Below are positions 1-64,000 of a DNA stretch of 64,000 bases, in pieces (position 1 is the stretch's first letter; each line of letters starts with the position of its first letter). The notes beneath the pieces were generated by a model that was not told where the DNA came from, did not search any database, and worked only from the letters and a program-made list of their open reading frames with translations. The DNA lies in NCBI GenBank assembly GCA_017609915.1, contig JAFCDA010000001.1, forward strand, positions 5,033 through 69,032. Direction: 5' to 3'. Source of the stretch: Candidatus Pacearchaeota archaeon. GTDB taxonomy: Archaea > Nanobdellota > Nanobdellia > Pacearchaeales > GW2011-AR1. Both the position numbers and the translations under genes were made by a program.

Positions 1-2
1 TT

Positions 3-557
3 CAGGGGACTAGAAATCTAATTAATGCATGTGAAAAAAATAAAGTTAAAAAAATAATTTTTATGAGTTCATTAGATATTAAATTTAATACACCTTATGG
101 AAAATCTAAATTAAAAGCAGAAGAGATTATTAAAAACTCTAAATTAAAATATGTATTTTTAAGGCCTACTGCAATATATGGTGAAGGATTTAAAACAGGA
201 GTAAACTCTCTTGTTAAACTTGTAAAAAAAACACCTGTTTTTCCAATACCTGGTTCTGGAAAAAATCTATATCAACCACTTTATGTTAAAGATCTGATTT
301 TATTAATAAAACAAATTCTTGATAAAAATAAATTTAATAATAAAGTTTATTTTTTAGGTGGAAGTAAGATTATGAATTTAAATCAATTAGTAAATTTGAT
401 AAGTTTTAATCTTGGAAAGAAAACAATTAAAATTCATTTGCCAATTAAATCTAAAAACTTTAAATTTAATAAGATCTGCAGTAATGATAAGATCAAAAAA
501 GATTTTGATTTTGATCCTCTTCCGATAACAAAGGGGGTTCAGAAGATATTATGCTAG
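3..557 (+). CDS. NAD-dependent epimerase/dehydratase (extended SDR) family protein, C-terminal part; 5' end outside window
   Basis: Frame of the 63..557 ORF stays open back to nt 3 (QGTRNLINACEKNKVKKIIFMSS). PYGKSK is the SDR catalytic YxxxK. Lies at the edge of the sugar island. Confidence 0.7.
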   Translation, partial: QGTRNLINACEKNKVKKIIFMSSLDIKFNTPYGKSKLKAEEIIKNSKLKYVFLRPTAIYGEGFKTGVNSLVKLVKKTPVFPIPGSGKNLYQPLYVKDLILLIKQILDKNKFNNKVYFLGGSKIMNLNQLVNLISFNLGKKTIKIHLPIKSKNFKFNKICSNDKIKKDFDFDPLPITKGVQKILC

Positions 558-2100
558 AATAATCTGATCTATCAAACCTATAAATTATCAAACTTGGTTG
601 AGAGTTTTGTGCATCTACAAAATAAATCTTAAGAGGGTTTAAATTATTTTCTTGAGGATAAGTATAAGCCCAATCTTGATGAGGTTCATATATTGAAATC
701 ATTAAAAGAGTTATATTAGGATTAGATGCTACTAATTCTTCAAATTCTTCTTTTGTATTTGGAAGCCTTAGGGCTGTTATTTCACCATAAAATTGAATAT
801 GTGGCCAACTTTTTGTTACTATTACATCTTCTGGTTGAGAATTCTCTTTTATCCATAATCCTGCTTGTTTTACTTGCAAATAAGAATCTTTCTTTAATTT
901 AATTAAATTATCTGCGTCTTGTAATTGTAAATACCCAACTGTGCCTAAAAGAACTATTAAAAACAAAACTGCTATGAATTTGCCTTTTTTCCTTATGATC
1001 TCATATAAACTTATTATAAAAGCCCCAGCCATAGCAAAAACTACTGGAAAAATATTTATGATATATCTATCTTCGTTAAAAGCAACTGAAAAACTAACCA
1101 CAAGAATTGGTATTATTATTAATAAAATTAAAAATAAATCTTTTTTTAATTTAAAATCCTTTCCTTTAATTAACATATCAACCCCTATAAATATCTTATA
1201 TAAGGAGAATAATCCTAAGATAAAAAATATTAAAAGAGGCCATGAAAGAAGGGTTGGAAACATATGGATATAAGCCTTAAGATTAGTATATCCATTTGAA
1301 AAATATTCTCCTTCTGCAGGCGCATTCCATCCTCCTGCCTGAGTTATTACAAATCCTCCAAACTCAAAATAACCCCAAATAAGATATGGTGAAAGAATCA
1401 ATGCAAAGATTAATGCAGCTATCCATAATTCCTTTTTCTTAATAAATCTTAATCTTTCTGTTATTAAAAGATAAATTAAAAGAGAAAATAAGATTGTTGC
1501 TGTTGGTAATTTAAATAAGGTTCCGATTGCAACCATTACTGCTGCCCAGTATAATGATTTAACTGAGCCATCTTTAATATACTTATAAAGAAAAAAAGCA
1601 GAAAAAGTATAAAATGCTAAGGAAGGCACTTCAACTAAAAGTCTAAAACTGTAAAAAATATTAAGGTAAAAAACAGACATTAAAAATGTAGCTACTAAAG
1701 CTGCTTTTTTGTTATACAATTCTTTTGTAAAATAATATATTCCAAAAACAGAAGCCATTGATATAATCAACAAGAATAATCTTGGTAAAAACTCATTATA
1801 AGCTAATCTTAAAAATAATGACATGATAAAAGGAAAAAAAGCAGGCCTTACTACAAGAAATTCATATTCTAAGCCTAATGCCCAGGCTCTTGCCATACTC
1901 ATATATTCTGCCCCATCCCACCATAAAGGCTGGTTTTGGGTCATTAGAAAATAATATAAACGAATTATAAGAGCAAAGGCAATGATTAATGTAAAAATCA
2001 AATTGTGTGGTTTTTTTATCCAGTTAATTATTTTATCTGTTCTTTTTTCTATTGTTTTTTCTACATCTCCTACATCTTTTAAAAGTTCTTGTGCATCCAT
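493..2100 (-). CDS. GT-C fold membrane glycosyltransferase (PMT/ArnT-like, GT39/GT83-type)
   Basis: 535 aa with many TM helices by eye. Acidic first loop WWDGAEY as in PMT/ArnT-type enzymes, plus a C-terminal soluble domain. Call rests on architecture only. Confidence 0.55.
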   Translation of the reverse strand: MDAQELLKDVGDVEKTIEKRTDKIINWIKKPHNLIFTLIIAFALIIRLYYFLMTQNQPLWWDGAEYMSMARAWALGLEYEFLVVRPAFFPFIMSLFLRLAYNEFLPRLFLLIISMASVFGIYYFTKELYNKKAALVATFLMSVFYLNIFYSFRLLVEVPSLAFYTFSAFFLYKYIKDGSVKSLYWAAVMVAIGTLFKLPTATILFSLLIYLLITERLRFIKKKELWIAALIFALILSPYLIWGYFEFGGFVITQAGGWNAPAEGEYFSNGYTNLKAYIHMFPTLLSWPLLIFFILGLFSLYKIFIGVDMLIKGKDFKLKKDLFLILLIIIPILVVSFSVAFNEDRYIINIFPVVFAMAGAFIISLYEIIRKKGKFIAVLFLIVLLGTVGYLQLQDADNLIKLKKDSYLQVKQAGLWIKENSQPEDVIVTKSWPHIQFYGEITALRLPNTKEEFEELVASNPNITLLMISIYEPHQDWAYTYPQENNLNPLKIYFVDAQNSQPSLIIYRFDRSDYSSIISSEPPLLSEEDQNQNLF

Positions 2101-2156
2101 TTTTTTATTTTATTCTTTTTCTATTATCTCTATAAACATTTAAGTTTAATTATCTA

Positions 2157-2237
2157 GCAAGGGCACATCCCTTCCGTAACCCTATCTTTAAGCTTATCTT
2201 CTCAGCTGAGCATCTCTCCCTATGCTTATAAGATATT
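2157..2237. repeat. ~80-nt intergenic element, copy 1 (second copy 34171..34244)
   Basis: gcaagggcacatcccttccgtaaccc...tcttctcagctgag...ctatgcttataagatatt. About 88% identical, with small indels, to 34171..34244. Contains the hairpin AAGGG-CACAT-CCCTT. Confidence 0.8.
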
Positions 2238-2289
2238 GATATTCTTTTTATCTCTTAAATGAGATTCCTTTCTATTTAAAAATTATTGT

Positions 2290-2601
2290 TTAACTAAGTA
2301 AACTAAAAATTCCTTTTTGAACTAAGAAAAGAGTCACTATAATCACCATAAATCTTGGCATTATCATCATTGTACTTAAAATAATAACTCCTGCTGAAAG
2401 AATATCTAAAACACTTGTTATATTTATTTTAATTGAAAAAATAAGTCCTTTTACTAATAAGAACAAACCTAAAAATAAAATAAATTTGTCAGAAATTATA
2501 TTAAAAATACCAAATATCCAAAAACATATTGCAATAAAAATATCCATTACTCCTAATATTTTAATTATCATCTTTATTAAGAGCCTCCAAAACCTGTTCA
2601 A
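2290..2601 (-). CDS. small membrane protein (3 TM), function unknown
   Basis: Hydrophobic 103-aa ORF. Start uncertain: the internal Met at 2547 would remove the 41-nt overlap with the upstream GT9 gene. Confidence 0.4.
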   Translation of the reverse strand: MNRFWRLLIKMIIKILGVMDIFIAICFWIFGIFNIISDKFILFLGLFLLVKGLIFSIKINITSVLDILSAGVIILSTMMIMPRFMVIIVTLFLVQKGIFSLLS

Positions 2602-3676
2602 TAGAAATACTTTCTTCTAACTCAGGGACATATTGATTAATAAGAAAATATTTTTCTAATAAAGGAGAAGTTAATTTTTTAAGATTATCATAATCTTCTA
2701 TTTCCCAATCAGGAGTTGAAAAAAACAAAGAAATTATTTTTTTATTTAATGCTGAAGCAAGATGTAGTGCCATTGTGTCTCCACATATAATTGTATCACA
2801 AATATTTACAACAGAAGCAAATTCTCTTAAAGAATTATTTGGGTCATTACTCATTAAAGAAATTCCTTGTTCTTTCATTTCTTTTATTAAATTTTCTTGT
2901 TTTTCAATTTCATTTGGACCTGCTAAAATAATTATCTTATTTCCTTGCAATCTTCTTATTAATTGTTTTATTTTTTCATTATTCCAAAATTTAACCCATC
3001 TATCTGAAGAACCTATATTTATCCCAATTATTTTATCATTATCAGAAAGATTATTTTGTAGTTTAAATTTTTCTGAAAACTCAATCTCTTTATTAGTTAA
3101 ATTAAAAACAGGTCTTTCTTTAGAATAATAAGATTCTAATTCACAAGCTTCTATAGTAAGTTGCTGATAAGTTTTTCTATTCTTTATCTTAACATGATTT
3201 AAAAAAGCTGTTTCTAAATAAGGTTCTGCAAATTCATTAAAATATGAGGTTGTTCCATTATCAAAAAAATAACCTAACTTTTCATTTGCTTTTACTAAAT
3301 TTGCCAATAATGTTGCAGGAGTGTCTATTTCTAGGGCAAATAAAATATCAAATTCTTCTTGTTGAATCCTTAAAATATTTTCAGGGTTATATGCAAGAAC
3401 TTTATCTACTAAAGGATTATTTTTAAGTAAATCAACAGATTCTGGATTAGTCATCCAATAAACTAAAATATCTGGCCCATATTTTTTCTTTAGAGCTGGT
3501 AAAATGCATGTTGTTCTTAAAACATCTCCCATTTCTCCAAGTTTTATAATCAAGATTTTTTTTGAGTATTCTTGTGCAAATTTGCATTCTTCACAAGACT
3601 TGTAATTTTCAGTAGATAATGTATCACAAGCATATTTTTCATTGAAAAACCTGCATTTTTTATTCCATTTTATCAT
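2561..3676 (-). CDS. glycosyltransferase family 9 (heptosyltransferase-like) with Cys-rich N-terminus
   Basis: ILIIKLGEMGDVLRTTCILPALKKKYG and C-terminal ICGDTMALHLASAL are GT9 hallmarks. There is an extra N-terminal CRFF..C..CEEC. Confidence 0.75.
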   Translation of the reverse strand: MIKWNKKCRFFNEKYACDTLSTENYKSCEECKFAQEYSKKILIIKLGEMGDVLRTTCILPALKKKYGPDILVYWMTNPESVDLLKNNPLVDKVLAYNPENILRIQQEEFDILFALEIDTPATLLANLVKANEKLGYFFDNGTTSYFNEFAEPYLETAFLNHVKIKNRKTYQQLTIEACELESYYSKERPVFNLTNKEIEFSEKFKLQNNLSDNDKIIGINIGSSDRWVKFWNNEKIKQLIRRLQGNKIIILAGPNEIEKQENLIKEMKEQGISLMSNDPNNSLREFASVVNICDTIICGDTMALHLASALNKKIISLFFSTPDWEIEDYDNLKKLTSPLLEKYFLINQYVPELEESISIEQVLEALNKDDN

Positions 3677-4080
3677 TTTAATTTTTCTAATTCTATTTTT
3701 AACTTTTCAATTGAGTCTATGATATGAACTTTTCCAACTATTATCACACTAATATCACTAATAGATTCTTTAATATCTCTATCTGTTTTTAATCCAATTA
3801 CTTTTTTTCCTATAGCTTGTGCATAACCCATTTCCCAAGCAGTTCCTGCTCCAACATAAATTCCATTTAAAACTCCAACCATAATCTCACATTTATTTAT
3901 CTCTTCTAAATCTCTTTCAGAAATTTCTTTAATTTTGTTTAAATCTCCATCATATAATCCAGCATCTCTATGAGGTAAAAATGTTTCAAAACCTAAATCT
4001 TTACAGATTTTATCTATTTGCTCTAAAAAATTTCTGTTTTTTTGTTCACACAAAGGGCCTGCAATATAAATCTTCACCAT
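3673..4080 (-). CDS. nucleoside 2-deoxyribosyltransferase-like protein
   Basis: IYIAGPL ... GAGTAWEMGYAQAIGKKVIGL signature. 4-nt overlap with the GT9 gene suggests one operon. Confidence 0.6.
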   Translation of the reverse strand: MVKIYIAGPLCEQKNRNFLEQIDKICKDLGFETFLPHRDAGLYDGDLNKIKEISERDLEEINKCEIMVGVLNGIYVGAGTAWEMGYAQAIGKKVIGLKTDRDIKESISDISVIIVGKVHIIDSIEKLKIELEKLK

Positions 4081-4133
4081 AATTTTAAATAATTTAGGGC
4101 TTCTTAAAGATTATTAAGGTTGGATAGGGTATC

Positions 4134-5054
4134 TTAATCCAAACTCCTAGTGCTCTTTGTTTCTTGTTTTCTCCAACCATCTACATATTTTTGTTTTTTG
4201 AACTTTAGCTCATAAAAAGCTCTTAAATAAATGTAAAATCTTGTTGAAAAAAGAGGTATTGTGAAAAAAACTTCTCGAAGGTTTTTTGGGTAAGTTAAAG
4301 CAAAAATAGCTCCTTGTTTTATTTCATTGAAAAAAGATTTGGTTCTTGGCATATCTGGAGCAATTTTATTCAAACTTTCATGTCCTTTTATGTTTCTTAT
4401 TTTTTGTATTTTAAAATCTTTCCAGTTTTGAGGATTTATAACATAAACTTCTACTTTTGGTAAATATTTTATTTTATATCCTTGCTTATGAAATAAATAA
4501 GAAATAACACCATCTTCAGAAGATTCTAAAGGGAATCCTTGTAAAACTCCGTTTCTAATCGCAAATAAATAACCTGAACATTCAAAAAACTTTTTCTGAT
4601 TTGAAAATCTTAATCTTGTTTTATGAATCCCATCAAAGGCTACATGAGAAGCATAGCCCCAAAACTTTTCTCTAGGATTTAATAAAACAGGTCTTCCAGT
4701 TATACATCCAACTTCTTTGTCTTTAAATGCTTTCATGATTTCATTTACTGTGTTTTGTGAAACATAAACATCTCCATCAGTAAGGATGATAATGTCATCT
4801 TTGTTCTGAGAATAAATTCTTTCTAAGAAAATGTTTAAAGCATAACTTTTACCTTCTCCTGGATCTAAGAAAAAGTCTATTTTGTTTTTCTTAAACTCTT
4901 TTTTATACTTTTTATTTAGAAATTCCTCTGTTTTTAGAAAAGGGTCTATTATTGTTATTTTAAATTCTTGCTTAATATTTTGATTAAGAAAACAATCAAT
5001 TGCCCTTGAAGTTGCTTTTGGTTCTCCATAAGAGGTTATAATTATGTTAATCAT
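4134..5054 (-). CDS. glycosyltransferase family 2
   Basis: GT-A pattern: IIITSYGEPK at the N-terminus and the TDGDVYV acidic motif. 306 aa. Confidence 0.65.
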   Translation of the reverse strand: MINIIITSYGEPKATSRAIDCFLNQNIKQEFKITIIDPFLKTEEFLNKKYKKEFKKNKIDFFLDPGEGKSYALNIFLERIYSQNKDDIIILTDGDVYVSQNTVNEIMKAFKDKEVGCITGRPVLLNPREKFWGYASHVAFDGIHKTRLRFSNQKKFFECSGYLFAIRNGVLQGFPLESSEDGVISYLFHKQGYKIKYLPKVEVYVINPQNWKDFKIQKIRNIKGHESLNKIAPDMPRTKSFFNEIKQGAIFALTYPKNLREVFFTIPLFSTRFYIYLRAFYELKFKKQKYVDGWRKQETKSTRSLD

Positions 5055-5254
5055 TCTGTTTCAATCATATCTTCTGCTAATCTTATAACAACCACTGGCT
5101 TGTTATCTTTTAGAGATTCTGCTTCTATTCTACATTTAACTCTTCCTTGTTTAATTCCTTTTCCAGAAGTCTCTATTTTTTTAACAACTGCTTTATCTCC
5201 ATAAACAAGAATTATATCACCTTGTTTTATTTCTGAAGCTTTTTTCTGTGCCAT
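5051..5254 (-). CDS. aIF5A N-terminal (SH3-like) domain-only protein
   Basis: IKQGDIILVYGDKAVVKKIETSGKGIKQGRVKCRIEA aligns by eye with the archaeal aIF5A region KVGxYVxIDGxPCxIVDISxSKPGKHGxAKARV. Only 67 aa, with no C-terminal OB domain. Confidence 0.45.
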   Translation of the reverse strand: MAQKKASEIKQGDIILVYGDKAVVKKIETSGKGIKQGRVKCRIEAESLKDNKPVVVIRLAEDMIETE

Positions 5255-5344
5255 ACAAAAATACTACAAGCTCATTATATAAAGTTTTTTATACTCCCAA
5301 CCCTTTAAAAAAGGCTTGACCTAAATTTTAAAATCATAGAAAAT

Positions 5345-6037
5345 ATGGCTAATGCAATCATATTATGTTCTGGTGGATTAGATAGTGTTGTTTTAGCACA
5401 TTATTTGAAGAAGGTTCAAAAAATTGAAAAAATTAGGTTGGTTTTCTTAGATTATAATCAAAAAGCTTTAGAAGAGGAAAAATTTTGTGTTGAGAAATTA
5501 GCTAAAGATTTGGATGCTGATTTAAAAATTATTAATGTTAAATGGCTTGGAGAAATTAGTACTTCTTTGATTAATAAAGATGCTGATAAAAATGAAATTG
5601 ATTCTGAAGAATTAATTTCATGGTATGTTCCTTGTAGGAATTCCTTGTTTTTATTAATAGGATTATCATTAGCAGAATCTGAATTTATTTCTAAAAATGA
5701 AAAATATGATGTTTATCTTGGAATAAAATATGAAGGAGAACTTCAATTTAAAGATACTACTCCTGAATTTCTTGAACAAATGAATAAAATAACCAATTTT
5801 TCAACTCAAACAGGAGATTATAAGTTTATTGCTCCTTTTTTAAACAAAGATAAAGAAAAGGTTATTGAATTAGGTTTGGAGTTAGGAGTTGATTTAAAGA
5901 ACACTTATAGTTGTTATATTGGAAAAGGTTTTGAAAATGAGGTTCCTGTTCATTGTGGAGTTTGTAGTGCTTGTAAATCAAGAAAAAAAGCTTTTAAGTT
6001 TTCAAATAATAATGATGTTAGTGTTTATGGGTGTTAA
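5345..6037 (+). CDS. queC: 7-cyano-7-deazaguanine synthase QueC
   Basis: PP-loop ILCSGGLDS and C-terminal zinc site CGVCSACKSRKKAF. 230 aa. Confidence 0.85.
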   Translation: MANAIILCSGGLDSVVLAHYLKKVQKIEKIRLVFLDYNQKALEEEKFCVEKLAKDLDADLKIINVKWLGEISTSLINKDADKNEIDSEELISWYVPCRNSLFLLIGLSLAESEFISKNEKYDVYLGIKYEGELQFKDTTPEFLEQMNKITNFSTQTGDYKFIAPFLNKDKEKVIELGLELGVDLKNTYSCYIGKGFENEVPVHCGVCSACKSRKKAFKFSNNNDVSVYGC

Positions 6038-6462
6038 ACAAGATCTAAGTCACCATATACACGTAAAGACCCTGGCCCCTCATTAAGAGGGTCATATTTA
6101 TTTACATGTTCTATTAAACGTCTCTTAATCTCATATAATTTTTTTATAGGAATATTTGCCCCTATTATCTGTTTAGAATCTATTAGCTGTATTGATGGTA
6201 TTGGTTTTTCTTGATAATATCTCACATACATATTTACATCATCCATTAATCCACTAATTTCTCTTTTTAAACTATTTGTTTTAATTGCTTCATCCCAATC
6301 TTTATTATATTCACATACTTGATTAGTTTTATTTTCTCTAGAATTTTCTGAAGATTTTCCAAAAATAGTAGATGAAGTAATACCTAAGGTAGCTCCTACA
6401 AGTCCTGTTCCTTTCATAAAACTTCTTCTTGTTATATTTTGTGGTTTTTTCATATTTATCAA
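6034..6462 (-). CDS. secreted protein with twin-arginine-like signal, function unknown
   Basis: N-terminus TRRSFMKGTGLVGATLG resembles a Tat signal. Its stop codon overlaps the queC stop (convergent). Confidence 0.5.
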   Translation of the reverse strand: MINMKKPQNITRRSFMKGTGLVGATLGITSSTIFGKSSENSRENKTNQVCEYNKDWDEAIKTNSLKREISGLMDDVNMYVRYYQEKPIPSIQLIDSKQIIGANIPIKKLYEIKRRLIEHVNKYDPLNEGPGSLRVYGDLDLV

Positions 6463-6492
6463 TGATATATTGGGTTTTTAAGGTTTATTGTT

Positions 6493-8037
6493 TTAAACCC
6501 TATACCTAACTTTATCATACCAGACTTTAAAATCTAAAGGAAGGCTTCTATAAGTTGGTTTTAATATTCTTTCTCTTATTAAATCATAAATACTCACGAA
6601 TTTTAAAATAAATAATGTATTAGAGGGGTTTGTTAGATTTTTTTTAATTCTTTCTGGTTTAAGAAGATGGTTAATCAAAGAATTTGATATTATTCCAAAT
6701 CTTTTTTCTGTTACAACTCCCCTCATTAAATTTAAAATTAAAACTAAATACATGTTTTTTCTTTTTAATAAAATATGCGCTCCTCTGTCCCAATAATTAA
6801 GAGTAACTGCTGAATCTTTTGGAGTTTTTATTATGCCTTCATTTACAGCTCTTTCATGAAGTTTAGATCCATGAAAAAAAACTAAGTTATTAACAGATAA
6901 AAAATAAGGTTTTGGAAGCTTTTGCAATAATCTTATCATATTTATTATATCTTCTGGTTTTTCATAAGGATTGCAAGTTATGACATCATACATAACAGCT
7001 AATTTGTCCTTGTACTTGTTTAAGATTTTTGCTGCATTAATTACTTCTTTATTTGTTTGATTCCTGTGATAAACTTCTTTATTAACTCTTTCTTCTCCTT
7101 GAATTCCCATAATTATATCTGTACACCCTGCATTTACAAGAAGTTTTATTTTTTCATCTGAAACAGTATGGGGATCTGTAAGACATTTAAACCTAAGATT
7201 AACTTTTTCTTTGTATTTTTTTGTGAATTCTCTTATTTGCTCAATAGGTCTTAAAGAAAAAGTGTCATCTCTTATATCAAAATAACTTAAACTTGGAAAT
7301 TTTTCTTTTAATTTTAAAATCCCTTTAATTATATAATCCACACTATGCCATCTTACTATTTTTTTTCTTTTTCCCTTGTAAAGTTCATTTAATAAACTAT
7401 TACTACAATAATCACACCCATAAGGGCATCCTCTTCCTGTTAAGAAAAATATTGCTCCATCTAAATCTTGTTCTCTAAATCTTCTTAATCTATGATTGTC
7501 AAGAATATAATGTGTTTTTGTATCATAATCTGGAAGAGGAATAGAATCTAAATTATCTATTAAAAGTCTTACAGGGTTTTTAATTATCTTTTCCGTTTCT
7601 TTGTTTTTAATCCAAAGATTTTTTATTTTTTTAATTGATTTATTTTTTTCTATTGCATTAACTAAATCAAGAATTGTTTCTTCTCCTTCTCCAACACATA
7701 CAATATTACAATATTTAATACATTCTTTTGGTGAAATTGTTGCATGAATTCCTCCCCAAACAATTGGGATTTTTACACATGTTTTTTCTAAATATTTTAT
7801 TATCTGAATAGCTCTTGGTGCAGTTGAAACAAAAGAACTAATTCCAATTAATTCTGAATCTTTGCAAATTTGATAAAGTTGTCTTAATTCCTGTCTTTTG
7901 TAAAACTTAGAATAATCTTCACTTAGGTTCATAAAAACTAATTTAACATCATGTCCTGCTTTTTTTAAAACAGCAGAAATTGTCCTTATTCCTTGATCTG
8001 AAGGATATGTTGCTGCAGAAATTAAAGTTATTTTCAT
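6493..8037 (-). CDS. B12-binding-domain radical SAM protein (1 of 3)
   Basis: N-terminal Rossmann/B12-like domain (MKITLISAATYP, CVGEGEE). Radical SAM cluster motif CPYGCDYC. 514 aa. Confidence 0.8.
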   Translation of the reverse strand: MKITLISAATYPSDQGIRTISAVLKKAGHDVKLVFMNLSEDYSKFYKRQELRQLYQICKDSELIGISSFVSTAPRAIQIIKYLEKTCVKIPIVWGGIHATISPKECIKYCNIVCVGEGEETILDLVNAIEKNKSIKKIKNLWIKNKETEKIIKNPVRLLIDNLDSIPLPDYDTKTHYILDNHRLRRFREQDLDGAIFFLTGRGCPYGCDYCSNSLLNELYKGKRKKIVRWHSVDYIIKGILKLKEKFPSLSYFDIRDDTFSLRPIEQIREFTKKYKEKVNLRFKCLTDPHTVSDEKIKLLVNAGCTDIIMGIQGEERVNKEVYHRNQTNKEVINAAKILNKYKDKLAVMYDVITCNPYEKPEDIINMIRLLQKLPKPYFLSVNNLVFFHGSKLHERAVNEGIIKTPKDSAVTLNYWDRGAHILLKRKNMYLVLILNLMRGVVTEKRFGIISNSLINHLLKPERIKKNLTNPSNTLFILKFVSIYDLIRERILKPTYRSLPLDFKVWYDKVRYRV

Positions 8038-8146
8038 TTTATATTGTTTATCTGGAATTTGATAAGCTCAATTTAGTTTTGAAGATGATTTGTTTAACTT
8101 AATCTTATCTTCTCCAAAGCTCTAGGTTTAATAAGATATTGATATT

Positions 8147-9307
8147 TCATTTATTGTTTTTATTGTTTATTGAGGATTCATACTCTTCCATATATCTTTT
8201 TGAAATAAGATCCCAAGCATAATCTTTAGATTTTTTAAAATTGTTTTTAGATATTTGTTTTGCTAATTTTGGATTATCTAGAATTTTTAAAATGTTTTTT
8301 TCAAGGTTTTTTATATCTCCATACTTTACTAAAAATCCATTTTCAGGCTCTTTTACCTCATATGGGACACCATTTACAGGAGATGCTACAATAGGTAAAC
8401 CAGAAGCCATTGCTTCAAATAATGTTAAAGGAAGCCCTTCTCTATAACTTGGTAAAACATAAACATCTGCTGCTTGATACATTTCTGCTATTTTTTCTTT
8501 TCCTCTAATTGCTCCAAGATATTTCATATTTTTGTGCGATTTAATTAATCTTTCTACTTCTTGTGCTTTTCCTTCATCTGGACCAACCCAAATAAAAGCT
8601 ATATCTTTTCTTTTTTTAGAAATATTAATTGCTGCTAATGCTAATTTTTCTGCTCCTTTTGTTGGATTTAATCTACCAAAAAATAAAACTAATTTTTTTT
8701 CTTTTATTTTGTGTTGTTTTTTAAAATTATTTTTCTTTACTTTTTTGTAAAGAATTTTATCTGTTCCATTTGGAATAACTTTAATCTTATTTTTGTTTTT
8801 AATATATTTATTAAGAATATCTAATTCCCAAGGAGTTATTGCTATTACTTTGTCAACTAATTTAAAAGATATTTTATTAAAAATTAGATTATTTAAAAAT
8901 AAAAATGGGCGTAAGATTAATGGGCGGAATTCTGCTCCTGTCCATGAACAATGTGTTGTATGTATATGTTTACTTTTGTTTAATTTAGAGAGTATTCCTG
9001 CAAACAAAATATAAGCATGTCCTGATACATGTGTATGGATAATATCAAATTTTCCTTTAAATCTCCAAAGTAAGGAAGGCCAAATAAACGTGCTTAAAGA
9101 TAATCTAAACCAATAAGGAAACCTATGAATATGAACTCCTTGTATAATTTCTTTTTTTAATTTTATTCTTTTGTTTTTATCAGAATCACAACAAAAAACA
9201 TGAACTTCATGCCCTTGTTTAACTTGTCTTTGAGCTAGTTCATACATTACCTGCTCAACACCTCCAAAAGTTGGTAAATAAAACATATTAATGTGAGCTA
9301 TTTTCAT
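8147..9307 (-). CDS. glycosyltransferase family 4 (GT-B)
   Basis: MKIAHINMFYLPTFGGVEQ start and REGLPLTLFEAMASGLPIVAS. I prefer the Met at 9307 over the ORF-track start 9517, which would overlap the divergent gene at 9414. Confidence 0.8.
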   Translation of the reverse strand: MKIAHINMFYLPTFGGVEQVMYELAQRQVKQGHEVHVFCCDSDKNKRIKLKKEIIQGVHIHRFPYWFRLSLSTFIWPSLLWRFKGKFDIIHTHVSGHAYILFAGILSKLNKSKHIHTTHCSWTGAEFRPLILRPFLFLNNLIFNKISFKLVDKVIAITPWELDILNKYIKNKNKIKVIPNGTDKILYKKVKKNNFKKQHKIKEKKLVLFFGRLNPTKGAEKLALAAINISKKRKDIAFIWVGPDEGKAQEVERLIKSHKNMKYLGAIRGKEKIAEMYQAADVYVLPSYREGLPLTLFEAMASGLPIVASPVNGVPYEVKEPENGFLVKYGDIKNLEKNILKILDNPKLAKQISKNNFKKSKDYAWDLISKRYMEEYESSINNKNNK

Positions 9308-9413
9308 GATTTTTTTGAGAAGTTGATTGTTTATAAAGTTATATTGGATATACTTAATAAATTGTTTTTTTGTTCTAGTAACATTTATATAGTTTTCCAA
9401 AGGTATTTTACTT

Positions 9414-10829
9414 ATGGCTAATAAAATAAGGAAACTCATCATTATTGGGATAGATGGGGGGACCTTTAATGTTTTAAATCCTTTATTCCAAAAAGGGTTA
9501 TTGCCTAATTTAAACAAATTTAAGAATAAACTAATACTTGAATCAACAATTCCTCCTGGAACTGCTGTTTCTTGGGCAAGTTTCTCAACAGGAAATCTAC
9601 CTGATAAAACAAATATTTATGATTTTACAATTGTTAGTGAAAATTCTTGGAAAATAAATTTTGTTAATAGGAAAATAGCTAAAGGTAAAAAATTATGGAA
9701 CTATCTTGATGAGGCAGGATTAAAAAGCTGTTTTATTAATCTTCCTTTGACTTATCCTGTTGAGGAAATAAATGGGGTTATGATTTCTGGAATTGATACA
9801 CCAAGCAAATTAAGCAATTATACTTATCCTAAAGAGATTAAAGAAGAATTAAATAAAATAGGATACGAAATAGAAGTTTCTGGTTTAAAAGAAAAATCAG
9901 AAGTAAGTGATGAAGCACTTGCAGTTTTGGATAAAAGAATAATAATTGCAAGGAAATTTTTAAAAGAAAACTTTGATTTTTTTATTGTTTTATTTAGAGG
10001 AAGTGATGTTGTTCAACATTATGCTTGGGGAGAAAATCAAGTTGAAGATGCTTACAAAAAAATAGATAAATTTATTGGAGAGGTTCAAGATTATTGTGGA
10101 AAAAATAATGCTGACTTAATGGTTATATCAGATCATGGTGAAGAAAAAGTCAATAAAGCTTTTAATATAAATTCTTGGTTAGAAAAAGAAGGATATCTTA
10201 AAACTCATATAAAGAAAAAGAATGTTCTTTCTTATCTTGGAGTTAATAGGGAAAGAATTTTCAAAATTTTAGAAAAATTACAATTACAATTTTTAGTAAG
10301 AGTTATTCCAAGAAATATTGGTAAAAAAATACCTACAAAACAAATTAATTTTGAAGAAGCAATAATTACTAAACAAATAGATTTTAATCAAACAAAAGCC
10401 ATTGCTAAACGAGCTGTTAAAACAGCACAAATTTTCATAAGTAGTGAAAAAAGAAAAGGAATTGTTAAGAAAGAGGAAATAAAAGAACTTAAACAAGAAA
10501 TTAAGAACAAATTAAAAAGATTTTTTGAAAAAGAAAAATTAGATGTTATAATTAAGACTAAAGAAGAATTATATCCAAATAGTGAAAATTTTGCTCCAGA
10601 TATTAATTTATATTTTAAAGAAAAAGGTTATGATATCACTGCTTCTTTTTCATCAAATAAGGGCTTATGGAATAATCCTCGAGAAAAAGCAACTCATAAT
10701 AGTGAAGGAATTTTATTTACAGATATAAATATAAAATCAAAATCCCAAAAAATTATTGATTTAGCACCTACAATTTTGAAATATTTTAATATAAAAAAGA
10801 AAAATTTTGATGGAGAAAGTTTAATTTAA
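9414..10829 (+). CDS. alkaline-phosphatase superfamily protein (type I phosphodiesterase/nucleotide pyrophosphatase-like)
   Basis: IIIGIDGGTF, PPGTAVSWASFSTG, ISDHGE motifs. Confidence 0.7.
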   Translation: MANKIRKLIIIGIDGGTFNVLNPLFQKGLLPNLNKFKNKLILESTIPPGTAVSWASFSTGNLPDKTNIYDFTIVSENSWKINFVNRKIAKGKKLWNYLDEAGLKSCFINLPLTYPVEEINGVMISGIDTPSKLSNYTYPKEIKEELNKIGYEIEVSGLKEKSEVSDEALAVLDKRIIIARKFLKENFDFFIVLFRGSDVVQHYAWGENQVEDAYKKIDKFIGEVQDYCGKNNADLMVISDHGEEKVNKAFNINSWLEKEGYLKTHIKKKNVLSYLGVNRERIFKILEKLQLQFLVRVIPRNIGKKIPTKQINFEEAIITKQIDFNQTKAIAKRAVKTAQIFISSEKRKGIVKKEEIKELKQEIKNKLKRFFEKEKLDVIIKTKEELYPNSENFAPDINLYFKEKGYDITASFSSNKGLWNNPREKATHNSEGILFTDINIKSKSQKIIDLAPTILKYFNIKKKNFDGESLI

Positions 10830-10830
10830 A

Positions 10831-11592
10831 CTAAGTATATCCTAAATCTCTTAGTCTTTGCATGATTTCTTCTCTTACTATTCCTCTTCCAGCCCTTTCA
10901 TGGGCATTTGGATCATCATTTATCTCAGTACAATGGGTACATCCCAAAGAAGTATATCCTTTAGCATAAAGGGGATTACATTTTATATCAAATTCTTTAA
11001 CATAATTTAAAACATCTTCCTGTGTCCAAAATAATAAAGGATGAATTCTAAAATGTGTATCTCTTGGTGAAACAATTGTTTCTTTTGCTCTTTCTTCATG
11101 TTCTACTCCTCTAATTCCTGCCATAAATGCTGATAATTTCAAATCTTCAATAGCTTTTTTTAAAGGAGCGATTTTATGATATCCACAACAGATTTCAGTA
11201 AAATCTGGGGTTTTCCATCCAAATTTTTCTTTTATACTTTCTAATCTATTTTCAGGAGCTTTAACTTCATGGAAATTAGTTAATCCCCATCCCTTGATAA
11301 TTTCATCAATATACTTGTAAGTTTCTTCAAATTGATGTTGAGTATTAACAAAAATTATTGGTAAATCTTTAGGGATTATTGGTAAAGCTACATGCAATAA
11401 AACAACACTATCTGTTCCACCACTAAACCCTAACCCTGTAGTAGGATATCTTTCAATAGTTTCTCTTATTATTTCTTGAGATTTTCTTATTTTTTTATGC
11501 AAAGGCAATTCTGTAAGTTTTTTAATTTCTTCACTCATTAAATCTATACATCTTTGAGTTCTATTAGCTTTTGTATATTTTTCATCTACCAT
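10831..11592 (-). CDS. PAPS reductase / CysD-fold (PP-loop) protein
   Basis: GLGFSGGTDSVVLLHV PP-loop and SLGCTHCT. C-terminal tail EEIMQRLRDLGYT. Confidence 0.75.
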   Translation of the reverse strand: MVDEKYTKANRTQRCIDLMSEEIKKLTELPLHKKIRKSQEIIRETIERYPTTGLGFSGGTDSVVLLHVALPIIPKDLPIIFVNTQHQFEETYKYIDEIIKGWGLTNFHEVKAPENRLESIKEKFGWKTPDFTEICCGYHKIAPLKKAIEDLKLSAFMAGIRGVEHEERAKETIVSPRDTHFRIHPLLFWTQEDVLNYVKEFDIKCNPLYAKGYTSLGCTHCTEINDDPNAHERAGRGIVREEIMQRLRDLGYT

Positions 11593-11665
11593 TTTTTTAT
11601 TGATTAGATTTAATTAAATATAATGACTATTTAAAGATTATTATGTTTAGATATAGATGAATCAT

Positions 11666-12874
11666 CTATTCTAAAAATTTCATAAGGTAACTATCTCCAG
11701 AATAAATATTAATAGATTCTTCAGGGTCTTTTTCTAAATCATATTCTTCTATTTTCTCATGATGGCTTGCCTTACACAAATTACAAAAATTATTTTTTGC
11801 TAAAATTAATTTTCTGTTTTTGGTTCTTACAGTTTTAATATCTTCACAAAGCCCATCAAATGAAAAAATCTTATCCCTAATTGGCTGATTAGTTTTTATT
11901 AAAGGTAAAAAAGATTTTCCATCAAATTCTTCTTGTGTTTCTAATTGAAGATAATCTAAAATACTTGGGACAATATCAATGTCTTGAACAAATTCTGTTA
12001 TTTTTTTAGATTCAAGTCCTGGAAAATGCATTACAGAGGGAATATGTATTGAATCTTCATATAATCCTGAAGAACTAAAATAAATTCCCTGCTCTGTTAA
12101 ATTTGTTCCATGATCTCCTACAATTATTAATATAGTGTCTTCCCATAAATTTTGTTCTATTAAAACCTCTTTAATCCTTTTTATTTCATTATCTATATCT
12201 TTTATTGAAGTGTCATATTTATTTATCATATCTTGGATAGTGTAAAGTTTTTTTCCTTCAATTCTCTTTTTCAAATATTCTCTCTGACTTTCATCTTTAA
12301 TATTTTCTAATGTTTTTTGAAAATCTGTTTCATTATTTTCTGATTCATATTTTGTATTTGGAAAAGGAAAATGAGTATCCCATATATGCATAAACAAGAA
12401 AAAAGACTTGTCTGTGTTTTGATTTTCTTTTATTTTAGAAATAGCTAAATCTGTCATTTCGTTTATTGGAGCAAATGGTGCTGGAGATTTTTTAAAATCA
12501 AAATTTTCTCCTTCCCCATAATAATTAAATCCTCGTTTAAACCAAAGTCCAATCCAATCTACACAAATTGTCTCATATCCTTTATTTTTCAAATATTCAG
12601 GAAACCAGAATTTTACTTTTTGAACTTTATCAATTTCTTCTTGCTTAGTATATGGGAGTTGATGAATTACTCCATGATTATTTGGATATTTTCCAGTAAA
12701 TATAGAGCTTAATGCAGGAGCAGTAGAATTTGATGCTGAAAAATAATTATCAAACCAGAGATTTTCTTTTGCAATTTCTTTTATGTTTTTATCTGTTTCC
12801 TTATGATAACCATATAAACTTAGATTTTTTCTTCTAAAAGCATCTACAAGGATGATAATTATATTCTTTTTCAT
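11666..12874 (-). CDS. sulfatase-like hydrolase/transferase (alkaline-phosphatase superfamily)
   Basis: IIILVDAFRRKNLSLYGY and VGDHG. The nucleophile region SNSTAPALSS lacks the CxPxR formylglycine motif, so it is probably a Ser/Thr-nucleophile transferase type. Confidence 0.7.
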   Translation of the reverse strand: MKKNIIIILVDAFRRKNLSLYGYHKETDKNIKEIAKENLWFDNYFSASNSTAPALSSIFTGKYPNNHGVIHQLPYTKQEEIDKVQKVKFWFPEYLKNKGYETICVDWIGLWFKRGFNYYGEGENFDFKKSPAPFAPINEMTDLAISKIKENQNTDKSFFLFMHIWDTHFPFPNTKYESENNETDFQKTLENIKDESQREYLKKRIEGKKLYTIQDMINKYDTSIKDIDNEIKRIKEVLIEQNLWEDTILIIVGDHGTNLTEQGIYFSSSGLYEDSIHIPSVMHFPGLESKKITEFVQDIDIVPSILDYLQLETQEEFDGKSFLPLIKTNQPIRDKIFSFDGLCEDIKTVRTKNRKLILAKNNFCNLCKASHHEKIEEYDLEKDPEESINIYSGDSYLMKFLE

Positions 12875-12922
12875 TTTACTTAATTAAATTTAATTACTGT
12901 ATTTAAAGATTTATGAGTAAAA

Positions 12923-13150
12923 CTAGTCTAAATAACCTAGGGCTTTTAATCTCTTTCTTATTGCCTCTTCTTCTTCCTTAGAAAATCCTTCTCCTTTAGT
13001 TTCTGGAGATTCAGATAATAATTGCCTTAAAATAAAGGTCACATATGCTGAAGGAGAATGCATCCCAGTTCCTTTTATCTTTTCTTTTATTTTATCTACT
13101 AATTGGGTTGGTAGAGAGATTGTACTAAATTTTGATTTTTTATTTTTCAT
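12923..13150 (-). CDS. ribbon-helix-helix (CopG/Arc-like) protein with RLKALGYLD tail
   Basis: FSTISLPTQLVDKIKEKI (beta strand plus helix) is typical of RHH. C-terminus is EEEEAIRKRLKALGYLD. Confidence 0.55.
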   Translation of the reverse strand: MKNKKSKFSTISLPTQLVDKIKEKIKGTGMHSPSAYVTFILRQLLSESPETKGEGFSKEEEEAIRKRLKALGYLD

Positions 13151-13197
13151 AATTTACTTAAGAATATAGAGATTTTAAAACTTTCTTAATTAAGCAT

Positions 13198-13211
13198 ATC
13201 TTTAAAAATAT
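13198..13211 (+). promoter_or_regulatory. putative TATA box for small acidic ORF
   Basis: atctttaaaaatat lies ~20-30 nt upstream of the ATG at 13230, consistent with a leaderless or short-leader archaeal mRNA. Confidence 0.35.
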
Positions 13212-13229
13212 GAGGTAGATTTAATTAAT

Positions 13230-13346
13230 ATGACTGAAGAAAACAATAATGAAGATAATAAAGATAAAGAAGAAGATAATGCATATACTCCTGAAGAAGA
13301 ATTAGAAGTAAAAAAAAGACTTGAGAGCTTGGGGTATTTGGATTAA
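13230..13346 (+). CDS. 38-aa highly acidic peptide ending RLESLGYLD (not in ORF track)
   Basis: MTEENNNEDNKDKEEDNAYTPEEELEVKKRLESLGYLD. The tail is conserved at protein level with the two neighbours, but the DNA has diverged. Confidence 0.35.
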   Translation: MTEENNNEDNKDKEEDNAYTPEEELEVKKRLESLGYLD

Positions 13347-13442
13347 ATATAACTTTCTTAGTGTCTCTAATCATAATTAGGACTTAAACTTCTCTTCTTT
13401 AAAGCATTATATTTTATAATATATAGATTAGAATTTTGGTTT

Positions 13443-15155
13443 TCACATTCTCTTTTTTAACAAATTGTCTCTGATTAATAAATAATTTCTTCTCAAAAAA
13501 TCTAATTTTTCATAATGATAAACTTCTATTTTGTATAAAAAACTTGTAATCCAAAACTGCATTCCGCATTTTCTACATGGCAACATAAATTGGTAACGAA
13601 ATTTGTTTTTAATTAAACAATTTTCATACTGAATTTTTTCATGGCAAAAAGGACATTTAACCTTAACCCTGTATCTATCTTTATTTGTTTTTTTAATTTT
13701 GAGGGGAATAACATAACGAGCATATTTTCTTCTTGCATCTACTATATCTTTTTTTAATTTCAGAATTTCATTATCTGTCATTTTATCAGTCATATTTATC
13801 CAATTAGTATGGGCTATTTTGTTTTTAATAAAAGATAATTTATCTTTAATAATTCCTTTTTTAATACAATGGTGATAAATAGCACTTCCAGGATATGGTT
13901 GAATAAATCCTATTCTAATTGAAGAATCTAAAGGAATATAACCAATGCCTTTTGTTATTTTTTTCCAATAATTAAGAGTTTTATAAGCAGTTTCTTTTGT
14001 TTCAGCAACATCTCCAAAAATAAAATTTCCTTGAATACCTATACCTACTTCTCTTGAAAGTTTTATAACATTATCAATTTGTTGAGGGGTTATTGGTTTT
14101 TTCATACTTTTAAGTACTTTTTCACTATAACTTTCAAAACCAAAACCAACAACAGTACATCCTGCATCTTTTAATGTTTTTAATAATTTTTTATCTACTC
14201 CAGCCACTACTAGTTGACAAGTCCATTTAATTTTCCAAGGTGTGTTTTTAATAAGTTTTTTTATTTTTTTACAAAACTCATATACTCTTTCTTTATTAAC
14301 TGAAAATAAATCATCATAAATTTCAATAGCATTGATTTTATATTTTTTTATTGCTATTTCAAGTTCTTTAATAACTGAATCAATTTGCCTTTCCCTATAT
14401 TTTCTTCCAATACTATGATAACAAAAAGTGCATTGAAAAGCACACCCTCTGCTGGCAAGTATTGGGTAAGACCTTGGATAATCAAATTCTCCATAGAGAA
14501 AATAAGAATTACTTTGATTTTTTAATTTTTCTTCATATCCAAATCCTTCAAAATCTGGCAAAGGCAAGGAATCTAAATCCATTATAAGCTCTCTTGGTTT
14601 TGTGAAAAAAGGTTTTTTATTTTTTGGTTTTGTGAAAAAAGGTTTTTTATTTTTTATATAACCTATTCCATTTATTTTGCTTAAGTTTCTTTTTTTTTCT
14701 AAACATTTTAATAACTCGATTATTGTTGTTTCTCCTTCACCAACTACTACAAAATCTGGGTGTAATGATTTAAGCATTAATTCTGGTTCGCTTGTTATTA
14801 ATGCTCCTCCCACAATAGTTTTTGGTTTAGAAGGATGATTTTTAGCTGCTTTTAATATTTTCTCTATTACCACATAACCTATTCCAGTATGTCCTGAACA
14901 AACAATATCATATTTCTTTTTATTTAATTGTCGAAAAACTAATTCTTCTGTTTTTCCATTTAAATGATTTAAATTTAGGCAATCTACATCATATTTTGCT
15001 TTTTTTAAAACAGCAGAAATATAACCCAATCCTAAAGGAAAATTATACTGATAATTTGTTTTATTGCTCAAATTATATCTTGGAATTACAAGCAATATTT
15101 TCATATTTTCTTTTGTATTTTTTTTAGTGTGTTTTATTAATTTTTGTTTTATCAT
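13443..15155 (-). CDS. B12-binding-domain radical SAM protein (2 of 3) with C-terminal zinc-ribbon extension
   Basis: N-terminal B12-like domain (VVGEGE), CAFQCTFC cluster motif, C-terminal CPFC...CRKC. 570 aa. Confidence 0.8.
   Translation of the reverse strand: MIKQKLIKHTKKNTKENMKILLVIPRYNLSNKTNYQYNFPLGLGYISAVLKKAKYDVDCLNLNHLNGKTEELVFRQLNKKKYDIVCSGHTGIGYVVIEKILKAAKNHPSKPKTIVGGALITSEPELMLKSLHPDFVVVGEGETTIIELLKCLEKKRNLSKINGIGYIKNKKPFFTKPKNKKPFFTKPRELIMDLDSLPLPDFEGFGYEEKLKNQSNSYFLYGEFDYPRSYPILASRGCAFQCTFCYHSIGRKYRERQIDSVIKELEIAIKKYKINAIEIYDDLFSVNKERVYEFCKKIKKLIKNTPWKIKWTCQLVVAGVDKKLLKTLKDAGCTVVGFGFESYSEKVLKSMKKPITPQQIDNVIKLSREVGIGIQGNFIFGDVAETKETAYKTLNYWKKITKGIGYIPLDSSIRIGFIQPYPGSAIYHHCIKKGIIKDKLSFIKNKIAHTNWINMTDKMTDNEILKLKKDIVDARRKYARYVIPLKIKKTNKDRYRVKVKCPFCHEKIQYENCLIKNKFRYQFMLPCRKCGMQFWITSFLYKIEVYHYEKLDFLRRNYLLIRDNLLKKRM
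14596..14655. repeat. perfect 30-bp tandem duplication inside CDS
   Basis: ggttttgtgaaaaaaggttttttatttttt x2. Encodes KNKKPFFTKP twice in the linker between the B12 and radical SAM domains. Confidence 0.9.
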
Positions 15156-15241
15156 TTTATTTAGTTTAATTTAGAATATTTAAGATTTATTAATGTATAA
15201 TCATACCTTATTGCCCCCATATTTCTAAGAATTTTACTGGT

Positions 15242-15728
15242 TCACTTTATAACTCTTAATTCAACATGAACTTGAGATACTAAACCACCAAAAAACAAAG
15301 CTAATTTTTCTCTAAGTGGTTTGAATATAAATTTTCCAATTCTTGTGGGTATTAATTCTAATTTGATTATCTCAAACTTTTTTTATTTTTTTATTTTATT
15401 TGGTCCTTCTACAAATACTTTAAATGTCGCATCTGAAAAATAATGTAAATGTTCCATATCATTAAAAGCTCCTTTACTATTATAATAGGGCACTTCAATA
15501 ATAATTACTGCATTTTGCTTACATATTCGATATAACTCATTTAATACTTTTTTGGTTTTAAATAAGATAATATTTGATTCATTAAAACATAATCATAACA
15601 ATCTGCATTTAAGGGATAAGGAAATTTATTAAAATCAAAGCTCTTGAAGATTTTTGGATTTTTTGTATATCTACATTATCCCATCCTTCTCTTATATCTG
15701 GCCCACATCCAAAATTAAGTTTTCTCAT
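15242..15728 (-). pseudogene. class I SAM-dependent methyltransferase pseudogene (frame broken 3 times)
   Basis: Minus strand reads MRKLNFGCGPDIREGWDNVDI / FDFNKFPYPLNADCYDYVLMNQILSYLK / VLNELYRICKQNAVIIIEVPYY... / FEIIKLELIPTR...VIK* in shifting frames. All breaks fall in poly-A runs. No ORF of 60 aa or more in the track here. Confidence 0.6.
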
Positions 15729-15813
15729 GATTATAATCACTTCTTATTTTAAAAATTTTTTAGAGTAAAAAGAACGCAATAATGTTTAAAAAGCTTCTTA
15801 TAAAATAAAGTAT

Positions 15814-16686
15814 ATGTTAAAAAGAATAAAAAAAAGAATAAAAAAAAGAATAAGAAAGATAATGAAAGGGTCTTTTTTACATCTAATATTTGAGTATAAA
15901 TGGTATCTTATCAATAGGGCGGCATTAAGAAGATTATTAAAAAAGAATTATAAAAAAAATTTCAAACAACTTCAACCTTCTTCAAAAGTTGCTATTCTTT
16001 TTTTAGGAACCAGGACATATGTTAATCTTTTTCCAAATTATTATAAAAATATAAAAAAATATTTTTTACCAAATATAAAAAAATATTTTTTTGTTTATAC
16101 AGACCAAGTAGATTATCCTTTTTTGTCAAAAAAAGATGTTATTGTTGTTCCTATTAAACATAGAAAATATCCTTTGCCTATGCTTTATACATTTAAATCA
16201 ATAAATAAAGCAGCTGATAAATTAAAAAAATATGACCATATAATCTGGTTTGATGCAGATATGATTGTCAATAGGGTGGTTAAAGAAGAAGAGTTTTTTT
16301 GCCATGATAAACAATTATTTGGGGTCAGACATCCAAATTTTTTAGCTAGAAAAGGAACTTTTGATAATAATCCTAAATCATTAGCTTATGTTCGACCTGA
16401 AGATAATTCTTCTATTTATTATCAAGCTTGTCTTTGGGGAGGTCAATCTAAACCTTTTCTTAAACTATTAAAAGAATTAGAAAAAAGAGTAGATATTGAC
16501 TTATCAAAGAATATTCGTTCAAGAATTTTAGATGAATCTTATTTAAATAAATATTTTATAGAAAAAAAAGATATCACACATGCATATGACCCAACCTATG
16601 CTTATCCTAAAAATCAACCTATTCCCCAACCTTTTAAAAAAAAGATTTTGCATGTTGATTTTAAAAAACATAAAATAATTAAGTGA
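15814..16686 (+). CDS. glycosyltransferase family 6 (ABO / alpha-1,3-Gal(NAc) transferase-like)
   Basis: HIIWFDADMIV (DxD), SSIYYQACLWGG and ILDESYLNKYF align by eye with vertebrate GT6 FCMDVDQVF, GDFYYHAAIFGG and WHDESHLNKYF. Confidence 0.75.
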   Translation: MLKRIKKRIKKRIRKIMKGSFLHLIFEYKWYLINRAALRRLLKKNYKKNFKQLQPSSKVAILFLGTRTYVNLFPNYYKNIKKYFLPNIKKYFFVYTDQVDYPFLSKKDVIVVPIKHRKYPLPMLYTFKSINKAADKLKKYDHIIWFDADMIVNRVVKEEEFFCHDKQLFGVRHPNFLARKGTFDNNPKSLAYVRPEDNSSIYYQACLWGGQSKPFLKLLKELEKRVDIDLSKNIRSRILDESYLNKYFIEKKDITHAYDPTYAYPKNQPIPQPFKKKILHVDFKKHKIIK

Positions 16687-16749
16687 TGTGGAATTTAATA
16701 CATATTTTAACTACATAAAAGCTTTTAAATTAAAAAGATAGTCAAAAAT

Positions 16750-17823
16750 ATGGAAGAGTATGAAAAAGAGTTTGAAAATAAAAAGATTCTTATTACTGGG
16801 GGTTTGGGTTTTATAGGAAGTAATTTAGCTCATAAATTAATTCAACTAAATCCTCAAAGAATAGTTGTTGTAGATTCTCTTATTCCAGAATGTGGAGGAA
16901 ATGAGCATAATTTAGATAAAATTAAAGAGGAAATTGATATTTTTAATGTAGATATAAGACAGACTAAAACAATGGATGCTATTATAAGATCATTAAAACC
17001 TGATTTTATATTTAATTTAGCAGGATTATTAAGTCATACAGAAAGTTTAAAAGATCCAAAAAAAGATGCAGAAATAAATGCATGGGCACAATACAATATA
17101 TTAGAACCTTGTAAAATAAATAAGAATAAAGTTAAAATAATTTATGCAGGAACCAGAGGACAATATGGAAAAGATATAAAAATAATGCCTATTACTGAGA
17201 ATTTATCTACTTTAAAACCTGCAGACCCTAATGGAATAAGTAAAAATTCAGGAGAACAAAGTTGTTTATTTTATGGTGAAAAATTTGAAAATATAAGTGT
17301 CTGTTCTTTGAGAATGACTAATACTTATGGTCCAAAACATCAAATGATTTCACCTAAACAAGGATTTTTAAATTGGTTTATAAGGTTAGCTATGGATAAT
17401 AAAGAAATTTCAGTTTATGAACCTGGAAGTCAATTAAGAGATTTTAATTATGTTGATGATGTTGTTAGAGCTTTATTAATGGCTATGGCTTCTAATAAAA
17501 CAAATAATGAGGTTTACAATCTAGGAAGTTGTTTAAATGATGGATATGAACTAAAAGAGTTATGTGGGAATATAATCTCAGTAAAAGATGTTGCAAAAAA
17601 GATAACTGAAATTTGTCATGAAGAACTTGGAGAGTCTGGCAAATTAATAATGATGCCTTATCCTGAAGAAATGAAAAAAATAGAAGTGGGAAATATTAAA
17701 ATGGACTTTACAAAATTTAATAGGGACACTGGTTGGAAGCCTTTAATTAATTTAGATGAAGGATTAAGAAAAACCATAAGATTTTACAATCAAAATAAAG
17801 AAAAATACTGGGGATTAAAATGA
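16750..17823 (+). CDS. extended-SDR NDP-sugar epimerase/dehydratase family protein (atypical active site)
   Basis: ILITGGLGFIGSNL (GxxGxxG) and RMTNTYGP. The expected PYxxSK reads PNGISK, i.e. Tyr to Asn. Confidence 0.7.
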   Translation: MEEYEKEFENKKILITGGLGFIGSNLAHKLIQLNPQRIVVVDSLIPECGGNEHNLDKIKEEIDIFNVDIRQTKTMDAIIRSLKPDFIFNLAGLLSHTESLKDPKKDAEINAWAQYNILEPCKINKNKVKIIYAGTRGQYGKDIKIMPITENLSTLKPADPNGISKNSGEQSCLFYGEKFENISVCSLRMTNTYGPKHQMISPKQGFLNWFIRLAMDNKEISVYEPGSQLRDFNYVDDVVRALLMAMASNKTNNEVYNLGSCLNDGYELKELCGNIISVKDVAKKITEICHEELGESGKLIMMPYPEEMKKIEVGNIKMDFTKFNRDTGWKPLINLDEGLRKTIRFYNQNKEKYWGLK

Positions 17824-18911
17824 TTCCTTTTGGAAATTTAAAAAAACATTATAGTTTAATAAAATCTAATATTGATAAAGCTATATCTGATGTTTTGCAA
17901 GGAGGGTGGTTTATTTTAGGAGAAACATTAAAATCATTTGAAAAAGAATTTGCAGAGTATTGTGGCAAGAAATATGGGGTTGGTGTTGGAAATGGGACAG
18001 ATGCTTTATTATTAGCATTAAAAGCGTACGGAATCAAGCAAGGTGATGAGGTGATAAGTGTTCCAAATACAGCTATTCCAACAATTTCGGCTATTGTTAG
18101 TTCTGGGGCAAAGCCTGTTTTTGTAGATGTTGGTGAAGATTATTTAATAGATGTTAATAAAATAGAGGCAGCTATAACTGAAAAAACAAAAGCAATTATG
18201 CCTGTGCATTTATATGGTCAAGTTTGTGATATGGAACCTATATTAAAAATAGCTGAAAAATATAATCTTCATGTTATAGAAGATTGTGCACAATCTCATG
18301 GAGCAGAATATAAAGAAAAAAAATCTCCTATTGGAGAAACTGGATGTTTTAGTTTTTATCCAAGTAAAAACTTAGGTGCTTTTGGAGATGCAGGAATGAT
18401 TGTGACAGATAATGAAGACTTAGCAAAAAAATTAAGAATGTTAAGAGATTATGGAAAATCAGAAAGAAATAGTGCTAAACTTCATGGATATAATAGCAGA
18501 TTAGATGATATTCAAGCAGCAATATTAAGTGTTAAATTAAAATATCTTGATATGTGGAATAATGAAAGAAGAAAAATTGCTTTTATATATGATATTTTAT
18601 TAAAAAATAATTTTAAAATCCCTATAGAAAACAAAAATAACAAACATGTTTATCATTTGTATGTTATAAAAACAGATAAAAGAGATGAATTACAAAATTT
18701 TTTGAAAAATAAAGGAATTGGAAGTGTGATCCATTACCCAATACCAATCCATTTACAACCTGCTTATGAATATTTAGGATATAAAGAAGGAGATTTTCCA
18801 AAAGCTGAGCAATATGCAAGTGAAATTCTTTCATTACCTATTTTTCCTGAATTAGAAAATGAAGAAATTCAGGAAGTTGTTAAGGTAATTAAAGAGTTTT
18901 TTGAAAATTAG
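17820..18911 (+). CDS. DegT/DnrJ/EryC1/StrS family PLP-dependent sugar aminotransferase
   Basis: GNGTDALLLAL, HLYGQ, EDCAQSHGA, SFYPSKNLGAFGDAG (PLP lysine). 4-nt overlap with the upstream SDR gene. Confidence 0.85.
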   Translation: MIPFGNLKKHYSLIKSNIDKAISDVLQGGWFILGETLKSFEKEFAEYCGKKYGVGVGNGTDALLLALKAYGIKQGDEVISVPNTAIPTISAIVSSGAKPVFVDVGEDYLIDVNKIEAAITEKTKAIMPVHLYGQVCDMEPILKIAEKYNLHVIEDCAQSHGAEYKEKKSPIGETGCFSFYPSKNLGAFGDAGMIVTDNEDLAKKLRMLRDYGKSERNSAKLHGYNSRLDDIQAAILSVKLKYLDMWNNERRKIAFIYDILLKNNFKIPIENKNNKHVYHLYVIKTDKRDELQNFLKNKGIGSVIHYPIPIHLQPAYEYLGYKEGDFPKAEQYASEILSLPIFPELENEEIQEVVKVIKEFFEN

Positions 18912-19023
18912 AAGGTGAATAAACTAATATCTTATAAGTATAGGAAAGATATTCAATGAGGAGCTTAAACTTATCAGATAATAAAACTTAAGATTTATAG
19001 AGATATTTAAAATAAAATATAAA

Positions 19024-19932
19024 ATGAATGGAGAAAATTTTTTTAAAAAAAGCTTAATAAAGTCTTATAAAATAGTTAGGGATAGATTTAGTAAATATGG
19101 TTTTGGGAATTTTTATTTTGTTAGAAAAATTAATGCAACTTTTTTAAAATATGTGACGCCTAATTTAATAATAATTAAAGGACATAAAATGTTTTTAGAC
19201 CCCTCAGATTCTTTAAGGCTATCAATATATGGTAATCATGAGACAAATGAAAAAGAGATTTATAAAAAATATATTAAAAAAGGAGATGTTGTTTTAGATG
19301 TTGGAGCCAATATAGGGTATGATACTTTGATTCTTGCAAAACTTGTTGGTAAAAATGGCAGGGTTTTTGCTTTTGAACCAGGCCCGATTAATTTTCAATT
19401 ACTTGAAAAGAATATTAAAATTAATGAATATAATAATGTAACTTTAGTAAATAAAGCAGTTTCAAAAGATAATAAATCGATTAAATTATATTTAAATGAA
19501 ACTAATGGGACAGGACATAAAATAGATGATATAAGTAATTTAGGTGTTAAACTTAACAGAAAATCAATCGATATAGAGTCAATTAAATTAGATGATTTTT
19601 TAAAGAATAAAAAAATTAAAAAAATTGATTTTGTTAAAATAGATGTTGAAGGTTCAGAAAGTGAAGTAATTAAGGGAATGAATAATATTTTTAAAAACAA
19701 TAAATCTTTAAAAATGATATTAGAATTTACTCCTGGTGCACTTAAAAACTATGGAAAAGACCCTAAAAAATATTTAAAAGAATTTATTTCTAAAGGATTT
19801 AAATTATATGAGATACCAGATAAAGGTTCTTTTGATAAAGATAAAATACCAATAAATAATGATAAAGATATTCATGATTTATTAAAAAGATGGGGCAAAA
19901 GTGGAACAAATCTGTTTTGTATAAGGGATTGA
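19024..19932 (+). CDS. FkbM family methyltransferase
   Basis: VLDVGANIGYDTL, VFAFEP, DFVKIDVEGSE motifs. Confidence 0.7.
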   Translation: MNGENFFKKSLIKSYKIVRDRFSKYGFGNFYFVRKINATFLKYVTPNLIIIKGHKMFLDPSDSLRLSIYGNHETNEKEIYKKYIKKGDVVLDVGANIGYDTLILAKLVGKNGRVFAFEPGPINFQLLEKNIKINEYNNVTLVNKAVSKDNKSIKLYLNETNGTGHKIDDISNLGVKLNRKSIDIESIKLDDFLKNKKIKKIDFVKIDVEGSESEVIKGMNNIFKNNKSLKMILEFTPGALKNYGKDPKKYLKEFISKGFKLYEIPDKGSFDKDKIPINNDKDIHDLLKRWGKSGTNLFCIRD

Positions 19933-20001
19933 GATGTATAAACGAAAAACATATATTGCTCCTAAGATAAATTTTTAAACCATTATATTTACTAACTAAT
20001 C

Positions 20002-20973
20002 ATGAAAAAAAAGGAAATTCCTGTTTCATTGGTTATGCTTACTTTTGAGATAGATAAAACTGAACCAGCAATTAGAAATGCTCTTGAACAAGATTATCCT
20101 AATAAAGAAATAATTGTTGTAAATGACAATCCAAAATTAAAAATTCCTGATTCTATACTTAAATTAGAAAAACAACGTAAAATTAAAATTGTAAATAATG
20201 TAAAAAATCTTGGTATGGCAGGAAGTTTAAATGCAGGAATCAAGGCTTCAAAAACTAATACAATATTATTTACTTGTCATGATTATTTTTTTGAAAGTAA
20301 TCAATGGATTAGACATATTGTAGAAAAACTTTATTCTGATAAAAAACTAGGAACTATTGGTTCTGTTGTTAGATTGCCTATAGAAGAATGGAAAAATTAT
20401 AGTTTCTTAAACAAACTTTTTACATTTAGGCATATGCTTAAACCATCACGTAATTTACATAGTTGTTATAAAAGAGAGGTATTTAATAAATTAGGATTAT
20501 TTGATTCAAAAAATTTTAAGCGTGGTGGAGAAGATGGAGATTTTTATTCTAAGGTTATAAAAGCCGGGTATAAAACAGGGTGTATTGAAGATAGCCTAAT
20601 CCATAAACATTATAATAAAGATGATAGTTTATTAAAAATACTTAGAAAAGAATATGAGTATGGAAGATCTCATGGAGCACGTAAAAGAAAAGATGGTCTT
20701 TTTTCAAGACTGGGTTTATTTGATTTTGAAATTCGTATTTTACTTATACTAGGATTTATAATGGGTTTATTTATTCATCCTATAATAAGTTTTCTTTATT
20801 TTTTGCCTTTCTTTTTTGTAGCTTTATTTAAGTGCATTAAAGCATATCCTCAAACAAAATGGATTCCTGGATTAATTCTTTCTCCTTTTGCAGGAGTACT
20901 TATTTTATTAATCCAAACTATTGGGGCAACAAAAGAATATTTAGTCCTTCCTAAAACTAAAAGCAAAAAATAA
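20002..20973 (+). CDS. glycosyltransferase family 2 with C-terminal TM helices
   Basis: VSLVMLTFE..., IIVVNDNP, GEDGDFY. Hydrophobic C-terminus. Confidence 0.65.
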   Translation: MKKKEIPVSLVMLTFEIDKTEPAIRNALEQDYPNKEIIVVNDNPKLKIPDSILKLEKQRKIKIVNNVKNLGMAGSLNAGIKASKTNTILFTCHDYFFESNQWIRHIVEKLYSDKKLGTIGSVVRLPIEEWKNYSFLNKLFTFRHMLKPSRNLHSCYKREVFNKLGLFDSKNFKRGGEDGDFYSKVIKAGYKTGCIEDSLIHKHYNKDDSLLKILRKEYEYGRSHGARKRKDGLFSRLGLFDFEIRILLILGFIMGLFIHPIISFLYFLPFFFVALFKCIKAYPQTKWIPGLILSPFAGVLILLIQTIGATKEYLVLPKTKSKK

Positions 20974-21051
20974 AAGTGTTAAAATTATCTAGATCCTAGA
21001 TATAGATTTCACAACAATAAATCTTTTAAAGGGTTTAAACAAACTTAATCT

Positions 21052-22473
21052 ATGAAAAAAGTGATATTAATGTATCCTAATTGTAGGTGGAAAAAAGGGT
21101 TTGAAAATAAAACCATATGGAACCTTCATCCTTATAATCTTTGTTTACTTTCTGCAATGATAGAACAAGATTATGAAACTAAAATAGTAGATACTAATAT
21201 TGATGATATATCTAAAGAAGATTTTGTAAAGATTATAGAAGAATATAAACCAGATATAGTTGGAATTTCAGTTCTTACAAATGAATATTTAGATTCTGGT
21301 TTAATTGCTGCAGAAATAGTTAAATCAATAAATTCTGAAATAAAAACAGTTATAGGAGGGGTTGCAACTTTTGATCCTGAATCTATAATTAAAAATGAAA
21401 ACATTGATTATGTTGTAGTGGGTGAAGGAGAATTTACTTTTAAAAAATTATGTAATCATATTTTTAGTGATGGAGATTTGCCATCTAAAGGCCTTGTTTT
21501 TAAAAAAGATGGAGAAATAATAAATCTTGGTCGTTCAGATTTTATAGAAGATTTAGATAGTCTTCCTTTTCCATCATATGATAAAGTTGATTATTTAAAA
21601 TATGCTAATTCAATTCAAAGAGAAAGTGTAGATAGCCCAAGAGAAATGCCTTATGCAAACATAATAACATCAAGAGGCTGTCCTTATAATTGTTGTTTTT
21701 GCCAGGCTGGAAAAATTTCTGGTAAAAAACCAAGGTTTCGTAGTGTAGAAAATATTCTTAAGGAAATTAGTTGGTTAAAAGAAAAATATGGAATAAAAGC
21801 TCTTATTTTTGATGATGATAATCTTCTTGTTGATAAAGAAAGAGCTAAAAATTTATTTAGGGGAATGATTGATAGAGGATTTAATCTAAAATGGAATGCT
21901 ATTGCTATGGCTGCATTTAAATTAGACGAAGAAATGATAGATTTAATGAAAAAAAGTGGATGTCAATATGTAGATATTGCTATTGAATCAGGTGTTGAAA
22001 GAGTACTTCATGATATTATTCATAAACCTTTAAATTTAGAACATGCAAGAGAAGTTCGAGATTTATTAAAAAAATATGAGATTGATTTTGCTGCAAATTT
22101 TATTATGGGATTTCCAGGAGAAACCTGGGATGAAATTAGAAAAACAATTAAATTTGCAGAAGAATTTGATGCAGATTATACTAAAATATTTATTGCAACA
22201 CCTTTACCAAACACAGAATTATATGAAGTTGCCAGAGAAAAAGGTTATTTAAAAGAAAATTTTAGTTTTGATAAACACTTATGGACTGATGGATGGATAG
22301 AAACTGAAGAATTTCGTCCAGAAGATCTAAAAATCTTAAGGGCATATGAATGGGATAGGATAAATTTCTCAAGCCCAGAAAAAATAAAAAAAATTATCTC
22401 TATGATGGACATTAGTGTAGAAAGACTTAATGAGATAAGAAAAAATACACGCAAGAGGGCAAACCCTCAATAA
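21052..22473 (+). CDS. B12-binding-domain radical SAM protein (3 of 3)
   Basis: N-terminal B12-like domain (VVGEGE) and CPYNCCFC cluster motif. 473 aa. Confidence 0.8.
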   Translation: MKKVILMYPNCRWKKGFENKTIWNLHPYNLCLLSAMIEQDYETKIVDTNIDDISKEDFVKIIEEYKPDIVGISVLTNEYLDSGLIAAEIVKSINSEIKTVIGGVATFDPESIIKNENIDYVVVGEGEFTFKKLCNHIFSDGDLPSKGLVFKKDGEIINLGRSDFIEDLDSLPFPSYDKVDYLKYANSIQRESVDSPREMPYANIITSRGCPYNCCFCQAGKISGKKPRFRSVENILKEISWLKEKYGIKALIFDDDNLLVDKERAKNLFRGMIDRGFNLKWNAIAMAAFKLDEEMIDLMKKSGCQYVDIAIESGVERVLHDIIHKPLNLEHAREVRDLLKKYEIDFAANFIMGFPGETWDEIRKTIKFAEEFDADYTKIFIATPLPNTELYEVAREKGYLKENFSFDKHLWTDGWIETEEFRPEDLKILRAYEWDRINFSSPEKIKKIISMMDISVERLNEIRKNTRKRANPQ

Positions 22474-22483
22474 ACTTTATAAA

Positions 22484-23134
22484 ATGAGTCCAAATTTAAA
22501 AAATCTTTCAGATGAAGAAAAAGAAATTAAGATGATTGAGTTTGTAAAAGAGATTGTTGAATTATGGGAAGCTGCAAAAATACCTTATCCTATTCATTTT
22601 AGTGGGGGAAATGAAAAAGAATTAATTAAAATCTTTTCTGAAATTAAAGAAGGAGATTATGTTTTTTCTACGCATAGGGGGCATTATCATTATTTATTAA
22701 AAGGTGGAGATTTTGAAAAGTTAAAAGAATTTATTTTAAGAGGAGATAGTATGCATATTTTTGATAAAGATTTAAAATTTCTTACATCTGCTATTGTTGC
22801 TGGAACTCCCTCTATTGCTGCAGGAGTTGCTTATGCTTTAAAAAAGAAAAATAGTGAAAATAAAGTATGGTGTTTTATTGGAGATGGGGCAGAAGATGAA
22901 GGGCATTTTTATGAAGCAGTTAGGTATGTTGATGGATGGGATTTGCCATGCACATTTATTATAGAAGATAATGATCGGTCTGTTGAAACTCCAAAAAGTG
23001 AAAGATATGGAAAATCTCAAATTCAGTGGCCATCATGTGTTAGAAGATATATGTACAAGCCAAAATATCCTCATGTAGCAACTGAAAATTGGGTTGATTT
23101 TTCAGGAATGAAAGCTGGAGGTCCTTCTTTTTAA
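22484..23134 (+). CDS. TPP-dependent dehydrogenase E1 alpha-like protein (short form)
   Basis: TPP motif IGDGAEDEGHFYEAVRYVDGWDLPCTFIIEDND (GDG...N). 216 aa versus ~320 aa for typical E1 alpha. Confidence 0.6.
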   Translation: MSPNLKNLSDEEKEIKMIEFVKEIVELWEAAKIPYPIHFSGGNEKELIKIFSEIKEGDYVFSTHRGHYHYLLKGGDFEKLKEFILRGDSMHIFDKDLKFLTSAIVAGTPSIAAGVAYALKKKNSENKVWCFIGDGAEDEGHFYEAVRYVDGWDLPCTFIIEDNDRSVETPKSERYGKSQIQWPSCVRRYMYKPKYPHVATENWVDFSGMKAGGPSF

Positions 23135-24774
23135 TGAAATATAAAGAATTAATTAGTGAAGAAATGAAAAAATTAGCAAAAAATGATAAAACTGTCTTTA
23201 TAGGATATAATATTAAAAGAGGTTCAAAAGCTTATGGGACCTTAACAGATGTTCAAGATAAATGTATTGAAATGCCCCTTGCAGAAAATTTAATGACAAG
23301 TTTTGCTATTGGCATGTCTTTAGAAGGCTATAAACCAGTAGTTTTCTTTGAGAGACAAGATTTTATTTTAAATGCCTTAGACTCTATTGTTAATCATTTA
23401 GATAAAATTAAAGAAATGTCTAAAGGAGAATTTGAAACTCCTATAATAATCAGAGCCCCTGTAGGCGGCAAAAAACCTTTAGATCCTGGGATGCAGCATA
23501 CTCAAGATTTTAGTGAGGTATTGAAAAAAATTATTAAATTTCCAGTTTATGAATTAAAAACTGAAGAAGATTTTGCTAATTATTCTAAAATTATTCAAAA
23601 TATAAAAGAACCAACCCTTTTTATAGAGTATAAGGACCTTTATGGAAAAGAAATTGAGCAAAAAGAAAAAATAATTCTTGATAGTCATAAATTAATCTGG
23701 CATACAGAAAGAGTTAATGCATGGTTAAGAGGAGAAAGAATTGCTCCTATAACAATAGATTGCGCATTAACCAGGAGATGTAATTATAGATGTACTTATT
23801 GTTATGGACAATTACAAGCAAATGATGAAAAAAAGATGACTTTAGAGGTAATTCAAAGATTTTTAAAAGATGCTTCTGAAATAGGGGTAAAAGCTGTAAG
23901 TTTTGTAAGTGATGGAGAAAGTTCATGCTCTCCTCATCTTTATGATTCAATAATTTATGGGAAAAAACAAGGACTAGATATGGCTCTTGGAACAAATGGG
24001 TCTTTGCTTAAAAAAGAAGGGCTTAAAGAAGCAATAGAGTGCTTAACCTATCTTAGATTTAATATTTCTGCTGGAGAAAAAGAACGATATAAAGAAATAC
24101 ATGGATGTTCTGATTTAGATTATGATAAAACAATTGAAAATATTAAAGAATGTGTAAAAATAAAAAAAGAAAATAATTTAGATGTTACAATTGGTTTACA
24201 AATGGTTCTCATGTCTGAATTTAAAGACCAAATAATTCCTTTAACAAAATTAGGAAAAGAACTAGGAGTTGATTATTTAGTTATTAAACATTGTAGTGAT
24301 GATGAAGAAGGTAGTTTAGGAATAGATTATGATAAATATTTTGATAAAGATTTAATTGAAAAAATAAAAGAAGCTGAATCTTATTCAGATGAAAATTACT
24401 TAGTTAAAGCAAAATGGTCAAAAATCTTAAGTGGGGGAAAAAGAAATTATTCACGATGTTTTGGACCTCCTTTTATCTTACAGATGTCTGGTTCTGGATT
24501 AGTTGCTCCTTGCGGAATGTTTTTTAATGATAAATATGAAAAATATCATATTGGAAATATAGCTGAAAAATCTTTTAAAGAGATTTGGGAAAGCGATAGA
24601 TATTGGGAAGTTATGGATTTAATTGCTTCTGAAGATTTTGATGCAAAAACAATGTGTGGAACTTTATGCTTGCAGCATAAAGTAAATGAATATCTCTGGG
24701 ATTTAAAAGATAAAGGGGTAACTAATATAGATGTACCAGAAGGAGAAGCTCCAATGCATCTTAATTTTATTTGA
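23134..24774 (+). CDS. fusion protein: E1 beta-like (transketolase pyrimidine-binding) N-domain + radical SAM domain
   Basis: aa 1-~175 carry MPLAENLMTSFAIGMSLEGYKPVVFFERQDFILNALDSIVNH (E1-beta/Transket_pyr-like). aa ~185-546 are radical SAM with C216NYRC220TYC223. Confidence 0.65.
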   Translation: MKYKELISEEMKKLAKNDKTVFIGYNIKRGSKAYGTLTDVQDKCIEMPLAENLMTSFAIGMSLEGYKPVVFFERQDFILNALDSIVNHLDKIKEMSKGEFETPIIIRAPVGGKKPLDPGMQHTQDFSEVLKKIIKFPVYELKTEEDFANYSKIIQNIKEPTLFIEYKDLYGKEIEQKEKIILDSHKLIWHTERVNAWLRGERIAPITIDCALTRRCNYRCTYCYGQLQANDEKKMTLEVIQRFLKDASEIGVKAVSFVSDGESSCSPHLYDSIIYGKKQGLDMALGTNGSLLKKEGLKEAIECLTYLRFNISAGEKERYKEIHGCSDLDYDKTIENIKECVKIKKENNLDVTIGLQMVLMSEFKDQIIPLTKLGKELGVDYLVIKHCSDDEEGSLGIDYDKYFDKDLIEKIKEAESYSDENYLVKAKWSKILSGGKRNYSRCFGPPFILQMSGSGLVAPCGMFFNDKYEKYHIGNIAEKSFKEIWESDRYWEVMDLIASEDFDAKTMCGTLCLQHKVNEYLWDLKDKGVTNIDVPEGEAPMHLNFI

Positions 24775-24938
24775 ATAAAAAATAATCTTAAAATATTAAA
24801 AGGTAACTAAATAATATCCATATCTTGATAAGAATAACGAGTGAGAAAAAGATTTGTAAAGCTTTAAAATGAGTAGAGATTCAAGATGGTTTGCATAACT
24901 TAAAGATATAATAAGATTCCAGTAAATAATATAAAAAA

Positions 24939-25997
24939 ATGGCAGTAGATAGTAAAATTGACGGGCATAAATTAATCCTGCATCCAAAAAGGGTGGCTGA
25001 ATGGAAAGAAAAAGGAGATTGTTATCCAATATATATTGAGATAGGTCCTACAAATATATGTAATCATAGATGTATTTTTTGTGCTTTAGATTATCTTGGA
25101 CATGAAGGATTTAATATAGACACAGAACTTATGATTAATACCTTAAAAGAAATCGGGGAAAAGGGTGTTAAATCTATAATGTTTGCCGGAGAAGGAGAAC
25201 CTCTTGCGCATAAAGATATTGGATTATTTGTTCAAACAGCAAAACAATCTGGAATAGATGTTTCTATTACAACAAATGGGGTATTATTTAATAAAGAAAA
25301 AGCAGAACAATTTCTTCATCATTTATCTTGGATAAGGTTTAGTATTGATGCTGGAACTTCTGAAACTTATAATAAAGTTCATAGAGGGGGAGAAAATGAT
25401 TTTAACAAAGTTATAGAAAACATAAAAAATGCTGTTGAAATTAAAAAAGCAAAAAATCTAAACACTGTGATTGGAATTCAGTTTTTAATGATTCCTGATA
25501 ATCTAAATGATGTTCTTAAACTTGCTCAAATAGCAAAAGATATTGGGGCAGATAATTTGCAAATAAAACCTTATTCTCAGCATCCAAAAAGTGAAAATAG
25601 TTTAGTACTATATTATGAAGATTATGCGCATTTAGAAAAAGAACTTGAAAAGTTTAATTCACCTGATTTTAAAATCTTCTTTAGAAAACAGACAATGCAA
25701 AGAGTTGAACAAGGAATCAATTATTCTGGATGTCATGGGCTTCCATTTTTTGCTCTAATAGATGCAAAAGGAAACATAATTCCATGCAATCTTTTTTATG
25801 ATATTCCAGAATTTACATATGGAAATTTACATGAAAACAGTTTTTCAGAAATTTGGAAAAGTGAAAAAAGACAACAAGTTTTACAAAGAATAAGAGAAAA
25901 AGGAATTGAAGATTGCAGACATGCATGTAGATTAGATGTTATTAACAGATATTTACAAAGATTAAAAAATCCTCAATCACATGATAATTTTGTGTGA
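24939..25997 (+). CDS. radical SAM protein, paralog of the C-terminal domain of 23134..24774
   Basis: HKLILHPKRVAEWKEK...CNHRCIFC parallels HKLIWHTERVNAWLRG...CNYRCTYC. Collinear similarity runs to the C-terminus (HDNFV vs HLNFI). Confidence 0.75.
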   Translation: MAVDSKIDGHKLILHPKRVAEWKEKGDCYPIYIEIGPTNICNHRCIFCALDYLGHEGFNIDTELMINTLKEIGEKGVKSIMFAGEGEPLAHKDIGLFVQTAKQSGIDVSITTNGVLFNKEKAEQFLHHLSWIRFSIDAGTSETYNKVHRGGENDFNKVIENIKNAVEIKKAKNLNTVIGIQFLMIPDNLNDVLKLAQIAKDIGADNLQIKPYSQHPKSENSLVLYYEDYAHLEKELEKFNSPDFKIFFRKQTMQRVEQGINYSGCHGLPFFALIDAKGNIIPCNLFYDIPEFTYGNLHENSFSEIWKSEKRQQVLQRIREKGIEDCRHACRLDVINRYLQRLKNPQSHDNFV

Positions 25998-26067
25998 TTG
26001 AGTTAACAAATCATAACTACGGAAAATTTTTAAATGAGGTATCAATTAAATAAAAATAATAAAAAAG

Positions 26068-27015
26068 ATGATGAATAAAGTATTAATTATAAAAACTGGG
26101 TATTCTGAGGTTTTAGATAGAAGAAATAATTCAAGAGTAGTAAGTTTTGGAGATGTATTAAGAACAACTCCATTATTACATCTTTATAAAGACAATCATA
26201 TAACTTGGGTCACAGATGAAAAAGCGATTCCATTACTTAAACACAACCATTTAATTAATCGTCTACTCGTTTTAGATTTTATTTCAATATCTCAATTACA
26301 AACAGAAGAATTTGATGTTGTGATAAATCTTGAAAAAATTCCTGGAATATGTGCACTTGCAGACAAAATAAGAGCAAGAAGAAATAGATATGGATTTACT
26401 TTTAATAGTCAAACTGGAGAAGCAGAAGCATATGATAAATCCCATGATATCCTTAGCCTGAGTACAAATCAAGAATTAAAAAGAAGTAATAAAAAAACTG
26501 CCCAAGAACTTTTATTTGAAATAGTTGGGGAAGAATGGAAAGGGGAAGAATATGTTCTTGGATATCAACCTAAAACAGAGGAAAAATACACTGTTGGTTT
26601 AAACAGCATTGTAGGACTTAAATGGCCAACTAAAGCCTGGCCAGCAGAAAATTGGGATGAATTAACTGAAATATTAAAAAATGGAGGGATAGTAGTAAGC
26701 AGACAAGACCAACAACCTAAAGAAACATTAACAGACCTCTTTAAGTATATGGATTGGATAAATTCTTGTAAATTAATTGTTAGCAATGATAGTCTTGGAA
26801 TGCATTTGGGAATAGCATTAAAGAAAAAAATTTTAGGATTATTTGGAGCAACATCTCCTTATGAAGTGCATTTTTATGGTGATGGAAAACCAATTATGCC
26901 AAATCCTATCCCAAGTTGTTTACCTTGTTTTAGAGGTTCTTGTGAAAGAAGAAAAAATTGTATAAATGAGATTACTCCTGAAAAAGTATATCAAGAGATT
27001 AGGAAGCTTATATAA
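26068..27015 (+). CDS. glycosyltransferase family 9-like protein (second copy) with Cys-rich C-terminus
   Basis: VLIIKTGYSEVL...FGDVLRTTPLL, SNDSLGMHLGIAL. C-terminal CLPCFRGSCERRKNC. Confidence 0.65.
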   Translation: MMNKVLIIKTGYSEVLDRRNNSRVVSFGDVLRTTPLLHLYKDNHITWVTDEKAIPLLKHNHLINRLLVLDFISISQLQTEEFDVVINLEKIPGICALADKIRARRNRYGFTFNSQTGEAEAYDKSHDILSLSTNQELKRSNKKTAQELLFEIVGEEWKGEEYVLGYQPKTEEKYTVGLNSIVGLKWPTKAWPAENWDELTEILKNGGIVVSRQDQQPKETLTDLFKYMDWINSCKLIVSNDSLGMHLGIALKKKILGLFGATSPYEVHFYGDGKPIMPNPIPSCLPCFRGSCERRKNCINEITPEKVYQEIRKLI

Positions 27016-27066
27016 AATATATTCAATAAGAATCATCTTTAAAAACAAATCTTTTTTGCAATAAGA

Positions 27067-28032
27067 ATGAATAAAAAAGATTTAGAAACATATGGTTCTG
27101 GTTTATTAGATTTTCATACTCATTCAACTTTCTCTGATGGGGGAGATACCCCAACACAACTTGTAGAAAGAGCTAAAAAACAGGGGGTTACTGCAATGGC
27201 TTTAACAGACCATCATGGTCATAAAGGATTACCTGAATTTATAGCTGCATGTAAGCAATATGATATATTTCCAATACCTTTTGGAGTTGAAATTGCTGCA
27301 GAACTTCCTGAAAAAGTTTTAACACCACAAGATATGTCTTCTCCTGATTTAATTATTCTTGGAAAAAATCCAAATGTAAAACCTATGAAAGGATATCAAG
27401 AAATATATTTTAATGATTTGGAAAAAAGGCATTTACCTGAAATATTAGCTGGATTAAGAAAGGTTGGTTTTGAATTACCTGTTGTAAATCTAAAAGAACA
27501 ATGTGCTTCTTTTCATGCTCCTCCAGATATACTTCATGATTTTGTTCATTATAAAAAAAATATGCAAGTTTTAAAAAATTATGTTAAAACAAAGGATTCA
27601 AATGTTAGTGATGCAGACATTGAAAAAAAACCAATAGCATTTGCTAATAGATGGTTATATGCTGTAGGTATGCCTGCTTATACAGCAAGATTTAAAGGTT
27701 TTAGCCTTGATAGTGCACTTCAATTAGTTGAAGAGATGAACTGTAAACTATTTATTGCACACCCTGGAGGAGATTATGGGTTTTTAACAGATGCTATGTT
27801 AAATTATTTTACTGAGAAGAAAATCCATGGAATTGAGATAAGAAGTTATCTTAACAGCCCTGAACAAAATGCTAAATTTGATAAATTAGCTAAAGAACAC
27901 AATCTAATAAGATCTGGAGGTTCTGATTGTCATGGTGCCAAGGGGCCTTTTAGAATGGGAATATATGATCGTCCACAAAATCAACTTCCTAAAGATGTTT
28001 TAGAAGAGCTTATGGACTGGTTGCCTTCTTAA
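27067..28032 (+). CDS. PHP-domain metal-dependent phosphoesterase
   Basis: DFHTHSTFSDGGDTP, ALTDHH, GGSDCHG. Confidence 0.75.
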   Translation: MNKKDLETYGSGLLDFHTHSTFSDGGDTPTQLVERAKKQGVTAMALTDHHGHKGLPEFIAACKQYDIFPIPFGVEIAAELPEKVLTPQDMSSPDLIILGKNPNVKPMKGYQEIYFNDLEKRHLPEILAGLRKVGFELPVVNLKEQCASFHAPPDILHDFVHYKKNMQVLKNYVKTKDSNVSDADIEKKPIAFANRWLYAVGMPAYTARFKGFSLDSALQLVEEMNCKLFIAHPGGDYGFLTDAMLNYFTEKKIHGIEIRSYLNSPEQNAKFDKLAKEHNLIRSGGSDCHGAKGPFRMGIYDRPQNQLPKDVLEELMDWLPS

Positions 28033-28224
28033 TTATTAGTTTAAATTCTTTCTTCAACATTATTCTCTAAAATATATATCTTTCCTACAATAGTTTTTTT
28101 AAAGGAGTTTTTATAATCTTTAATATCCTTAATTTAAAACTATCACATATAAAACTTAAAGTTCCACACCTCAATTGTGTATAACTTGATTATGTAAAGA
28201 TATTGAATTAATAAAATAAAAAAG

Positions 28225-29136
28225 ATGGACCCAATACAAATCCCTCAAGGTTACAATTATATATCTGCATTTTTAACAATGAGATGCAATCTTAATTGTA
28301 GTTTTTGCTTAAATTCAATTGACAAAAGCAGAGAATTTAATAGGACAAAATTTAAAGAGCTTTCTGGAGAGCAATGGGTTAAAGCATTAAATAGGATTGA
28401 ATCACGTCCAGAAGTTCCAGTAACCTTTTCAGGAGGAGAGCCTTTTTTACATCCAGATTTTCTTTATATCCTTAAGAATCTTAAAAAAGATTTAAACATA
28501 GATATTTTAACTAATTTATCTTTTGAAGTAGCTGTTGAAAAATTTTTAAAAGAAATAGACCCAGAAAGAATAAAGAGAAATGTTCCTTATGCTTGTATTC
28601 GTGTTTCTTATCATCCAGAACAAATGGGAAATGGTGCAGAACTTATTGAAACAGTTAAAAAACTAAAAGATGCTGGATTTAGTATTGGTGTATGGAGTGT
28701 TTTATATCCTTCTTTTGAAAATCTCTCTGCAATAAATCAAATGCAATTTAGATGTATAGATGCAGGAATTGATTTTAGATTAAAAGAATATACTGGAACC
28801 TATAAGGGAGACTTATATGGAGATTATTCTAAATATTCTAACTCAGTTTTATCAAATAAATTAAAAAAATGCTTATGTAAGGGCTCTGAATTATTAATAG
28901 CTCCAAATGGAAATATTTACAAATGTCACAGTGATTTATTTAGTGAAGAATTTCCTATAGGAAATATTCTTGACCCTAATTTCCAAATTAAAAACGAATT
29001 TAGAAAATGTGAGAAATATGGTCAGTGCCATCCATGTGATGTAAAACTTAAGACAAATTATAAACAAGAATTAGGGAATACCTCTGTTGAAATAAAAGAA
29101 ATAGAAGATAATTCTCAACCGAAAGTTATAGTTTAA
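28225..29136 (+). CDS. radical SAM protein (small, C-terminal Cys-rich)
   Basis: CNLNCSFC cluster motif, FSGGEPFLHPDF, C-terminal CEKYGQCHPCD. Confidence 0.75.
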   Translation: MDPIQIPQGYNYISAFLTMRCNLNCSFCLNSIDKSREFNRTKFKELSGEQWVKALNRIESRPEVPVTFSGGEPFLHPDFLYILKNLKKDLNIDILTNLSFEVAVEKFLKEIDPERIKRNVPYACIRVSYHPEQMGNGAELIETVKKLKDAGFSIGVWSVLYPSFENLSAINQMQFRCIDAGIDFRLKEYTGTYKGDLYGDYSKYSNSVLSNKLKKCLCKGSELLIAPNGNIYKCHSDLFSEEFPIGNILDPNFQIKNEFRKCEKYGQCHPCDVKLKTNYKQELGNTSVEIKEIEDNSQPKVIV

Positions 29137-29223
29137 ATTTTTTGGTATTTATAAAAATATGATGAGATAAAGAAGAGGGATTAAGTTATTCAGATAATAT
29201 CTCTTGATTGAGCTTATAAAATA

Positions 29224-30840
29224 TTAAAATGTTTTTTTTATAGATTTTTTAACTAATTTTAAATCCTTAAATAATTTTTTTATAACTGATTTTATCACCA
29301 TTAAATCCTCTTTATCAAGAGAATGTGAAATAATTATTAAAGACAAGTAAAGTAAAATAAACAAAGAGGTTAAAATTATAATTGAAAAAACATTAATTGT
29401 AACTTTTTCTATTAAATAAAATAAAACTCCTGTTGGGATTATTGAAACTAAGATTATAGTAAACATCTTTCTTTTTAAAGGTATAAATGAAAGATGTTTT
29501 TTTGTTTGTATAATCAAAAGGGTATTTAAAAAGATTATAGATAAAACAGTTGCAAGAGAAGCTCCGATTAAACCATTTGAATTATCTAAAGAAAACAAAA
29601 CAGGTATTGGAACTAATATTGAATTTAATATTAAATTAACAATTGCAGATATAGATATATTAAACAAGATTAACTTAGATTTACCTAACATTGAAATAAG
29701 ATTTGTTGAAATCATAAATAATGCAGAAATAAATGTTCCAATTAGCAAAAATTTAAGGGCAATTTGTGCAATAACATATTGACTTCCAAAAAGGATATTT
29801 AATGATGCTCCTGAAAAAAAGAATATTAAAATAAAAATTGGAAGAATTGCCATAAATATCCATTTATTTACTTGTTTACTAAGCTGTTTGATTAAAGCAT
29901 TATTTTTTGCAGAATATTGTCTTGTTATAAGTGGAAAAAATAACTGCATAAATAATTGTGGGACAATCATTATAAGCATTGCAATTGGCACAGCTGCATT
30001 ATAAAACCCAACTTCTACTGCAGATTTATAATAACCTAAAGAAATAGTATCAATCCAATGAAAAATAATAGATATAGCTGCAAAAAATAATAATGGCCAG
30101 GAATATTGAAAAAACTCTTTACTAATCTTTGAATAATCTTTTTTCTCATAAGAACCAAAGATTTTATTTATTTTATTTTTACAAACTAAATAAGCAGCAA
30201 ATAATGTAAGAATTGAACCAGATATGTAAGACCAAACAACAGCATTTCCTCCTGAATTAAAACCTATGAAAATAAGAATTATAAGCACACCTACACGGAC
30301 TAAATTTTGAAAAATATTAAAAATAAAAGAATACCATCCAATCTTTTCAAACCCTCTAAGCACTGTGAGAAATATACTTGCAAGCATTACAGCAAGAATT
30401 GAAAAACTCATTATTTTTAGAAAAATAGAAAGGCTTGGATTATGAAATATTTGTATTGAAATAAAATCTGATAAACCAATTAAAACTATTGAAGCAATTA
30501 TCCCAGAGATTAAATAAAATCTCAGTGTTTTTCTAAATAAATACCTCATCTCATTAATCTTTTTTCTCTCTCTTAATAATGGGACAAATCTTAATAATCC
30601 ATCTACAAAACCAAAAGAAGCAATTGTGATAAAAAGAGGGATTACAGATAAAACAAGAGAAAATAATCCATAAATTTCTGGGCCATAATAACGAGCAATA
30701 ATTATCCTATAAGCATACATTAAAACTTTTGATAAAAAAAGTCCAATAAAAACAATAAAAGAAGATTTCATAATTAGTTTAAGAGATTTATTAAGCTGAT
30801 TTTCTCTTGTAATATGTTCCTGATTTTTCAAATGTTCCAT
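29224..30840 (-). CDS. oligosaccharide/polysaccharide flippase (MOP superfamily, Wzx-like)
   Basis: 538 aa with ~14 TM helices by eye. N-terminal pattern typical of polysaccharide biosynthesis (Wzx) proteins. Closes the glycan island. Confidence 0.7.
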   Translation of the reverse strand: MEHLKNQEHITRENQLNKSLKLIMKSSFIVFIGLFLSKVLMYAYRIIIARYYGPEIYGLFSLVLSVIPLFITIASFGFVDGLLRFVPLLRERKKINEMRYLFRKTLRFYLISGIIASIVLIGLSDFISIQIFHNPSLSIFLKIMSFSILAVMLASIFLTVLRGFEKIGWYSFIFNIFQNLVRVGVLIILIFIGFNSGGNAVVWSYISGSILTLFAAYLVCKNKINKIFGSYEKKDYSKISKEFFQYSWPLLFFAAISIIFHWIDTISLGYYKSAVEVGFYNAAVPIAMLIMIVPQLFMQLFFPLITRQYSAKNNALIKQLSKQVNKWIFMAILPIFILIFFFSGASLNILFGSQYVIAQIALKFLLIGTFISALFMISTNLISMLGKSKLILFNISISAIVNLILNSILVPIPVLFSLDNSNGLIGASLATVLSIIFLNTLLIIQTKKHLSFIPLKRKMFTIILVSIIPTGVLFYLIEKVTINVFSIIILTSLFILLYLSLIIISHSLDKEDLMVIKSVIKKLFKDLKLVKKSIKKTF

Positions 30841-30904
30841 AAAGAAGATAAGAATTTGTTTTTTTTAAAGCTATATGTAGGAATTATATGTTTTTTAATC
30901 TAAT

Positions 30905-31333
30905 TCAAAAATATTTGTTTGGATATTTTTCTCTTAATACTAAATGTCTTATTAAACTAAATTCCCTAACATAAAGCATATTTTTATGCCCAAAGTATAA
31001 TAAATCTAATATTGAATGAAATATCATTCCAATTAAAGCAAAATAAAATCCTCTCCAGAAAAAAGATAAAATAAAAACAAGAATTAAAAATTCTATTGTG
31101 TGGAAAACCATCATTATTGGTTTTTTTAAATTTTTACTTAGTTTTTCAAGATAATTATAAGAATTTTTTAAATCCCAATCTTTTTTTCTTGCTACATACC
31201 ATAAGTAATGGTCAAAGTCTATTAAAATAGAACTTAAAAAAACTAAAAGAGTTTGGAAGATAGTTAATGAAAATAACCAATATAATAATGCTGAAAATAT
31301 TGCTCCTAATATGATGTGGTGTTTTGGCAGCAT
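30905..31333 (-). CDS. small membrane protein (possibly DUF457/YdjM-like metal-dependent hydrolase)
   Basis: MLPKHHIILGAIF...LIDFDHYLWY. 4 TM helices. Confidence 0.35.
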   Translation of the reverse strand: MLPKHHIILGAIFSALLYWLFSLTIFQTLLVFLSSILIDFDHYLWYVARKKDWDLKNSYNYLEKLSKNLKKPIMMVFHTIEFLILVFILSFFWRGFYFALIGMIFHSILDLLYFGHKNMLYVREFSLIRHLVLREKYPNKYF

Positions 31334-31556
31334 TTTTACCTCTTTTTTATGTTTCTTTTTTTATCTCTATAATCTTAGGTTTAATTATCTGAGTTTTTCT
31401 TAATCCCAGTAGAACAAATCTCCCTATACTTATAAATTATTTGTATAAAATATTTATATTCTTATTGTATTTTTAAGCTATGCTCTTCTTTTCTTTAAAT
31501 CTTAATCTCATCATAACATCTTTTCTTATGCTTATAAGATATTTGTTTTTAATAGA

Positions 31557-33062
31557 TTAATCTCTCAAAATCTTTTTTACCATTTCTGAGAATGCAGGAC
31601 GAGTAATAAATACTCCTGCTGAGATTCCAATTATTGTTGTGATTGCAAATCCTTTTAATAAACCTGCTCCTGCCCACATAAGAGGAAGCAAAGCAAATAA
31701 TGTAGTTACATATGTTCCTAAAATAATAAACAAAGCTCTTTTAATTCTCTGTTTTAATGAAAGAATATGACTCATTTGAGATTCATCTAAGATAATTATT
31801 TGTGAATCAACCCCTGTTCCAATTGCTGCTATAATTCCTGCAATTGCTGGTAAATCTAAATTTCTTTTAAATAATGCTGAAATTCCTAAAATTATTAAAA
31901 CTTCACACAAACTTGTTAATAAAACTGCTAAAGATAATTTTATTTTTCTATATCTTAAAAAAATCATTAAACCTACTGCAAGAATTGCAGCAGCTCCTGC
32001 AATTAAAATTGTGTTAATAAATTTTTTCCCAAGTAATGGAGAAATTGTATCTAATTTTTCTATTTGTAATTTAAAAGGTAGAGAGCCTGTTTTTAGAACT
32101 GTTTGTAATCTATTCATCTCAATTTTAGTATTTTCTATTGCTTCATTCCTTGTTTCTCCAGACCCAGATCCGCTAATTTGAATCTGAGTTGTTGTACTCC
32201 CCCTCAATCCTTCAGAAATAGATAAAGAACTAAATAATTCATCATCTAAATATAAATCTATTTTTTTATCTAATGATTGTGGATTTTCAGGGTCTAATCC
32301 CAACCCTTTTGTTATCTTTGCAAATCTTTCTGCAGCTTCTGGGCTTAAGGTTATTCCAAATCTAAAGTTACAAAATTCTTCTTCTTGAGTGGTTCTACAA
32401 TCATAAATTCCTGCCTGTTCTCCTGTTTTTGCAACATAAGTTATATCCCTATTCCCACCAATAAATACAGTTTTGTTTCCGATTTTTGCTTCAAATTTTC
32501 CTTGTTGAGAAATTAAATTTCCAAGTTCTTCACGGGTTGAACCAGCTATTTCAATTAACATATAATTATTTCCAGAAAGGTCTGTAACAGGCCTAATTAT
32601 AATATCTTTTAGTCCATAAACATTTAATCTCTGGCTTGTTATGTCTATAAGATCTTGCAACTCCTGAACATTTAATTTTTTATCCTTAGCTACAACTAAT
32701 GCTCTTGATCCACCTGATAAATCTAATCCTGTTTTGATTCTTGTTTTATCTATATTTGCAACACTTATTTGTGGAGCTTTATTTGTAAATAAAATAAATT
32801 CTCCTTTTTTAGTTGTTATTGTTATTTTTTGATTTTCACTTAAAAAAACTTTTGAATTAATTATTTCTTTATAATCTTCAAAACTTAATATTTTTTGCCC
32901 ATCAATATGGGTAATTATCTGTCCTTGCCTTAATCCTTGTTCATAAGCTGTTGAATTTTGTTCTATTGAAATAATTTCAACTCCTTTTTCAAAATTTAAA
33001 GGAACCATAGCTAATATAGAACCTAAAACTACAAATATTAATAACCAAATTTTCCAGTTCAT
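31557..33062 (-). CDS. secD: protein-export membrane protein SecD with N-terminal PDZ-like segment
   Basis: GLDLSGGSRALV motif and a C-terminal 5-6 TM bundle. Directly downstream of secF. Confidence 0.75.
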   Translation of the reverse strand: MNWKIWLLIFVVLGSILAMVPLNFEKGVEIISIEQNSTAYEQGLRQGQIITHIDGQKILSFEDYKEIINSKVFLSENQKITITTKKGEFILFTNKAPQISVANIDKTRIKTGLDLSGGSRALVVAKDKKLNVQELQDLIDITSQRLNVYGLKDIIIRPVTDLSGNNYMLIEIAGSTREELGNLISQQGKFEAKIGNKTVFIGGNRDITYVAKTGEQAGIYDCRTTQEEEFCNFRFGITLSPEAAERFAKITKGLGLDPENPQSLDKKIDLYLDDELFSSLSISEGLRGSTTTQIQISGSGSGETRNEAIENTKIEMNRLQTVLKTGSLPFKLQIEKLDTISPLLGKKFINTILIAGAAAILAVGLMIFLRYRKIKLSLAVLLTSLCEVLIILGISALFKRNLDLPAIAGIIAAIGTGVDSQIIILDESQMSHILSLKQRIKRALFIILGTYVTTLFALLPLMWAGAGLLKGFAITTIIGISAGVFITRPAFSEMVKKILRD

Positions 33063-33168
33063 TTTTTGTTTTTCATTTTTATTTAATTTTTAATTATCTT
33101 ATATCCTTAATCTTCTCATCTGAATCTCGTTCTATGCTTATAAGATATTAATTATTTTCCTCCATAAT

Positions 33169-34122
33169 TTAATCCCTCTCCTTCTTTTCCAAATACCATT
33201 TTAATATTGAAGCATTTGTAATCCATGTATTAAGAATATCAAAACCTAAACCAATTAACAAGATAGTGAATATTTGTTTTAAAACAGGTGAAAATGATTG
33301 AGTGATAATTAAAGCTACACTAAGTGCAATTATAGAAGTTAGAGTCATTGTTATCCCTGTTTTAAATGCATCTTTAAGTTTTGTGTTTATTTGCCCTTGT
33401 CTTTTTAATAGACGTGTTGTAAGCATAATATCAGTATCTACACTATAACCAATTAACATTAAAAATGCAATAATTCCTGCACTTGAAACTCTTATTCCTA
33501 ATATATTTACTAAAGCTAAAGTCATCATAATATCTGCAAAAGCAGAAAGAACAACTGCCATACTTGGTGCAAAAGTTCTAAAAATAATAAAAACAACTAT
33601 TGCCATTAAAATAAAAGATATTAAAATTGCAAATTGTAATTGTTTGTAAAAAGACTCTCCTAAAGTTGAGCCTGTTGAGACCACGCTTGAATTTTCACTT
33701 GTTAAGTCATAACCTAAGAAATCTTCTATTGAAGAAGTTATGGTTTTATACTCTTCAGAAGTTGATTCTATTGGAATTTCAATAATAATTGCTTCTTGTT
33801 TTCCTGTTCTAAAATTAGATAGTTCTCTGATATTAAAATCATCTATTTTCTGAGATAATCTGTTTGTTAAATCATTTATATTTATTTCTTCTTGTTCAGA
33901 AAAAATAGTTATTGTTGTTCCTCCTGTTAAAGAAACATCTCTTTTTATGAAGTCGTTGTTTTGCTGGTGGAAATATGCTATATAACCTAATGATAGGATT
34001 AATAAAATTAAGGGGATTAAAAGTAGTAACTTATAGTTTTTATTATAAAATTTTAGGGCTTTTCTTCCTAATTTCTTTTCTTCTTGTTCTATTTCATTGA
34101 GGATGTTGTTTTCTTGTTCCAT
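33169..34122 (-). CDS. secF: protein-export membrane protein SecF
   Basis: LMLIGYSVDTDIMLTTRLLKR and the TM pattern. Met at 34122 (MEQENN) preferred over ORF-track start 34182, which runs into the repeat element. Confidence 0.8.
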   Translation of the reverse strand: MEQENNILNEIEQEEKKLGRKALKFYNKNYKLLLLIPLILLILSLGYIAYFHQQNNDFIKRDVSLTGGTTITIFSEQEEININDLTNRLSQKIDDFNIRELSNFRTGKQEAIIIEIPIESTSEEYKTITSSIEDFLGYDLTSENSSVVSTGSTLGESFYKQLQFAILISFILMAIVVFIIFRTFAPSMAVVLSAFADIMMTLALVNILGIRVSSAGIIAFLMLIGYSVDTDIMLTTRLLKRQGQINTKLKDAFKTGITMTLTSIIALSVALIITQSFSPVLKQIFTILLIGLGFDILNTWITNASILKWYLEKKERD

Positions 34123-34170
34123 ATTTTGTTTTATCTGGTATCTTAATATCTTAAGCTGAATTGATGAGTG

Positions 34171-34244
34171 GCAAGGGTACATCCCTTCCGTAACCCTTTT
34201 CTTAATCTTCTCATCTGAGTATCTCTCTATGCTTATAAAATATT
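34171..34244. repeat. ~80-nt intergenic element, copy 2 (first copy 2157..2237)
   Basis: gcaagggtacatcccttccgtaaccc...tcttctcatctgag...ctatgcttataaaatatt. Same orientation relative to the downstream (minus-strand) gene as copy 1. Confidence 0.8.
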
Positions 34245-34272
34245 AGTTTTTTATTTGATTTTTATTATTAAA

Positions 34273-34343
34273 TGCGCGGACTGGGAATCGAACCCAGGTT
34301 TTCTGGTTGGAAGCCAGAAGTTCTACCACTAAACTATCCACGC
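34273..34343 (-). tRNA. tRNA-Gly (anticodon UCC)
   Basis: Minus strand GCGTGGA TA GTTT..GAAC T TCTGG CTTCCAA CCAGA ... CTGGG TTCGATT CCCAG TCCGCGC A. Cloverleaf folds by hand. Confidence 0.9.
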
Positions 34344-34392
34344 ATGATTTCACTAATTTCTAAGGGTTTTTAAAGATTATTAAGCCTTATGA

Positions 34393-34466
34393 TGCTCCTG
34401 ACAGGACTCGAACCTGCGACCCCTTCCTTAGGAGGGAAGTGCTCTATCCAACTGAGCTACAGGAGC
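34393..34466 (-). tRNA. tRNA-Arg (anticodon CCU)
   Basis: Minus strand GCTCCTG TA GCTC AGTTGGATA GAGC A CTTCC CTCCTAA GGAAG ... GCAGG TTCGAGT CCTGT CAGGAGC A. Confidence 0.9.
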
Positions 34467-34539
34467 TTACTTGAGTAATACATTACATTATACCAATTAT
34501 CTTTATAAACTTTAAATATTCGGATAATATATTACAAAA

Positions 34540-35223
34540 ATGGCGGCACAAACAAAATGGCAAAGTTTTGAGGAATTTTTAGTTAATCAACCAATCCAAG
34601 TAGATTATTTTTATTTGATAATTGCTTTACTAATAGCTGCATTACTTTCATTTATATTAGGTAAACTTTATGTGAAATATGGGACTTCTATTTCAAATAG
34701 GAGAAAATTTTCATCTAATTTTGTCTTGGTTACAACTACTACTACTTTAATTATAATGATTGTTAAATCATCTCTTGCACTTTCATTAGGGCTTGTTGGA
34801 GCATTATCAATTGTAAGATTTAGGGCAGCAATAAAAGAACCTGAAGAACTAGCTTTCTTGTTTCTCACAATTTCAATTGGATTAGGATTAGGTGCAGGAC
34901 AATTATTAACAACAATTATAGCTTTTTTTATAATTTCTTTATTAATTTGTGGGCGTCATTTTTATTATAAAAAAGAAGAAAATCAAAATCTATATTTAAC
35001 TGTTTCTGGAAAAAATATTAAACTAAAAGATATAGTTGATGCATTAAACAAACATTGCTCATCTGTTCATTTAAAACGTTTTGACCAATTAGAAGAAGGA
35101 TTAGAAGCCTCTTTTTTAGTTGATTTTGATTCTTTCCAAAAATTAGAAAAAACAAAAAGAGAGTTAAATTCTCTTTCAAAAGAAGTTAATATAACATACC
35201 TTGATAAATCGGGCTTAGATTAA
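34540..35223 (+). CDS. DUF4956-like membrane protein
   Basis: LVGALSIVRFRAAIKEPEELAFLFLTISIGLGLGAG resembles the DUF4956 core. 4 TM helices plus a soluble C-terminal domain. Confidence 0.6.
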   Translation: MAAQTKWQSFEEFLVNQPIQVDYFYLIIALLIAALLSFILGKLYVKYGTSISNRRKFSSNFVLVTTTTTLIIMIVKSSLALSLGLVGALSIVRFRAAIKEPEELAFLFLTISIGLGLGAGQLLTTIIAFFIISLLICGRHFYYKKEENQNLYLTVSGKNIKLKDIVDALNKHCSSVHLKRFDQLEEGLEASFLVDFDSFQKLEKTKRELNSLSKEVNITYLDKSGLD

Positions 35224-35225
35224 AA

Positions 35226-37982
35226 ATGAAATTAAAAGAAAGGAAAGAAGGTAATTTTTTTTATTATTTAAAGAAAAGTTTAAAATTTATTTCTAGAGGT
35301 ATATTTAATAAAAAAACAAAAATCATTTTCTGGATTTTAATTCTGATTGTTCTTTTTTCAATGGGAACGCTTTTTGGATTATTAATTTCTGGTTTTTTTG
35401 GGACATTTGATGAGCCCTCACAAAGAGTTATAGATTTATTGCATTCTAAAGGCATAATAGGGCTTAAAAATATTAAACGCCAAATGGAAGGGGTTATTAG
35501 TGAAAATTTCAAGATTCCAATTAATTACATAGCAGGCCAATTTTCAAAACCTAAGAAAATCTTTATTGATATTGGTCTTGATAATTATAAAAGAATAGAG
35601 TATAAACGTGAACAAGCATTAGATATTGGGGTGCTTGTTACTTCTGGAGAAGATTATGTTCCTGCAGAGATTAGATATAAAGACCAGGTAGTTAATGTAA
35701 ACTTAAGATTAAAAGGAGATTGGGTGGATCATCTTGAAGGAGATAAATGGTCTTTTAGAATTAAAACAAAAGGAGATACGCTTTTTGGAATGAAAACTTT
35801 TTCAATACAAGACCCAAAAACTAGAAATTATTTAAATGAATGGTTGTATCATCAGGCTCTTGAAAGAGAAGATGTCTTATCTCTTAAGTATGATTTTGTA
35901 GAGGTTGTTATAAATGGAGAAAATAAAGGCATATATGCTTTAGAAGAACATTTTGAAAAACAATTAATTGAACGAAATAATAGGAGAGAAGGATTGATTA
36001 TTAAATTTAATGAAGATCCTATGTGGGATGAAATTGTAAAAATAAATAATTATTATACTCATCCTCTTGAATTAATTAGTGCTTTAGATAATAAATCTTT
36101 AGATTGGTTTTATAGTAGCAGTATAGAAACTTTTACTAATGAAAAATCTTTAAAAGATCCTTATTTAGCTAAACAATTTGAAGAAGCTAGTAGTTTATTA
36201 GAATCTTTTAGAAGAGGTTCATTAGGAGTTTCAGAAGTTTTTGATACAGATAAACTTGCAAAATATTTTGCTATTAATACATTAATGGGAACTGGACATG
36301 CTTCTACATGGAATAATATTAGATTTTATTATAATCCTATAACTTCCCGTTTAGAACCAATTGGTTTTGATGCAAATTGTGATGTTGAGGCCCCATATAA
36401 TGTTATCGGAGATTATATTCCTCCTTGTTTATCTAATGAAAACAATTGTTCTCAAAAAATAGAATCTTTTTCTGATTTATTTCTCAGGGATAAAGAATTT
36501 TTTGAAAAATATATGAAAGAATTAGATAAATTTTCTCAAAAATCTTATTTAGATAGCTTATTTTTAGATTTGGGTGATGACCTTGAAAAAAATTTAAACA
36601 TTATTCATAAGAATTATCCCTTTTATTGTTTTTCCATCCAATCTTTTTATGAAAGACAGAAACGAATAAGAGAAGGATTAACCCCTTTGAAAAGTATAAA
36701 TGCATATTTTCAGAAAAGTTTACCTTCTCAAAATGAACTTGTTTTATATATTGGAAATGTGAAGTTCATCCCTTTAGAAATTGAAAATTTAGTTTATAAT
36801 GATTCTGTTATCTTTCACTTAATTGAAGGTGATAAACTTCTTCAACCAAAAATAGCTTCTGAGCCTGTAGATTATCAAAAGTTTAATTTTAAAATTCCTG
36901 CTGGTTTTTCATGGAATGACAGCTTTGCTTCAGATTTAAAGATTAATTATAAAATCTTGGGAATTGAGGGGATAAAAGAAGAGATTGTTTCTCCCTGGTC
37001 TTATGTTGAAGAAAACTTCTTAGAAGAAGATTTTATAAGGCAAGAAACAAATATTAGTTCTTTTGAATTATTAATAATAGAAGAAGATACTAAATCAATA
37101 TTTATTCAAAAAGGGTCGTGGATTTTAAATCAAAGTATGACTATTCCTCCAGGATTTAGTGTGTATTGTAATGAAGGAACAAGTATTAATCTTATGAATG
37201 GTGCAACAATACTTTCTTATTCAGACTTACAATTTTCTGGATCAGACGAAAATCCAATTAAAATCTTTTCATCTGATAGAACTGGGCAAGGCCTTACATT
37301 ATTAAATGTCGAACGTGTTTCTAATCTTAAACATGTTATTTTTAATGATTTGACAAGTCCAATTAAAAAAGGCTGGGAACTTTCTGGAGCAATCAACTTT
37401 TATAAATCTCCTGTTAAATTAGAGAATATTATTATCAAAGATATTAATTCAGAAGATGGTTTAAATATAATTGACTCTGAATTTGAAATTAGAGATTCTC
37501 ATTTTGAAAATTGTATTTCAGATTGTTTTGATGGTGATTTTGTAGAAGGTCCTATAAAATCTTCTTCATTTATTGGTTGTGGAAATGATGGTTTAGATTT
37601 TTCAGGAAGTTTTGTTGATATAGAAAATATTGATATTTTAAATGTAGGAGACAAAGGGATAAGTGTTGGAGAAGATAGTAATGTAACAATAGAGAATGCA
37701 AAGATAAATGGAGATAAGTTAAATAAAGGTTATATTGGAATTGCAAGTAAGGATAAATCACAAGTTTTTATTAAAAATAGTGAAATTTCAAATGTTGAGT
37801 ATGGTCTTGCAGTTTATGAAAAAAAATCTGAATTTGGAGCTGCTTCAATAAATGCTATCAATATTAATTTTTCTAATATAAATAATAGTTATATTATTGA
37901 AAAAGAATCATCTCTTTTAATTGATGATGTTATGATGCTTAATAAAGAAGAAGAAGTTTATAAAAAATTATATGAATTATGA
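35226..37982 (+). CDS. CotH kinase-like protein with C-terminal beta-helix repeats, N-terminal TM anchor
   Basis: GDWVDHLEGDKWSFRIKTKGD...FSIQDPKTRNYLNEWLYHQALERE...VVINGENKGIYALEEHFEKQLIE matches the CotH family pattern. The C-terminal ~300 aa look like a right-handed beta-helix. Confidence 0.65.
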   Translation: MKLKERKEGNFFYYLKKSLKFISRGIFNKKTKIIFWILILIVLFSMGTLFGLLISGFFGTFDEPSQRVIDLLHSKGIIGLKNIKRQMEGVISENFKIPINYIAGQFSKPKKIFIDIGLDNYKRIEYKREQALDIGVLVTSGEDYVPAEIRYKDQVVNVNLRLKGDWVDHLEGDKWSFRIKTKGDTLFGMKTFSIQDPKTRNYLNEWLYHQALEREDVLSLKYDFVEVVINGENKGIYALEEHFEKQLIERNNRREGLIIKFNEDPMWDEIVKINNYYTHPLELISALDNKSLDWFYSSSIETFTNEKSLKDPYLAKQFEEASSLLESFRRGSLGVSEVFDTDKLAKYFAINTLMGTGHASTWNNIRFYYNPITSRLEPIGFDANCDVEAPYNVIGDYIPPCLSNENNCSQKIESFSDLFLRDKEFFEKYMKELDKFSQKSYLDSLFLDLGDDLEKNLNIIHKNYPFYCFSIQSFYERQKRIREGLTPLKSINAYFQKSLPSQNELVLYIGNVKFIPLEIENLVYNDSVIFHLIEGDKLLQPKIASEPVDYQKFNFKIPAGFSWNDSFASDLKINYKILGIEGIKEEIVSPWSYVEENFLEEDFIRQETNISSFELLIIEEDTKSIFIQKGSWILNQSMTIPPGFSVYCNEGTSINLMNGATILSYSDLQFSGSDENPIKIFSSDRTGQGLTLLNVERVSNLKHVIFNDLTSPIKKGWELSGAINFYKSPVKLENIIIKDINSEDGLNIIDSEFEIRDSHFENCISDCFDGDFVEGPIKSSSFIGCGNDGLDFSGSFVDIENIDILNVGDKGISVGEDSNVTIENAKINGDKLNKGYIGIASKDKSQVFIKNSEISNVEYGLAVYEKKSEFGAASINAININFSNINNSYIIEKESSLLIDDVMMLNKEEEVYKKLYEL

Positions 37983-38015
37983 AATATCAGATTAAAAACT
38001 AATATCTTGATTGAG

Positions 38016-38027
38016 CTTATAAAATAT
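38016..38027 (+). promoter_or_regulatory. putative TATA-like box (CTTATAAAATAT)
   Basis: Lies 23-34 nt upstream of the ATG at 38050. Same box recurs upstream of 45200 and 46416. Confidence 0.4.
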
Positions 38028-38049
38028 AGGTTAATAGAATAACACAAAA

Positions 38050-38736
38050 ATGAAAAATAATGATTTAAAGAGATTTAGATATGAAAGAAAATTTGTTATA
38101 TCTGAATTAAATTCTTATGAAATAGAACATTTAATCAGACATAATCCTGCAATTTTTTCTGAAATATTTTATGAAAGAATGGTTAATAATATTTATTTAG
38201 ATTCTATAGATTTGAAAAATTATAATGAAAATTTAATTGGAATTTCTAATAGAATAAAAATTAGAATTAGATGGTATGGGGGTGTTTTTGGAATTATTAA
38301 AAAGCCTGTATTAGAATTAAAAGTAAAAAATAATGAATTAGGGAGAAAACTATCTTTTCCATTAAAGGGATTTATTTTAGATAAAAAATTTTCCTTAAAT
38401 TTATTACAAAAAGTTTTCTCAAAATCAAATCTTCCAAAGTGGTTAGTTGAAAGATTAAAATTATATTCTCCAAGTCTTCTTAATTCTTATAAGAGAAAAT
38501 ATTTTATTTCTGCTAATAAAAAATATAGGATTACTTTAGATAAAGATCAAATTTTTTATAAAATAAAAAATAGAAATAATTTCTTTAAGGAAAAAATTAC
38601 AAATAAAAAAATCTGTATTTTAGAAATAAAATATGCTTTAGAAGATTATAAAAGAGCAGCCAATATAACTAGATATTTTCCATTTAGATTAATAGCAAAC
38701 TCCAAATATGTTAATGGAATGGATTTGTTTGGTTAG
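38050..38736 (+). CDS. VTC-domain (polyphosphate polymerase / triphosphate-tunnel-like) protein
   Basis: RFRYERKFVI, NNIYLDS, RIKIRIRWYG, VLELKVKNN. Alternating basic beta-strand pattern of VTC/CYTH-like tunnel proteins. Confidence 0.6.
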   Translation: MKNNDLKRFRYERKFVISELNSYEIEHLIRHNPAIFSEIFYERMVNNIYLDSIDLKNYNENLIGISNRIKIRIRWYGGVFGIIKKPVLELKVKNNELGRKLSFPLKGFILDKKFSLNLLQKVFSKSNLPKWLVERLKLYSPSLLNSYKRKYFISANKKYRITLDKDQIFYKIKNRNNFFKEKITNKKICILEIKYALEDYKRAANITRYFPFRLIANSKYVNGMDLFG

Positions 38737-38764
38737 TTTGTTTAATCACTAAGGTAGATTTCAT

Positions 38765-39592
38765 TTAACTTAAATTTATTCTCATTTTAGAGAGGCCTAA
38801 TCTTAAAGCAAAATAAAATGCGTGTTTTGTAAAACCACTATAAGAAATTTCTTGTTTATCATTTAACCAATCGTTGTGTTCTCTAATTTTTTCATCAAGA
38901 GATTTATTTAGTTTTTCAGGATTTTGATTACAATCAATTTCAGATAAAACAGAATAAGAACGTCCAATTTCAAAAGGAGAATGAGCATCAGAAGATGAAA
39001 GGGCCCCAATATTTTTATTTTCACAGAATTTTTTATAAAATTTCTGGGCTTTTTTATTTCCTACAATAGCTTCTCCATCATGAACCATTATTGCAGAAAA
39101 AAAATCTAATATTTCTGGATTTTTTAATAAATAATCTCCAAGTTTTGACATAAAAAAGATGTGACTTGCTTCAGCAGGGCACCCTTTAGCTTTTGTTTCT
39201 CTAAGAGACTCTGTTATTTTTCTTTGTTTAAGATTTGTTCCATAAGGAAGTCCTAAAACTAAAATATGTCCTTCAGGAAATTCCATTTCCTGGGTTTTTA
39301 ATATATGAACTCCATAGGGATTAACATGAAACATATTGCTTTTATCAATAGAAGGTCCATTAACTTCAATTTTTCTATATCCAAATTCTTTTAAGCAAGT
39401 TTTAAAAAATAATTCATATCTATAATCATAATCTGGTTTTCTATCAAAAGTTTTTCCCCATTGACTATTTGCAATTCCAAAAACCCCATTAGGCCCTAAC
39501 CTTTGTTCAGCAATTTCTAAAATATGCTTGGCACTAGTTGGGCAATGTTGTCTTTCATATGCATGATTATGTAAATCTGCTCTTATTTCCAT
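38765..39592 (-). CDS. PHP-like metal-dependent phosphoesterase
   Basis: MEIRADLHNHAY at the N-terminus, SSSDAHSPFEIG near the C-terminus. Confidence 0.5.
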   Translation of the reverse strand: MEIRADLHNHAYERQHCPTSAKHILEIAEQRLGPNGVFGIANSQWGKTFDRKPDYDYRYELFFKTCLKEFGYRKIEVNGPSIDKSNMFHVNPYGVHILKTQEMEFPEGHILVLGLPYGTNLKQRKITESLRETKAKGCPAEASHIFFMSKLGDYLLKNPEILDFFSAIMVHDGEAIVGNKKAQKFYKKFCENKNIGALSSSDAHSPFEIGRSYSVLSEIDCNQNPEKLNKSLDEKIREHNDWLNDKQEISYSGFTKHAFYFALRLGLSKMRINLS

Positions 39593-39625
39593 TTTAATTT
39601 ATTATCAGAACTCTTTTTAAATTTA

Positions 39626-39709
39626 TGCAGAGGATAGGATTCGAACCTATGAAGGCACTAAGCCACAAGATCTTGAGTCTTGCCCGTTTGACCACTCCGG
39701 AACCTCTGC
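39626..39709 (-). tRNA. tRNA-Leu (anticodon CAA), long variable arm
   Basis: Minus strand GCAGAGG TT CCGG AGTGGTCAAA CGGG CAAGA CTCAAGA TCTTG TGGCTTAGTGCCTTC ATAGG TTCGAAT CCTAT CCTCTGC A. Confidence 0.9.
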
Positions 39710-39751
39710 TTAAATATTATGAAAAAGCCAATAATTGTTTATATAAAAACC

Positions 39752-39761
39752 TTTATAAAGA
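39752..39761 (+). promoter_or_regulatory. putative TATA box for 5S rRNA
   Basis: ctttataaag is centred ~25 nt upstream of the inferred 5S 5' end (39781). Confidence 0.5.
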
Positions 39762-39780
39762 GTTATTTTTAAGTTATATT

Positions 39781-39894
39781 GGAGACGACCATAATAATCT
39801 GGTCACACCTGATCCGATTTCCAACTCAGAAGTTAAGCAGATTATGTTTAAGGTATTAGTTTCAGAGATGAAGTGAAGCCATAAAGTTGTCTTC
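39781..39894 (+). rRNA. 5S ribosomal RNA (stand-alone)
   Basis: GGAGACGACCATA...CACACCTGATCCGATTTCCAACTCAGAAGTTAAGC... matches conserved 5S loop/helix signatures. The 5' GGAGACGAC pairs with the 3' GTTGTCTTC. Confidence 0.8.
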
Positions 39895-39964
39895 TTTATA
39901 TTCCAAACAACTTTATATAAAAAGCCAGTATCTTATAAAATATAAATAAACATAAAAATAAAAA

Positions 39965-40162
39965 ATGATAATACCTCTTCGTTGCATATCTTGTGGAAAG
40001 CCAATTGGTCATTTGTGGCAGGATTTTAAAGAAAGAACTGAAAAAGGAGAAGATTCTAAAAAAGTCTTAGATGAATTAGGTTTAGAAAGATATTGCTGCA
40101 GAGCTATGTTTTTAGGGCAAGTTGATATATTAGAGTTAGTTAATAAGTTTAAGAAGTTCTGA
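39965..40162 (+). CDS. rpoN: DNA-directed RNA polymerase subunit N (Rpo10)
   Basis: MIIPLRCISCGKPIGHLWQDF...LGLERYCCRAMFLGQVD. Canonical Rpo10/RpoN zinc bundle. Confidence 0.9.
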   Translation: MIIPLRCISCGKPIGHLWQDFKERTEKGEDSKKVLDELGLERYCCRAMFLGQVDILELVNKFKKF

Positions 40163-40332
40163 TATTTCATTATATTAATAGCCTATAAGCTTAATTAAGA
40201 GATTATCTGAGTAGCTTAAAAAACTCCTCTTCTAAACTTCAAATTTTATAGAGATATTAATATATTGTATTAACTCCTTAGAAGTAACAAACAAGAAACA
40301 TTTATAAGGGGGTTTTTCTTGGGGAAATTAAG

Positions 40333-40659
40333 ATGAAAACAAAGAAACATATCCAAAAAGTTAGAAATGCAATCAATAAATTTGATATAGTTACTACTGA
40401 TTTATTTGCTCAAAGCGTGATACAAAGAGCTAAGGCCTTAGAGGAATCTGTGGATGAGGGTTGGTTTATACCTTTTCTTAAAATATCTGAGGTAACTGGA
40501 GCAAGCGTAGCTACCTATGGAGCTTTAACAAATAAACCTTATGTGATTGGGGCTGGGGCAGGATTTGCTTTAATGGCAGGAATTTATCATTTATTAATAA
40601 ATAGAGTTGTGAAAAAACAAAATGAAACAGACAATAATTCAATTAAAAAACGTACATAA
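40333..40659 (+). CDS. small protein with C-terminal Gly-zipper TM helix
   Basis: 108-aa ORF with VIGAGAGFALMAGIYHLL. Overlaps the ABC ATPase start by 38 nt. Confidence 0.4.
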   Translation: MKTKKHIQKVRNAINKFDIVTTDLFAQSVIQRAKALEESVDEGWFIPFLKISEVTGASVATYGALTNKPYVIGAGAGFALMAGIYHLLINRVVKKQNETDNNSIKKRT

Positions 40660-41296
40660 AGACTATAAAATAGGGGATACTATAATCCCTGCTGTTGATG
40701 GTGTAGATTTAGAAATAAAACAAGGAGATTTTATTGCTATTGTTGGACCTTCTGGAAGTGGTAAAAGTACCATGATGAATCTTGTTGGGGCATTAGATTT
40801 AGCTACAAAAGGAGATATTTTTCTAGATGATGTTAATATTGAACATTTACATGAATCTGAATTAGCTCAACTAAGAGGAAAGAAAATAGGATTTGTATTT
40901 CAAACATTTAATTTAATTCCTACACTTACAGCACTTGAAAATGTTATGTTACCTATGATTTTTCAAAATGTTGAATTAGAAGAAAGAAAAGAAAGAGCTA
41001 CTAAGCTTTTAGCAGATTTGGGATTAGGTGAAAGATTAAAACACCTTCCAAGTGAATTATCAGGTGGAGAAAGACAAAGAGTTGCACTTGCTCGTGCACT
41101 TGCAAATGATCCTGAAGTTATTTTAGCTGATGAACCTACAGGTAATCTTGATTCAAAAAGAAGCAAAGAAATTGCTGAAATGTTTGTTAAATTAAGCAAA
41201 CAAGGAAAGACAATAATCCTTGTTACACATGATTTAGATATAGCAAAGTATGCTAGTAAAGTTTATAAACTAAAAGATGGGAGGATAAGTAAGTAA
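40622..41296 (+). CDS. ABC transporter ATP-binding protein (MacB/LolD type)
   Basis: Walker A GPSGSGKST, signature LSGGERQRVALARAL, Walker B ILADEPTGNLD. Confidence 0.9.
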   Translation: MKQTIIQLKNVHKDYKIGDTIIPAVDGVDLEIKQGDFIAIVGPSGSGKSTMMNLVGALDLATKGDIFLDDVNIEHLHESELAQLRGKKIGFVFQTFNLIPTLTALENVMLPMIFQNVELEERKERATKLLADLGLGERLKHLPSELSGGERQRVALARALANDPEVILADEPTGNLDSKRSKEIAEMFVKLSKQGKTIILVTHDLDIAKYASKVYKLKDGRISK

Positions 41297-41297
41297 A

Positions 41298-41501
41298 ATG
41301 GAATATAGACAAAATAAATTAGGATCTTTGTTAACTACAATGGGATTACTTATGGTAGTTGCTTTTGGAACAGTGAGGGGTTATAAAAGATGCCAAAGAG
41401 AATGCGAACAAATTACAAGAAATTTTGAAGTATCAGATATAAATGTTAAAGATATTGATAAAGGTGGTTTAAACGATATTATTAAATTTGGAAATAGATA
41501 A
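41298..41501 (+). CDS. small single-TM protein
   Basis: 67 aa with LLTTMGLLMVVAFG. Tightly packed in the ABC operon. Confidence 0.4.
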   Translation: MEYRQNKLGSLLTTMGLLMVVAFGTVRGYKRCQRECEQITRNFEVSDINVKDIDKGGLNDIIKFGNR

Positions 41502-41721
41502 AATGACAGAAAAATTAACTGAAAAATTGAACTTTTCATTTACAACAGATCATAATGGGAAAACATATGGAGTTATACCTAAAGGCAATGAAGGACATCT
41601 TGATTGGAGCAAGAGTGATGTTTATGAAATAATTAATGAAAAAACAAACCAGTATGTTGAAGTAATGGGCCCTATAAAATCTCAAATAATGGAAAAATTT
41701 GATAATGCAAGGAAAAAATAA
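41488..41721 (+). CDS. small soluble hypothetical protein
   Basis: 77-aa ORF overlapping the upstream ORF by 14 nt. Confidence 0.35.
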   Translation: MEIDKMTEKLTEKLNFSFTTDHNGKTYGVIPKGNEGHLDWSKSDVYEIINEKTNQYVEVMGPIKSQIMEKFDNARKK

Positions 41722-41766
41722 AATGAAAACTAAAATAATTGTTAAATTGGATGATAAGTAAGTAAA

Positions 41767-42117
41767 ATGGGAATAAAAACAGTAAAAAACTTTTTAAATC
41801 CTATATATCATATGATCAATTATATTGATCTTGACAATAGAGGGTTGTCTGATGCAAAATTTGTTGTAAAAGGCTGTGCATCTATTTTATTAGGGGGTTT
41901 AGAATCTGTATTATACGGAAGTTTATTAGGTGGAGTAAGTGTAGCTGTTTTTGGTGGAGATTCTAAAAAAATAATTATAGGCTCTGCTGTGGGGGCAGTT
42001 GCTGGGGTCGGTGCTTGGGCAACTAAAGGAATACAATTAGGAATCATGGAAAATGAAAATCCTAAGAAATATAAACAATATTTAGCAAAAATAAAATACA
42101 AAACAAAATTAAAATGA
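41767..42117 (+). CDS. small Gly-zipper membrane protein
   Basis: GGLESVLYGSLLGGVSVAVFGG...GSAVGAVAGVGAWA. Confidence 0.4.
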   Translation: MGIKTVKNFLNPIYHMINYIDLDNRGLSDAKFVVKGCASILLGGLESVLYGSLLGGVSVAVFGGDSKKIIIGSAVGAVAGVGAWATKGIQLGIMENENPKKYKQYLAKIKYKTKLK

Positions 42118-43031
42118 AAACTCAAACACTAACACTAATAACCGCATTATTCATCATTCTTAGTTTAGCAAGTATTCAAGCTTTAGTAATTGATTCTGTA
42201 AAAATGTATCCTAGTGAAATAGCACCTGGTGAAACAGCTGTTATAACTGTGGGTATTGAAAATGATGGAGATGAAGATGTTACAAATGTTGCAGTTATTT
42301 TAGATTTAACAGGGATTATTGAATCAGACATTCCTGGAGCACCTTTAACAGCTTTAGATATCCCTTTTGCGCCTTATGAATCAAGTTCAGAACATAGTTT
42401 TGATGAAATTGAAGAAGATGAAACAGATTATGCTGAATTTGAAATCATAGCATTAGGTGATGCTAAATCAGGAGTATATAAAATTCCTTTAAGAATAAGT
42501 TATACAGAAGATGATGAATTAAAAACTAGAAATTCTTTAATTGGGGTTACTGTTAATTCAAAACCTATAATTGGAGTTAATATTGAAGATGGCTTATTGT
42601 TAAAACCTCAAGAAAATGAAATAGATATTAAAGTAATAAATAAAGGATTATCAGATGTAAGATTTTTAGAAGTTGAAATTGGAAGCTCTACTTATTTTGA
42701 TGTATTATCTAATAAACAAGTTTATATTGGAGATATTGATAGTGATGATTTTGATACTGCTGATTTTAAGATTTATTTTAAGAGCAATGCTCCAAGTACT
42801 TTAACTCTTCCTATAAGTATTACATATAAAGATGCTGTTAATAATGAATATAATGAAGATTTTGATATACAAGTAAAAGTTTATACAAGAGATAAAGCTA
42901 TTGAGCTTGGTTTATTGGAAAGAAGTTATACTAGTATATATGTGGGTGTTGTTGTTGGTGTTATAATCCTTTGGATAATTTATAGGAAAATAAAGAAAAG
43001 AAGAAAGTTGAAAAAGAGGAAGGAGGGTTAA
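42114..43031 (+). CDS. secreted beta-rich (CARDB/COG1361-like) protein with C-terminal TM anchor
   Basis: Signal-like N-terminus, two Ig-like repeats by eye (PGETAVITVGIENDGDEDVTNV; IDIKVINKGLSDVRF). C-terminal TM plus a KKRRKLKKRKEG tail. Confidence 0.45.
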   Translation: MKTQTLTLITALFIILSLASIQALVIDSVKMYPSEIAPGETAVITVGIENDGDEDVTNVAVILDLTGIIESDIPGAPLTALDIPFAPYESSSEHSFDEIEEDETDYAEFEIIALGDAKSGVYKIPLRISYTEDDELKTRNSLIGVTVNSKPIIGVNIEDGLLLKPQENEIDIKVINKGLSDVRFLEVEIGSSTYFDVLSNKQVYIGDIDSDDFDTADFKIYFKSNAPSTLTLPISITYKDAVNNEYNEDFDIQVKVYTRDKAIELGLLERSYTSIYVGVVVGVIILWIIYRKIKKRRKLKKRKEG

Positions 43032-43034
43032 AAG

Positions 43035-43307
43035 ATGGGATTCGATTGTTATATTACCATTTTAAGAGATAATAGAGGTTTAATTGATTGGTTGAGAAAG
43101 GATTATAATCAAGAAGAAATAGATAAATTTGGTGATTTGGATGTTATCGAAATATTTAGAGGTGATTTAAAGAGTGTTCAAGAAAAAGCACATGATTATA
43201 TAGAACAACATAAAGGAAAAGAGAAAGATTTAAAGGCATTAAATAGAATAGAAATTTCAAGTAGATTAGAACAATTATCTAAAACGCAAGCAGAAGTGTC
43301 TGCTTAG
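43035..43307 (+). CDS. small hypothetical protein
   Basis: 90-aa ORF within the operon. Confidence 0.35.
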   Translation: MGFDCYITILRDNRGLIDWLRKDYNQEEIDKFGDLDVIEIFRGDLKSVQEKAHDYIEQHKGKEKDLKALNRIEISSRLEQLSKTQAEVSA

Positions 43308-43316
43308 GAGCTCAAA

Positions 43317-43568
43317 ATGAAAGATGAAAAATATATAGATCATATAAAAAAATTTGTCGCTGAAAAACAAGGAGGATATAATAAAATAGGCTTAGTTAAA
43401 GAATTAAGAACCTATGGATTAATAAAAGATTCAAGAGATCCAGGACTTATACCTGCTAAAAATATTGTAGAAAGAATGATTCAAGAGGGGATATTAGAAA
43501 TGAAAACTCAAGAAGTAGGGGCATTTTTACAAATGAATTTACCTAAAAGGGCATTTGTTGGGTGGTAA
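43317..43568 (+). CDS. small hypothetical protein
   Basis: 83-aa ORF overlapping the permease start by 7 nt. Confidence 0.35.
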   Translation: MKDEKYIDHIKKFVAEKQGGYNKIGLVKELRTYGLIKDSRDPGLIPAKNIVERMIQEGILEMKTQEVGAFLQMNLPKRAFVGW

Positions 43569-44785
43569 TCAAAATGATTAAAGATTTCTTTGTATTGGGT
43601 TTAAACAATTTGAAAAGGCGTAGACTTAGAAGCTGGCTTACTATGATTGGAATTTTTATTGGAATTGCTGCTGTTGTTGCGCTGATATCATTAGGGCAAG
43701 GACTTCAAGATTATATTTCAGAGGAATTTGAAAAATTAGGTGCTGATAAAATAATTATTCAACCAAGAGGTATGGGGCCTCCTGGAACAGCAGGACCCAG
43801 CTTAATTTTGACGAGTGATGATTTAGAAACTATTGAAAAAGTTCGGGGTGTTAAATGGGCTATAGGTTTCTTAATTAAACAAGGACAAGCTATGTATAAA
43901 GATGAAGCAGGAATTGGTTTTGCAATTGGTTCTAATCCAGAAGATTTAGAACTTATGTCTGAAATACAAAGTTTTGAAATCTTTGATGGAAGAGATTTAA
44001 AACATGGAGACAAGTACAAATTAGTTGTAGGTTATAATCATATTTATGGAGATATTTGGGAAAAACCAATGCAAATAGGAAGCACAATAGAGGTTGAAGG
44101 TTATGATTTTAAAGTTATTGGAGTTTTAGATAAAATAGGAAATCCTATTGATGATAGTTCTCTTTATATGTCAAAAGATGTTTTAAAAGAAATTTTAGAC
44201 ATAGAAGATGAGGAAAGTCAAATTATGGTTAAAACAGCAGAAGGATTTAATCCTGAAGAAGTTGCAGATACAATTGAAAGAAAATTAAGAAAATCAAGAG
44301 GAGAAAAAGAAGATCAAGAAACATTTAATGTTCAAACTTCTGAACAATTATTAGAAACTTTTCAAAGTATTTTTGCTGTTGTTCAAGGAGTTTTAGTTGG
44401 AATAGCTGCTATTTCTCTTTTAGTTGGAGGAATAGGGATTATGAATACAATGTATACTTCTGTAATAGAAAGAACAAAAGAGATTGGAACTATGAAAGCT
44501 ATTGGTGCTAAAAATTCTCATGTTTTATTATTATTCTTATTAGAATCAGGATTATTAGGATTAGTAGGGGGTTTAATTGGTGTTGGAATAGGTGTAGGTT
44601 TAGCTAAAAGTGCAGAATACTTGGCAGCAGTTGCAATTGGAACAGATTTATTACAAGCATCTATGAGTCCTGTAATATTAGGTGGAGCATTAGCATTTTC
44701 ATTTGTAATAGGAACATTATCAGGAATCTTACCTGCATTACAAGCATCAAAACTTAAACCTGCTGATGCATTGAGATTTGAGTGA
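43562..44785 (+). CDS. ABC transporter permease (MacB/FtsX family)
   Basis: N-terminal TM, MacB-like extracytoplasmic domain, FtsX region GIMNTMYTSVIERTKEIGTMKAIGA, C-terminal LKPADALRFE. Confidence 0.85.
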   Translation: MVIKMIKDFFVLGLNNLKRRRLRSWLTMIGIFIGIAAVVALISLGQGLQDYISEEFEKLGADKIIIQPRGMGPPGTAGPSLILTSDDLETIEKVRGVKWAIGFLIKQGQAMYKDEAGIGFAIGSNPEDLELMSEIQSFEIFDGRDLKHGDKYKLVVGYNHIYGDIWEKPMQIGSTIEVEGYDFKVIGVLDKIGNPIDDSSLYMSKDVLKEILDIEDEESQIMVKTAEGFNPEEVADTIERKLRKSRGEKEDQETFNVQTSEQLLETFQSIFAVVQGVLVGIAAISLLVGGIGIMNTMYTSVIERTKEIGTMKAIGAKNSHVLLLFLLESGLLGLVGGLIGVGIGVGLAKSAEYLAAVAIGTDLLQASMSPVILGGALAFSFVIGTLSGILPALQASKLKPADALRFE

Positions 44786-44833
44786 ATTTTTTAGAAAAAT
44801 ATTTAAACCAAAGTAATTGTATATTATTTTAAA

Positions 44834-45031
44834 ATGAAGCGGTGTATTTATTGTAAATGTGGTTTATCTGAAGAATCTGTTATTGATTTTTGTGAAAGAT
44901 GTGGACATGGTGCTTTTGGAGAAAAAATGTTTAAGGTGATTGTTCAAAACATGAAAGACGCCAAGGAAAGAGGGGACTTACATCAATAAGAAACCTTTTT
45001 AAAGCTCTTATTTTTAAGGATTTTATATTAA
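44834..45031 (+). CDS. small zinc-ribbon protein (not in ORF track; 3' end uncertain)
   Basis: MKRCIYCKCGLSEESVIDFCERCGHGAFGEKMFKVI... contains two CxxC pairs. After the T-run at 44940-44942, another frame encodes a more protein-like tail (VQNMKDAKERGDLHQ*). Confidence 0.35.
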
Positions 45032-45043
45032 ACTAAACTAATA

Positions 45044-45071
45044 CCCAAAAAAATCAAATAGATTTTTTGGG
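45044..45071 (+). terminator. hairpin with T-tract after ABC/zinc-ribbon unit
   Basis: CCCAAAAAA-tcaaataga-TTTTTTGGG, a 9-bp perfect stem. A second imperfect hairpin follows immediately: CCTAGAAAA...TTTTCTTAGG. Confidence 0.45.
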
Positions 45072-45164
45072 CCTAGAAAACCATAAAAATTTTCTTAGGT
45101 CTTATAAAACTTTAAGTTATGCCCCATTAAGATTTAACTACTCAGATAATCAAAATCTCATGAG

Positions 45165-45176
45165 CTTATAAGATAT
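45165..45176 (+). promoter_or_regulatory. putative TATA-like box (CTTATAAGATAT) for L21e operon
   Basis: Lies 24-35 nt upstream of the ATG at 45200. Part of the recurring palindromic box. Confidence 0.45.
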
Positions 45177-45199
45177 AGATAAACAAATTAAAACAAAAA

Positions 45200-45463
45200 A
45201 TGATAAAAAGAAAAAGACAAAGAGAACACGGGAAAATTAAACTTGGAAGATATTTTCAAGATTTTAAAAAAGGAGACAAAGTAGGTGTTATAAGAGAATT
45301 ATCTGTTCAACCTAAGTTCCCTAAACAGCTCCAAGGGAGATCTGGAGTTATAGAAGGTAAAAGAGGGAATAGTTATGTTGTTAAAATAAAGGATTTAAAT
45401 AAGGAAAAGACTTATATAATACATCCTGTACACTTAAAAAGATTAAAACAAACTAAAAAATGA
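45200..45463 (+). CDS. rpl21e: 50S ribosomal protein L21e
   Basis: KGDKVGV...LQGRSGVIEGKRGNSYVVKI...IIHPVHLKRL. Conserved archaeal synteny L21e-RpoF-DUF655. Confidence 0.8.
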   Translation: MIKRKRQREHGKIKLGRYFQDFKKGDKVGVIRELSVQPKFPKQLQGRSGVIEGKRGNSYVVKIKDLNKEKTYIIHPVHLKRLKQTKK

Positions 45464-45762
45464 TATTAGAAAGAACGCCCTTAAATTTAGAAGAAGTAAA
45501 AGAAATACTTGAGAGTATTGAAGATAGTGATAAAAAAGAAGAAATGAAAACATACTTGAAGAAGTTTTTAAAAACCAAACCAGAAAAAGTAAAAAAGATT
45601 AAAGAAGAACTAAGAAAATTAGATTTATTAAAAATGAAAAGGGAACACCTAGTCAAAATTGTTGATTTAGTCCCAGAAGATGCAACAGATTTAAATAAAA
45701 TTTTTACTGATGTTAGTTTAAACGAAGAAGAAACTAATAAAATACTCAATGTCGTTAAATAG
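45460..45762 (+). CDS. rpoF: DNA-directed RNA polymerase subunit F (Rpo4)
   Basis: 100 aa, helical. LVKIVDLVPEDATDLNKIF fits the Rpo4 pattern. 4-nt overlap with L21e, plus synteny. Confidence 0.65.
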   Translation: MILERTPLNLEEVKEILESIEDSDKKEEMKTYLKKFLKTKPEKVKKIKEELRKLDLLKMKREHLVKIVDLVPEDATDLNKIFTDVSLNEEETNKILNVVK

Positions 45763-45770
45763 GAAAAACA

Positions 45771-46310
45771 ATGGAAAAAGAAGAATATTCAATAATCTTA
45801 GATTCCCTGCCTTATGGTTATCCTTTAGAACAGAAAATGATGCCTATAGCTCAAGCTATAGGGCTTAAGAATTTTACATTGCTTCAATTAGTTCCTAGGA
45901 GGGGGATAAAACTAGAAGTTGGAGAAAAAGTATATATTGGAGAAGGTAAAAGGGATAAAATATATTATATTCTTGGAAAACTTCAGGAAGAAAAGCTTAC
46001 TGAAACTACAAAAGAACAATTACAAGAATTTATTAGGGAACAGATTAAAGAAACCGAAGAAAAATTCATTGATTTTTTTAATAAAGCAGAAGCGATAAAT
46101 ACTAGATTACATCAATTTGAACTTCTTCCAGGATTTGGAAAAAGACATACAGAAGCAATTTTAGAAGAAAGAAATAAAACACTTTTTAAATCTTTGGAAG
46201 ATTTAAAGAAAAGAGTTTCTAACCTTCCAGACCCTAAAAAAGCAATTGAAAAAAGAATTTTTGATGAAATAATTGGTAAGGAAAGATATTATTTATTTAT
46301 AAATAAATAA
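45771..46310 (+). CDS. DUF655 / COG1491-type nucleic-acid-binding protein (HhH)
   Basis: HQFELLPGFGKRHTEAILEERNK (helix-hairpin-helix), N-terminal OB-like part, plus synteny. Confidence 0.7.
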   Translation: MEKEEYSIILDSLPYGYPLEQKMMPIAQAIGLKNFTLLQLVPRRGIKLEVGEKVYIGEGKRDKIYYILGKLQEEKLTETTKEQLQEFIREQIKETEEKFIDFFNKAEAINTRLHQFELLPGFGKRHTEAILEERNKTLFKSLEDLKKRVSNLPDPKKAIEKRIFDEIIGKERYYLFINK

Positions 46311-46388
46311 AATGTGTTATCAGAACCAAATATCTAAAAAAATAAAGATTTAAAAACCCAATTATTGATTATTTAATAAGCTCAATGC

Positions 46389-46400
46389 CTTATAAAATAT
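46389..46400 (+). promoter_or_regulatory. putative TATA-like box (CTTATAAAATAT) for S13 operon
   Basis: Lies 16-27 nt upstream of the ATG at 46416. Confidence 0.4.
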
Positions 46401-46415
46401 TATATAGATAAAAAA

Positions 46416-46958
46416 ATGCAAGAACAAACACAAGAAATCAAAGAAAATAACATTTCTTCTTTAGAAAAGAAGACAAGATTGAACAAAGAAGAAACTAAGG
46501 AAGAATACTTTTCTATAATTAGGATTCTACAAACAGATATTCCTGGGAATAAAAAAACTTTGGTTGGTTTAACATATATTAAAGGAGTTTCTTGGGCTAT
46601 TTCTAATGCTTTATGTAAAATTCTTAATTTAGATCCTGAAAAAAAAATTCTAGATTTAGATAAAAAAGAAATAAAAATAATAGAGGATTTTTTAAAAAAT
46701 CCTCAAAACTTGCCTGAATTTTTAAAAAATAGAAGAAATGAATTTGAAACAGGAGAAGATTCTCATTTAGTTGGAGCTGAACTTGATATGAAAAAAGAGT
46801 TTGATATTAGAAGATTAAAAAAAATAAGATCTTACAGGGGATTAAGACATGCTTTTGGACATCCTACAAGAGGGCAAAGAACAAGAAGCCATTTTAGGGC
46901 TAAAGGAAAGAAAAAAGCAATTGGAGTTAAAACAAAGAAAGTAGGAAAGAAAGGATAA
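46416..46958 (+). CDS. rps13: 30S ribosomal protein S13 (uS13) with N-terminal extension
   Basis: IIRILQTDIPGNKK...IRSYRGLRHAFGHPTRGQRTRSHFR. Confidence 0.9.
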   Translation: MQEQTQEIKENNISSLEKKTRLNKEETKEEYFSIIRILQTDIPGNKKTLVGLTYIKGVSWAISNALCKILNLDPEKKILDLDKKEIKIIEDFLKNPQNLPEFLKNRRNEFETGEDSHLVGAELDMKKEFDIRRLKKIRSYRGLRHAFGHPTRGQRTRSHFRAKGKKKAIGVKTKKVGKKG

Positions 46959-47020
46959 AAACAACCCCTTAAAAAAGGCTTGACCCAAACCAATAAAAAT
47001 AAACCATCAAAATATTAAAA

Positions 47021-47668
47021 ATGCCAAAAAGAAAACGTAAAAAATATTCAAGACCGCAAAGGCCTTTTGATAAAGCAAGAATACAAGAAGAAAATCTTCT
47101 TAGAGACAAATATGGACTTAAAAATAAAAAAGAAATATGGAAAGCAGATGCTGCAATAGCAAGGATTAGAAATCTTGTAAAACAATTAATTACAAAACCT
47201 GAAGAAGAGAAAAAAGCATTTGTTAAAAAACTCCAAACAAAAGGATTTAAAGTTAATAATATTGCAGATTCTTTAGCTTTAGATAAAGAAGATTGGTTAA
47301 AAAGAAGATTACAAACAATAGTGTTTAGTAAAAAATTAGCAAGAACACCTAAACAAGCAAGACAATTAGTTGCTCATAAACAAGTATCTATTGGAAATAA
47401 AACAATTAATATTCCTTCATACCAAGTTAGTTTAGAACAAGAGCCTGAAATAAAATTAAATATTGTATTAAAAAAACCTAAAAATTCTAAAAAAGATTCT
47501 AAAGAAAAAATAGAAGAAGCTAAAAGTGAAGAGATTAAACCTGTTGAAGAGATTGCTGAAAAAACTGAAACTAAAGAACAAACCCCTAAACCTATAGAAA
47601 AACAACCTGAACAACCAATAACAAATACTAATAAAATAGAAAAAGTTAAAGAGAAAGAAAATGCCTAA
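47021..47668 (+). CDS. rps4: 30S ribosomal protein S4 (uS4) with K/E-rich C-terminal extension
   Basis: KKYSRPQRPFDKARIQEE...LARTPKQARQLVAHKQVSIGNKTINIPSYQV. Confidence 0.9.
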   Translation: MPKRKRKKYSRPQRPFDKARIQEENLLRDKYGLKNKKEIWKADAAIARIRNLVKQLITKPEEEKKAFVKKLQTKGFKVNNIADSLALDKEDWLKRRLQTIVFSKKLARTPKQARQLVAHKQVSIGNKTINIPSYQVSLEQEPEIKLNIVLKKPKNSKKDSKEKIEEAKSEEIKPVEEIAEKTETKEQTPKPIEKQPEQPITNTNKIEKVKEKENA

Positions 47669-47897
47669 AAATCTTAAAAAAATAATCGGAACAGGAATAC
47701 TCTTATTAGCTTTAGGTGGAAATATGAATAAAAACCTTAATCCTATTCAAACAGGGGTTGCTCAAAAAAGATATATTAAACAACCAAATAATGTTGAAAA
47801 AGCAATCTATATGGGGGCTTTTGTAGGAACTTCCCTATTAGCAACTTTAGGAATTCATAAACTTCTAACTAAATATAGAACTAATGAAAATGCCTAA
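47661..47897 (+). CDS. 78-aa 2-TM protein inserted between rps4 and rps11
   Basis: IIGTGILLLALGG and AIYMGAFVGTSLLATLGI. Bounded by the 15-bp direct repeats 47657..47671 and 47886..47900. Confidence 0.45.
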   Translation: MPKNLKKIIGTGILLLALGGNMNKNLNPIQTGVAQKRYIKQPNNVEKAIYMGAFVGTSLLATLGIHKLLTKYRTNENA

Positions 47898-48444
47898 AAA
47901 AGAAACTAAAGAAAAAATTGAGAAAGAAAAACCAAAGGTAGAAGTTAAAAAAAATAAATCAACTAATATCTCTCAAAAATCTGAAGAAAAGCCTATTGAA
48001 GATAAAAAATTAATGGGTAAAGATCCTGAAGAGAAAAAAGAGACAAAAATTGAAAAAAGAAAAGAGAAAAAAGATAGAATAGGTATTCTTAATATTTATA
48101 CTACTTTTAATAATACAATTATGAATCTAACAGACTTATCTGGAAAAAGTATTGCTAAATTTGGTGGAGGACAATCAACAAAACAAGATAGATTAAAAGC
48201 TAATCCAACAATAGCAATGTTTGTTTCTCAAAGAATAGCTGAAGAAGCAAGAGACAATGGAATAACAGGGTTTTATGTTAAAGTAAGGGCTAAAACAGGG
48301 CAAAACAACCCTGGACCAGGAGCTCATGCAGCAATTAAATCACTTACAAGAGCAGGGTTTAGAATTTTAAGTATTATGGATACTACAAAGATTCCTAGAG
48401 GAGGGCCTAAAAAGAAAGGAGGAAGAAGAGGAAGAAGACCATAA
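47884..48444 (+). CDS. rps11: 30S ribosomal protein S11 (uS11) with long K/E-rich N-terminal extension
   Basis: GILNIYTTFNNTIMNLTDLSGK...GPGAHAAIKSLTRAGFRILSIMDTTKIPRGG. Start may be 47884 or 47890, or the internal Met (MGKD). Confidence 0.85.
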   Translation: MKMPKKETKEKIEKEKPKVEVKKNKSTNISQKSEEKPIEDKKLMGKDPEEKKETKIEKRKEKKDRIGILNIYTTFNNTIMNLTDLSGKSIAKFGGGQSTKQDRLKANPTIAMFVSQRIAEEARDNGITGFYVKVRAKTGQNNPGPGAHAAIKSLTRAGFRILSIMDTTKIPRGGPKKKGGRRGRRP

Positions 48445-48478
48445 ATAGGTTTAAAAATGATAAAAATTACTCAATAAA

Positions 48479-49144
48479 ATGATAAAAATACAAAATTATG
48501 ATAAAGAAAAGCAAAAGATGGGTTTTATAACAGACATGTCTTTTAATCTAGCTAATGCTATTAGGCGGAGTGTTTTAGAAATTCCAACCATGGCAATTGA
48601 TGAAGTTCAAATCTCTAAAAATGATTCTGCATTATATGATGAAATAATCGCTCATAGAATTGGTTTGGTTCCCATAAAAACAAATAAAATATCTAAAGAA
48701 ACAAAATTCAAATTAAAAGAAAAAGGACCAAAAACAGTTTATTCAACAGATATAAGCCCATCTATAGGTGTAGATTATAAATTGCCTATTGTGATTTTAG
48801 ATGAAGGGCAAGAAATTGAGATGGTTATAAATGCAAAATTAGGTAAGGGAATTGAACATATTAAATATTCTCCTGGCTTACTTTATTATTCTTATAATTT
48901 AGAACCTGAAGTTTTAGATTTCACTAATGTGAATGAAAAAGGGAAAATTAGTTATGATGAAAAAGAAATAAGAAAAGATAAATTATCAGAAGAGCAAATA
49001 AATAAAATAAAAAAATTAGATAATGTTAAAGAATTAATCATAAATATTGAATCTTGGAAACAAATAGAAGTTAAGGATATTTTTCTAAGAGCTATTGAAG
49101 TTTTAGATAGTAATTTAAGTGAATTAGGTAAGGCTGTAAAATAG
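48479..49144 (+). CDS. rpoD: DNA-directed RNA polymerase subunit D (Rpo3), Cys-free form
   Basis: FNLANAIRRSVLEIPTMAIDEV...DEIIAHRIGLVPIK. No cysteines, so no Fe-S domain. Confidence 0.8.
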   Translation: MIKIQNYDKEKQKMGFITDMSFNLANAIRRSVLEIPTMAIDEVQISKNDSALYDEIIAHRIGLVPIKTNKISKETKFKLKEKGPKTVYSTDISPSIGVDYKLPIVILDEGQEIEMVINAKLGKGIEHIKYSPGLLYYSYNLEPEVLDFTNVNEKGKISYDEKEIRKDKLSEEQINKIKKLDNVKELIINIESWKQIEVKDIFLRAIEVLDSNLSELGKAVK

Positions 49145-49191
49145 TAAAATAATAACAATTATAAACCAAATTCTCTGCTTAATTCATATAA

Positions 49192-49275
49192 GCGGAGATG
49201 CCGGAGCGGTCAAACGGGCTTGGTTAAGGTCCAAGTGGCTTAGTGCCTACGAGGGTTCGAATCCTTCTCTCCGCA
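49192..49275 (+). tRNA. tRNA-Leu, anticodon reads AAG (unusual A34)
   Basis: GCGGAGA TG CCGG AGCGGTCAAA CGGG CTTGG TTAAGGT CCAAG TGGCTTAGTGCCTAC GAGGG TTCGAAT CCTTC TCTCCGC A. A perfect 5-bp anticodon stem fixes the loop as UUAAGGU. Confidence 0.8.
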
Positions 49276-49281
49276 TAAAAA

Positions 49282-49644
49282 ATGAGAATCACAAAAACAC
49301 AACTCAGCAAAAGAATAAAGAAAAAAACAAATCCAGAATTAGTTGAAACTATTAAATTAGCTAAGAAAAATAATCTTTTAGAATTAGGAAAAAGACTTTC
49401 TAAACCTACAAGATTACAAAAAAAAATCAATTTAGATGAACTTAATAAATTAAAAGAAGAAAAAGTTCTTATTGTTGGCAAAGTTCTTAGTAAAGGAGAG
49501 ATTAATAAAAAAATGAAGATTGCTGCATTGGGTTTTTCAGAAAAAGCTAAAGAAAAACTAGAAAAAGCAGGATGTAAAATATTTACAATAAAACATGCAA
49601 TTGAAAAAAATAATAATTTAGATGGTGTTAAAATATTAGATTAA
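49282..49644 (+). CDS. rpl18e: 50S ribosomal protein L18e (eL18)
   Basis: NPELVETIKLAKKN...VLIVGKVLSKGEINKKMKIAALGFSEKAKEKLEKAG. Synteny rpoD-L18e-L13-S9. Confidence 0.8.
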   Translation: MRITKTQLSKRIKKKTNPELVETIKLAKKNNLLELGKRLSKPTRLQKKINLDELNKLKEEKVLIVGKVLSKGEINKKMKIAALGFSEKAKEKLEKAGCKIFTIKHAIEKNNNLDGVKILD

Positions 49645-49645
49645 A

Positions 49646-50056
49646 ATGGCAGACAAAAAAATAATAATTGATGGAAATGGAGCAATTTTTGGAAGAATAT
49701 GTAGTTTTGCTGCTAAAAAAGCATTAGAAGGAAATGAGATAGTGATTATTAATTCTGAAAAAGTTATTATTAGTGGGAATAAAAAAGATGTTCTTAAAAA
49801 ACACAAGAGAATTAGAGAGGTTGGAGGACATTCTTTAAAGGGCCCAAAATATTCAACAATTGCTTATAAAATATTAAAAAGAGGAGTAAAAGGCATGCTC
49901 CCTGATTTTAGAAAAGGAATTGGAAAACAAACTCTTTTAAGAATCAAATGTTATAATGGAGTTCCTAAAGAATTTGAAAATGAAAAAATGATTAAATCAA
50001 AAAAAACAAAACCTGGAAAATATATTAGATTAAAAGAATTAAGTGAAAAGCTTTAA
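49646..50056 (+). CDS. rpl13: 50S ribosomal protein L13 (uL13)
   Basis: IIDGNGAIFGRICSFAAKKALEG...KRGVKGMLP. Confidence 0.85.
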   Translation: MADKKIIIDGNGAIFGRICSFAAKKALEGNEIVIINSEKVIISGNKKDVLKKHKRIREVGGHSLKGPKYSTIAYKILKRGVKGMLPDFRKGIGKQTLLRIKCYNGVPKEFENEKMIKSKKTKPGKYIRLKELSEKL

Positions 50057-50193
50057 AAATAAATAATAATATAAACCCATATCTTATAAGGCCGTCTTTT
50101 AGAAAAAGATGGTGACAAAAATTATAGAGATGTTATGAGAAGATTAAGTAATTCATCTTCAAAACTCAAGATTAAGAGATATCAAATAAAAAA

Positions 50194-50607
50194 ATGCCGA
50201 AAATTGATAAAAATTTAACAGTAAGTGGAAAAAGAAAAACAGCAATAGCAAAAGCTACAATAAAAAAAGGTGAAGGGAAAATTTTGGTTAATAAAAAACC
50301 TTATGAAAACTTAGATTTTTTTAAAAAATTGACAATAAAAGAACCTATTGAAATTGCTAAAAAGGTTTTAGGAGTGTTTGATTTTGATATTAGTATTAAT
50401 ATTAAAGGAGGGGGAAGTGAAAGTCAAATTTTTGCTGCAAGATTAGCTCTTGCTAGAGCTTTAGTTAAATTTACAAAATCTGATGAATTAAAAACAGCTT
50501 TTACTAAATATGATAAAAACCTATTAGTTGCCGATACTAGAAGAAAAGAACCTAATAAGCCAGGAGATAGTAAGGCTAGAAAAAAGAGACAAAAAAGTTT
50601 TAGATAA
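50194..50607 (+). CDS. rps9: 30S ribosomal protein S9 (uS9)
   Basis: VSGKRKTAIAKATIKKGEGKILVN...GGGSESQIFAARLALARAL...DTRRKE...KARKKRQKSFR. Confidence 0.9.
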   Translation: MPKIDKNLTVSGKRKTAIAKATIKKGEGKILVNKKPYENLDFFKKLTIKEPIEIAKKVLGVFDFDISINIKGGGSESQIFAARLALARALVKFTKSDELKTAFTKYDKNLLVADTRRKEPNKPGDSKARKKRQKSFR

Positions 50608-50774
50608 AAGTATATTTTATTTTTTAGTATCTTATTGTATTTTTAAGATATGCTAAACTGTTCTTTATCTCTCATCTTCAAAACTTAATATTTTACAAGA
50701 TATGGAGAAAATCCATAACATTTATTAATTCTTAATTATAATCATTAATATAAAAAGAGGTAAAGTTTTGTAAA

Positions 50775-51431
50775 ATGCTATTTGAATCAGTTGTAAGTTT
50801 TTTTGAAGGATTAATAAATTCAGTTCCTACAGAATATCGAATATTAGTGAGTCTTTTTATTTACACCTTTTTTATTGCAATATATGCTATCTTTATTTGG
50901 AAATTTTATAAATTTCTTGCAAGTAGAGATATTATTGAACTAAATCTAAAACAATATAATCATTCAAAATATCCTGGATTAGAGAAATTTTTTGCAGTTC
51001 TTCTTTATACTGTTGAATATATGATTATTTTGCCTTTTTTAGTATTATTTTGGTTTGCAATCTTTTCTATGTTTTTATTAATCTTATCTGAATCACAAAG
51101 TGCTCAACAAATACTTTTAATTTCTGCAGCAATTATTGCCTCAACAAGAATAAGTGCTTATATTAGTGAAGATTTATCAAAAGATATTGCAAAAATTCTT
51201 CCATTTACTGTTTTAGCAATGTTTATTTTAGGTAATCAATTTTTTAATTTAGAAACTATCTTCTTAAAAATCTATCAAATTCCTTCATTGTTTAATAATG
51301 TTGTAATGTTTATTATATTTATTTTTATAACAGAGTTTGTTCTTAGAGGAATTCATTCTATTATTCAATTAATTTATTCTTCTTCAGGAAGCTCTGGAAC
51401 TGGTGGAGGAACTTCAGTTAAGGAAGGTTGA
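50775..51431 (+). CDS. polytopic membrane protein, function unknown
   Basis: 218 aa, ~6 TM helices, Gly/Ser-rich tail SSSGSSGTGGGTS. Confidence 0.45.
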   Translation: MLFESVVSFFEGLINSVPTEYRILVSLFIYTFFIAIYAIFIWKFYKFLASRDIIELNLKQYNHSKYPGLEKFFAVLLYTVEYMIILPFLVLFWFAIFSMFLLILSESQSAQQILLISAAIIASTRISAYISEDLSKDIAKILPFTVLAMFILGNQFFNLETIFLKIYQIPSLFNNVVMFIIFIFITEFVLRGIHSIIQLIYSSSGSSGTGGGTSVKEG

Positions 51432-52210
51432 GAATTAAATAAATCACAATTACTTCTAAATTCACACCATTTACATAATTTACTTGGTGTTGGAGGAAAC
51501 TCTGTTGTAGATTCAATTTTATCAATTAACCTTATGATTTCTTGTTTTAAGTTTTCAAGCTCTTGCTCTGTTCTTTTTGAGACTATTTTCTTATTAAAAG
51601 CAAGAAAATGCCAAACCAGATGCACATCATTAACATTATCAAAACTGTTTTTTATACCAATTGCATATAATGCTAATTGCCTATCTTTATCTAATTCTTC
51701 TTGAGATTTTAGAAATCCTCCTGTCTTATAGTCATGAATCTCATAAATGTTGTTATCTTTATTGTGAACTAATCTATCAATATATCCTTGAAGTTTATAT
51801 TTTCCTTCAGAATCTAAATTAATAATTATTCTTTTTTCTGTTGCAATAGTATTATCTTTGAATGGGGAATGTTTTAAAAAATAATCTATTAAAAACTTGA
51901 TTCCTTGATTAAAATAATGTTCTGCATTATATTCTTTTTTTGTTATTTGGATTTTATTATTAAAATCTTTATTCCAAAGATCAATAAAATATCTAAGAAC
52001 ATCATCTAACTGGAAGATTCTTCCTATAATAACTTGGTCATAAATAAATCTTAGAGTTTCATGGACTTTGTGCCCAAGAAAAGCTTCTATTGTCTCTTCT
52101 ATATCTGGTCTAATTCTATCAATATATCTAAATTTAAATTTAAGAGCACATTGTTCAAATGAAGCTAATCTTGAATGAGAGTAAATCACCATTTTTAAGT
52201 ATAAACTCAA
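51374..52210 (-). CDS. PD-(D/E)XK nuclease (Cas4/RecB-like) with Fe-S cysteines
   Basis: YSHSRLASFEQCALKFKFRYI (N-terminal Cys), GYIDRL...IHDYKTG (D..D/E-x-K core), C-terminal CKWCEFRSNC. Confidence 0.7.
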   Translation of the reverse strand: MSLYLKMVIYSHSRLASFEQCALKFKFRYIDRIRPDIEETIEAFLGHKVHETLRFIYDQVIIGRIFQLDDVLRYFIDLWNKDFNNKIQITKKEYNAEHYFNQGIKFLIDYFLKHSPFKDNTIATEKRIIINLDSEGKYKLQGYIDRLVHNKDNNIYEIHDYKTGGFLKSQEELDKDRQLALYAIGIKNSFDNVNDVHLVWHFLAFNKKIVSKRTEQELENLKQEIIRLIDKIESTTEFPPTPSKLCKWCEFRSNCDLFNSQPSLTEVPPPVPELPEEE

Positions 52211-52323
52211 ATAAATAGTCTATTAAAAAGATTTCTGTGGTGGAAATCGAGAAATCTTTTTTGTTTTTTTAGTATCTAAAAATTTTCAGTTAAGTTTTTA
52301 AAAATCATTTTCCTAATCCTTGT

Positions 52324-52590
52324 ATGGTAAATTTTGTTATGTTAAAAAATGGGTTAGGTTTTGGTCTTAAAGGATTTGGATTTTTTTGGGGGATTGCAGA
52401 TAGGTTTTTATGTAATTGGTTATGTATTGGAAATTCTTGCTCAACAAATCAGCCAGGAACATGTTCATTTTTATTTCTTCTTGTAGCTATTATTTTTGTT
52501 GTATGTGGATATGCAATAGTCCATTTACCTAAGAAAGAAAGAGAAAAAGTACAAAAAGTTGTAGAAACAGACATAGAAAAAGAGAAGTGA
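52324..52590 (+). CDS. small membrane protein
   Basis: 88-aa ORF with 2 hydrophobic segments. Confidence 0.3.
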   Translation: MVNFVMLKNGLGFGLKGFGFFWGIADRFLCNWLCIGNSCSTNQPGTCSFLFLLVAIIFVVCGYAIVHLPKKEREKVQKVVETDIEKEK

Positions 52591-52599
52591 ACATAATCT

Positions 52600-53343
52600 T
52601 TACTCATTTTTAATATCTAAAATATCTGCATAAGTTACTATCTCCTTATTTTGCCTTAGCTCATTAATAGCATTTAAGGTTAATTGAAAAAATCCAGATT
52701 CTATGTCTTGAGGGTGGATTGCAACACGTGCGATTCTTTGATTTTTAAATTTTCTTTTGATTAAGTGTTGATTATACCATTCAAATCCTTTATTAATCAA
52801 ACCGCCTCCAGAAGTAAAAACAACTATATTTGAAGATTCTTTTTTGTATGGTGAAAAAAATTCAATATTACTAAAACTTGTAGTATATTGAAAATCTTCT
52901 TTTAATGCTTTTTCTGATTCTGGGTTTAATAACCAGGCAGGTGCAACAAAACCTACTGCTCCAAATCCATTAGCTTTAAAAATTTCTTTTCCTTTCCAAA
53001 TTTTTTCTTTTGCTTCTTTATAAGAAATATTTTGAAATTCCCCACAACCCTGAGCTATTTGTTCTCCAATAAATTTTTCTAAAAAAGAAGGATAATTATG
53101 ATTTGTTGAAATATGCTCAAGCCCATGTTGAACAATTTCATTTCCTTTATCTTGCAAAGAATGCAACCATTCAATAAATTCACCAGATTGGGAAATACTG
53201 TTTTTTCCAAGATAATCTGGAATAACTAAAATACTTTTTTTATTTACTCCTATTTTATCTAACTCAGATATAATTTTTGTTAATTGACTATTGAAATTAG
53301 GTGTAACATCATGAATTGAAACCACTAAATATTTATTTTTCAT
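52600..53343 (-). CDS. DUF2334-like (polysaccharide deacetylase-fold) protein
   Basis: YLVVSIHDVTPNF...ILVIPDY...VQHGLEH pattern. Met at 53343 preferred because it abuts the upstream stop. Confidence 0.5.
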   Translation of the reverse strand: MKNKYLVVSIHDVTPNFNSQLTKIISELDKIGVNKKSILVIPDYLGKNSISQSGEFIEWLHSLQDKGNEIVQHGLEHISTNHNYPSFLEKFIGEQIAQGCGEFQNISYKEAKEKIWKGKEIFKANGFGAVGFVAPAWLLNPESEKALKEDFQYTTSFSNIEFFSPYKKESSNIVVFTSGGGLINKGFEWYNQHLIKRKFKNQRIARVAIHPQDIESGFFQLTLNAINELRQNKEIVTYADILDIKNE

Positions 53344-53344
53344 T

Positions 53345-54058
53345 TTATTGAACTTTTTCCCCAATATATAAGAATTGTTTTGGATTTTTTCCCCAAGGAG
53401 TTTGAATTTCATAAGATACTAAGTCTAATTCTTTTAACCCTAAGCTCTCAAAAATTTCAAGGTAATCTTTTCTTCCAAGGGCTGTGTGATTTTTTATACA
53501 GTTCACTTCAATCACAGTATTATCTCTTTTATTTTTTATTAAATCTATTCCATTTTCCATTCCTAAAACTGCACACTCATTATCTTCTATAAATAAATAC
53601 TTTGAGAAATTTTCTCTAATAGTTGAAACGTTCCAATTTTTTTCCTTAGCTAAATCTAAAAACCAAGGCAAATCATAATCTACACAACAAAACTTTCCTC
53701 CAACACTTACTTTTTCAAGTGATTTCCTTAGGCTTCTTTTTGGACCTTTTAGTTCATGTAATGTGAAAAGAGCAAGTGCAAAATCGTAAGGAGGCCTTAA
53801 TTTTTTATGTGAAGTAATAACATCTAAATTATTAATTCTTTCTACTTCTGGACTTACTTTATCAATCCTAATACTATCTTCTCTAAAATGATCAAATTGT
53901 GAATTTGGATACCACTTAGCAAGTCTTTCAACAGCTTTTGGAGGTTTGTATCCTGCAAGATCTAAAACATTATTTGGTTCAGAACCTAAACGAAATCTAA
54001 CTATTTTTATCATATCTAATAAACTTTCTCCTTTTCTACCATATTTTTTAGTTTTCAT
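53345..54058 (-). CDS. hypothetical protein (possible methyltransferase-fold)
   Basis: NVLDLAG...FDFALALFTLHEL is only weakly reminiscent of class I MTases. Confidence 0.3.
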   Translation of the reverse strand: MKTKKYGRKGESLLDMIKIVRFRLGSEPNNVLDLAGYKPPKAVERLAKWYPNSQFDHFREDSIRIDKVSPEVERINNLDVITSHKKLRPPYDFALALFTLHELKGPKRSLRKSLEKVSVGGKFCCVDYDLPWFLDLAKEKNWNVSTIRENFSKYLFIEDNECAVLGMENGIDLIKNKRDNTVIEVNCIKNHTALGRKDYLEIFESLGLKELDLVSYEIQTPWGKNPKQFLYIGEKVQ

Positions 54059-54109
54059 CCTAATGTAATTTTTAAAACTTATTTAATAAATTTAATCATG
54101 ATGGGATAG

Positions 54110-54877
54110 TTATTTTTTATTGTTTTTTGAGAGCTCAGGGTATAGATTAACCATATAAATTTCATAGTCTTTTAAAACATTTCTTTTTATTTTATCTAAT
54201 ATTCCTCTTCCAAAAAGCCATTCAAAAGGTCCAAGAGTTCCTTTTAATGAACCATAGTATGCTGTTATGGCCTTACAATGTTTGTCATGATATTCTTTAT
54301 ATTCTTTAGATGAAAAAGTATTTTTAACTAAACTATTAACAGATTGCTCTACATTTATTGTTGGATAAGTCTTTAAATTATTTTTTAATAATTTAATGTA
54401 ATATAGTGTGTTTGTTTTAATAATTTCTGCTTGTGTTTTAAGAACTTTTTTTGCTGTAGGGTTTACTGCGCTTTTATCAAATTTTTTACTTTCTGTACCT
54501 AATTTCTTTGCAATAGTAAGATAATTTTTATTTGAAATTAACTCTGGTTTTTGTGTTTTCAGATATTTTTGAGCTAAATCAATACAATATAATCTTTCTG
54601 TTATATTATGTTCAAGAGTTTTTTGAAATCCGTGTTTTTTAATTTGCTCTTTAAATGGTGTTCCTGACTTATGTTTTTTTATAAAACTTGAGGTTGATCT
54701 TAAAATATCTAATTTAAAAAGTTCTGAAGCAGAAACTTTTTGTTCTAAAGAAACTTGTTTTGTAAGGGTAGATTTTTTAGGGGCTTCTTGTGCTTTTGAA
54801 ATAGCATTTAAATTTTGAAATGTTAAACTAGTAACTAATAAACTTGTCAACAATTTATATTTAAATTTTGATTTCAT
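54110..54877 (-). CDS. secreted hypothetical protein
   Basis: Signal-like N-terminus LLTSLLVTSLTFQNLNA. 4-nt overlap with the upstream gene. Confidence 0.4.
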   Translation of the reverse strand: MKSKFKYKLLTSLLVTSLTFQNLNAISKAQEAPKKSTLTKQVSLEQKVSASELFKLDILRSTSSFIKKHKSGTPFKEQIKKHGFQKTLEHNITERLYCIDLAQKYLKTQKPELISNKNYLTIAKKLGTESKKFDKSAVNPTAKKVLKTQAEIIKTNTLYYIKLLKNNLKTYPTINVEQSVNSLVKNTFSSKEYKEYHDKHCKAITAYYGSLKGTLGPFEWLFGRGILDKIKRNVLKDYEIYMVNLYPELSKNNKK

Positions 54878-55707
54878 CTTTTATTTAAAATTTGATTTAT
54901 ACTTCTAATATATTGTGGGGCAAATCTATTTTCAAGAGGGGTTAAATGATGACCTCTAAGATGATGATTTCTAAACGTTGTTTTAAAATTAGCAAAATCA
55001 CTTTTCCTAAGTTTTCTCCCTTCATAAGGTCCATCTGTGACATAGTTTTCAACATGAATAACATTAGAAGGAATTGTAAAATTATTAAACAATCCATCAA
55101 CAATTGGGGGGAAATATTCTTCTGATTTCAAGTGGGTTGAATCAACAAGCATAAGCCCAACAGGCACATTTACTTTTTCTAAAACTTTTGTTGCTTTAAT
55201 TGCATTACTTCCTCCACCACTATGACCTATTAAAATTATTGGACTTTGTTTAAAATATTGGTGTTTAATTTTTTCCAAAGAATCCCTCCAATCCTCAAAA
55301 TTAAAAACCTGATAATCTGAATGTTCTATGTTTAAGGCTATATTATCTGTCATTCTAAAAATTTGATTGTTATTATTTAAATCCCATCCTCCAAAACAAT
55401 AAAAAGCAGGATTAAAATCAAAATTATTAATTTGAGGTTGTAAATTATGAAAATTTCTTTGGTACGCTTGCCAATTAAAGTTTGTTGGGCTTTGAGAAGG
55501 TTTAGCACCTAATGCAGAAAAGAGTACTATAAAGATGTCTTCAACTGGAGAAGACCCTTTTACCACTTTTTGGTCTTGAGGTGTCTTTAAAAGTCTAGGA
55601 TTTCTTTGGTAAACTGGAGCACAGCCTGTAACAGCCATTAATGCTACTAATCCCATTACTTTTGCTTTATTTTTAAATCTAATTTTTTCCATGTCTAAAA
55701 CTTTCAA
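54874..55707 (-). CDS. lipobox-containing alpha/beta-hydrolase-like protein
   Basis: LVALMAVTGCAP (lipobox-like) and LIGHSGGG (GxSxG nucleophile elbow). Confidence 0.5.
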   Translation of the reverse strand: MKVLDMEKIRFKNKAKVMGLVALMAVTGCAPVYQRNPRLLKTPQDQKVVKGSSPVEDIFIVLFSALGAKPSQSPTNFNWQAYQRNFHNLQPQINNFDFNPAFYCFGGWDLNNNNQIFRMTDNIALNIEHSDYQVFNFEDWRDSLEKIKHQYFKQSPIILIGHSGGGSNAIKATKVLEKVNVPVGLMLVDSTHLKSEEYFPPIVDGLFNNFTIPSNVIHVENYVTDGPYEGRKLRKSDFANFKTTFRNHHLRGHHLTPLENRFAPQYIRSINQILNKR

Positions 55708-56923
55708 ATCCTTTTTTAATATATTTAACTGCTGTTTCTATAGGGTCTGGCTCTGCATTTATTTGTTCTGAAATTCTTTTTGTAACCTTTTTAAACTTGG
55801 GGTCAATTAATAATCTGTAAACTTGTTCCCTAAGTGTTTGTGGATTTCTTTGACTTTTAGATAAACTTAAACCTGCACTTAATCTTTCAAGGGTTATACA
55901 AGTAGCAGCTTGTTCAAGATGGTTAGCCATGCCTAAAATAGGTTTTCCTGCTTTTAATGAAAAATAAGTAGACCCTAAACCCCCTTGAATTACTACTGCA
56001 TCAACTAAAGGCAACACGCTATTAAAATTAAAATAATTTCCACCATAGAAATTTTCAGGCATTTCTTTTGGGATGTTTTTAGTATGCAATGCTACTGCTA
56101 ATCCACTATCTTTAAATGTTTTTATAAAAAAATCAGATTTACTATACTTTCCAGTTGACCCTTCTGAAATAAGAACTTTTTTTTGATTATCATTTTTAAA
56201 ATCTAAAATCCAATCTGGAGCAGCCCCATTATTAGGGATTAATAAGGGACCCATATATTTGTAACTTTCAGGTTTTTCTTTTAATTTAAAGACACTTTCT
56301 GAATCACATAAAAGTGTTAAGTCAGGAGCAACCCCTTCATAACTCCTTTCATTTACCCCTAAACCAAGGTTTCTACATTCAGTATAAAGATTTTTAGATG
56401 TAGATCTCCTAATATTTTTCTCTAAGCTTCCGATTCTATTTAAAATCGATTCAGGTAATCTTTCAAAAAAATTTGCGATTATACTAGGGACATTAGGAGG
56501 GATAAAATCAAATTCAAAAAAAGGGCAAACATTAACTTGACCTAAAAAAACATCAAAAATTCCTTGTTTTTTCGCATGTATTCCTGCTAAATCTCTAAAA
56601 TTATCTCTGATAATTATGTCTGGTTTTTGTGTTTTTAAAAGCTCCTCTTCTATTTTTGAGAAATATTCCACCATTTTTGGAGTATATAATCTTGGGATAA
56701 ATGTGCTCATAGATTTTGAAATAAGTTCTGGTTTAACCCCTGGAGTATAAATAAATTCAAATCCCTGATTCCTTATTAATCCTTCATGATGATTTTCTCC
56801 TGCTATGGTGATATCATGCTCCCCTGTATTTTTTAATCCTTCACAAATTGCAAGAACCCTTACTAAATGGCTTGTCCCTAAATTTCCACTATAAGGCAAA
56901 CCTAAAACTTTCTGTTTTTCCAT
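55679..56923 (-). CDS. GT-B glycosyltransferase (GT1/MGT-like UDP-glycosyltransferase)
   Basis: N-terminal LGLPYSGNLGTSHLVRVLAICEGL and C-terminal VIQGGLGSTYFSLKAGKPILGMANHLEQ. Confidence 0.6.
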   Translation of the reverse strand: MEKQKVLGLPYSGNLGTSHLVRVLAICEGLKNTGEHDITIAGENHHEGLIRNQGFEFIYTPGVKPELISKSMSTFIPRLYTPKMVEYFSKIEEELLKTQKPDIIIRDNFRDLAGIHAKKQGIFDVFLGQVNVCPFFEFDFIPPNVPSIIANFFERLPESILNRIGSLEKNIRRSTSKNLYTECRNLGLGVNERSYEGVAPDLTLLCDSESVFKLKEKPESYKYMGPLLIPNNGAAPDWILDFKNDNQKKVLISEGSTGKYSKSDFFIKTFKDSGLAVALHTKNIPKEMPENFYGGNYFNFNSVLPLVDAVVIQGGLGSTYFSLKAGKPILGMANHLEQAATCITLERLSAGLSLSKSQRNPQTLREQVYRLLIDPKFKKVTKRISEQINAEPDPIETAVKYIKKGFESFRHGKN

Positions 56924-56981
56924 TTTACTAGACTAAACTAATTAAAATTTAGCATATATAAAGACAATACACATTAGATAA

Positions 56982-57425
56982 GTGTTAATAAAAAATATAT
57001 CTACAAAAACATATATCTCTAAGAATAGATTTATTTTTAAACCATGGGATAATTTAAGACATATGAATAAACTAAAAAGAGAATTGATTTGGATTACTTT
57101 ATCCCTTCTTGCCATTTCTGGATGTGAAAATTCAATGATTGGGGGGAAAAATTATGTTTGTTTATGTAAGTCTCGTCATGCAGATTCTTATCTTAAAAAA
57201 TCAAAATTAATTGAGAAAAAATTAGAAGATTTTCCCACTTTAGAAGATAAAAAAGAAGCAGTCCATATTTATGGGCTTTTAGGAAAAACAGAATTAATGG
57301 ATAAATACATTAAAGAAATAATTGAAGAATCAAAGGTTTTAGATGGAGAGCTTTATGATTGGATAGGAGAACAATATCGTAAAGCACACAAGAAATGCGA
57401 TAGTCAAATAAGATTTTTAAGATAA
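56982..57425 (+). CDS. small lipobox-like protein
   Basis: LSLLAISGCENS. A start at the internal Met (MNKLK) is likely. Confidence 0.35.
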   Translation: MLIKNISTKTYISKNRFIFKPWDNLRHMNKLKRELIWITLSLLAISGCENSMIGGKNYVCLCKSRHADSYLKKSKLIEKKLEDFPTLEDKKEAVHIYGLLGKTELMDKYIKEIIEESKVLDGELYDWIGEQYRKAHKKCDSQIRFLR

Positions 57426-57804
57426 ATTCTAAAAATAACTATCACCACTTTGAAATTACTTGTAACTACTTTTAAGATTTGCAGTATTTAAACACTATCA
57501 GACTAAAATATATATTTTAGTATATAAGTTTATATTTAAAAGAATTTTTGCTATTTTTAATGTAAAGTGGTGAAAGACAATGATAATTGAGATATCTTTT
57601 GGATTAGTAGGGGGATTAAATTTTGGATTAGAAAAATCTTTAGGATTAATAAAAAATTTAACTATAAAATATCCTCATGCTGTTTGGAAAAAAGTTGTAG
57701 ATGTAAGACGAGGAATTGGTAAATATATTGTAGAGATTGATTAGTTCTTAATAGAATATTCCTAAAAACAAAAAATCTAAAAACCCTTAGAATTTATATA
57801 TAAA

Positions 57805-58326
57805 ATGGTAAAACTTTATGTTTGTAAAATATGCGGAGAACCTTATATTGGAGGAGAAGCCCCAGATGACTGCCCTTTTTGTGGAGCCCCTAAAAATTAT
57901 TTAAGGCCTGTAGAGGAATTTAATGAATTGTGGAAACAAGAATTAAATGAACAAGAAAAAAAAGATATGCAAGAAACTCTTGATTTAGAGATTAATGCTA
58001 CAGCATATTATCAAAAAGTAAGCGACAATCATGAAAAATATTCAAAACAAAATAGGTTATTTAAACAACTAACTAGGGTTGAAAAAGAACATGCAGAAAT
58101 AGCAGCAAAATTTCTTAATATAGAAATGCCTGAAATTAAAGGAGAAGATCCAAAAGGTTCTGTTGAAAAAGATTTAGAAAGAACAAAAGAACTTGAAAAA
58201 GGATCTATTGAAAAATATCAACAATTTCTTAAAAATGCAGATAATAGTGAGGTGAAAAACCTTTATGTTGCATTAATACATGCAGAGCAAGGGCATCATG
58301 ATATTGCTTCAAAAGAACTTGAATAA
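57805..58326 (+). CDS. rubrerythrin family protein with N-terminal rubredoxin-like domain (reverse rubrerythrin)
   Basis: CKICG...CPFCG at the N-terminus. Ferritin-like E..ExxH pairs: EINATAYY / EKEHAEIA and EKGSIEKY / AEQGHHDIA. Confidence 0.75.
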   Translation: MVKLYVCKICGEPYIGGEAPDDCPFCGAPKNYLRPVEEFNELWKQELNEQEKKDMQETLDLEINATAYYQKVSDNHEKYSKQNRLFKQLTRVEKEHAEIAAKFLNIEMPEIKGEDPKGSVEKDLERTKELEKGSIEKYQQFLKNADNSEVKNLYVALIHAEQGHHDIASKELE

Positions 58327-58331
58327 CTTAT

Positions 58332-59150
58332 TTATAAATCATCTAATGGATTTTTAATAGATTTAAGTTGTTCATGACTTATATGAGTATAAATCTGAGT
58401 TGTTGCAATACTTGAATGCCCAAGTAATTCTTGGATTTTTCTTAAATCTGTTCCCTTATCTAAAAGATGTGTGGCAAAAGAATGGCGTAAGGTGTGTGGA
58501 TGGACTGATTTATCAATACCTGCTCTTTGAGCTGTTTTTTGAACAATTTTTTGAATATTTCTTGTAGTCAAGGGTTTATTTTTTGAAAAAACATATATCC
58601 AATCTGAATTTTTTTTAATAAATTTATCAAGTTTTTTTGATAGTTTTTTTGATAAAATAAGCATCCTATCTTTTCCCCCTTTACCAGAACGAACCCAACC
58701 AATATTTTCATTAAAATCTAAATTTGTTGGTTTTAAATTAACTATTTCAGAAACCCTAAGTCCAGAAGAATATAATAATTGAATAATTAATTTGCTTTTT
58801 AGATTATTTGAACTTTCAATTAAGTCAGTTGTTTCTTGTCTAGTTAAAACAATTGGTATTTTATTTTCTTTTTTTGGGCGTTTAACTCCTGCTGTAGGAT
58901 CTTTTCCTAAAACATTAGAATATGCAAATTTAATTGAAGCTAAAAATAAAATAATTGAACTTGAAGCCCTATCTGTCATTTTATCTGCAAGAAAATATTT
59001 TACATCTTGTTGCTCAATTTGTTCTGGTTGTTTTTTTGCATGATTTAATAATTGATTATTAAGTTCTAAATAGTTTTTCAAAGTATAAGGTGATAATTTA
59101 GAAATTTTAATTTCTGTTTCAAGATGTTTTAGAAATTCTTGCTTATCCAT
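58332..59150 (-). CDS. xerA: tyrosine recombinase (XerA/XerC-like)
   Basis: GLRVSE, HTLRHSFATHLL, LLGHSSIATTQIYTH catalytic signature. Met at 59150 preferred because it removes the overlap with the VIT gene. Confidence 0.8.
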   Translation of the reverse strand: MDKQEFLKHLETEIKISKLSPYTLKNYLELNNQLLNHAKKQPEQIEQQDVKYFLADKMTDRASSSIILFLASIKFAYSNVLGKDPTAGVKRPKKENKIPIVLTRQETTDLIESSNNLKSKLIIQLLYSSGLRVSEIVNLKPTNLDFNENIGWVRSGKGGKDRMLILSKKLSKKLDKFIKKNSDWIYVFSKNKPLTTRNIQKIVQKTAQRAGIDKSVHPHTLRHSFATHLLDKGTDLRKIQELLGHSSIATTQIYTHISHEQLKSIKNPLDDL

Positions 59151-59191
59151 GATATAGATAGTGCGAACTTCTTTAAAAGGTTTTTTATAAT

Positions 59192-59671
59192 TTAAGAAAA
59201 AATACTTGCTATCCAAATTCCAGTATAATGTGTTGCAAAAATAACCAAAACAGTTATAACCAAATGCTCTGAAATAGCCTTAAAAGCAGAGGTTTTTTTC
59301 CATTTAGAAGTATAATAACTTAAGATAGTTATTAATAATAATCCCCAGATTATACTAATAATTATTGCGCTTCTTAGATTTAAAAATATAAATGGAATTA
59401 AAAAAGTTAAGGAAAATAAAAGTTTAGATAAAAAAGTTGCACCTGTTGATTCCCAAATTTCTTTTTTAGTTGTTTTCCTATTTCCTGATTCTTCAGAAAT
59501 ATGAATCCCTAATGAATCTGAAAAAGCATCTGCAATTGCAATTGTTAAAATTCCTCCAAGAATAATCATTTTAGAATGTGTGCTTGAATTTAACCCTATA
59601 ATTAATCCAAGAGTTGTTATTATTCCAGAAGTTAATCCAAAGCTCATCCCTTTTCTTATTGATATCTTCAT
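59192..59671 (-). CDS. VIT1/CCC1 family membrane protein (short form)
   Basis: GLTSGIITTLGLIIGL, IAIADAFSDSLGIHISEES. Confidence 0.6.
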   Translation of the reverse strand: MKISIRKGMSFGLTSGIITTLGLIIGLNSSTHSKMIILGGILTIAIADAFSDSLGIHISEESGNRKTTKKEIWESTGATFLSKLLFSLTFLIPFIFLNLRSAIIISIIWGLLLITILSYYTSKWKKTSAFKAISEHLVITVLVIFATHYTGIWIASIFS

Positions 59672-59790
59672 AAGTTCTTTAAGGTTTTTTATATTATAAA
59701 CCTATTTAATCTAACTAGTATCTTATAAAATATAGATAAAAATAAGTTTAAAAACAAAAACTTAATAAATATTACTTCCTTTTATATGAA

Positions 59791-60018
59791 ATGGTAAAAA
59801 GGTGGATTCAAAAAACTAAAATTAAAAAAGGAGCATTACATAAACAATTAGGGGTTCCTGAAGAGAGAAAAATTCCCATTACATTATTAAACAAAATTAT
59901 ATCTGCAGAAGTAGGAAAGGTTATTAAAAACTCTTCTAAATCAAGTAAAAAAATGATTAAGGTTACATCTTTACTTAAAAAAAGAGCTAATTTAGCTAAA
60001 AACTTAAAGAAGATATAA
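59791..60018 (+). CDS. small basic hypothetical protein
   Basis: 75-aa Lys-rich ORF (KGALHKQLGVPEE). Confidence 0.35.
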   Translation: MVKRWIQKTKIKKGALHKQLGVPEERKIPITLLNKIISAEVGKVIKNSSKSSKKMIKVTSLLKKRANLAKNLKKI

Positions 60019-60430
60019 CTAGGCCCTATTGAAGTTATGGACTGCCTTAAACCATTATAAATAGCATCCTATCCAATAAAGGCCTAGTTTAATTCTTCCT
60101 ATCTGTTAGGGAGGGTCTTGATCTTTCATTTTACAGCGGTTTAATTTTAATGTTTTTGAATAATGGATTAGTTTTGGAAAAAGAGTTTTAAAGGGAAGTT
60201 ATCAGCAAGATATTTGAAAAATCAGCCATCATATTGTGATAACCTTTTTGCATTATCAAAAACAAAAAATATGAAATTGGGTTCCTCCTTTTTTATTATT
60301 AAATTTATAAATATATTAAAGAAAAGTTATTTATAAACAGTCAGAAGTAAACATAAATATATTAGATATATAGCAATCCTCTATATTATTGAATATAAAA
60401 CCTTAAATAAACAAAAAAAATTCCAATAAT

Positions 60431-61102
60431 ATGTACTCTGAAATATATACCTTCCTCTCACAAAATAGAGAATTATTTAGATTCTTATACTCTATTTTAA
60501 TAGCATTTATTTGCCTTATTATTGTGTTAAAAACAGATAGATTATTTAGAATTAGTTCTCATCAAGGGATTAGGTATTTTAGAAATGCTTTCTTTTTTTA
60601 TGGTATTGCATTTGTTTTTAGATATCTTCTTGGGAACCCTATTTATTTTAATGAAATGCGGGTAGTATTTGAATTTTTCATGATTATTGGAGGATTTTGT
60701 TTATTTTATAGTTTAATATGGAAAAAATTTGAAAAATTTAATGAAACAAGTTCATTGTTTAATCCTAGAATAATCATCCTTTATGTTTTAGCATTTATAA
60801 TTGCTTTTTTAGATTATTTATGGATTTGTTATAATTTTCTATTTTTCTCACAGATTATCATATTCTTTTTTGCAACTATAATAAGCTATAATAATTATAA
60901 AAAAGGCGGGAAACAGCATAAATTCTTAAAACTATATTTTGTTATAATGTTGTTAAATCTTATTGCGTGGGTCCTAAATTATGCTTTTGTGCTCTTCTTA
61001 GACTGGAGATTAAGATGGGTAGCAAATATTTATATTATTAATGTTGTTGTATTCTTAATCTTTTTATATGGGGTTGTTAAATTAACAAAAAGAGGCAGAT
61101 AA
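60431..61102 (+). CDS. polytopic membrane protein, function unknown
   Basis: 223 aa, ~6-7 TM helices. Confidence 0.45.
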   Translation: MYSEIYTFLSQNRELFRFLYSILIAFICLIIVLKTDRLFRISSHQGIRYFRNAFFFYGIAFVFRYLLGNPIYFNEMRVVFEFFMIIGGFCLFYSLIWKKFEKFNETSSLFNPRIIILYVLAFIIAFLDYLWICYNFLFFSQIIIFFFATIISYNNYKKGGKQHKFLKLYFVIMLLNLIAWVLNYAFVLFLDWRLRWVANIYIINVVVFLIFLYGVVKLTKRGR

Positions 61103-61113
61103 TAAAATAAAAA

Positions 61114-61386
61114 ATGGCTAAAAAAAGAGAAAGATTAAAGGTAATAAAAGATATTCTTAATTCAATTAAAGATAATAGAAATATTAAACCTACAAGATTA
61201 TTATATGCTTCTAATCTGTCTCCTCAAATGTTTAAAGATTATATTAATGAACTAATCTCTAAAGGATTTATTAGTTTAGATATTGATAAAAAAGATAAAA
61301 AAACTTTTTCATTGACTTCAAAAGGTTATGAGTTTTTAGAAGAATATAAAGTAATTGAAAACTTTGTTGAAAACTTTGGGTTATAA
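61114..61386 (+). CDS. winged-helix DNA-binding protein (HTH_45-like)
   Basis: RLKVIKDILNSIKDN..IKPTRLLYASNLSPQMFKDYINELISKGFI is typical of small archaeal wHTH regulators. Confidence 0.6.
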   Translation: MAKKRERLKVIKDILNSIKDNRNIKPTRLLYASNLSPQMFKDYINELISKGFISLDIDKKDKKTFSLTSKGYEFLEEYKVIENFVENFGL

Positions 61387-61521
61387 CACAAAACTTTGAA
61401 CAGTGTAATTCTATTTTAATAAATAATATCGCTATCTTATTAAGAATTCAGCTACACAATAAAAGACTAATCTCCTCATAGCAAAGCTTAAGATTTATCA
61501 AGATATTAAAAGACATTAAAA

Positions 61522-61623
61522 AAGCCTTATTTGAGTTTTACAGCAGTACCATATGCTAACATCTCTTCTCGATGCACATAAGCCTTATTTGAGTTTTACA
61601 GCAGTACCATATGCTAACATCTC
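61522..61623. repeat. 44-nt direct repeat (period 58 nt) duplicating the 3' end of the YbjQ-like gene
   Basis: aagccttatttgagttttacagcagtaccatatgctaacatctc occurs at 61522..61565 and 61580..61623. Confidence 0.9.
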
Positions 61624-61908
61624 GGCTGCACCTTGCATTATCATTGATGTTGCAAATCTTATAGTGATAATTGCATCTGCCTTAAGTTCAATAGCTTGAT
61701 TAACCATTCTATTAAATGCTTCTTCTCTTGCATGAGTAGTCATATCTGTATAGCTTTTTATTTCTCCACCAACAATGTTTTTGAATCCTGCTGCAATATC
61801 TCTTCCAACATGTCGTGCTCTTATTGTGTTTCCTTTTACAACCCCTAAAATCTCTACTACTTTTTTTCCAGGTATTTCAGATGTTGTACTGGTTATTATT
61901 TCTACCAT
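61585..61908 (-). CDS. YbjQ/UPF0145 family protein
   Basis: TTSEIPGKKVVEILGVVKGNTIRARHVGRDIAAGFKNIVGGEI...ADAIITIRF. Confidence 0.75.
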   Translation of the reverse strand: MVEIITSTTSEIPGKKVVEILGVVKGNTIRARHVGRDIAAGFKNIVGGEIKSYTDMTTHAREEAFNRMVNQAIELKADAIITIRFATSMIMQGAAEMLAYGTAVKLK

Positions 61909-61909
61909 G

Positions 61910-62119
61910 TTATTTCTTTGATTTCTTTTCTTTTAAATCTTTTCTTTGTTCAATTTTATCTTCTGCCTTATACATAAGAACTAATGCAATTCCAATTCCT
62001 ATTGAGAATAAAGGATAAATTAATACCCAAATAGGAGTTTCTGAAGAAAGTGTTTTAAAAATGCCCCAAGCACCTAATAAAATAAGTGCTATTCCAATAT
62101 AAATTGCGCCTTTTCCCAT
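61910..62119 (-). CDS. small 2-TM protein
   Basis: 69-aa ORF placed 1 nt upstream of the ybjQ-like start. Confidence 0.4.
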   Translation of the reverse strand: MGKGAIYIGIALILLGAWGIFKTLSSETPIWVLIYPLFSIGIGIALVLMYKAEDKIEQRKDLKEKKSKK

Positions 62120-62125
62120 TTTGAT

Positions 62126-62287
62126 TTATTCCTCACATTCATCTGCAGTTATCAGATAAATTTTTTCATATTCTTTTTTTCTCTGAGCAGAACATTTCTC
62201 ACAATATTTTCTAGGATATCTTGTATTTGTTTTTGCTTCAAACCCTTTTCCACAGTCCTTACATTTTTTTTTGATTGTTTTAGGCAT
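62126..62287 (-). CDS. small zinc-ribbon protein
   Basis: MPKTIKKKCKDCG...YCEKCS. Met at 62287 preferred over the ORF-track start 62335. Confidence 0.4.
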   Translation of the reverse strand: MPKTIKKKCKDCGKGFEAKTNTRYPRKYCEKCSAQRKKEYEKIYLITADECEE

Positions 62288-62475
62288 AATTAAAATAAAT
62301 ATAAGCACTTTATAAGATTTTCTCCATCTCTTCAAACAACAAAGTTATAGCCCTGTTCTTTAAAGCTATACTCGCCTCATCTTCAAAAGCTATTATTGAG
62401 CTTTTAAGATAATATTAAACTTATTAAAAAAATAAAAAATAAAAAAATAAGGCTAAAGCCAATTATATTGCTTTA

Positions 62476-62880
62476 TTAAAATTCTTCGTTAGATTCATCA
62501 GAATTATCTTCTTTAGGTTTTTCAGATCCTCCAAAGTTTCCTTGTTTTTGGTCTTGAAAACATTCATTACAAAAAACATCTCTGCCTTCTGTTGGTCTAA
62601 AAGGAACCTCGCAATCTTTCTTACATTTAGCACAAACTGCTTTATGCTTTTCTTGCGGTCTTCTATCAAATCTTCGTCCACCAAAACCTCCTCTATTAAA
62701 GCCTCCTCTATTGCTTCTTTGAGGTCTGTTTTTTCTAAAACAATCTTGACATCTGACATCTTTACCTGGTGTTGGCTTAAAGGGAACTGTACATTCAGCT
62801 CCACAATCAGAACAAATTGCTTTATGCTTTTCTCTATCGTCCATATTATCGTCCATATTCTCGCTGTTCTTATCCTCCAT
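62476..62880 (-). CDS. tandem CxxC-x17-CxxC zinc-ribbon protein with RGG-like linker
   Basis: HKAICSDCGAECTVPFKPTPGKDVRCQDCF and HKAVCAKCKKDCEVPFRPTEGRDVFCNECF, separated by RSNRGGFNRGGFGGRRFDRR. Confidence 0.7.
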   Translation of the reverse strand: MEDKNSENMDDNMDDREKHKAICSDCGAECTVPFKPTPGKDVRCQDCFRKNRPQRSNRGGFNRGGFGGRRFDRRPQEKHKAVCAKCKKDCEVPFRPTEGRDVFCNECFQDQKQGNFGGSEKPKEDNSDESNEEF

Positions 62881-62923
62881 TCTACTATTCTTCTTTCCTA
62901 ATTTCTAGGTAAATTGAGGAGAT

Positions 62924-63403
62924 TTAGAAGGTATTTAAAGGTATGTTTTTACCAGGAATAAATCTTATTAGCATGGGTTTCCCTTTACTCATAACAACTT
63001 CTCCAAGAAATGGTTGTTCAGAATTTGCTACTTTTATCAAAACATTGCAAATACGTATTGCTTCTTTTCTTGCTTTTGCTAAAGCATAAGTTTTTCCTAA
63101 AGTATTTCCACTTTCAGGCAGAGGTTTTCCTGCATTTTTTTTATTACAAATTATTTTAATTAATTTAGAAGTTCTTGGGCCTCCTCCAAAAGTATGCTTA
63201 GTTACAGTATAATGATGTGGTTGTTTTAATTTATTTTCTTCTGATCCATAAAGAGCGTCTGTTGCATAAGATACCTCCCATGTAGCACCCATAACCCCGT
63301 TTTGATGATATTGAACTTCATAATCACCACTAATAGACGCTTCTGGAGAAAATAATAAAAGTCCTGTTTCTTTTTCTCTTGTTGTAGTAACTAGTTCTTC
63401 CAT
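62924..63403 (-). CDS. hypothetical protein
   Basis: 159-aa ORF with no recognisable motif. Confidence 0.4.
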   Translation of the reverse strand: MEELVTTTREKETGLLLFSPEASISGDYEVQYHQNGVMGATWEVSYATDALYGSEENKLKQPHHYTVTKHTFGGGPRTSKLIKIICNKKNAGKPLPESGNTLGKTYALAKARKEAIRICNVLIKVANSEQPFLGEVVMSKGKPMLIRFIPGKNIPLNTF

Positions 63404-63489
63404 AGTAAATCAAAATTTGATGCCTATTTAAGGTTTATGATGATTAAATAAATAAATTTAAAATAAAGAGATGTATAAAATTATAGAAA

Positions 63490-63696
63490 ATGAGTGTAAT
63501 TCAAATAGGGAAAGGTTTAAGTGTTAGACTTTTTTATAATTTTTTTGATTGTCCTTTGAGGGGGAATTGTGATGGTCAAGAAGCTAGGGAGGCTGGGTTA
63601 ATGAAACATCGTTGCTCTTTTAATCCTAGTATATATAAATGTAAATACTACCCAGAATTTAATTCAAAAAAAATGCTTCAAAAGTTTATTCCTTAA
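63490..63696 (+). CDS. small Cys-containing hypothetical protein
   Basis: 68-aa ORF. Weak support. Confidence 0.25.
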   Translation: MSVIQIGKGLSVRLFYNFFDCPLRGNCDGQEAREAGLMKHRCSFNPSIYKCKYYPEFNSKKMLQKFIP

Positions 63697-63756
63697 ATTG
63701 TTTATAGATTGTTTATTAAAAGATAAATTTAAATAAGTTTTTTTCTTAAGTTAAAA

Positions 63757-64000
63757 ATGAAATTCACAACATTAATCTTAATAATTCTTTTAATTTCTTT
63801 TGGGGCTGTGTTAATTGTTTATACTTTAGAAGGCAAACCTAAACAAACAGCATGTACAGAAGAAGCTAAATTATGTCCTGATGGTTCTGCTGTTGGTAGA
63901 ACAGGGCCTGATTGTGAATTTGAACCCTGCCCTGTTAGCAAGAGATGTATTAGAAATAGCGATTGTGTTGTTTTTGGACAAGATGGGGATTGTAATTGTG
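63757..64000 (+). CDS. secreted Cys-rich protein, 3' end outside window
   Basis: MKFTTLILIILLISFGAVLIV signal/anchor, then CTEEAKLCPDGSAVGRTGPDCEFEPCP. Frame is open to the window end. Confidence 0.5.
   Translation, partial: MKFTTLILIILLISFGAVLIVYTLEGKPKQTACTEEAKLCPDGSAVGRTGPDCEFEPCPVSKRCIRNSDCVVFGQDGDCNC

Follow-up and report, generated by a model that had tools for sequence, protein, structure and literature searches.

Why does an archaeon of a reduced lineage crowd so many radical SAM (rSAM) enzymes into one locus? In the window, by which we mean the whole 64,000-nucleotide stretch analysed here, the first 31.3 kb hold about 27 genes; six are intact rSAM genes, sharing an island with about eight glycosyltransferase genes and with Wzx, SDR and DegT genes. 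With slightly better than even confidence, we read this as a surface-glycan island whose cassette teams a TPP enzyme with rSAM enzymes for oxygen-free two-carbon branching of a sugar.

The island and its host

The host is an archaeon, as originally predicted, and its closest relatives are Pacearchaeota/Nanoarchaeota (DPANN), a lineage in which reduction is typical. The window carries an S13-S4-S11-RpoD-L18e-L13-S9 operon and DUF655, and the nearest S4 proteins that carry a name are from Pacearchaeota/Nanoarchaeota. The 31-kb cell-surface glycan island is real and chromosomal; composition and synteny argue against a mis-assembled chimera, the danger named in the original prediction. Comparison with related genomes, also proposed there, found archaeal locus L019 collinear with the window from the B12-type rSAM genes through secDF, the island at a fixed site adjoining secDF in several archaeal genomes, and six to nine rSAM genes in sister DPANN islands (nine within 21 kb in L050). 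The genes are as follows.

63-557, + strand: extended SDR (epimerase/dehydratase), C-terminal part (Pfam Epimerase/RmlD_sub_bind, profile positions 137-239 only)
493-2100, - strand: GT-C glycosyltransferase, PMT_2/ArnT-like (PF13231, 80.5 bits)
2561-3676, - strand: GT9a glycosyltransferase (PF01075, 59.8 bits)
3673-4080, - strand: nucleoside 2-deoxyribosyltransferase-like protein (PF05014, 67.6 bits; no NCBIfam match)
4134-5054, - strand: GT2a glycosyltransferase (PF13641, PF00535)
5345-6037, + strand: QueC-like PP-loop enzyme (PF06508, 147.6 bits; TIGR00364, 121 bits, cut-off 150)
6493-8037, - strand: B12rSAM_A, 514 aa (PF02310, 58.8 bits; PF04055, 59.3 bits; motif CPYGCDYC)
8147-9517, - strand: GT4 glycosyltransferase (PF00534, 125.8 bits)
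9414-10829, + strand: alkaline-phosphatase-superfamily phosphodiesterase/pyrophosphatase (Phosphodiest, PF01663, 119.3 bits)
10831-11592, - strand: PAPS-reductase-fold protein with PP-loop (PF01507, 148 bits; NF002537, 143 bits, cut-off 154)
11666-12874, - strand: sulfatase-fold enzyme (PF00884, 172.9 bits)
13443-15155, - strand: B12rSAM_B, 570 aa (PF04055, 69.7 bits; PF02310, 56.4 bits; motif CAFQCTFC)
15814-16686, + strand: GT6 glycosyltransferase (PF03414, 57.6 bits; NF041524, 160 bits, cut-off 250)
16750-17823, + strand: NDP-sugar 4,6-dehydratase-like SDR (PF01370, 165 bits)
17820-18911, + strand: DegT-family NDP-keto-sugar aminotransferase (PF01041, 403 bits)
19024-19932, + strand: FkbM-family methyltransferase (PF05050; TIGR01444, 113.5 bits, above its cut-off of 37.7)
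20002-20973, + strand: GT2b glycosyltransferase with C-terminal membrane region (PF00535, 63.5 bits)
21052-22473, + strand: B12rSAM_C, 473 aa, cassette member (PF04055, 98.5 bits; PF02310, 75.7 bits; motif CPYNCCFC)
22484-23134, + strand: TPP-binding alpha subunit (E1/transketolase PP domain), short, 216 aa (PF00676, 71.4 bits)
23134-24774, + strand: TPP beta (Pyr domain, aa 1-175)::rSAM367 fusion (PF02779, PF04055, PF13186)
24939-25997, + strand: rSAM355, radical SAM/twitch, paralogue of the rSAM367 part (PF04055, 84.8 bits; PF13186, 38.8 bits)
26068-27015, + strand: GT9b, cassette GT9 glycosyltransferase (PF01075, 60 bits)
27067-28032, + strand: PHP-family phosphoesterase (PF02811, 53.4 bits)
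28225-29136, + strand: rSAM303, small radical SAM/SPASM, cassette member (PF04055, 49.7 bits; motif CNLNCSFC)
29224-30840, - strand: Wzx-type polysaccharide flippase (PF01943, 89.6 bits)
30905-31333, - strand: YdjM-like small protein (weak PF04307 match)

All six rSAM proteins pass PF04055 and keep an intact CxxxCxxC motif. Those at 6493-8037, 13443-15155 and 21052-22473 also pass PF02310, with the B12-binding-type domain at the N-terminus, and those at 23134-24774, 24939-25997 and 28225-29136 have SPASM/twitch-type C-termini, so that the predicted six genes, three of B12 type, are all real. Their crowding into 1-31 kb is not chance: between 31 and 64 kb, the 30 of 37 ORFs of at least 100 aa that were scanned gave no Radical_SAM match. 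None of the six reaches an NCBIfam housekeeping cut-off (MiaB/RimO, MoaA, QueE, HemN, anSME), which the prediction had regarded as the other threat to its reading, and none matches a curated housekeeping or lipid rSAM family. With the island rSAM genes accompanied by GT9, GT2 and Wzx genes in over 40 related loci, the view of the rSAMs as most plausibly sugar-tailoring enzymes of a surface-glycan island holds.

Pfam also bore out nearly every glycan gene predicted, the extended SDRs numbering two. The first SDR gene is cut by the start of the window, so the island probably extends further upstream. The GT-C enzyme would use a lipid-linked sugar donor outside the membrane. GT9a has 3tov (GT9) and WaaF as its nearest solved structures; the GT4, 75% identical to that of Pacearchaeota locus L051, probably starts downstream of the listed TTG; and the flippase is 42-44% identical to those of L001, L019 and L050. 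The stop of the 4,6-dehydratase-like SDR gene overlaps the start of the DegT gene. The best NCBIfam match of this SDR is dTDP-glucose 4,6-dehydratase (137 bits, cut-off 365) and that of DegT is PseC (268, cut-off 423). Between Wzx and secD, a position also kept in L019 and on the P0012 contig, lies the YdjM-like gene; its product shares about 30% identity with a protein of 173 aa from Brocadia locus L009 (gene 11094-11615) and joins the cassette in some bacterial loci. Neither a nucleotidyltransferase nor a heptose-pathway gene was seen in the window.

Sulfation, which had been suggested for the glycan, is unsupported, since the sulfatase-fold enzyme has T-A-P-A-L where the formylglycine motif C/S-x-P-x-R is expected. 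This protein falls below every NCBIfam sulfatase cut-off, no sulfotransferase is present, and from its sequence the enzyme is probably a hydrolase or transferase of phospho-esters that uses Thr as its nucleophile. The PAPS-reductase-fold protein has SGGTDS and CC...CxxC and lacks the C-terminal ECGLH, and is perhaps not a genuine CysH. The QueC-like gene, which lies within the island, may have a housekeeping function in the archaeosine pathway; neither it (5345-6037) nor the nucleoside-deoxyribosyltransferase-like gene (3673-4080) figured in the earlier inventory.

The conserved cassette and its TPP enzyme

The core of the island, at 21.0-29.1 kb, is a conserved cassette of genes for a B12-domain rSAM, TPP alpha, TPP beta::rSAM367, rSAM355, GT9 and rSAM303. 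It is common to many anaerobic bacteria and this archaeon, and we found no description of it in the literature. In the 24 loci with adequate flanks, rSAM367 is accompanied by TPP alpha (88%), rSAM355 (88%), TPP beta (83%) and a 254-aa GT2 (79%), and by GT9b, rSAM303 and a B12-type rSAM in 50% each. Identities to archaeal and bacterial counterparts are 60% and about 44% for rSAM355 (motif CNHRCIFC, four C-terminal Cys), 62-65% and 45-50% for GT9b, and 52-68% and 36-54% for rSAM303. The PHP gene is absent from the cassette elsewhere, and its product matches the 3',5'-bisphosphate nucleotidase model weakly (79 bits, cut-off 400).

The most informative feature of the island is the fusion of a TPP enzyme to an rSAM. 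The alpha subunit, 73% identical to its L001 counterpart, has an intact GDG...(26 residues)...ND motif, and its stop shares one base with the ATG of the fusion gene (TAATG). The fusion protein carries the catalytic Glu in the context PLAENLM and the rSAM motif CNYRCTYC. It recurs in independent assemblies, with 11 other database proteins of the same TPP-beta::rSAM architecture and one alpha+beta+rSAM triple fusion. The original prediction had overlooked both the alpha gene (22484-23134) and the TPP-beta::rSAM nature of 23134-24774. Among archaea and a dozen phyla of bacteria, the rSAM367 part (367 aa) keeps 62-81% identity, and it has four invariant C-terminal Cys.

Three TPP architectures recur beside the cassette rSAMs: a transketolase-like split form, an E1-like split form of about 326 + 347 aa, and an ALS/YerE-like single chain. 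The last two are the only described mechanisms of two-carbon sugar branching (PMC4425429, PMC4753412). In the sister island L051, the ALS type has rSAM/SPASM, DegT and epimerase genes as neighbours. The first may have a different chemistry, as the short transketolase-like variant could build a ketose phosphate, and its bacterial alpha subunit scores 216 bits against transketolase models. Under this chain-extension reading, the TPP enzyme would be a transketolase making a C7-C9 ketose phosphate; after isomerisation and nucleotide activation, the rSAMs would turn it into a derivative of a heptose or octose for GT9 to transfer. We consider this unlikely, for the window's own subunits match E1 alpha/beta and not transketolase. 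GT9 is the heptosyltransferase family, shared by the island with the LPS inner-core heptose system (GmhA, HldE and the GT9 enzymes WaaC/WaaF), and bacterial versions of the cassette have HldE-like, GmhA-like and GSU2086-family genes, with such genes next to the cassette in 29-38% of loci; in Geobacter, GSU2086 lies between hldE and gmhA (PMC5585712). Yet most loci that, like the window, combine GT9b with rSAM303 have no HldE/GmhA genes, and all heptose-system matches stay below equivalog cut-offs, the HldE-like protein having a reversed domain order and 152 bits against 521. LPS itself is absent from archaea.

The AF2 model of the rSAM367 part (pLDDT 89) has DesII and BlsE as best fold matches. 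The DesI/DesII-type pairing suggested originally survives in this structural likeness; in sequence it does not, as equivalog scores are 47 against 450 and, for DegT against DesI, 147 against 650. The fold also comes close to SkfB, SuiB, CteB and anSME, and giant proteins of secreted type are encoded near the cassette in the window (35226-37982), in Brocadia, L006 and L051, so that the SPASM/twitch rSAMs might mature a peptide or protein, either a RiPP or a protein of the cell surface, for instance one of the beta-helix or Laminin_G giants nearby. This is improbable: the two best folds are sugar-acting enzymes, TPP subunits and glycosyltransferases are the partners that stay constant, and the cassette has no conserved precursor peptide, protease or RiPP transporter.

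The B12-domain radical SAM enzymes

B12rSAM_A, 49% identical to an L001 gene (3063-4607), has no PDB sequence match and reaches no NCBIfam cut-off. B12rSAM_B, 51% identical to a gene of L019, ends in a zinc-ribbon-like CxxC...CxxC tail, and among PDB sequences it comes closest to AprD4, followed by MgmA/QCMT. B12rSAM_C belongs to a family that counts over 2,900 unnamed proteins among DPANN, Omnitrophota and Nitrospirae; in L050 its ortholog (70% identical) has the TPP beta gene on one side and rSAM367 on the other. AprD4 is the nearest characterised relative by sequence of both B12rSAM_B and B12rSAM_C and, by predicted fold, of B12rSAM_C only (TM 0.74-0.78), with the cobalamin-dependent TsrM, MgmA, CysS, OxsB and TokK close behind. 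AprD4, from apramycin biosynthesis, is a radical SAM 1,2-diol dehydratase that acts on a sugar and has a B12-like domain; it binds no cobalamin (PMC12931638). The likeness is distant (21% identity; NF033070, 101 bits, cut-off 500). The argument that three cobalamin-dependent enzymes imply cobalamin scavenging is thereby weakened, since with AprD4 as the closest match to the B12rSAM_C model a need for cobalamin would not follow from the domain alone.

Lipid modification, offered earlier as an alternative for these enzymes, would have the B12-domain rSAMs, and perhaps others, act on membrane lipids in the manner of GrsA, Tes, HpnJ or ladderane-type enzymes; we give it very little weight. HpnJ (194, 148 and 69 bits) and the ladderane-type lipid B12-rSAM (82-124 bits) are among the best NCBIfam matches, but far under their cut-offs (577 and 360), and the Tes model is matched by rSAM303 only, at 31 bits against 450. 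The island has no lipid-synthesis gene, and the B12rSAM_C family spans bacteria and archaea, whose lipids differ. HpnJ, moreover, acts on a sugar moiety.

A proposed route to the sugar

No enzyme reaches the cut-off of a characterised family, so all substrates and reactions in the branching route are ones that we infer. An NDP-sugar would be prepared by the 4,6-dehydratase-like SDR and DegT in the window, and by HldE/GmhA-like heptose genes in some bacterial versions. The DesII/BlsE-like rSAM would take a hydrogen from the sugar and form, with no need of oxygen, a keto or deoxy intermediate, and the two-subunit TPP enzyme would hand over a two-carbon carbanion (compare AviB1/AviB2, Pau11/Pau12 and YerE for branched octoses), the fusion physically coupling both chemistries. 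The remaining rSAMs and the three B12-domain enzymes would perform further deoxygenation, rearrangement or methylation. GT9, GT2, GT4 and GT6 would build the glycan on a lipid carrier, Wzx would flip it, and GT-C would finish or transfer it outside. A diffusible small glycoside resembling an aminoglycoside is scarcely probable as the product: AprD4-, DesII- and BlsE-like folds, DegT, a 4,6-dehydratase-like SDR and FkbM are typical of antibiotic sugar pathways, but the island has Wzx, GT-C and its many glycosyltransferases at a fixed site, and no aglycone synthase, cyclitol synthase or exporter was seen.

How does this branching route compare with known systems? The pyruvate-dehydrogenase-like alpha/beta pairs AviB1/AviB2 (avilamycin) and Pau11/Pau12 (paulomycin) install a two-carbon sugar branch and, by description and size, resemble the cassette in placing a two-subunit E1-type TPP enzyme within a gene cluster for sugar tailoring; the long variants of the cassette enzyme are sized like Pau11 and Pau12 (325 and 345 aa; PMC4425429). 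Unlike these pairs, the window subunits are truncated (216 aa; about 175 aa, Pyr domain only) and the beta subunit is fused to an rSAM. YerE, of the CDP-yersiniose pathway, places a two-carbon branch derived from TPP on a nucleotide keto-sugar destined for O-antigen, but is a single-chain ALS-like TPP flavoenzyme whereas the window enzyme is a split E1 type; we know of no rSAM partner for it. DesII (TDP-desosamine) and BlsE (blasticidin S) are rSAMs acting on nucleotide- or nucleoside-linked sugars. rSAM367 is only about 15% identical to them and differs in its invariant Cys and its TPP partner, and the cut-offs of TIGR04426 (DesII), TIGR04466 (BlsE) and TIGR04427 (DesI) are missed by a wide margin. 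The Avi/Pau system, with its oxygen-dependent non-haem iron partner AviO2, serves the antibiotics of aerobic actinomycetes rather than the surface glycans of anaerobes or archaea, and the rSAM may be an anaerobic stand-in for AviO2. The product is most likely a two-carbon-branched, deoxy or amino sugar, which would be made anaerobically for the surface glycan.

A glycan island dense in radical SAM genes

The island, at positions 1-31.3 kb of the window, holds about 27 genes, and its content as obtained from the ORF listing and Pfam scans agrees almost item by item with the gene list of the original prediction. Glycan assembly is represented by a GT-C/PMT_2 glycosyltransferase, two GT9, two GT2, one GT4 and one GT6 enzymes and a Wzx flippase, and sugar-nucleotide synthesis and tailoring by two extended SDRs (the window edge truncates the first), a DegT gene and an FkbM gene; a sulfatase-fold protein, an alkaline-phosphatase-like phosphodiesterase, a PAPS-reductase-fold protein and a PHP esterase are also encoded. 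A QueC-like PP-loop gene (5345-6037; 147 bits in Pfam, under the TIGR00364 cut-off) lies inside the island and, like it, a nucleoside 2-deoxyribosyltransferase-like gene (3673-4080) is embedded among the glycan genes; the two may be housekeeping (archaeosine) genes or may belong to the pathway. A scan of the window for bacterial-type promoters and terminators returned the same counts as shuffled sequences. The genes on which the argument turns are these:

2561-3676, first GT9 glycosyltransferase
6493-8037, radical SAM (rSAM) enzyme with B12-binding domain, B12rSAM_A
13443-15155, rSAM enzyme with B12-binding domain, B12rSAM_B
16750-17823, SDR, overlapping the DegT gene
21052-22473, rSAM enzyme with B12-binding domain, B12rSAM_C
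22484-23134, short TPP-binding subunit, TPP alpha
23134-24774, fusion of a TPP beta domain with an rSAM enzyme, rSAM367
24939-25997, rSAM enzyme, rSAM355
26068-27015, second GT9 glycosyltransferase
28225-29136, small rSAM enzyme, rSAM303

The six predicted rSAM genes, three of them with a B12-binding domain, were borne out. All score above the PF04055 gathering cut-off (49.7-98.5 bits against 29.5) and keep an intact CxxxCxxC motif (CPYGCDYC, CAFQCTFC, CPYNCCFC, CNYRCTYC, CNHRCIFC and CNLNCSFC), and the N-terminal B12-binding Rossmann domain PF02310 scores 58.8, 56.4 and 75.7 bits (cut-off 32.1) in three, while the C-termini of the other three are of the SPASM/twitch type. Genes of this superfamily make up about 1-2% of the genes of anaerobes, a share at which fewer than one would be expected among about 27. 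Because, in addition, no rSAM was found among the scanned ORFs of the 31-64 kb segment (30 of 37 ORFs of at least 100 aa), the six genes represent a real concentration. Sister archaeal islands are even denser (nine rSAM genes in 21.4 kb at L050 and eight in 21.6 kb at L001, with six at L019 and at least six at L051), so this saturation is a trait of the lineage and not a peculiarity of the window.

Does the island belong to the genome in which it is found? Judged from sequence, the host is a DPANN archaeon, a group in which genome reduction is typical. The window contains the archaeal operon S13-S4-S11-RpoD-L18e-L13-S9 with DUF655, together with a free-standing 5S rRNA and four tRNAs. The named proteins nearest to its S4 belong to Pacearchaeota, Nanoarchaeota and Nanoarchaeia, the island genes have their closest homologues in these same groups, and the whole window is uniformly AT-rich (GC 24-31%). 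A chimera or mis-assembly was ruled out, since each 8-kb segment correlates with the rest in tetranucleotide composition at 0.98-0.996, there are no Ns, and two other archaeal contigs preserve the order of genes running from the B12-type rSAMs to secDF. The first, L019 (uncultured archaeon, 375 kb), is collinear with the window in the order B12rSAM_B, B12rSAM_C, second GT9, rSAM355, TPP alpha, TPP beta, rSAM367, rSAM303, Wzx, YdjM-like, secD, secF; in the second, P0012 (190 kb), the island likewise adjoins secDF. The 5S rRNA gene (39781-39895) is solitary and adjoins a tRNA-Leu gene (39626-39709), with no 16S or 23S rRNA genes detected within the 64-kb window. Also beyond the island are a Cas4-like PD-(D/E)XK nuclease (51374-52210), a rubrerythrin (57805-58326), the kind of oxygen-stress protein that anaerobes typically have, and a XerA-like tyrosine recombinase (58332-59216).

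A TPP-beta::rSAM fusion within a cross-domain cassette

We class the island as a polysaccharide cluster tailored by rSAM enzymes, a known type, whose unusual element is the TPP-beta::rSAM fusion. TPP alpha matches E1_dh/DXP_synthase_N and has an intact TPP/Mg motif, GDG-(x24-27)-N (GDGAEDEG...IIEDND), and its stop codon overlaps the start of the fusion gene by one base. There, residues 1-175 form a Transket_pyr (E1-beta-like) domain that keeps the catalytic Glu (context PLAENLM), and the remainder is an rSAM/SPASM enzyme. The possibility that the fusion is a frameshift artefact is ruled out by the recurrence of the same architecture in 11 other database proteins, one of which is a triple fusion of alpha, beta and rSAM. 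Both subunits miss the pyruvate dehydrogenase E1 equivalogs (alpha 90 bits against 394, beta 66 against 321), and no lipoyl, E2 or E3 domain occurs in any scanned ORF of the window. These rSAMs are accompanied by TPP enzymes of three architectures. One is a short, split, transketolase-like pair (about 276 and 165 aa) that scores 216 bits against transketolase, another is a long E1-like pair (about 326 and 347 aa), and the third, from the Pacearchaeota locus L051, is an ALS-type enzyme in a single chain.

The rSAM part of the fusion represents a family of 367-aa proteins, 62-81% identical across bacteria and archaea, whose carriers include Omnitrophota, Planctomycetota (Brocadia, Pirellulales), Nitrospirota, Desulfobacterota, Fibrobacter, Elusimicrobia, Patescibacteria and DPANN archaea. 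At E <= 1e-5 it is matched by over 5,700 proteins, a count that may take in more distant rSAM relatives. Using BLASTP searches with annotated genes as reference, we mapped 43 related loci and calculated co-occurrence from the 24 with enough flank.

Genes accompanying rSAM367, as share of 24 related loci
TPP alpha: 88%
TPP beta: 83%
Paralogous rSAM355 (window 24939): 88%
254-aa GT2: 79%
Two small unknown proteins: 58%
GT9 (window 26068): 50%
Small rSAM303 (window 28225): 50%
B12-domain rSAM: 50%
SDR: 46%
HldE-like: 38%
GmhA-like: 29%
DegT: 29%

B12rSAM_C is itself a cassette member, because its ortholog at L050 (70% identical) is flanked by the TPP beta gene on one side and by rSAM367 on the other. 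We are highly confident that the locus is a glycan island and contains a conserved cassette. This rSAM/TPP cassette is widespread, and searches of a full-text library turned up no description of it. Its archaeal copies cluster together on NJ trees, which suggests that DPANN archaea have had it for some time. On the rSAM367 tree, copies binned as Desulfobacteraceae (L048) and Saccharibacteria (L012) branch within or beside the archaeal clade. L048 does so on the rSAM355 tree as well, and its TPP alpha is of the short archaeal type (63% identical). Such placements would reflect transfer between domains or, alternatively, DPANN contigs that were binned wrongly.

Candidate chemistry of the island enzymes

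What might these enzymes make? In NCBIfam, no island rSAM reaches the cut-off of any family, be it housekeeping, lipid, RiPP or sugar. The original prediction had named membership of housekeeping families as the outcome that would count against it, and every listed match to the models for MiaB/RimO, MoaA, QueE, HemN/HemW, NrdG, anSME and LipS falls far under cut-off (MoaA 77 against 325, RimO 55 against 357, anSME 34 against 349). Of its lipid-modifying alternative (GrsA/Tes type), Tes-type enzymes were rejected on NCBIfam scores, the model NF045702 being matched by rSAM303 only, at 31 bits against 450. A phosphonate pathway was also rejected: matches to the PhpK and Sden_1168 P-methyltransferases are weak, and the window has neither a PEP mutase nor any further phosphonate gene.

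Sulfation of the glycan had likewise been proposed and is unsupported, because no sulfotransferase is present. The sulfatase-fold protein has S-T-A-P-A-L-S-S at the nucleophile position, contains the formylglycine motif C/S-x-P-x-R nowhere along its length and scores 128 bits with the arylsulfatase model (cut-off 481); its sequence fits a phospho-ester enzyme better. Its pairing with an anSME was rejected on the missing motif and the low anSME score. The PAPS-reductase-fold protein (10831-11592) combines a PP-loop SGGTDS with iron-sulfur-type CC...CxxC, differs from CysH in missing the catalytic ECGLH tail, and its gene is flanked by genes of two alkaline-phosphatase-superfamily enzymes.

Predicted structure leans towards sugars. 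In Foldseek searches of solved structures with the AlphaFold model of rSAM367 (pLDDT 89), DesII is closest; BlsE is also a top fold match, and the peptide maturases SkfB and SuiB are just behind. The substrates of DesII and BlsE are nucleoside- or nucleotide-linked pyranoses. For a DesI/DesII-type pair, the DesII-like fold was recovered and the equivalog models failed, with DesII (TIGR04426, scored on rSAM355) at 47 against 450 bits and DesI (TIGR04427, scored on the DegT gene) at 147 against 650. Overall, the observation behind the original prediction is borne out and its interpretation is upheld in part, as a surface-glycan locus with probable sugar tailoring, shorn of sulfation and of a DesI/DesII pair at equivalog level.

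The three B12-domain rSAMs had been taken to depend on cobalamin and to imply its scavenging. Among solved structures, the B12rSAM_C model (pLDDT 93) is nearest to AprD4 (TM 0.74-0.78), the rSAM enzyme of the apramycin pathway that dehydrates a diol; TsrM, MgmA/QCMT, CysS, OxsB and TokK come next, and sequence searches with B12rSAM_C and B12rSAM_B give the same order. AprD4 clusters with B12-rSAMs yet binds no cobalamin, according to a 2026 review (PMC12931638), whereas TsrM and MgmA, next in the ranking, are cobalamin enzymes. Therefore, the three enzymes may or may not depend on cobalamin, a choice that no sequence motif decides, scavenging is a possible consequence, and a B12-binding domain should not be equated with a cobalamin requirement when auxotrophy is judged in reduced genomes. 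B12rSAM_B carries a perfect internal duplication (KNKKPFFTKP twice, residues ~168-187) in the stretch that joins its B12 domain to the rSAM core, and a zinc-ribbon-like C-terminal CxxC...CxxC (residues ~501-530) absent from the other two.

Only two mechanisms of two-carbon sugar branching have been described, one by the pyruvate-dehydrogenase-like pair AviB1/AviB2 with the non-haem iron enzyme AviO2 and the other by the ALS-like flavoenzyme YerE (PMC4425429, PMC4753412); the subunits of the corresponding pair Pau11/Pau12 measure 325 and 345 aa (PMC4425429). Both architectures, E1-like pair and ALS-type enzyme, recur beside sugar-type rSAMs in anaerobes, and the comparison with AviB1/AviB2 covers architecture, subunit sizes and cluster context. 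Since both recur in this way and in this lineage the beta domain is fused to an rSAM, the best available reading would be a TPP-plus-radical route to a branched, possibly chain-extended, sugar. The specific branching chemistry we put forward tentatively, judging it somewhat less probable than not. Comparably tentative is the full proposal that the fusion, TPP alpha and rSAM355 form a new enzyme system, in which a TPP-bound two-carbon carbanion and rSAM chemistry would yield C-branched or chain-extended sugars without oxygen, conserved at about 70% identity across DPANN archaea and a dozen bacterial phyla of uncultivated anaerobes, with up to nine rSAMs per island serving surface decoration.

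The SDR best matches dTDP-glucose 4,6-dehydratase and the DegT protein PseC-type aminotransferases, both under cut-offs, and together they would produce an NDP-4-amino-4,6-dideoxyhexose. Both GT9s exceed the PF01075 cut-off (59.8 and 60.0 bits against 22), and PDB searches with them return 3tov and WaaF only. No ADP-heptose supply gene (GmhA, HldE, GmhB) lies within the 64-kb window; HldE-like genes are present in P0012 and in 38% of related loci. For the window the heptose link is indirect, resting on the GT9s and on HldE-, GmhA- and GSU2086-like genes that some bacterial forms of the cassette carry. In Geobacter, GSU2086 lies between hldE and gmhA (PMC5585712). The bacterial HldE-like protein (L007 2978-4507, with orthologues in L006, L009 and L011) has the nucleotidyltransferase first and the kinase second, the reverse of E. 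coli HldE, and is accompanied by a stand-alone 160-aa nucleotidyltransferase and a GSU2086-family protein.

Surface proteins and the biology of DPANN archaea

Straight after secDF (34540-38736) the window encodes a DUF4956 protein, a 918-aa CotH and beta-helix protein and a VTC-domain protein. The Brocadia cassette (L009 12877-17104, L010 4930-9253) is likewise followed by DUF4956 and a giant Laminin_G/beta-helix protein, and Laminin_G/FG-GAP giants adjoin the island at L006 (12614-15790) and L051 (996-7408). Such giant surface proteins could be the glycosylation targets. A role for the second GT9 as a TibC-like protein heptosyltransferase acting on the adjoining beta-helix protein gained no support, as the PDB searches gave no TibC/BAHT similarity.

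DPANN archaea spend their lives attached to other cells, yet to our knowledge almost nothing is known of their surface chemistry. In this respect, rSAM-dense glycan islands emerge as a lineage-wide feature, at whose core lies a cassette common to Omnitrophota, Planctomycetota, Nitrospirota, Desulfobacterota and Patescibacteria. With about four proteins, the cassette is a defined target for enzymology, and its study could uncover an anaerobic equivalent of the two routes to two-carbon branching known so far. If the proposal is true, DPANN cells would spend up to nine rSAM enzymes per island on their surface, the interface with their hosts.

Follow-up and report, generated by a model that had tools for sequence, protein, structure and literature searches.

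The 64-kb window (the whole stretch of DNA that was analyzed) has a G+C content of 27% and carries the archaeal gene order S13-S4-S11-RpoD-L18e-L13-S9 together with DUF655. The closest named homologs of its SecF and GT-C proteins are from Candidatus Pacearchaeota and Nanoarchaeota MAGs. Two copies of a 26-base block, GGGTTACGGAAGGGATGTRCCCTTGC, lie upstream of the GT-C gene and of secF, respectively, in the following setting.

493-2100, minus strand: gene for GT-C (PMT_2 glycosyltransferase)
2157-2182, minus strand: copy A of the 26-mer, GGGTTACGGAAGGGATGTGCCCTTGC, a G+C-rich hairpin AAGGG/CCCUU with the loop AUGUG
33169-34122, minus strand: secF gene
34171-34196, minus strand: copy B of the 26-mer, GGGTTACGGAAGGGATGTACCCTTGC, with the loop AUGUA
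34272-34466, minus strand: tRNA-Arg(CCT) and tRNA-Gly(TCC) genes, directly upstream of the sequence holding copy B, their synteny with secF being kept even in the outgroup contig L030

Both 26-mers are on the minus strand, upstream of genes for membrane proteins, with copy A ending 56 nt before the ATG of the GT-C gene (2100) and copy B ending 48 nt before that of secF (34122), in agreement with the shared orientation and gene context described in the first-pass annotation. The two look-alike stretches of ~80 nt that it had put at ~88% identity are real: a global alignment of 2157-2237 with 34171-34244 (81 nt versus 74 nt) gave 69 identities over 82 columns, or 84%, and 94.5% over ungapped columns. 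When up to three mismatches were allowed, the 26-mer was found at exactly these two sites, which may be an undercount because the search was limited to 64 kb of the genome; none of 100 dinucleotide shuffles contained a match. The copies differ from each other by a single loop residue, G in copy A and A in copy B. The hairpin AAGGG-AUGUR-CCCUU that had been drawn for the block is indeed predicted, although a rival 8-bp fold (AGGGU.ACG / UGU GCCCU) is about equally stable and the folding energies are unremarkable (z-scores of -0.8 to -2.4). The window has no other G+C-rich repeat if the paired tRNA-Leu genes and a few isolated 13-mers with two copies each are disregarded; likewise, tRNA and 5S genes aside, G+C islands between genes are found at the two 26-mers alone.

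Judged by sequence, each of the two ~80-nt stretches belongs to a larger dispersed family of promoter-like cassettes. The ~45 nt before the 26-mer recur elsewhere and are therefore not specific to the two sites. The first two modules, ATATCTTATAAGCATAG and TCAGnTGAGAAGATtAAG, are found again at 33148(-), 31542(-), 31440(-), and 18927(+), and in weaker form near 8146(-), 50079(+), and 24813(+). The parts of a cassette follow in the order box 1 (ATATC-TTATAAGCATAG, in its fuller form (ATATCA)ATATC-TTATAAGCATAG), gAGAGAT, cAGATGAGAAGATTAAG, a variable center, CTTAAAGAT, and box 2 (TTATAgAGATA), the last lying about 30 nt before the ATG. The conserved stretch after box 1 reads gAGAGAT..cAGATGAG|AAGATTAAG, and the 3' module has the form (CTCATCAAyTCAG)CTTAAAGAT, followed by box 2 as the second TATA-like box. 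An imperfect inverted repeat, UUAAG../..CUUAA and sometimes GAUGAG/CUCAUC, flanks the center of 0 to about 57 nt, and the whole cassette measures about 90-150 bp, with copies about 61-74% identical. Within the window, TTATAAGCATAG with at most one mismatch was observed 7 times versus 0.97 expected. An nhmmer search with the 5' module gave 26 matches at E<0.01 in 167 kb (the window and related contigs), six of them in the window, and a same-strand ORF starts 86-229 nt downstream of all 26, the larger distances belonging to tandem copies. There are at least six clear cassette copies in the window and 23 non-redundant ones when relatives are included; each of these 23 faces a gene start downstream of it. 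The copies in the window are as follows.

2101-2236, minus strand: cassette A, before the GT-C (PMT_2) gene, with box 1 at 2220-2236, the 5' module extending to 2195, the 26-mer at 2157-2182, and box 2 (TTTATAGAGATA) at 2125-2136
34123-34243, minus strand: cassette B, before secF, with box 1 at 34227-34243, the 5' module extending to 34201, the 26-mer at 34171-34196, the 3' module CACTCATCAATTCAGCTTAAGAT, and box 2 (ATATTAAGATA) at 34139-34149
33063-33148, minus strand: cassette of secD, consisting of box 1, the 5' module, and box 2, with the center and the 3' half missing
31334-31542, minus strand: two tandem cassettes, starting at 31542 and 31440, before a gene for 142 amino acids (30905-31333)
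18927-19023, plus strand: cassette before a gene for an FkbM-type methyltransferase, collinear with cassette A and without the 26-mer
About 8146, minus strand: weaker cassette, before a B12/radical-SAM gene
About 24813, plus strand: weaker cassette, before a radical-SAM/SPASM gene
About 50079, plus strand: weaker cassette, before the gene for ribosomal protein S9

The 5' module and a TATA-like box near the ATG are retained in every cassette. The secD cassette has orthologs in five related contigs (L006, L008, L009, L011, and L012). The spacer that separates the 5' module of this secF-secD cassette from its CTCATC 3' module consists of CTA (3 nt) in L006 and L011 and of tens of nucleotides in L008 and L009, and the copy in the window has neither this spacer nor the 3' module. 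Tandem cassettes occur not only at 31542/31440 but also in L006 and L018. The 26-mer occupies this variable center in both A and B, directly before the 3' module. The cassette upstream of 19024 lacks it and is otherwise collinear, as had been noted, and the 26/27-nt block does behave like an optional insert within otherwise collinear upstream cassettes. The suggested tie to membrane or secreted proteins did not hold, as cassettes also precede genes for radical-SAM enzymes, a methyltransferase, S9, S13, and RpoN.

A second cassette subtype (TTATAAGCTCAW..GAGAT.TATCTGAGTAGCTTAA) was observed at 29137-29224(-), 38027(-), 40178(+), and 45176(-), with no obvious downstream gene served. One of its copies lies between the convergent genes 28225-29136(+) and 29224-30840(-), and the copy at 45176(-) faces an ORF-free gap (44786-45199) and has a palindromic CTTATAAG in common with the opposite-strand L21e promoter.

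As the organism is a DPANN archaeon of the Pacearchaeota type, bacterial promoter and terminator logic is inapplicable. The archaeal core promoter is defined by a TATA-like element about 24-31 nt before the transcription start; here the spacing to the ATG was measured, and archaeal BRE/TATA promoters that drive leaderless mRNAs are expected to place the motif at such a distance from the ATG. A literature search found no published promoter architecture for DPANN archaea. Most genes of the window carry the canonical promoter motif aaaNC-TTTAAAWA, the C of which has a sharp maximum at positions -32 to -29 relative to the ATG, and so sharp a distance implies that the mRNAs are predominantly leaderless. 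In cassettes A, B, secD, and 18927, box 2 and the ATG are 27-37 nt apart. In the proximal 31440 cassette the box is about 40 nt away, and the gene served (30905) has a GAGGT Shine-Dalgarno sequence that was seen at none of the other cassette genes in the window. Box 1 (aATATC-TTATAAG) fits the promoter consensus of the genome, and at genes without a cassette box-1-type sequences stand 27-35 nt from the ATG, where they are the sole promoter-like motif of L21e, S13, and the VTC-domain gene. At such a distance, the transcription start belonging to box 1 would be predicted within GAG|AAGATTAAG. From this spacing we infer that the cassette comprises a predicted distal and a predicted proximal promoter around an imperfect inverted repeat; the two boxes are partly inverted copies of each other, and for this reason, and in a genome so rich in A+T, TATA-like matches come easily. 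If both boxes were active with the predicted starts, the hairpin could be transcribed as part of a long leader from the distal promoter, at about +13 to +38, or else it could serve as DNA about 45-80 bp upstream of the proximal start.

Several observations on translation and transcription at these loci may be added. Shine-Dalgarno-like sequences (GGAGG/GAGG) are found mostly before internal operon genes, e.g., 43035, 43317, and 43574. A five-codon uORF (ATGAAAAACAAAAAATGA, MKNKK*) at 33059-33076(-) has a stop codon overlapping the start of secD (ATGA); L006, L008, L011, and L012 have this uORF too (L012 in the form MKTKK*), and L009 does not. Its ATG comes ~28 nt after box 2, so that a leaderless mini-ORF could pass ribosomes to secD via termination-reinitiation. 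In three contigs the secF ATG is about 13-30 nt past the 3' end of tRNA-Gly (L012:520-785, L030:9740-10010, and L011:860-1130), which leaves no room for a promoter and suggests that secF is co-transcribed with tRNA-Arg and tRNA-Gly; this arrangement suggests, in turn, that tRNA processing releases a near-leaderless secF mRNA in those relatives.

The age of the two elements was assessed in related contigs. A near-identical strain (JGI 3300033148; SecF 99% and GT-C 100% identical) carries both 26-mers and differs from the window at 7 positions in 5.7 kb. Two of these 7 differences are in the hairpin loops, with the stem intact: copy B has the loop AUGUG in contig L005 (A/G at window position 34178; L005:2033), and copy A has an additional GGA in its loop after window position 2171 in contig L017 (L017:453-455). 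The loops of both hairpins may be a mutation hotspot, an observation that is post hoc with n=2. The hairpin is the sole preserved feature of the 26-mer. In contigs of relatives whose proteins are 71-86% identical (L006, L008, L009, L011, L012, L018, and L019), the 26-mer is absent before secF and GT-C. These relatives keep the synteny of tRNA-Arg, tRNA-Gly, secF, and secD, and that of GT9 and GT-C, and most of them have cassettes at the corresponding places, with retention at orthologous sites down to 71-80% protein identity. No cassettes were found in 21 kb of the outgroup L030 (Pacearchaeota; SecF 66% identical), where secF overlaps secD and begins 17 nt past tRNA-Gly. An indel of ~100 nt bounded by a TATAAA repeat distinguishes L011 from L008. 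This distribution across the strain, the relatives, and L030 restricts the cassettes to a sub-lineage and the 26-mer to one species; by its sequence distribution, then, the 26-mer appears to be young and to have arisen in the lineage of this species.

The wider search that the first-pass annotation had proposed recovered the 26-mer in contigs of the near-identical strain, but gave no true match in public collections. For the 26-mer pattern, there were 0 matches in GTDB representative genomes, 4 in the JGI metagenome collection (all in contigs of 59-65% G+C), and 10 in IMG/VR (all in contigs of 46-65% G+C); the JGI and IMG/VR matches were judged to be chance because they lie in contigs of such high G+C content. 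The cassette pattern was matched in public collections by one Pacearchaeota MAG and by three bacterial sequences that we attribute to chance, and no match was found in viruses.

The proposed Rfam scan returned nothing relevant at either copy: at gathering thresholds only four tRNAs and the 5S rRNA were found in the whole window, and local E-value scans around both copies gave a best value of E=0.88, far under the gathering scores. The pairing UUAAG/CUUAA is present in most cassettes, with an extension that differs between copies yet stays complementary (CU/AG, UUAU/AUAA, UUAUAC/GUGUAA), and GAUGAG/CUCAUC encloses the variable center in secD-type copies. In an alignment of 16 cassettes, 73.9% of the cells in helices S1 and S2 pair in register versus 24-53% when the partner was slid. 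In the covariation analysis that had also been called for, the pair counts on these 16 cassettes were not above shuffles, 57 of the 500 scoring at least as high, and the pairs of the UUAAG/CUUAA core are invariant. The 26-mer sequences available for comparison are near-identical copies with changes confined to the loop. An RNA structure of the cassette is therefore possible, but neither demonstrated nor indispensable, the latter because the secD cassette of the window lacks the entire 3' half. A pseudoknot in which S1 (GAUGAG/CUCAUC) would cross S2 (UUAAGCU/AGCUUAA) was rejected: the strands are complementary, but covariation did not exceed that of controls and the secD copy lacks the 3' half.

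Other candidate functions were considered and set aside. Box C/D sRNAs have C (RUGAUGA) and D (CUGA) boxes at their ends, separated by a guide-length spacing. In the cassettes, AGAUGAG and CUGAG are partial matches only, no paired D box lies at the right spacing, and snoRNA models gave E>7. An uORF or leader peptide is contradicted by the xTGAG position, which is A, G, T, or C in different copies, and by the lack of a conserved start or frame. An ATG in the hairpin loop would encode MCPC* in copy A but an in-frame extension of secF in copy B, and a reading of the 26-mer as part of an N-terminal extension is not supported by P0052, the long N-terminus of which has no trace of it. CGGAAGG and GGGAUGUA resemble helix 8 of SRP RNA, a similarity taken as chance and without Rfam support.

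The borders of the block bear on how it may have come to lie in two cassettes. Without the 26-mer, cassettes A and B are 68% identical, versus 74% for A and 18927 and 74% for B and secD. Inside the block, 26 of 27 positions are identical, and identity is at background level exactly at its borders; aligned with cassette 31440, copy B appears as a clean 27-nt insertion between TTAAGAAAA and ACTCA. Such a drop in identity at the borders suggests that the block alone was copied recently, into two cassettes that already existed. Our preferred reading, which we consider probable while leaving appreciable room for others, is that of a lineage-specific, gene-oriented, promoter-bearing family of intergenic repeats with a recently copied hairpin insert. 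The 26-mer would have arisen in the lineage of this species and would have been copied between two diverged cassettes, whether by short-patch recombination or templated repair or else by insertion. Conversion would need end points exactly at the insert borders, without flanking identity, and a true insertion fits better for that reason. If the 26-mer is active at all, it may act as a nucleic-acid hairpin rather than as a sequence-specific riboregulator.

The near-identity within the block (26/27) and its collapse at the borders, in host cassettes that are 68% identical, as well as the clean 27-nt insertion of copy B relative to 31440, would also be expected of a minimal mobile G+C-rich palindrome, REP- or GC-cluster-like, that was inserted independently at the same preferred site of the cassette. 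The block is a G+C-rich palindrome in a genome of 27% G+C and the sole such repeat present, AGATA is found on either side of copy A, and relatives lack the 26-mer, all of which would fit such an element. We nevertheless consider it rather unlikely, since only two copies are visible, both at corresponding positions of their cassettes, no target-site duplication accompanies copy B, there is no GTAG-type REP head, no transposase or RAYT was found among the scanned window proteins, the contigs of relatives have no comparable G+C-rich repeats, and public collections gave no true match. A more far-reaching version, in which the 26/27-mer would be an archaeal counterpart of REP or GC clusters that homes to the center of cassettes, themselves a lineage-specific 'mobile promoter' splitting operons such as secF-secD, seems doubtful to us. 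Mobility may instead be sought in the cassette as a whole, which would be a MITE-like transposable element of about 90-150 bp with terminal inverted repeats, its promoter activity being a by-product or a later gain. Restriction to one lineage, with overlapping secF and secD and no cassette in L030 versus a cassette between them in relatives, would speak for this, as would the tandem copies (31542/31440, L006, and L018), the partial complementarity of box 1 and box 2 (ATATCTTATAAGC versus GCTTAtAAGAT), and the ~100-nt indel bounded by TATAAA in L011/L008. All 23 non-redundant copies, however, face a gene start, which is unexpected from random insertion; cassettes are retained at orthologous sites down to 71-80% protein identity; no clear or consistent target-site duplications and no partner IS element were seen; and the register of the terminal repeats differs between copies, the complementarity of the boxes amounting to 9-14 bp of palindromic TATA-like sequence in differing registers in A, B, and 18927. 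As a description of the present elements we find this improbable. As an origin it is a reasonable account of how the family may have spread, given its lineage restriction, tandem copies, and partly inverted ends. The uniform gene orientation and the retention at orthologous sites indicate that the present cassettes are under selection as an upstream element.

The remaining explanations would assign a function to the 26-mer itself or to the interval between its copies. In archaeal genomes rich in A+T, a G+C-rich island is often the sign of a structured RNA, and the first-pass annotation had favored, among other candidates, a shared structured 5' leader, i.e., a cis-regulatory or protein-binding RNA, here controlling membrane or secretory genes. 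In its favor, GT-C and SecF are both membrane proteins, strain differences affect the loop and leave the stem intact, and the copies are G+C islands in an A+T-rich genome. A conserved leader of this kind is very unlikely in our view: relatives lack the 26-mer in the orthologous leaders of secF and GT-C, the gene for SecD, with which SecF functions, has a cassette without it, there is no Rfam match, and the folding z-scores are weak. The likely promoter, box 2, is moreover downstream of the 26-mer, which would therefore be outside the leaderless mRNAs. Archaeal activators use positions about 45-80 bp upstream of the start, and the block, which is identical in sequence at two genes, lies at this distance before the predicted proximal start as an inverted repeat whose halves are 5 bp apart. 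It might be an operator, with the palindrome AAGGG-N5-CCCTT bound by a dimeric transcription factor upstream of the proximal promoter of two co-regulated genes. We give this a slim chance only, as the spacer in L017 has changed from 5 to 8 bp, which would rotate the half-sites and yet is tolerated, and as there are only two sites, both absent in relatives. That the 26-mers are the attL and attR of an integrated element of ~32 kb beside tRNA genes was suggested by their being direct repeats 32 kb apart, with copy B 75 nt from tRNA-Gly, but this reading is hardly credible: it is refuted by the synteny of GT9/GT-C and of tRNA-Gly/secF, which is continuous in relatives without the repeat. Gene content is also against it, the interval holding glycan-biosynthesis and radical-SAM genes and SecDF with no integrase or recombinase, and cassette sequence is found on both sides of both repeats.

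In the preferred reading of promoter-bearing cassettes with a copied insert, the cassette family is the more interesting part. The 26-mer serves mainly as a marker of copying between cassettes, and possibly as a hairpin mutation hotspot, rather than as a new regulatory RNA. Gene-oriented repeats with two TATA-like boxes would offer a testable model of how transcription may be organized in reduced DPANN genomes. In the lineage that carries them, they lie between genes whose counterparts overlap in the single outgroup contig analyzed, and the family would exemplify promoter propagation in archaea.

The nearest experimentally characterized analog that we identified for the cassettes is the set of intergenic repeats of halovirus HF2, the class I and class II IRs, for which promoter activity has been demonstrated (PMC8707807). 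Both these repeats and the cassettes are short (tens of bp) and A+T-rich, precede unrelated genes, are conserved in position among close relatives, and contain TATA-like motifs. The cassettes differ in belonging to a cellular DPANN genome, in measuring about 90-150 bp, and in having two TATA-like boxes that flank an inverted repeat with a variable center; there is no sequence similarity, and the promoter activity of the cassettes is predicted only. Highly similar upstream regions have been surveyed as putative mobile promoters by Matus-Garcia et al. ('Promoter propagation in prokaryotes'; PMC3488235). The cassettes share with these the occurrence of similar upstream regions before non-homologous genes of one genome, but differ in their internal modular insert and in an identity of merely about 61-74%, by which they look older or constrained at the level of motifs only.

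Pneumococcal BOX and enterobacterial ERIC elements, like the cassettes, are imperfect palindromes scattered over the genome, in which the end modules are conserved and further modules or insertions may occupy fixed internal positions. The 26-mer is like such an optional internal module. BOX and ERIC, however, come from bacteria, have no sequence relationship to the cassettes, and mostly occur in both orientations, whereas the cassettes are strictly gene-oriented and promoter-like. REP and REPIN elements are recognized by their high copy number in a genome, their conserved GTAG head, and the RAYT transposase that accompanies them. Like these elements and the GC clusters of yeast mitochondria, the 26-mer is a short palindrome, rich in G+C, that lies in A+T-rich intergenic DNA at otherwise dissimilar sites. 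Unlike REP elements and REPINs (the latter discussed in PMC8049555), it is present twice in 64 kb and lacks a GTAG head; the scanned window proteins included no RAYT, and its mobility is putative. Box 2 and the C-TTTAAA motif of the other genes resemble archaeal BRE/TATA leaderless promoters, being located about 27-32 nt before the ATG with a Shine-Dalgarno sequence only at longer spacing, but the cassettes depart from the standard archaeal promoter in a second conserved upstream box and about 35 nt of conserved sequence downstream of that box. None of the systems compared is a sequence relative of the cassettes or of the 26-mer.

The neighboring loci contain further features. The 32 kb between the two 26-mer copies (2290-33062) form an island for cell-surface glycans and their modification, with several GT2/GT4/GT6/GT9 glycosyltransferases and five B12- or SPASM-type radical-SAM enzymes, as well as a sulfatase, PAPS reductase, DegT aminotransferase, flippase, and QueC. 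A stand-alone 5S rRNA gene at 39781-39895(+) is followed by RpoN-like DNA at ~39950-40160(+), which resembles the gene for the small RpoN subunit in relatives; 5S and RpoN are adjacent in L030 too, and in the window just a box-1-type motif (39928) lies between them. The gene at 35226-37982(+) encodes a protein of 918 amino acids with a CotH kinase-like domain and a right-handed beta-helix, and it adjoins the DUF4956 and VTC-domain genes.

Follow-up and report, generated by a model that had tools for sequence, protein, structure and literature searches.

A C-terminal LGY helix shared by unrelated proteins of sulfate-activation clusters as a candidate docking module

Organization of the locus

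The 64-kb window, that is, the whole stretch of DNA analysed, contains three ORFs with a [KR]LxxLGY C terminus, and all of them lie inside 2.5 kb. They encode a PAPS-reductase-like enzyme (positions 10831-11592, minus strand, ending VREEIMQRLRDLGYT), an RHH protein (12923-13150, minus strand, ending FSKEEEEAIRKRLKALGYLD), and an acidic mini-protein (13230-13346, plus strand, ending YTPEEELEVKKRLESLGYLD). The original prediction had picked out these three ORFs and their common tail, with coordinates and tail sequences exactly as found here. It described the ORFs as adjacent, however, whereas a sulfatase-like gene sits between the enzyme and RHH genes; its description of the tails as E-rich does not extend to the enzyme, whose tail has just two Glu; and the mini-protein ORF, which it took to be unannotated, is already gene P0076 in the public source record (sources ncbi and jgi).

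The RHH gene is the first of a minus-strand string, RHH/sulfatase-like/PAPS-reductase-like. Its middle gene (11666-12874, minus strand) encodes a 402-residue sulfatase-like enzyme of the alkaline-phosphatase superfamily (PF00884, E = 1.3e-50) without the tail. Convergent with the PAPS-reductase-like gene is that of an NPP-like (type I phosphodiesterase) enzyme of the same superfamily (9414-10829, plus strand, 471 residues, PF01663, E = 3.7e-34).

The PAPS-reductase-like protein has 253 residues and the PAPS-reductase/CysD fold (PF01507, E = 3.2e-43, residues 55-223), with a PP-loop, FSGGTDS, and Fe-S cysteines in the arrangement CC...CxxC. Its AlphaFold2 model has a mean pLDDT of 91, and the closest PDB folds found with Foldseek are the CysH/APS reductases, followed by CysD (1ZUN). 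Homologs carry names from Nanoarchaeota and Nealsonbacteria MAGs. Assignment to either family was rejected. The best NCBIfam models are those of CysH and CysD, both scoring under their cut-offs. In sequence the protein is closer to the Fe-S APS reductases, but the C-terminal catalytic Cys of those enzymes, in an ECGLH-type tail, is missing: after ERAGRG it reads IVREEIMQRLRDLGYT, and no Cys follows this point in the enzyme or in the 120 homologs listed. For these reasons, the missing Cys and the CysH scores, it is best kept out of the canonical reductases, despite its PAPS-reductase fold and PP-loop. Nor is it CysD, whose models reach 90 bits where 195 are required, and there is no CysN-like gene within the 64-kb window.

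The enzyme's tail (10834-10878, minus strand) is a native, short LGY helix. An LxxLGY ending is present in 115 of 120 homologs (57-94% identity), nearly all of which finish in HERAGRGxVRExIMxRLRxLGYT, and it can be aligned with the CysD tail, ...FTMQKLRALGYM. The tail is a family-invariant trait, inherited along with that of CysD. AlphaFold2 predicts helix at residues 238-242 and 244-249, with pLDDT values of 66-81 compared with more than 90 in the core. The statement in the original prediction that CysD-type proteins have a similar ending holds for Pseudomonas syringae CysD (PDB 1ZUN), which finishes in ...GSMEEKKRQGY plus one residue. The window enzyme thus shares with CysD of the CysD/CysN complex both its fold and an ERxGR...GY-x ending, although proteobacterial CysD, ending KKRQGYF, lacks the LxxL and the window lacks CysN. 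Burial of the tail within the fold, which would have spoken against the original prediction, is not evident from the CysD and CysH structures, 1ZUN modelling just 204 of 325 residues. The matching segment of CysH is a mobile arm of the fold that contacts its partner.

The RHH protein (75 residues) has no Pfam or NCBIfam match of its own, and its assignment as a putative CopG/RHH-type regulator is supported by four lines of evidence. Among its 75 homologs, some are labelled Arc/MetJ-type RHH or CopG; the family profile aligns, weakly, with the RHH domain of NikR (E = 0.2); a paralog in locus L002 matches PF01402 (E = 1.4e-5); and the equivalent cluster of Pyrococcus yayanosii begins with a putative CopG regulator (PMC8268124), a counterpart recognized by common gene order rather than by direct sequence comparison with PYCH_17520. 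The tail of the RHH protein is the full LGY-helix module (FSKEEEEAIRKRLKALGYLD, 12926-12985, minus strand). Within the family alignment its L, L, G, and Y never vary and its R hardly does, while identity in the RHH domain drops to about 40%; the homolog search was word-seeded, which biases it in part toward shared tails.

The 38-residue mini-protein consists essentially of an acidic linker plus the tail (YTPEEELEVKKRLESLGYLD, 13284-13343, plus strand). A homolog, P0077, is found in kept synteny on L001. Five tail codons differ between the two genes, every change being synonymous, and an in-frame 9-nt indel falls in the acidic part. Conservation of the ORF, left as a question by the original prediction, is borne out by this pair, and the pattern of substitution marks 13230-13346 as a real coding gene under purifying selection. 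Among the 149 best database matches to the mini-protein, the query itself excluded, 62 are of 60 residues or fewer.

The RHH gene and the mini-gene are transcribed divergently out of one shared intergenic region (13151-13229), which holds an inverted repeat with arms TTACTTAAGAA (13154-13164) and TTCTTAATTAA (13183-13193). The arms are 11 nt long, 91% complementary, and 18 nt apart. The spacer is mostly conserved in L001, with a 9-nt insertion directly after the right arm. The repeat (13154-13193) is a possible operator, a candidate to be read in light of how common such repeats are in DNA of 27% GC.

Anatomy and selection of the LGY helix

The consensus of the tail, [YF][ST]xEEEExx[VI]xxRLxxLGY[LIVM][DE], spans some 17-20 residues, and we found no published description of it. 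The tail is a helix that opens with an S/T-x-E-E N-capping box and closes with an L-x-x-L-G-Y Schellman C-cap. Its N-terminal half is acidic and its C-terminal half basic, and a hydrophobic face is formed, numbering from the Tyr, by V/I at -9, L at -5, L at -2, and Y at 0. In tail logos, R-6, L-5, L-2, G, and Y are conserved at 98-100%, E-14 to E-12 at 88-100%, and [YF]-17 and [ST]-16 at more than 90%, the upstream aromatic residue being Phe in about 30% of tails. Zero to three residues follow the invariant Tyr (Y, YL, YLD, YVE). The helix is normally tethered to its host domain by a flexible linker.

Chance is a poor explanation of its occurrence in the window. When all six frames were read as stop-to-stop segments of at least 20 residues, the same three ORFs were the only ones with an LGY.{0,2} ending and the only ones with [KR]LxxLGY at any position. 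From the window's own amino acid composition, about 0.016 C-terminal matches would be expected, compared with the three observed, and 200 block shuffles gave a mean of 0.005 and a maximum of 1. Frequent occurrence at random C termini, which the original prediction had named as a reason to abandon its idea, is therefore not the case.

Common descent of the three tails by recent duplication is also at odds with their DNA. Over 11 aligned codons they agree pairwise at 19-21 of 33 nt and differ in their Leu (CTA/TTA/CTT/TTG) and Gly (GGA/GGT/GGG) codons, as expected from the earlier statement that the DNA has diverged while the peptide has been kept. By alignment, the tail is more conserved than the domains that carry it. 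Higher conservation than the host, low-complexity or disordered linkers, insertion into a loop of TauE, and the existence of free mini-proteins together argue that it is a selected, portable motif. The proposal that selection, and not a duplication relic, underlies the similarity accordingly stands: the tail outlasts its host domains and moves among unrelated proteins. Short length, disordered tether, host-independent conservation, and transfer among unrelated proteins are features of short linear motifs.

Carriers of the tail in other genomes

In many phyla of archaea and bacteria, the first gene of sulfate-activation operons encodes a tail-bearing CopG/RHH protein. Across 50 genome loci the motif forms the C terminus of 65 of 68 RHH proteins, 16 of 18 CysD proteins, and 4 of 20 APS kinases, and of none of 3144 unclassified six-frame ORFs. 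About half of the 27 TauE proteins in these loci contain it as a 24-residue loop insertion that is absent from other TauE proteins. In Dehalococcoidia operons four proteins have the motif, namely RHH1, RHH2, TauE, and CysD.

In archaeal APS kinases the native C terminus is itself a helix with this pattern (sequences of PDB 8A8H and 7YQ0), which packs on the kinase core as part of the fold; this instance of the LGY pattern, at least, is probably structural. The native helices vary at their ends (LEY, MGL, LGF). In L035 and in 25 of 80 metagenome loci, the tail is added after the native C-terminal helix, resembling a tandem duplicate of it with 3-20 residues in between.

In 13-16 of the 80 metagenome loci an NPP-like enzyme has the tail fused to it; in the others, NPP-like enzymes adjoin mini-proteins. 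In the sole fusion modelled with AlphaFold2, P0337, the linker has pLDDT values of 40-48, indicating disorder, and the tail helix values of 80-83; a single-chain pLDDT of about 80 says nothing on docking. That NPP-like enzymes carry the tail in some lineages suits a role as client as well as one as receptor.

Free mini-proteins of 30-55 residues usually occur beside NPP-like genes. Analogs of the window's mini-protein are found in L061, L068, and L069, where their genes lie 20-34 nt downstream of NPP-like genes. Mini-proteins are also present in about 33 soil loci, in most of which a CobW-type GTPase gene precedes the mini-gene and is itself preceded by an NPP-like gene wherever upstream sequence suffices.

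The module conserved around the window's tails consists of the RHH, sulfatase-like, PAPS-reductase-like, and NPP-like genes; L061, L062, and one 203-kb JGI contig also have the sulfatase-like gene next to those for the RHH and PAPS-reductase-like proteins. A wider module comprises RHH, Sat or CysD(N), NPP-like enzyme, APS kinase, and TauE. For 32 RHH-tail loci the downstream sequence extends 4 kb or more; an alkaline-phosphatase-superfamily gene (NPP-like or sulfatase-like) is present in 29 of these and Sat or CysD in 28. In L047 a sulfotransferase takes the place of the NPP-like gene, and the seed families are all absent from L056; no untagged protein common to all RHH-tail loci was found. 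The B12-radical-SAM gene, which the original prediction placed under the proposed control, is no more than a frequent neighbour. Tail-bearing clusters are located within surface-glycan loci, and some hold sulfotransferases. In these sequences, the association of the LGY helix with clusters for sulfate uptake or activation and alkaline-phosphatase-superfamily enzymes is near-exclusive in both bacteria and archaea.

Comparison with known systems

The closest described cluster is pych_17520-17560 of P. yayanosii, with genes for CopG, ATP sulfurylase, a DHH pAp phosphatase, a type I phosphodiesterase, and APS kinase (PMC8268124). Its gene order, with a TauE/DUF81 permease nearby, is that of most loci here, and the available text of that paper presents a Sat-type operon with a putative CopG, with no mention of the tail motif, of mini-proteins, or of tailed enzymes. 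In the window, the PAPS-reductase-like and sulfatase-like enzymes replace Sat, APS kinase, and DHH.

Several better-known systems have elements of the same logic. The C-terminal tail of serine acetyltransferase (CysE) inserts into CysK and is mimicked by other proteins, such as CdiA-CT. This sulfur-metabolism tail, shared by unrelated proteins and docked in a partner, exemplifies the reasoning of the original prediction. The CysE tail, however, has 4-10 residues in extended conformation, ends in Ile, and enters the active site, whereas the LGY module forms a capped helix (15-17 residues) that can also be internal, as in TauE, and varies in its distance from the C terminus. The C-terminal tails of Bacillus subtilis TnrA and GlnR bind feedback-inhibited glutamine synthetase, so that a small DNA-binding regulator contacts a pathway enzyme whose state controls transcription. 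Those regulators have a MerR fold rather than RHH, and their tail is not known to be shared with other pathway proteins or to exist on its own as a mini-protein. Free copies of an interaction module that titrate its full-length carriers are known as microProteins, among them LITTLE ZIPPER and the Id proteins, and dockerin-cohesin systems place one tag on many enzymes of a single pathway. Both use longer, folded domains in a eukaryotic or extracellular setting, unlike a single helix on prokaryotic proteins of the cytosol. The loci examined yielded no scaffold protein for the LGY helix.

Three other classes were considered for the tail. The HbYX motif of proteasome activators, a hydrophobic residue, Tyr, and one last residue bearing the free carboxylate, was rejected on account of the zero to three residues after the Tyr, the Gly before it, and the internal copies in TauE. 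A type II antitoxin with an RHH domain is likewise rejected: the neighbours are enzymes at all loci examined, with no toxin gene. The MIM1 pattern of ESCRT-III, (D/E)xxLxxRLxxL(K/R), is bound by MIT domains, and ExxVxxRLxxLG resembles it by eye with the terminal K/R replaced by G-Y, but membership is unlikely because the motif is present in Dehalococcoidia and other bacteria.

Possible functions of the tail

On balance, we lean toward the tail being a portable helical module for protein docking. The docking motif originally envisaged is supported in part: the portable, selected motif on unrelated proteins is retained, and B12-radical-SAM falls outside the conserved module. Since the motif is selected and portable, its hosts are unrelated, and free mini-proteins exist, the leading hypothesis is that the helix displayed by both the RHH protein and the mini-protein is the one that the enzyme holds, in what may be its ancestral short form, as an invariant C terminus. 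All three helices would then bind one and the same site, be it a groove on some protein of the pathway, with the NPP-like enzyme as the most plausible one, or a second copy of the helix paired antiparallel. These are the leading candidates for the receptor, the NPP-like gene being the one found most constantly beside tail-bearing genes. The level of free enzyme tail, or of free receptor, would set the share of repressor tail that is engaged and with it the activity of the repressor. The mini-protein would be a decoy or adaptor akin to a microProtein, and regulation would be tied to the helix-carrying enzymes via repressor and mini-protein. A wider and more tentative form of this proposal, possible but doubtful as it stands, is an LGY-helix code in which a cytosolic, dockerin-like helix joins sulfate permease, sulfate-activating enzyme, APS kinase, and NPP-like (pyrophosphate- or nucleotide-cleaving) enzyme into a metabolon, the occupancy of which is read and tuned by the RHH repressor and decoy micro-proteins.

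It is unlikely, although it deserves to be weighed first among the alternatives, that the tail is a self-contained structural or oligomerization helix with no common partner, one that might, for example, assemble tetramers out of RHH dimers, as happens in the Mnt repressor. On this view the tails resemble one another because a convenient cassette was copied again and again, perhaps out of the 3' end of cysC, and the mini-proteins serve some other purpose. The native C terminus of APS kinase and the apparent tandem duplicates appended to it fit such an origin; an N-cap with a Schellman cap is a generic design for a stable helix, and acidic-then-basic charges would suit antiparallel self-pairing. 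A purely structural helix could do without the same R, L, L, G, and Y at near-invariance across phyla, however, and those of APS kinase do drift. It also leaves unexplained the insertion in the TauE loop, purifying selection on stand-alone mini-proteins, and the tie to one pathway.

Membrane targeting by an amphipathic helix of the MinD type, which would bring enzymes and regulator to the membrane near the TauE permease and lipid-linked glycan acceptors, is quite unlikely. The C-terminal half, cationic and amphipathic after acidic residues, is loosely MinD-like; the setting in surface-glycan loci would be appropriate, and the TauE instance falls in a basic loop that is presumably cytoplasmic by the positive-inside rule. 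Hydrophobic moments of 0.27-0.55, against 0.27 for the MinD sequence, are compatible with targeting but do not separate the models. The strict Glu run and the invariant G-Y and R-L are unusual in lipid-binding helices, the acidic mini-protein has no cargo, an integral membrane protein needs no targeting helix, and CysD/CysN crystallized as a soluble complex (1ZUN).

Specific docking on CysN, or on another GTPase of the EF-Tu family, with RHH protein, TauE, and mini-protein mimicking the CysD C terminus, would be analogous to the archaeal ribosomal stalk protein aP1, whose acidic C-terminal tail binds aEF1A and is laid out in a similar way, as a poly-Glu linker followed by an LxxLF helix. CysD is natively tailed, CysN is its obligate partner, and the RHH gene(s) lie side by side with CysD and CysN in Dehalococcoidia (together with TauE) and in several archaeal operons. 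We nevertheless regard this as improbable. The lack of a CysN-like gene rules out CysN as the partner within the window, most RHH-tail loci are Sat-type without CysD or CysN, tails are perfect in L014 and L017, two loci where CysD and CysN have decayed or are missing, and mini-proteins adjoin NPP-like and CobW-type genes rather than CysN. Least probable is a covalent mark (O-sulfation, phosphorylation, or nucleotidylation) on the invariant Tyr or on the [YF][ST] pair beside the acidic run, written or erased by neighbouring enzymes of the PAPS pathway or the alkaline-phosphatase superfamily, the tail being a switch or carrier arm: tyrosine-sulfation sites have Tyr among acidic residues, as the upstream aromatic has here, every carrier lies in a PAPS-producing cluster, some with sulfotransferases, and mini-proteins adjoin phospho- and sulfo-ester enzymes, but the upstream position is often Phe, the invariant Tyr follows Leu-Gly and mostly basic residues, and such a system has no known precedent.

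Implications

The analysis defines a large class of conserved proteins of 30-55 residues that annotation pipelines mostly miss or leave nameless. The signature ...EEEExx[VI]xxRLxxLGY can be used to locate clusters for sulfation and for modification of surface glycans in DPANN, CPR, and sediment lineages. Practical value shrinks to that of an annotation aid if the tail is nothing but a structural helix. The ATP sulfurylase reaction is very unfavourable and is pulled by removal of pyrophosphate and phosphorylation of APS, often via gene fusions. A shared docking helix, if real, would be an answer to this equilibrium problem that does not involve fusion, and it would provide the first mechanistic handle on the uncharacterized CopG-type proteins that head the sulfate-activation operons of archaea and Chloroflexi. 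Should the tentative LGY-helix code hold as well, one peptide would serve both transcriptional and post-translational control of the pathway, from DPANN archaea to Chloroflexi.

The LGY helix in the window

The C-terminal LGY helix is a selected, portable peptide that is restricted to gene clusters of sulfate uptake and activation and of the alkaline-phosphatase superfamily. Three proteins of the window carry it: the PAPS-reductase-like enzyme (253 aa; 10831-11592, minus strand), ending VREEIMQRLRDLGYT; a small CopG/RHH-like protein (75 aa; 12923-13150, minus strand), ending FSKEEEEAIRKRLKALGYLD; and an acidic mini-protein (38 aa; 13230-13346, plus strand), ending YTPEEELEVKKRLESLGYLD. The ORFs and tails match the window sequence exactly as originally predicted. 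Among six-frame stop-to-stop segments of at least 20 aa in the window (27% GC), these three alone end in LGY.{0,2}, and they are likewise the only ones with [KR]LxxLGY at any position. Chance alone, at the amino-acid composition of the window, would yield 0.016 endings of this kind, with a mean of 0.005 over 200 shuffles, so the motif is not frequent at random C-termini. A scan for the RHH family in one genome per species yielded 50 loci, and across these none of 3144 unclassified six-frame ORFs has the motif ending. Together, these results rule out a chance or compositional artefact.

The original prediction also held that the DNA had diverged while the peptide was kept, and this is borne out: the three tails share only 19-21 of 33 nucleotides, with synonymous differences that include the Leu and Gly codons. 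Such divergence, together with the presence of tails family-wide, rules out recent local duplication.

Anatomy and origin of the helix

The sequence logo of the module reads [YF]-17, [ST]-16, x, E-14, E-13, E-12, e, e, [VI]-9, k, k, R-6, L-5, x, x, L-2, G-1, Y0, h, [DE], with R, L, L, G and Y conserved at 98-100%. Judged by textbook rules, the S/T-x-E-E stretch forms an N-capping box and L-x-x-L-G-Y a Schellman C-cap, and the module is thus predicted to be one precisely delimited amphipathic helix, acidic in its first half and basic in its second. The AlphaFold2 model of an NPP-like fusion protein, P0337, built from a shallow alignment and poor as a whole (mean pLDDT 65.6), has a disordered linker (40-48) followed by a confident helix (80-83). 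For the enzyme of the window, the modelled tail reaches pLDDT 66-81, against >90 in the core. In 1ZUN, 204 of 325 residues are modelled and the aligned core spans residues 27-231, so the C-terminal ~90 residues, tail included, are probably unmodelled.

The PDB holds no chain bearing the appended module. The same pattern is native to the C-termini of archaeal APS kinases of solved structure (8A8H, ...SIEEEVDTVIRTAQKLGYL; 7YQ0, ...TVEEEVEAVLKKLMELGYL), whose ending ...[ST][IV]EEE..x[VI]..k..xLGYL, also found at L045 (12792-13325), nearly matches that of the portable tail. In some APS kinases the tail stands in tandem with the native helix, a mere 3-20 residues away, and sequence drift is greater in native helices than in appended tails. 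The native ending and the tandem arrangement suggest that the module may stem from a duplicated cysC 3' end.

Tail-bearing proteins of the window

The enzyme has the PAPS_reduct fold (PF01507, E=3.2e-43). The nearest structures to its AlphaFold2 model (mean pLDDT 91) are CysH/APS reductases, followed by CysD (1ZUN). The PP-loop and Fe-S cysteines are present, the C-terminal catalytic Cys is absent from the sequence, and the CysH and CysD models of NCBIfam both score under their cut-offs. An LxxLGY ending is found in 115 of the 120 homologs listed (57-94% identity, several of them labelled as proteins from MAGs of Nanoarchaeota or Nealsonbacteria), nearly always as HERAGRGxVRExIMxRLRxLGYT. The tail can be aligned with that of short archaeal/Chloroflexi CysD (...FTMQKLRALGYM), and the statement in the original prediction that CysD-type proteins end similarly holds for Pseudomonas syringae CysD, the 1ZUN sequence ending ...SMEEKKRQGY-x.

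The 75-aa protein probably falls in a CopG/RHH-like family in which the tail is far more conserved than the DNA-binding part, a comparison affected by the word-seeded homolog search, which favors tail-sharing proteins. An inverted repeat (13154-13164/13183-13193) in the divergent promoter between this gene and the mini-ORF is a possible operator, in DNA that is AT-rich.

Positions 1-24000 form a surface-glycan cluster that encloses the tail genes and encodes PMT_2, GT9, GT2, GT4 and GT6 glycosyltransferases, an epimerase, a DegT aminotransferase and an FkbM methyltransferase; a QueC-like PP-loop gene (5345-6037) is unexpected there. Of three B12-binding radical-SAM paralogs (6493-8037, 13443-15155 and 21052-22473), the second repeats a peptide in tandem within its chain (...KNKKPFFTKP KNKKPFFTKP...). 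To the eye, the sulfatase-like protein (11666-12874, minus strand) has S-T-A-P-A-L at the place of the C/S-x-P-x-R formylglycine motif, without the Arg, which suggests a possible Thr nucleophile; instead of a sulfatase it could be a transferase or phosphoesterase, and it has no evident membrane anchor. Elsewhere lie four tRNA genes (Gly-TCC, Arg-CCT, Leu-CAA and Leu-AAG; regions 34272-34466, 39626-39895 and 49192-49275) and a stand-alone 5S rRNA gene (39781-39895).

Distribution of the module

A profile of the three window tails, run against 1.84 billion representative proteins, gave 192 matches at E<=0.001. Among the best 150, the window's own mini-protein apart, 62 of 149 are at most 60 aa long and 60 are of 60-95 aa, mostly RHH proteins. 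The remainder includes NPP-like enzymes (type I phosphodiesterases of the alkaline-phosphatase superfamily) that end in the tail (P0285, P0299, P0337) and APS kinases to which it is appended (P0308, P0298, P0289, P0223). When metagenomes were scanned for tails of the Tyr type, 80 loci came back: 25 encode APS kinases with the tail appended, 13-16 NPP-like enzymes fused to it, 3 RHH proteins and ~33 Pro-rich mini-proteins. A CobW-type GTPase gene precedes most of these mini-protein genes, and is itself preceded by an NPP-like gene wherever sequence extends upstream.

The 50 RHH loci are found in Dehalococcoidia, Aerophobetes and Aminicenantes among bacteria, and in Halobacteriota, Methanobacteriota, Thermoplasmata, Asgard archaea, Theionarchaea, Thermoprotei, Bathyarchaeia, Thermococci, Archaeoglobi and several DPANN groups among archaea. 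Of the 32 loci that extend 4 kb or more downstream from the RHH gene, 28 encode Sat or CysD and 29 an alkaline-phosphatase-superfamily protein. Most archaeal loci have tailed RHH, Sat, an optional DHH gene, an NPP-like gene, APS kinase and TauE. This order is known from a published Pyrococcus yayanosii cluster, whose regulator is called a "putative copG transcription factor"; the sections consulted make no mention of a tail (PMC8268124). Relatives of the window conserve a module of sulfatase-like, tailed RHH, tailed PAPS-reductase-like and NPP-like genes, the last at 9414-10829 (plus strand) in the window.

The Dehalococcoidia operon comprises RHH1 (...IRERLRRLGYL[KEEE]), RHH2 (...VKKRLKALGYLD), TauE, CysD (...KLRALGYM), a CysN-like GTPase and a short NPP-like enzyme. 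Here, TauE has the motif within a 24-residue loop insertion (RDExLIKERLRGLGYLPRS). In CysDN-type operons (L011-L025 and L034; e.g. L002, 6244-7062) the TauE/TSUP insertion, DFRRDExxIKxRLRxLGYLPRSxD, directly follows H..GN[IV]; TauE proteins of other loci, L012 included, are without it. One Dehalococcoidia lineage (L006-L008, L017; e.g. L007, 7080-8760) has fragmented cysD and cysN with a sulfotransferase gene in between, and intact RHH1, RHH2, TauE and short NPP-like genes with perfect tails.

L009, from a DPANN relative (GCA_041643135.1), has two tailed RHH genes (3414-3701 and 6001-6234) in the vicinity of a sulfatase-like gene and of genes for phosphonate biosynthesis (PEP mutase, TPP decarboxylase, Fe-ADH and B12 radical-SAM); no PAPS-reductase-like gene was found within 12 kb. 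This suggests that the tailed RHH family may also control other surface modifications. In one bacterial MAG (L064, 6412-9650), two NPP-like paralogs, one tailed and one tailless, adjoin genes for APS kinase, a 1085-aa sulfatase, GT2 and epimerases.

Free tails as mini-proteins

The 38-aa ORF, originally described as unannotated, already appears among the genes called in the source record. It is conserved, with a homolog in the same synteny on another contig, L001; five of the last 20 codons differ, all synonymously, and a 9-nt indel within the acidic part is in-frame. This is the pattern expected of a gene that is translated and kept by purifying selection. In the window, the ORF as the frameshifted end of an upstream gene is rejected on the synonymous-only conservation and on its orientation, divergent from the RHH gene and convergent with the radical-SAM gene.

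No Pfam or NCBIfam model matches the tail or the mini-proteins. Those of DPANN type lie 20-34 nt past NPP-like genes (L061, L068, L069); the one at L061, MDEDENQTEETSEKSEEEKVKERLKALGYID, is 31 aa long and directly follows its NPP-like gene, and L068 additionally encodes a Sat-APS-kinase fusion. Soil mini-proteins begin at a conserved Met. In soil metagenomes (L071-L147; e.g. L087, 3613-6060) an order of NPP-like gene, CobW-type G3E GTPase and mini-protein recurs, the last Pro-rich, of ~43 aa and ending GYTEEEEAEVRKRLEDLGYVE, often with a second alkaline-phosphatase-superfamily gene next. The GTPase belongs to the COG0523 metallochaperone family, and the gene order points to a possible connection between the tail and the insertion of metal into the NPP-like enzyme.

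Possible function

Protein docking would be the most economical function for the tail. One rival is a purely structural helix. Another is membrane targeting, which a hydrophobic-moment calculation did not separate from docking; a third makes the tail a modification site. A fourth is a CysN-specific tail; CysN cannot be the general partner, and identification with the HbYX motif or, for RHH, an antitoxin tail likewise fails on a defining feature.

For docking, a first candidate receptor is the NPP-like enzyme, the most constant neighbor, a fusion partner and the product of the gene beside the mini-proteins. A second is another LGY helix: the charge pattern and the natural helix/short-linker/helix arrangements of APS kinases would suit antiparallel pairing. 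Docking tails, mimicry of tails and decoy micro-proteins all have precedents; Pfam, NCBIfam, the PDB and the searchable literature yielded neither this motif nor its distribution or mini-protein class.

The P. yayanosii paper speculates that the NPP-like enzyme removes PPi (PMC8268124); if true, the sulfurylase reaction would be pulled forward. In the window, the RHH repressor, the divergently encoded free tail and the enzyme C-terminus would compete for, or pair at, one site, as the original prediction had proposed in part, and such a shared site would couple expression of the operon to the state of the enzymes.
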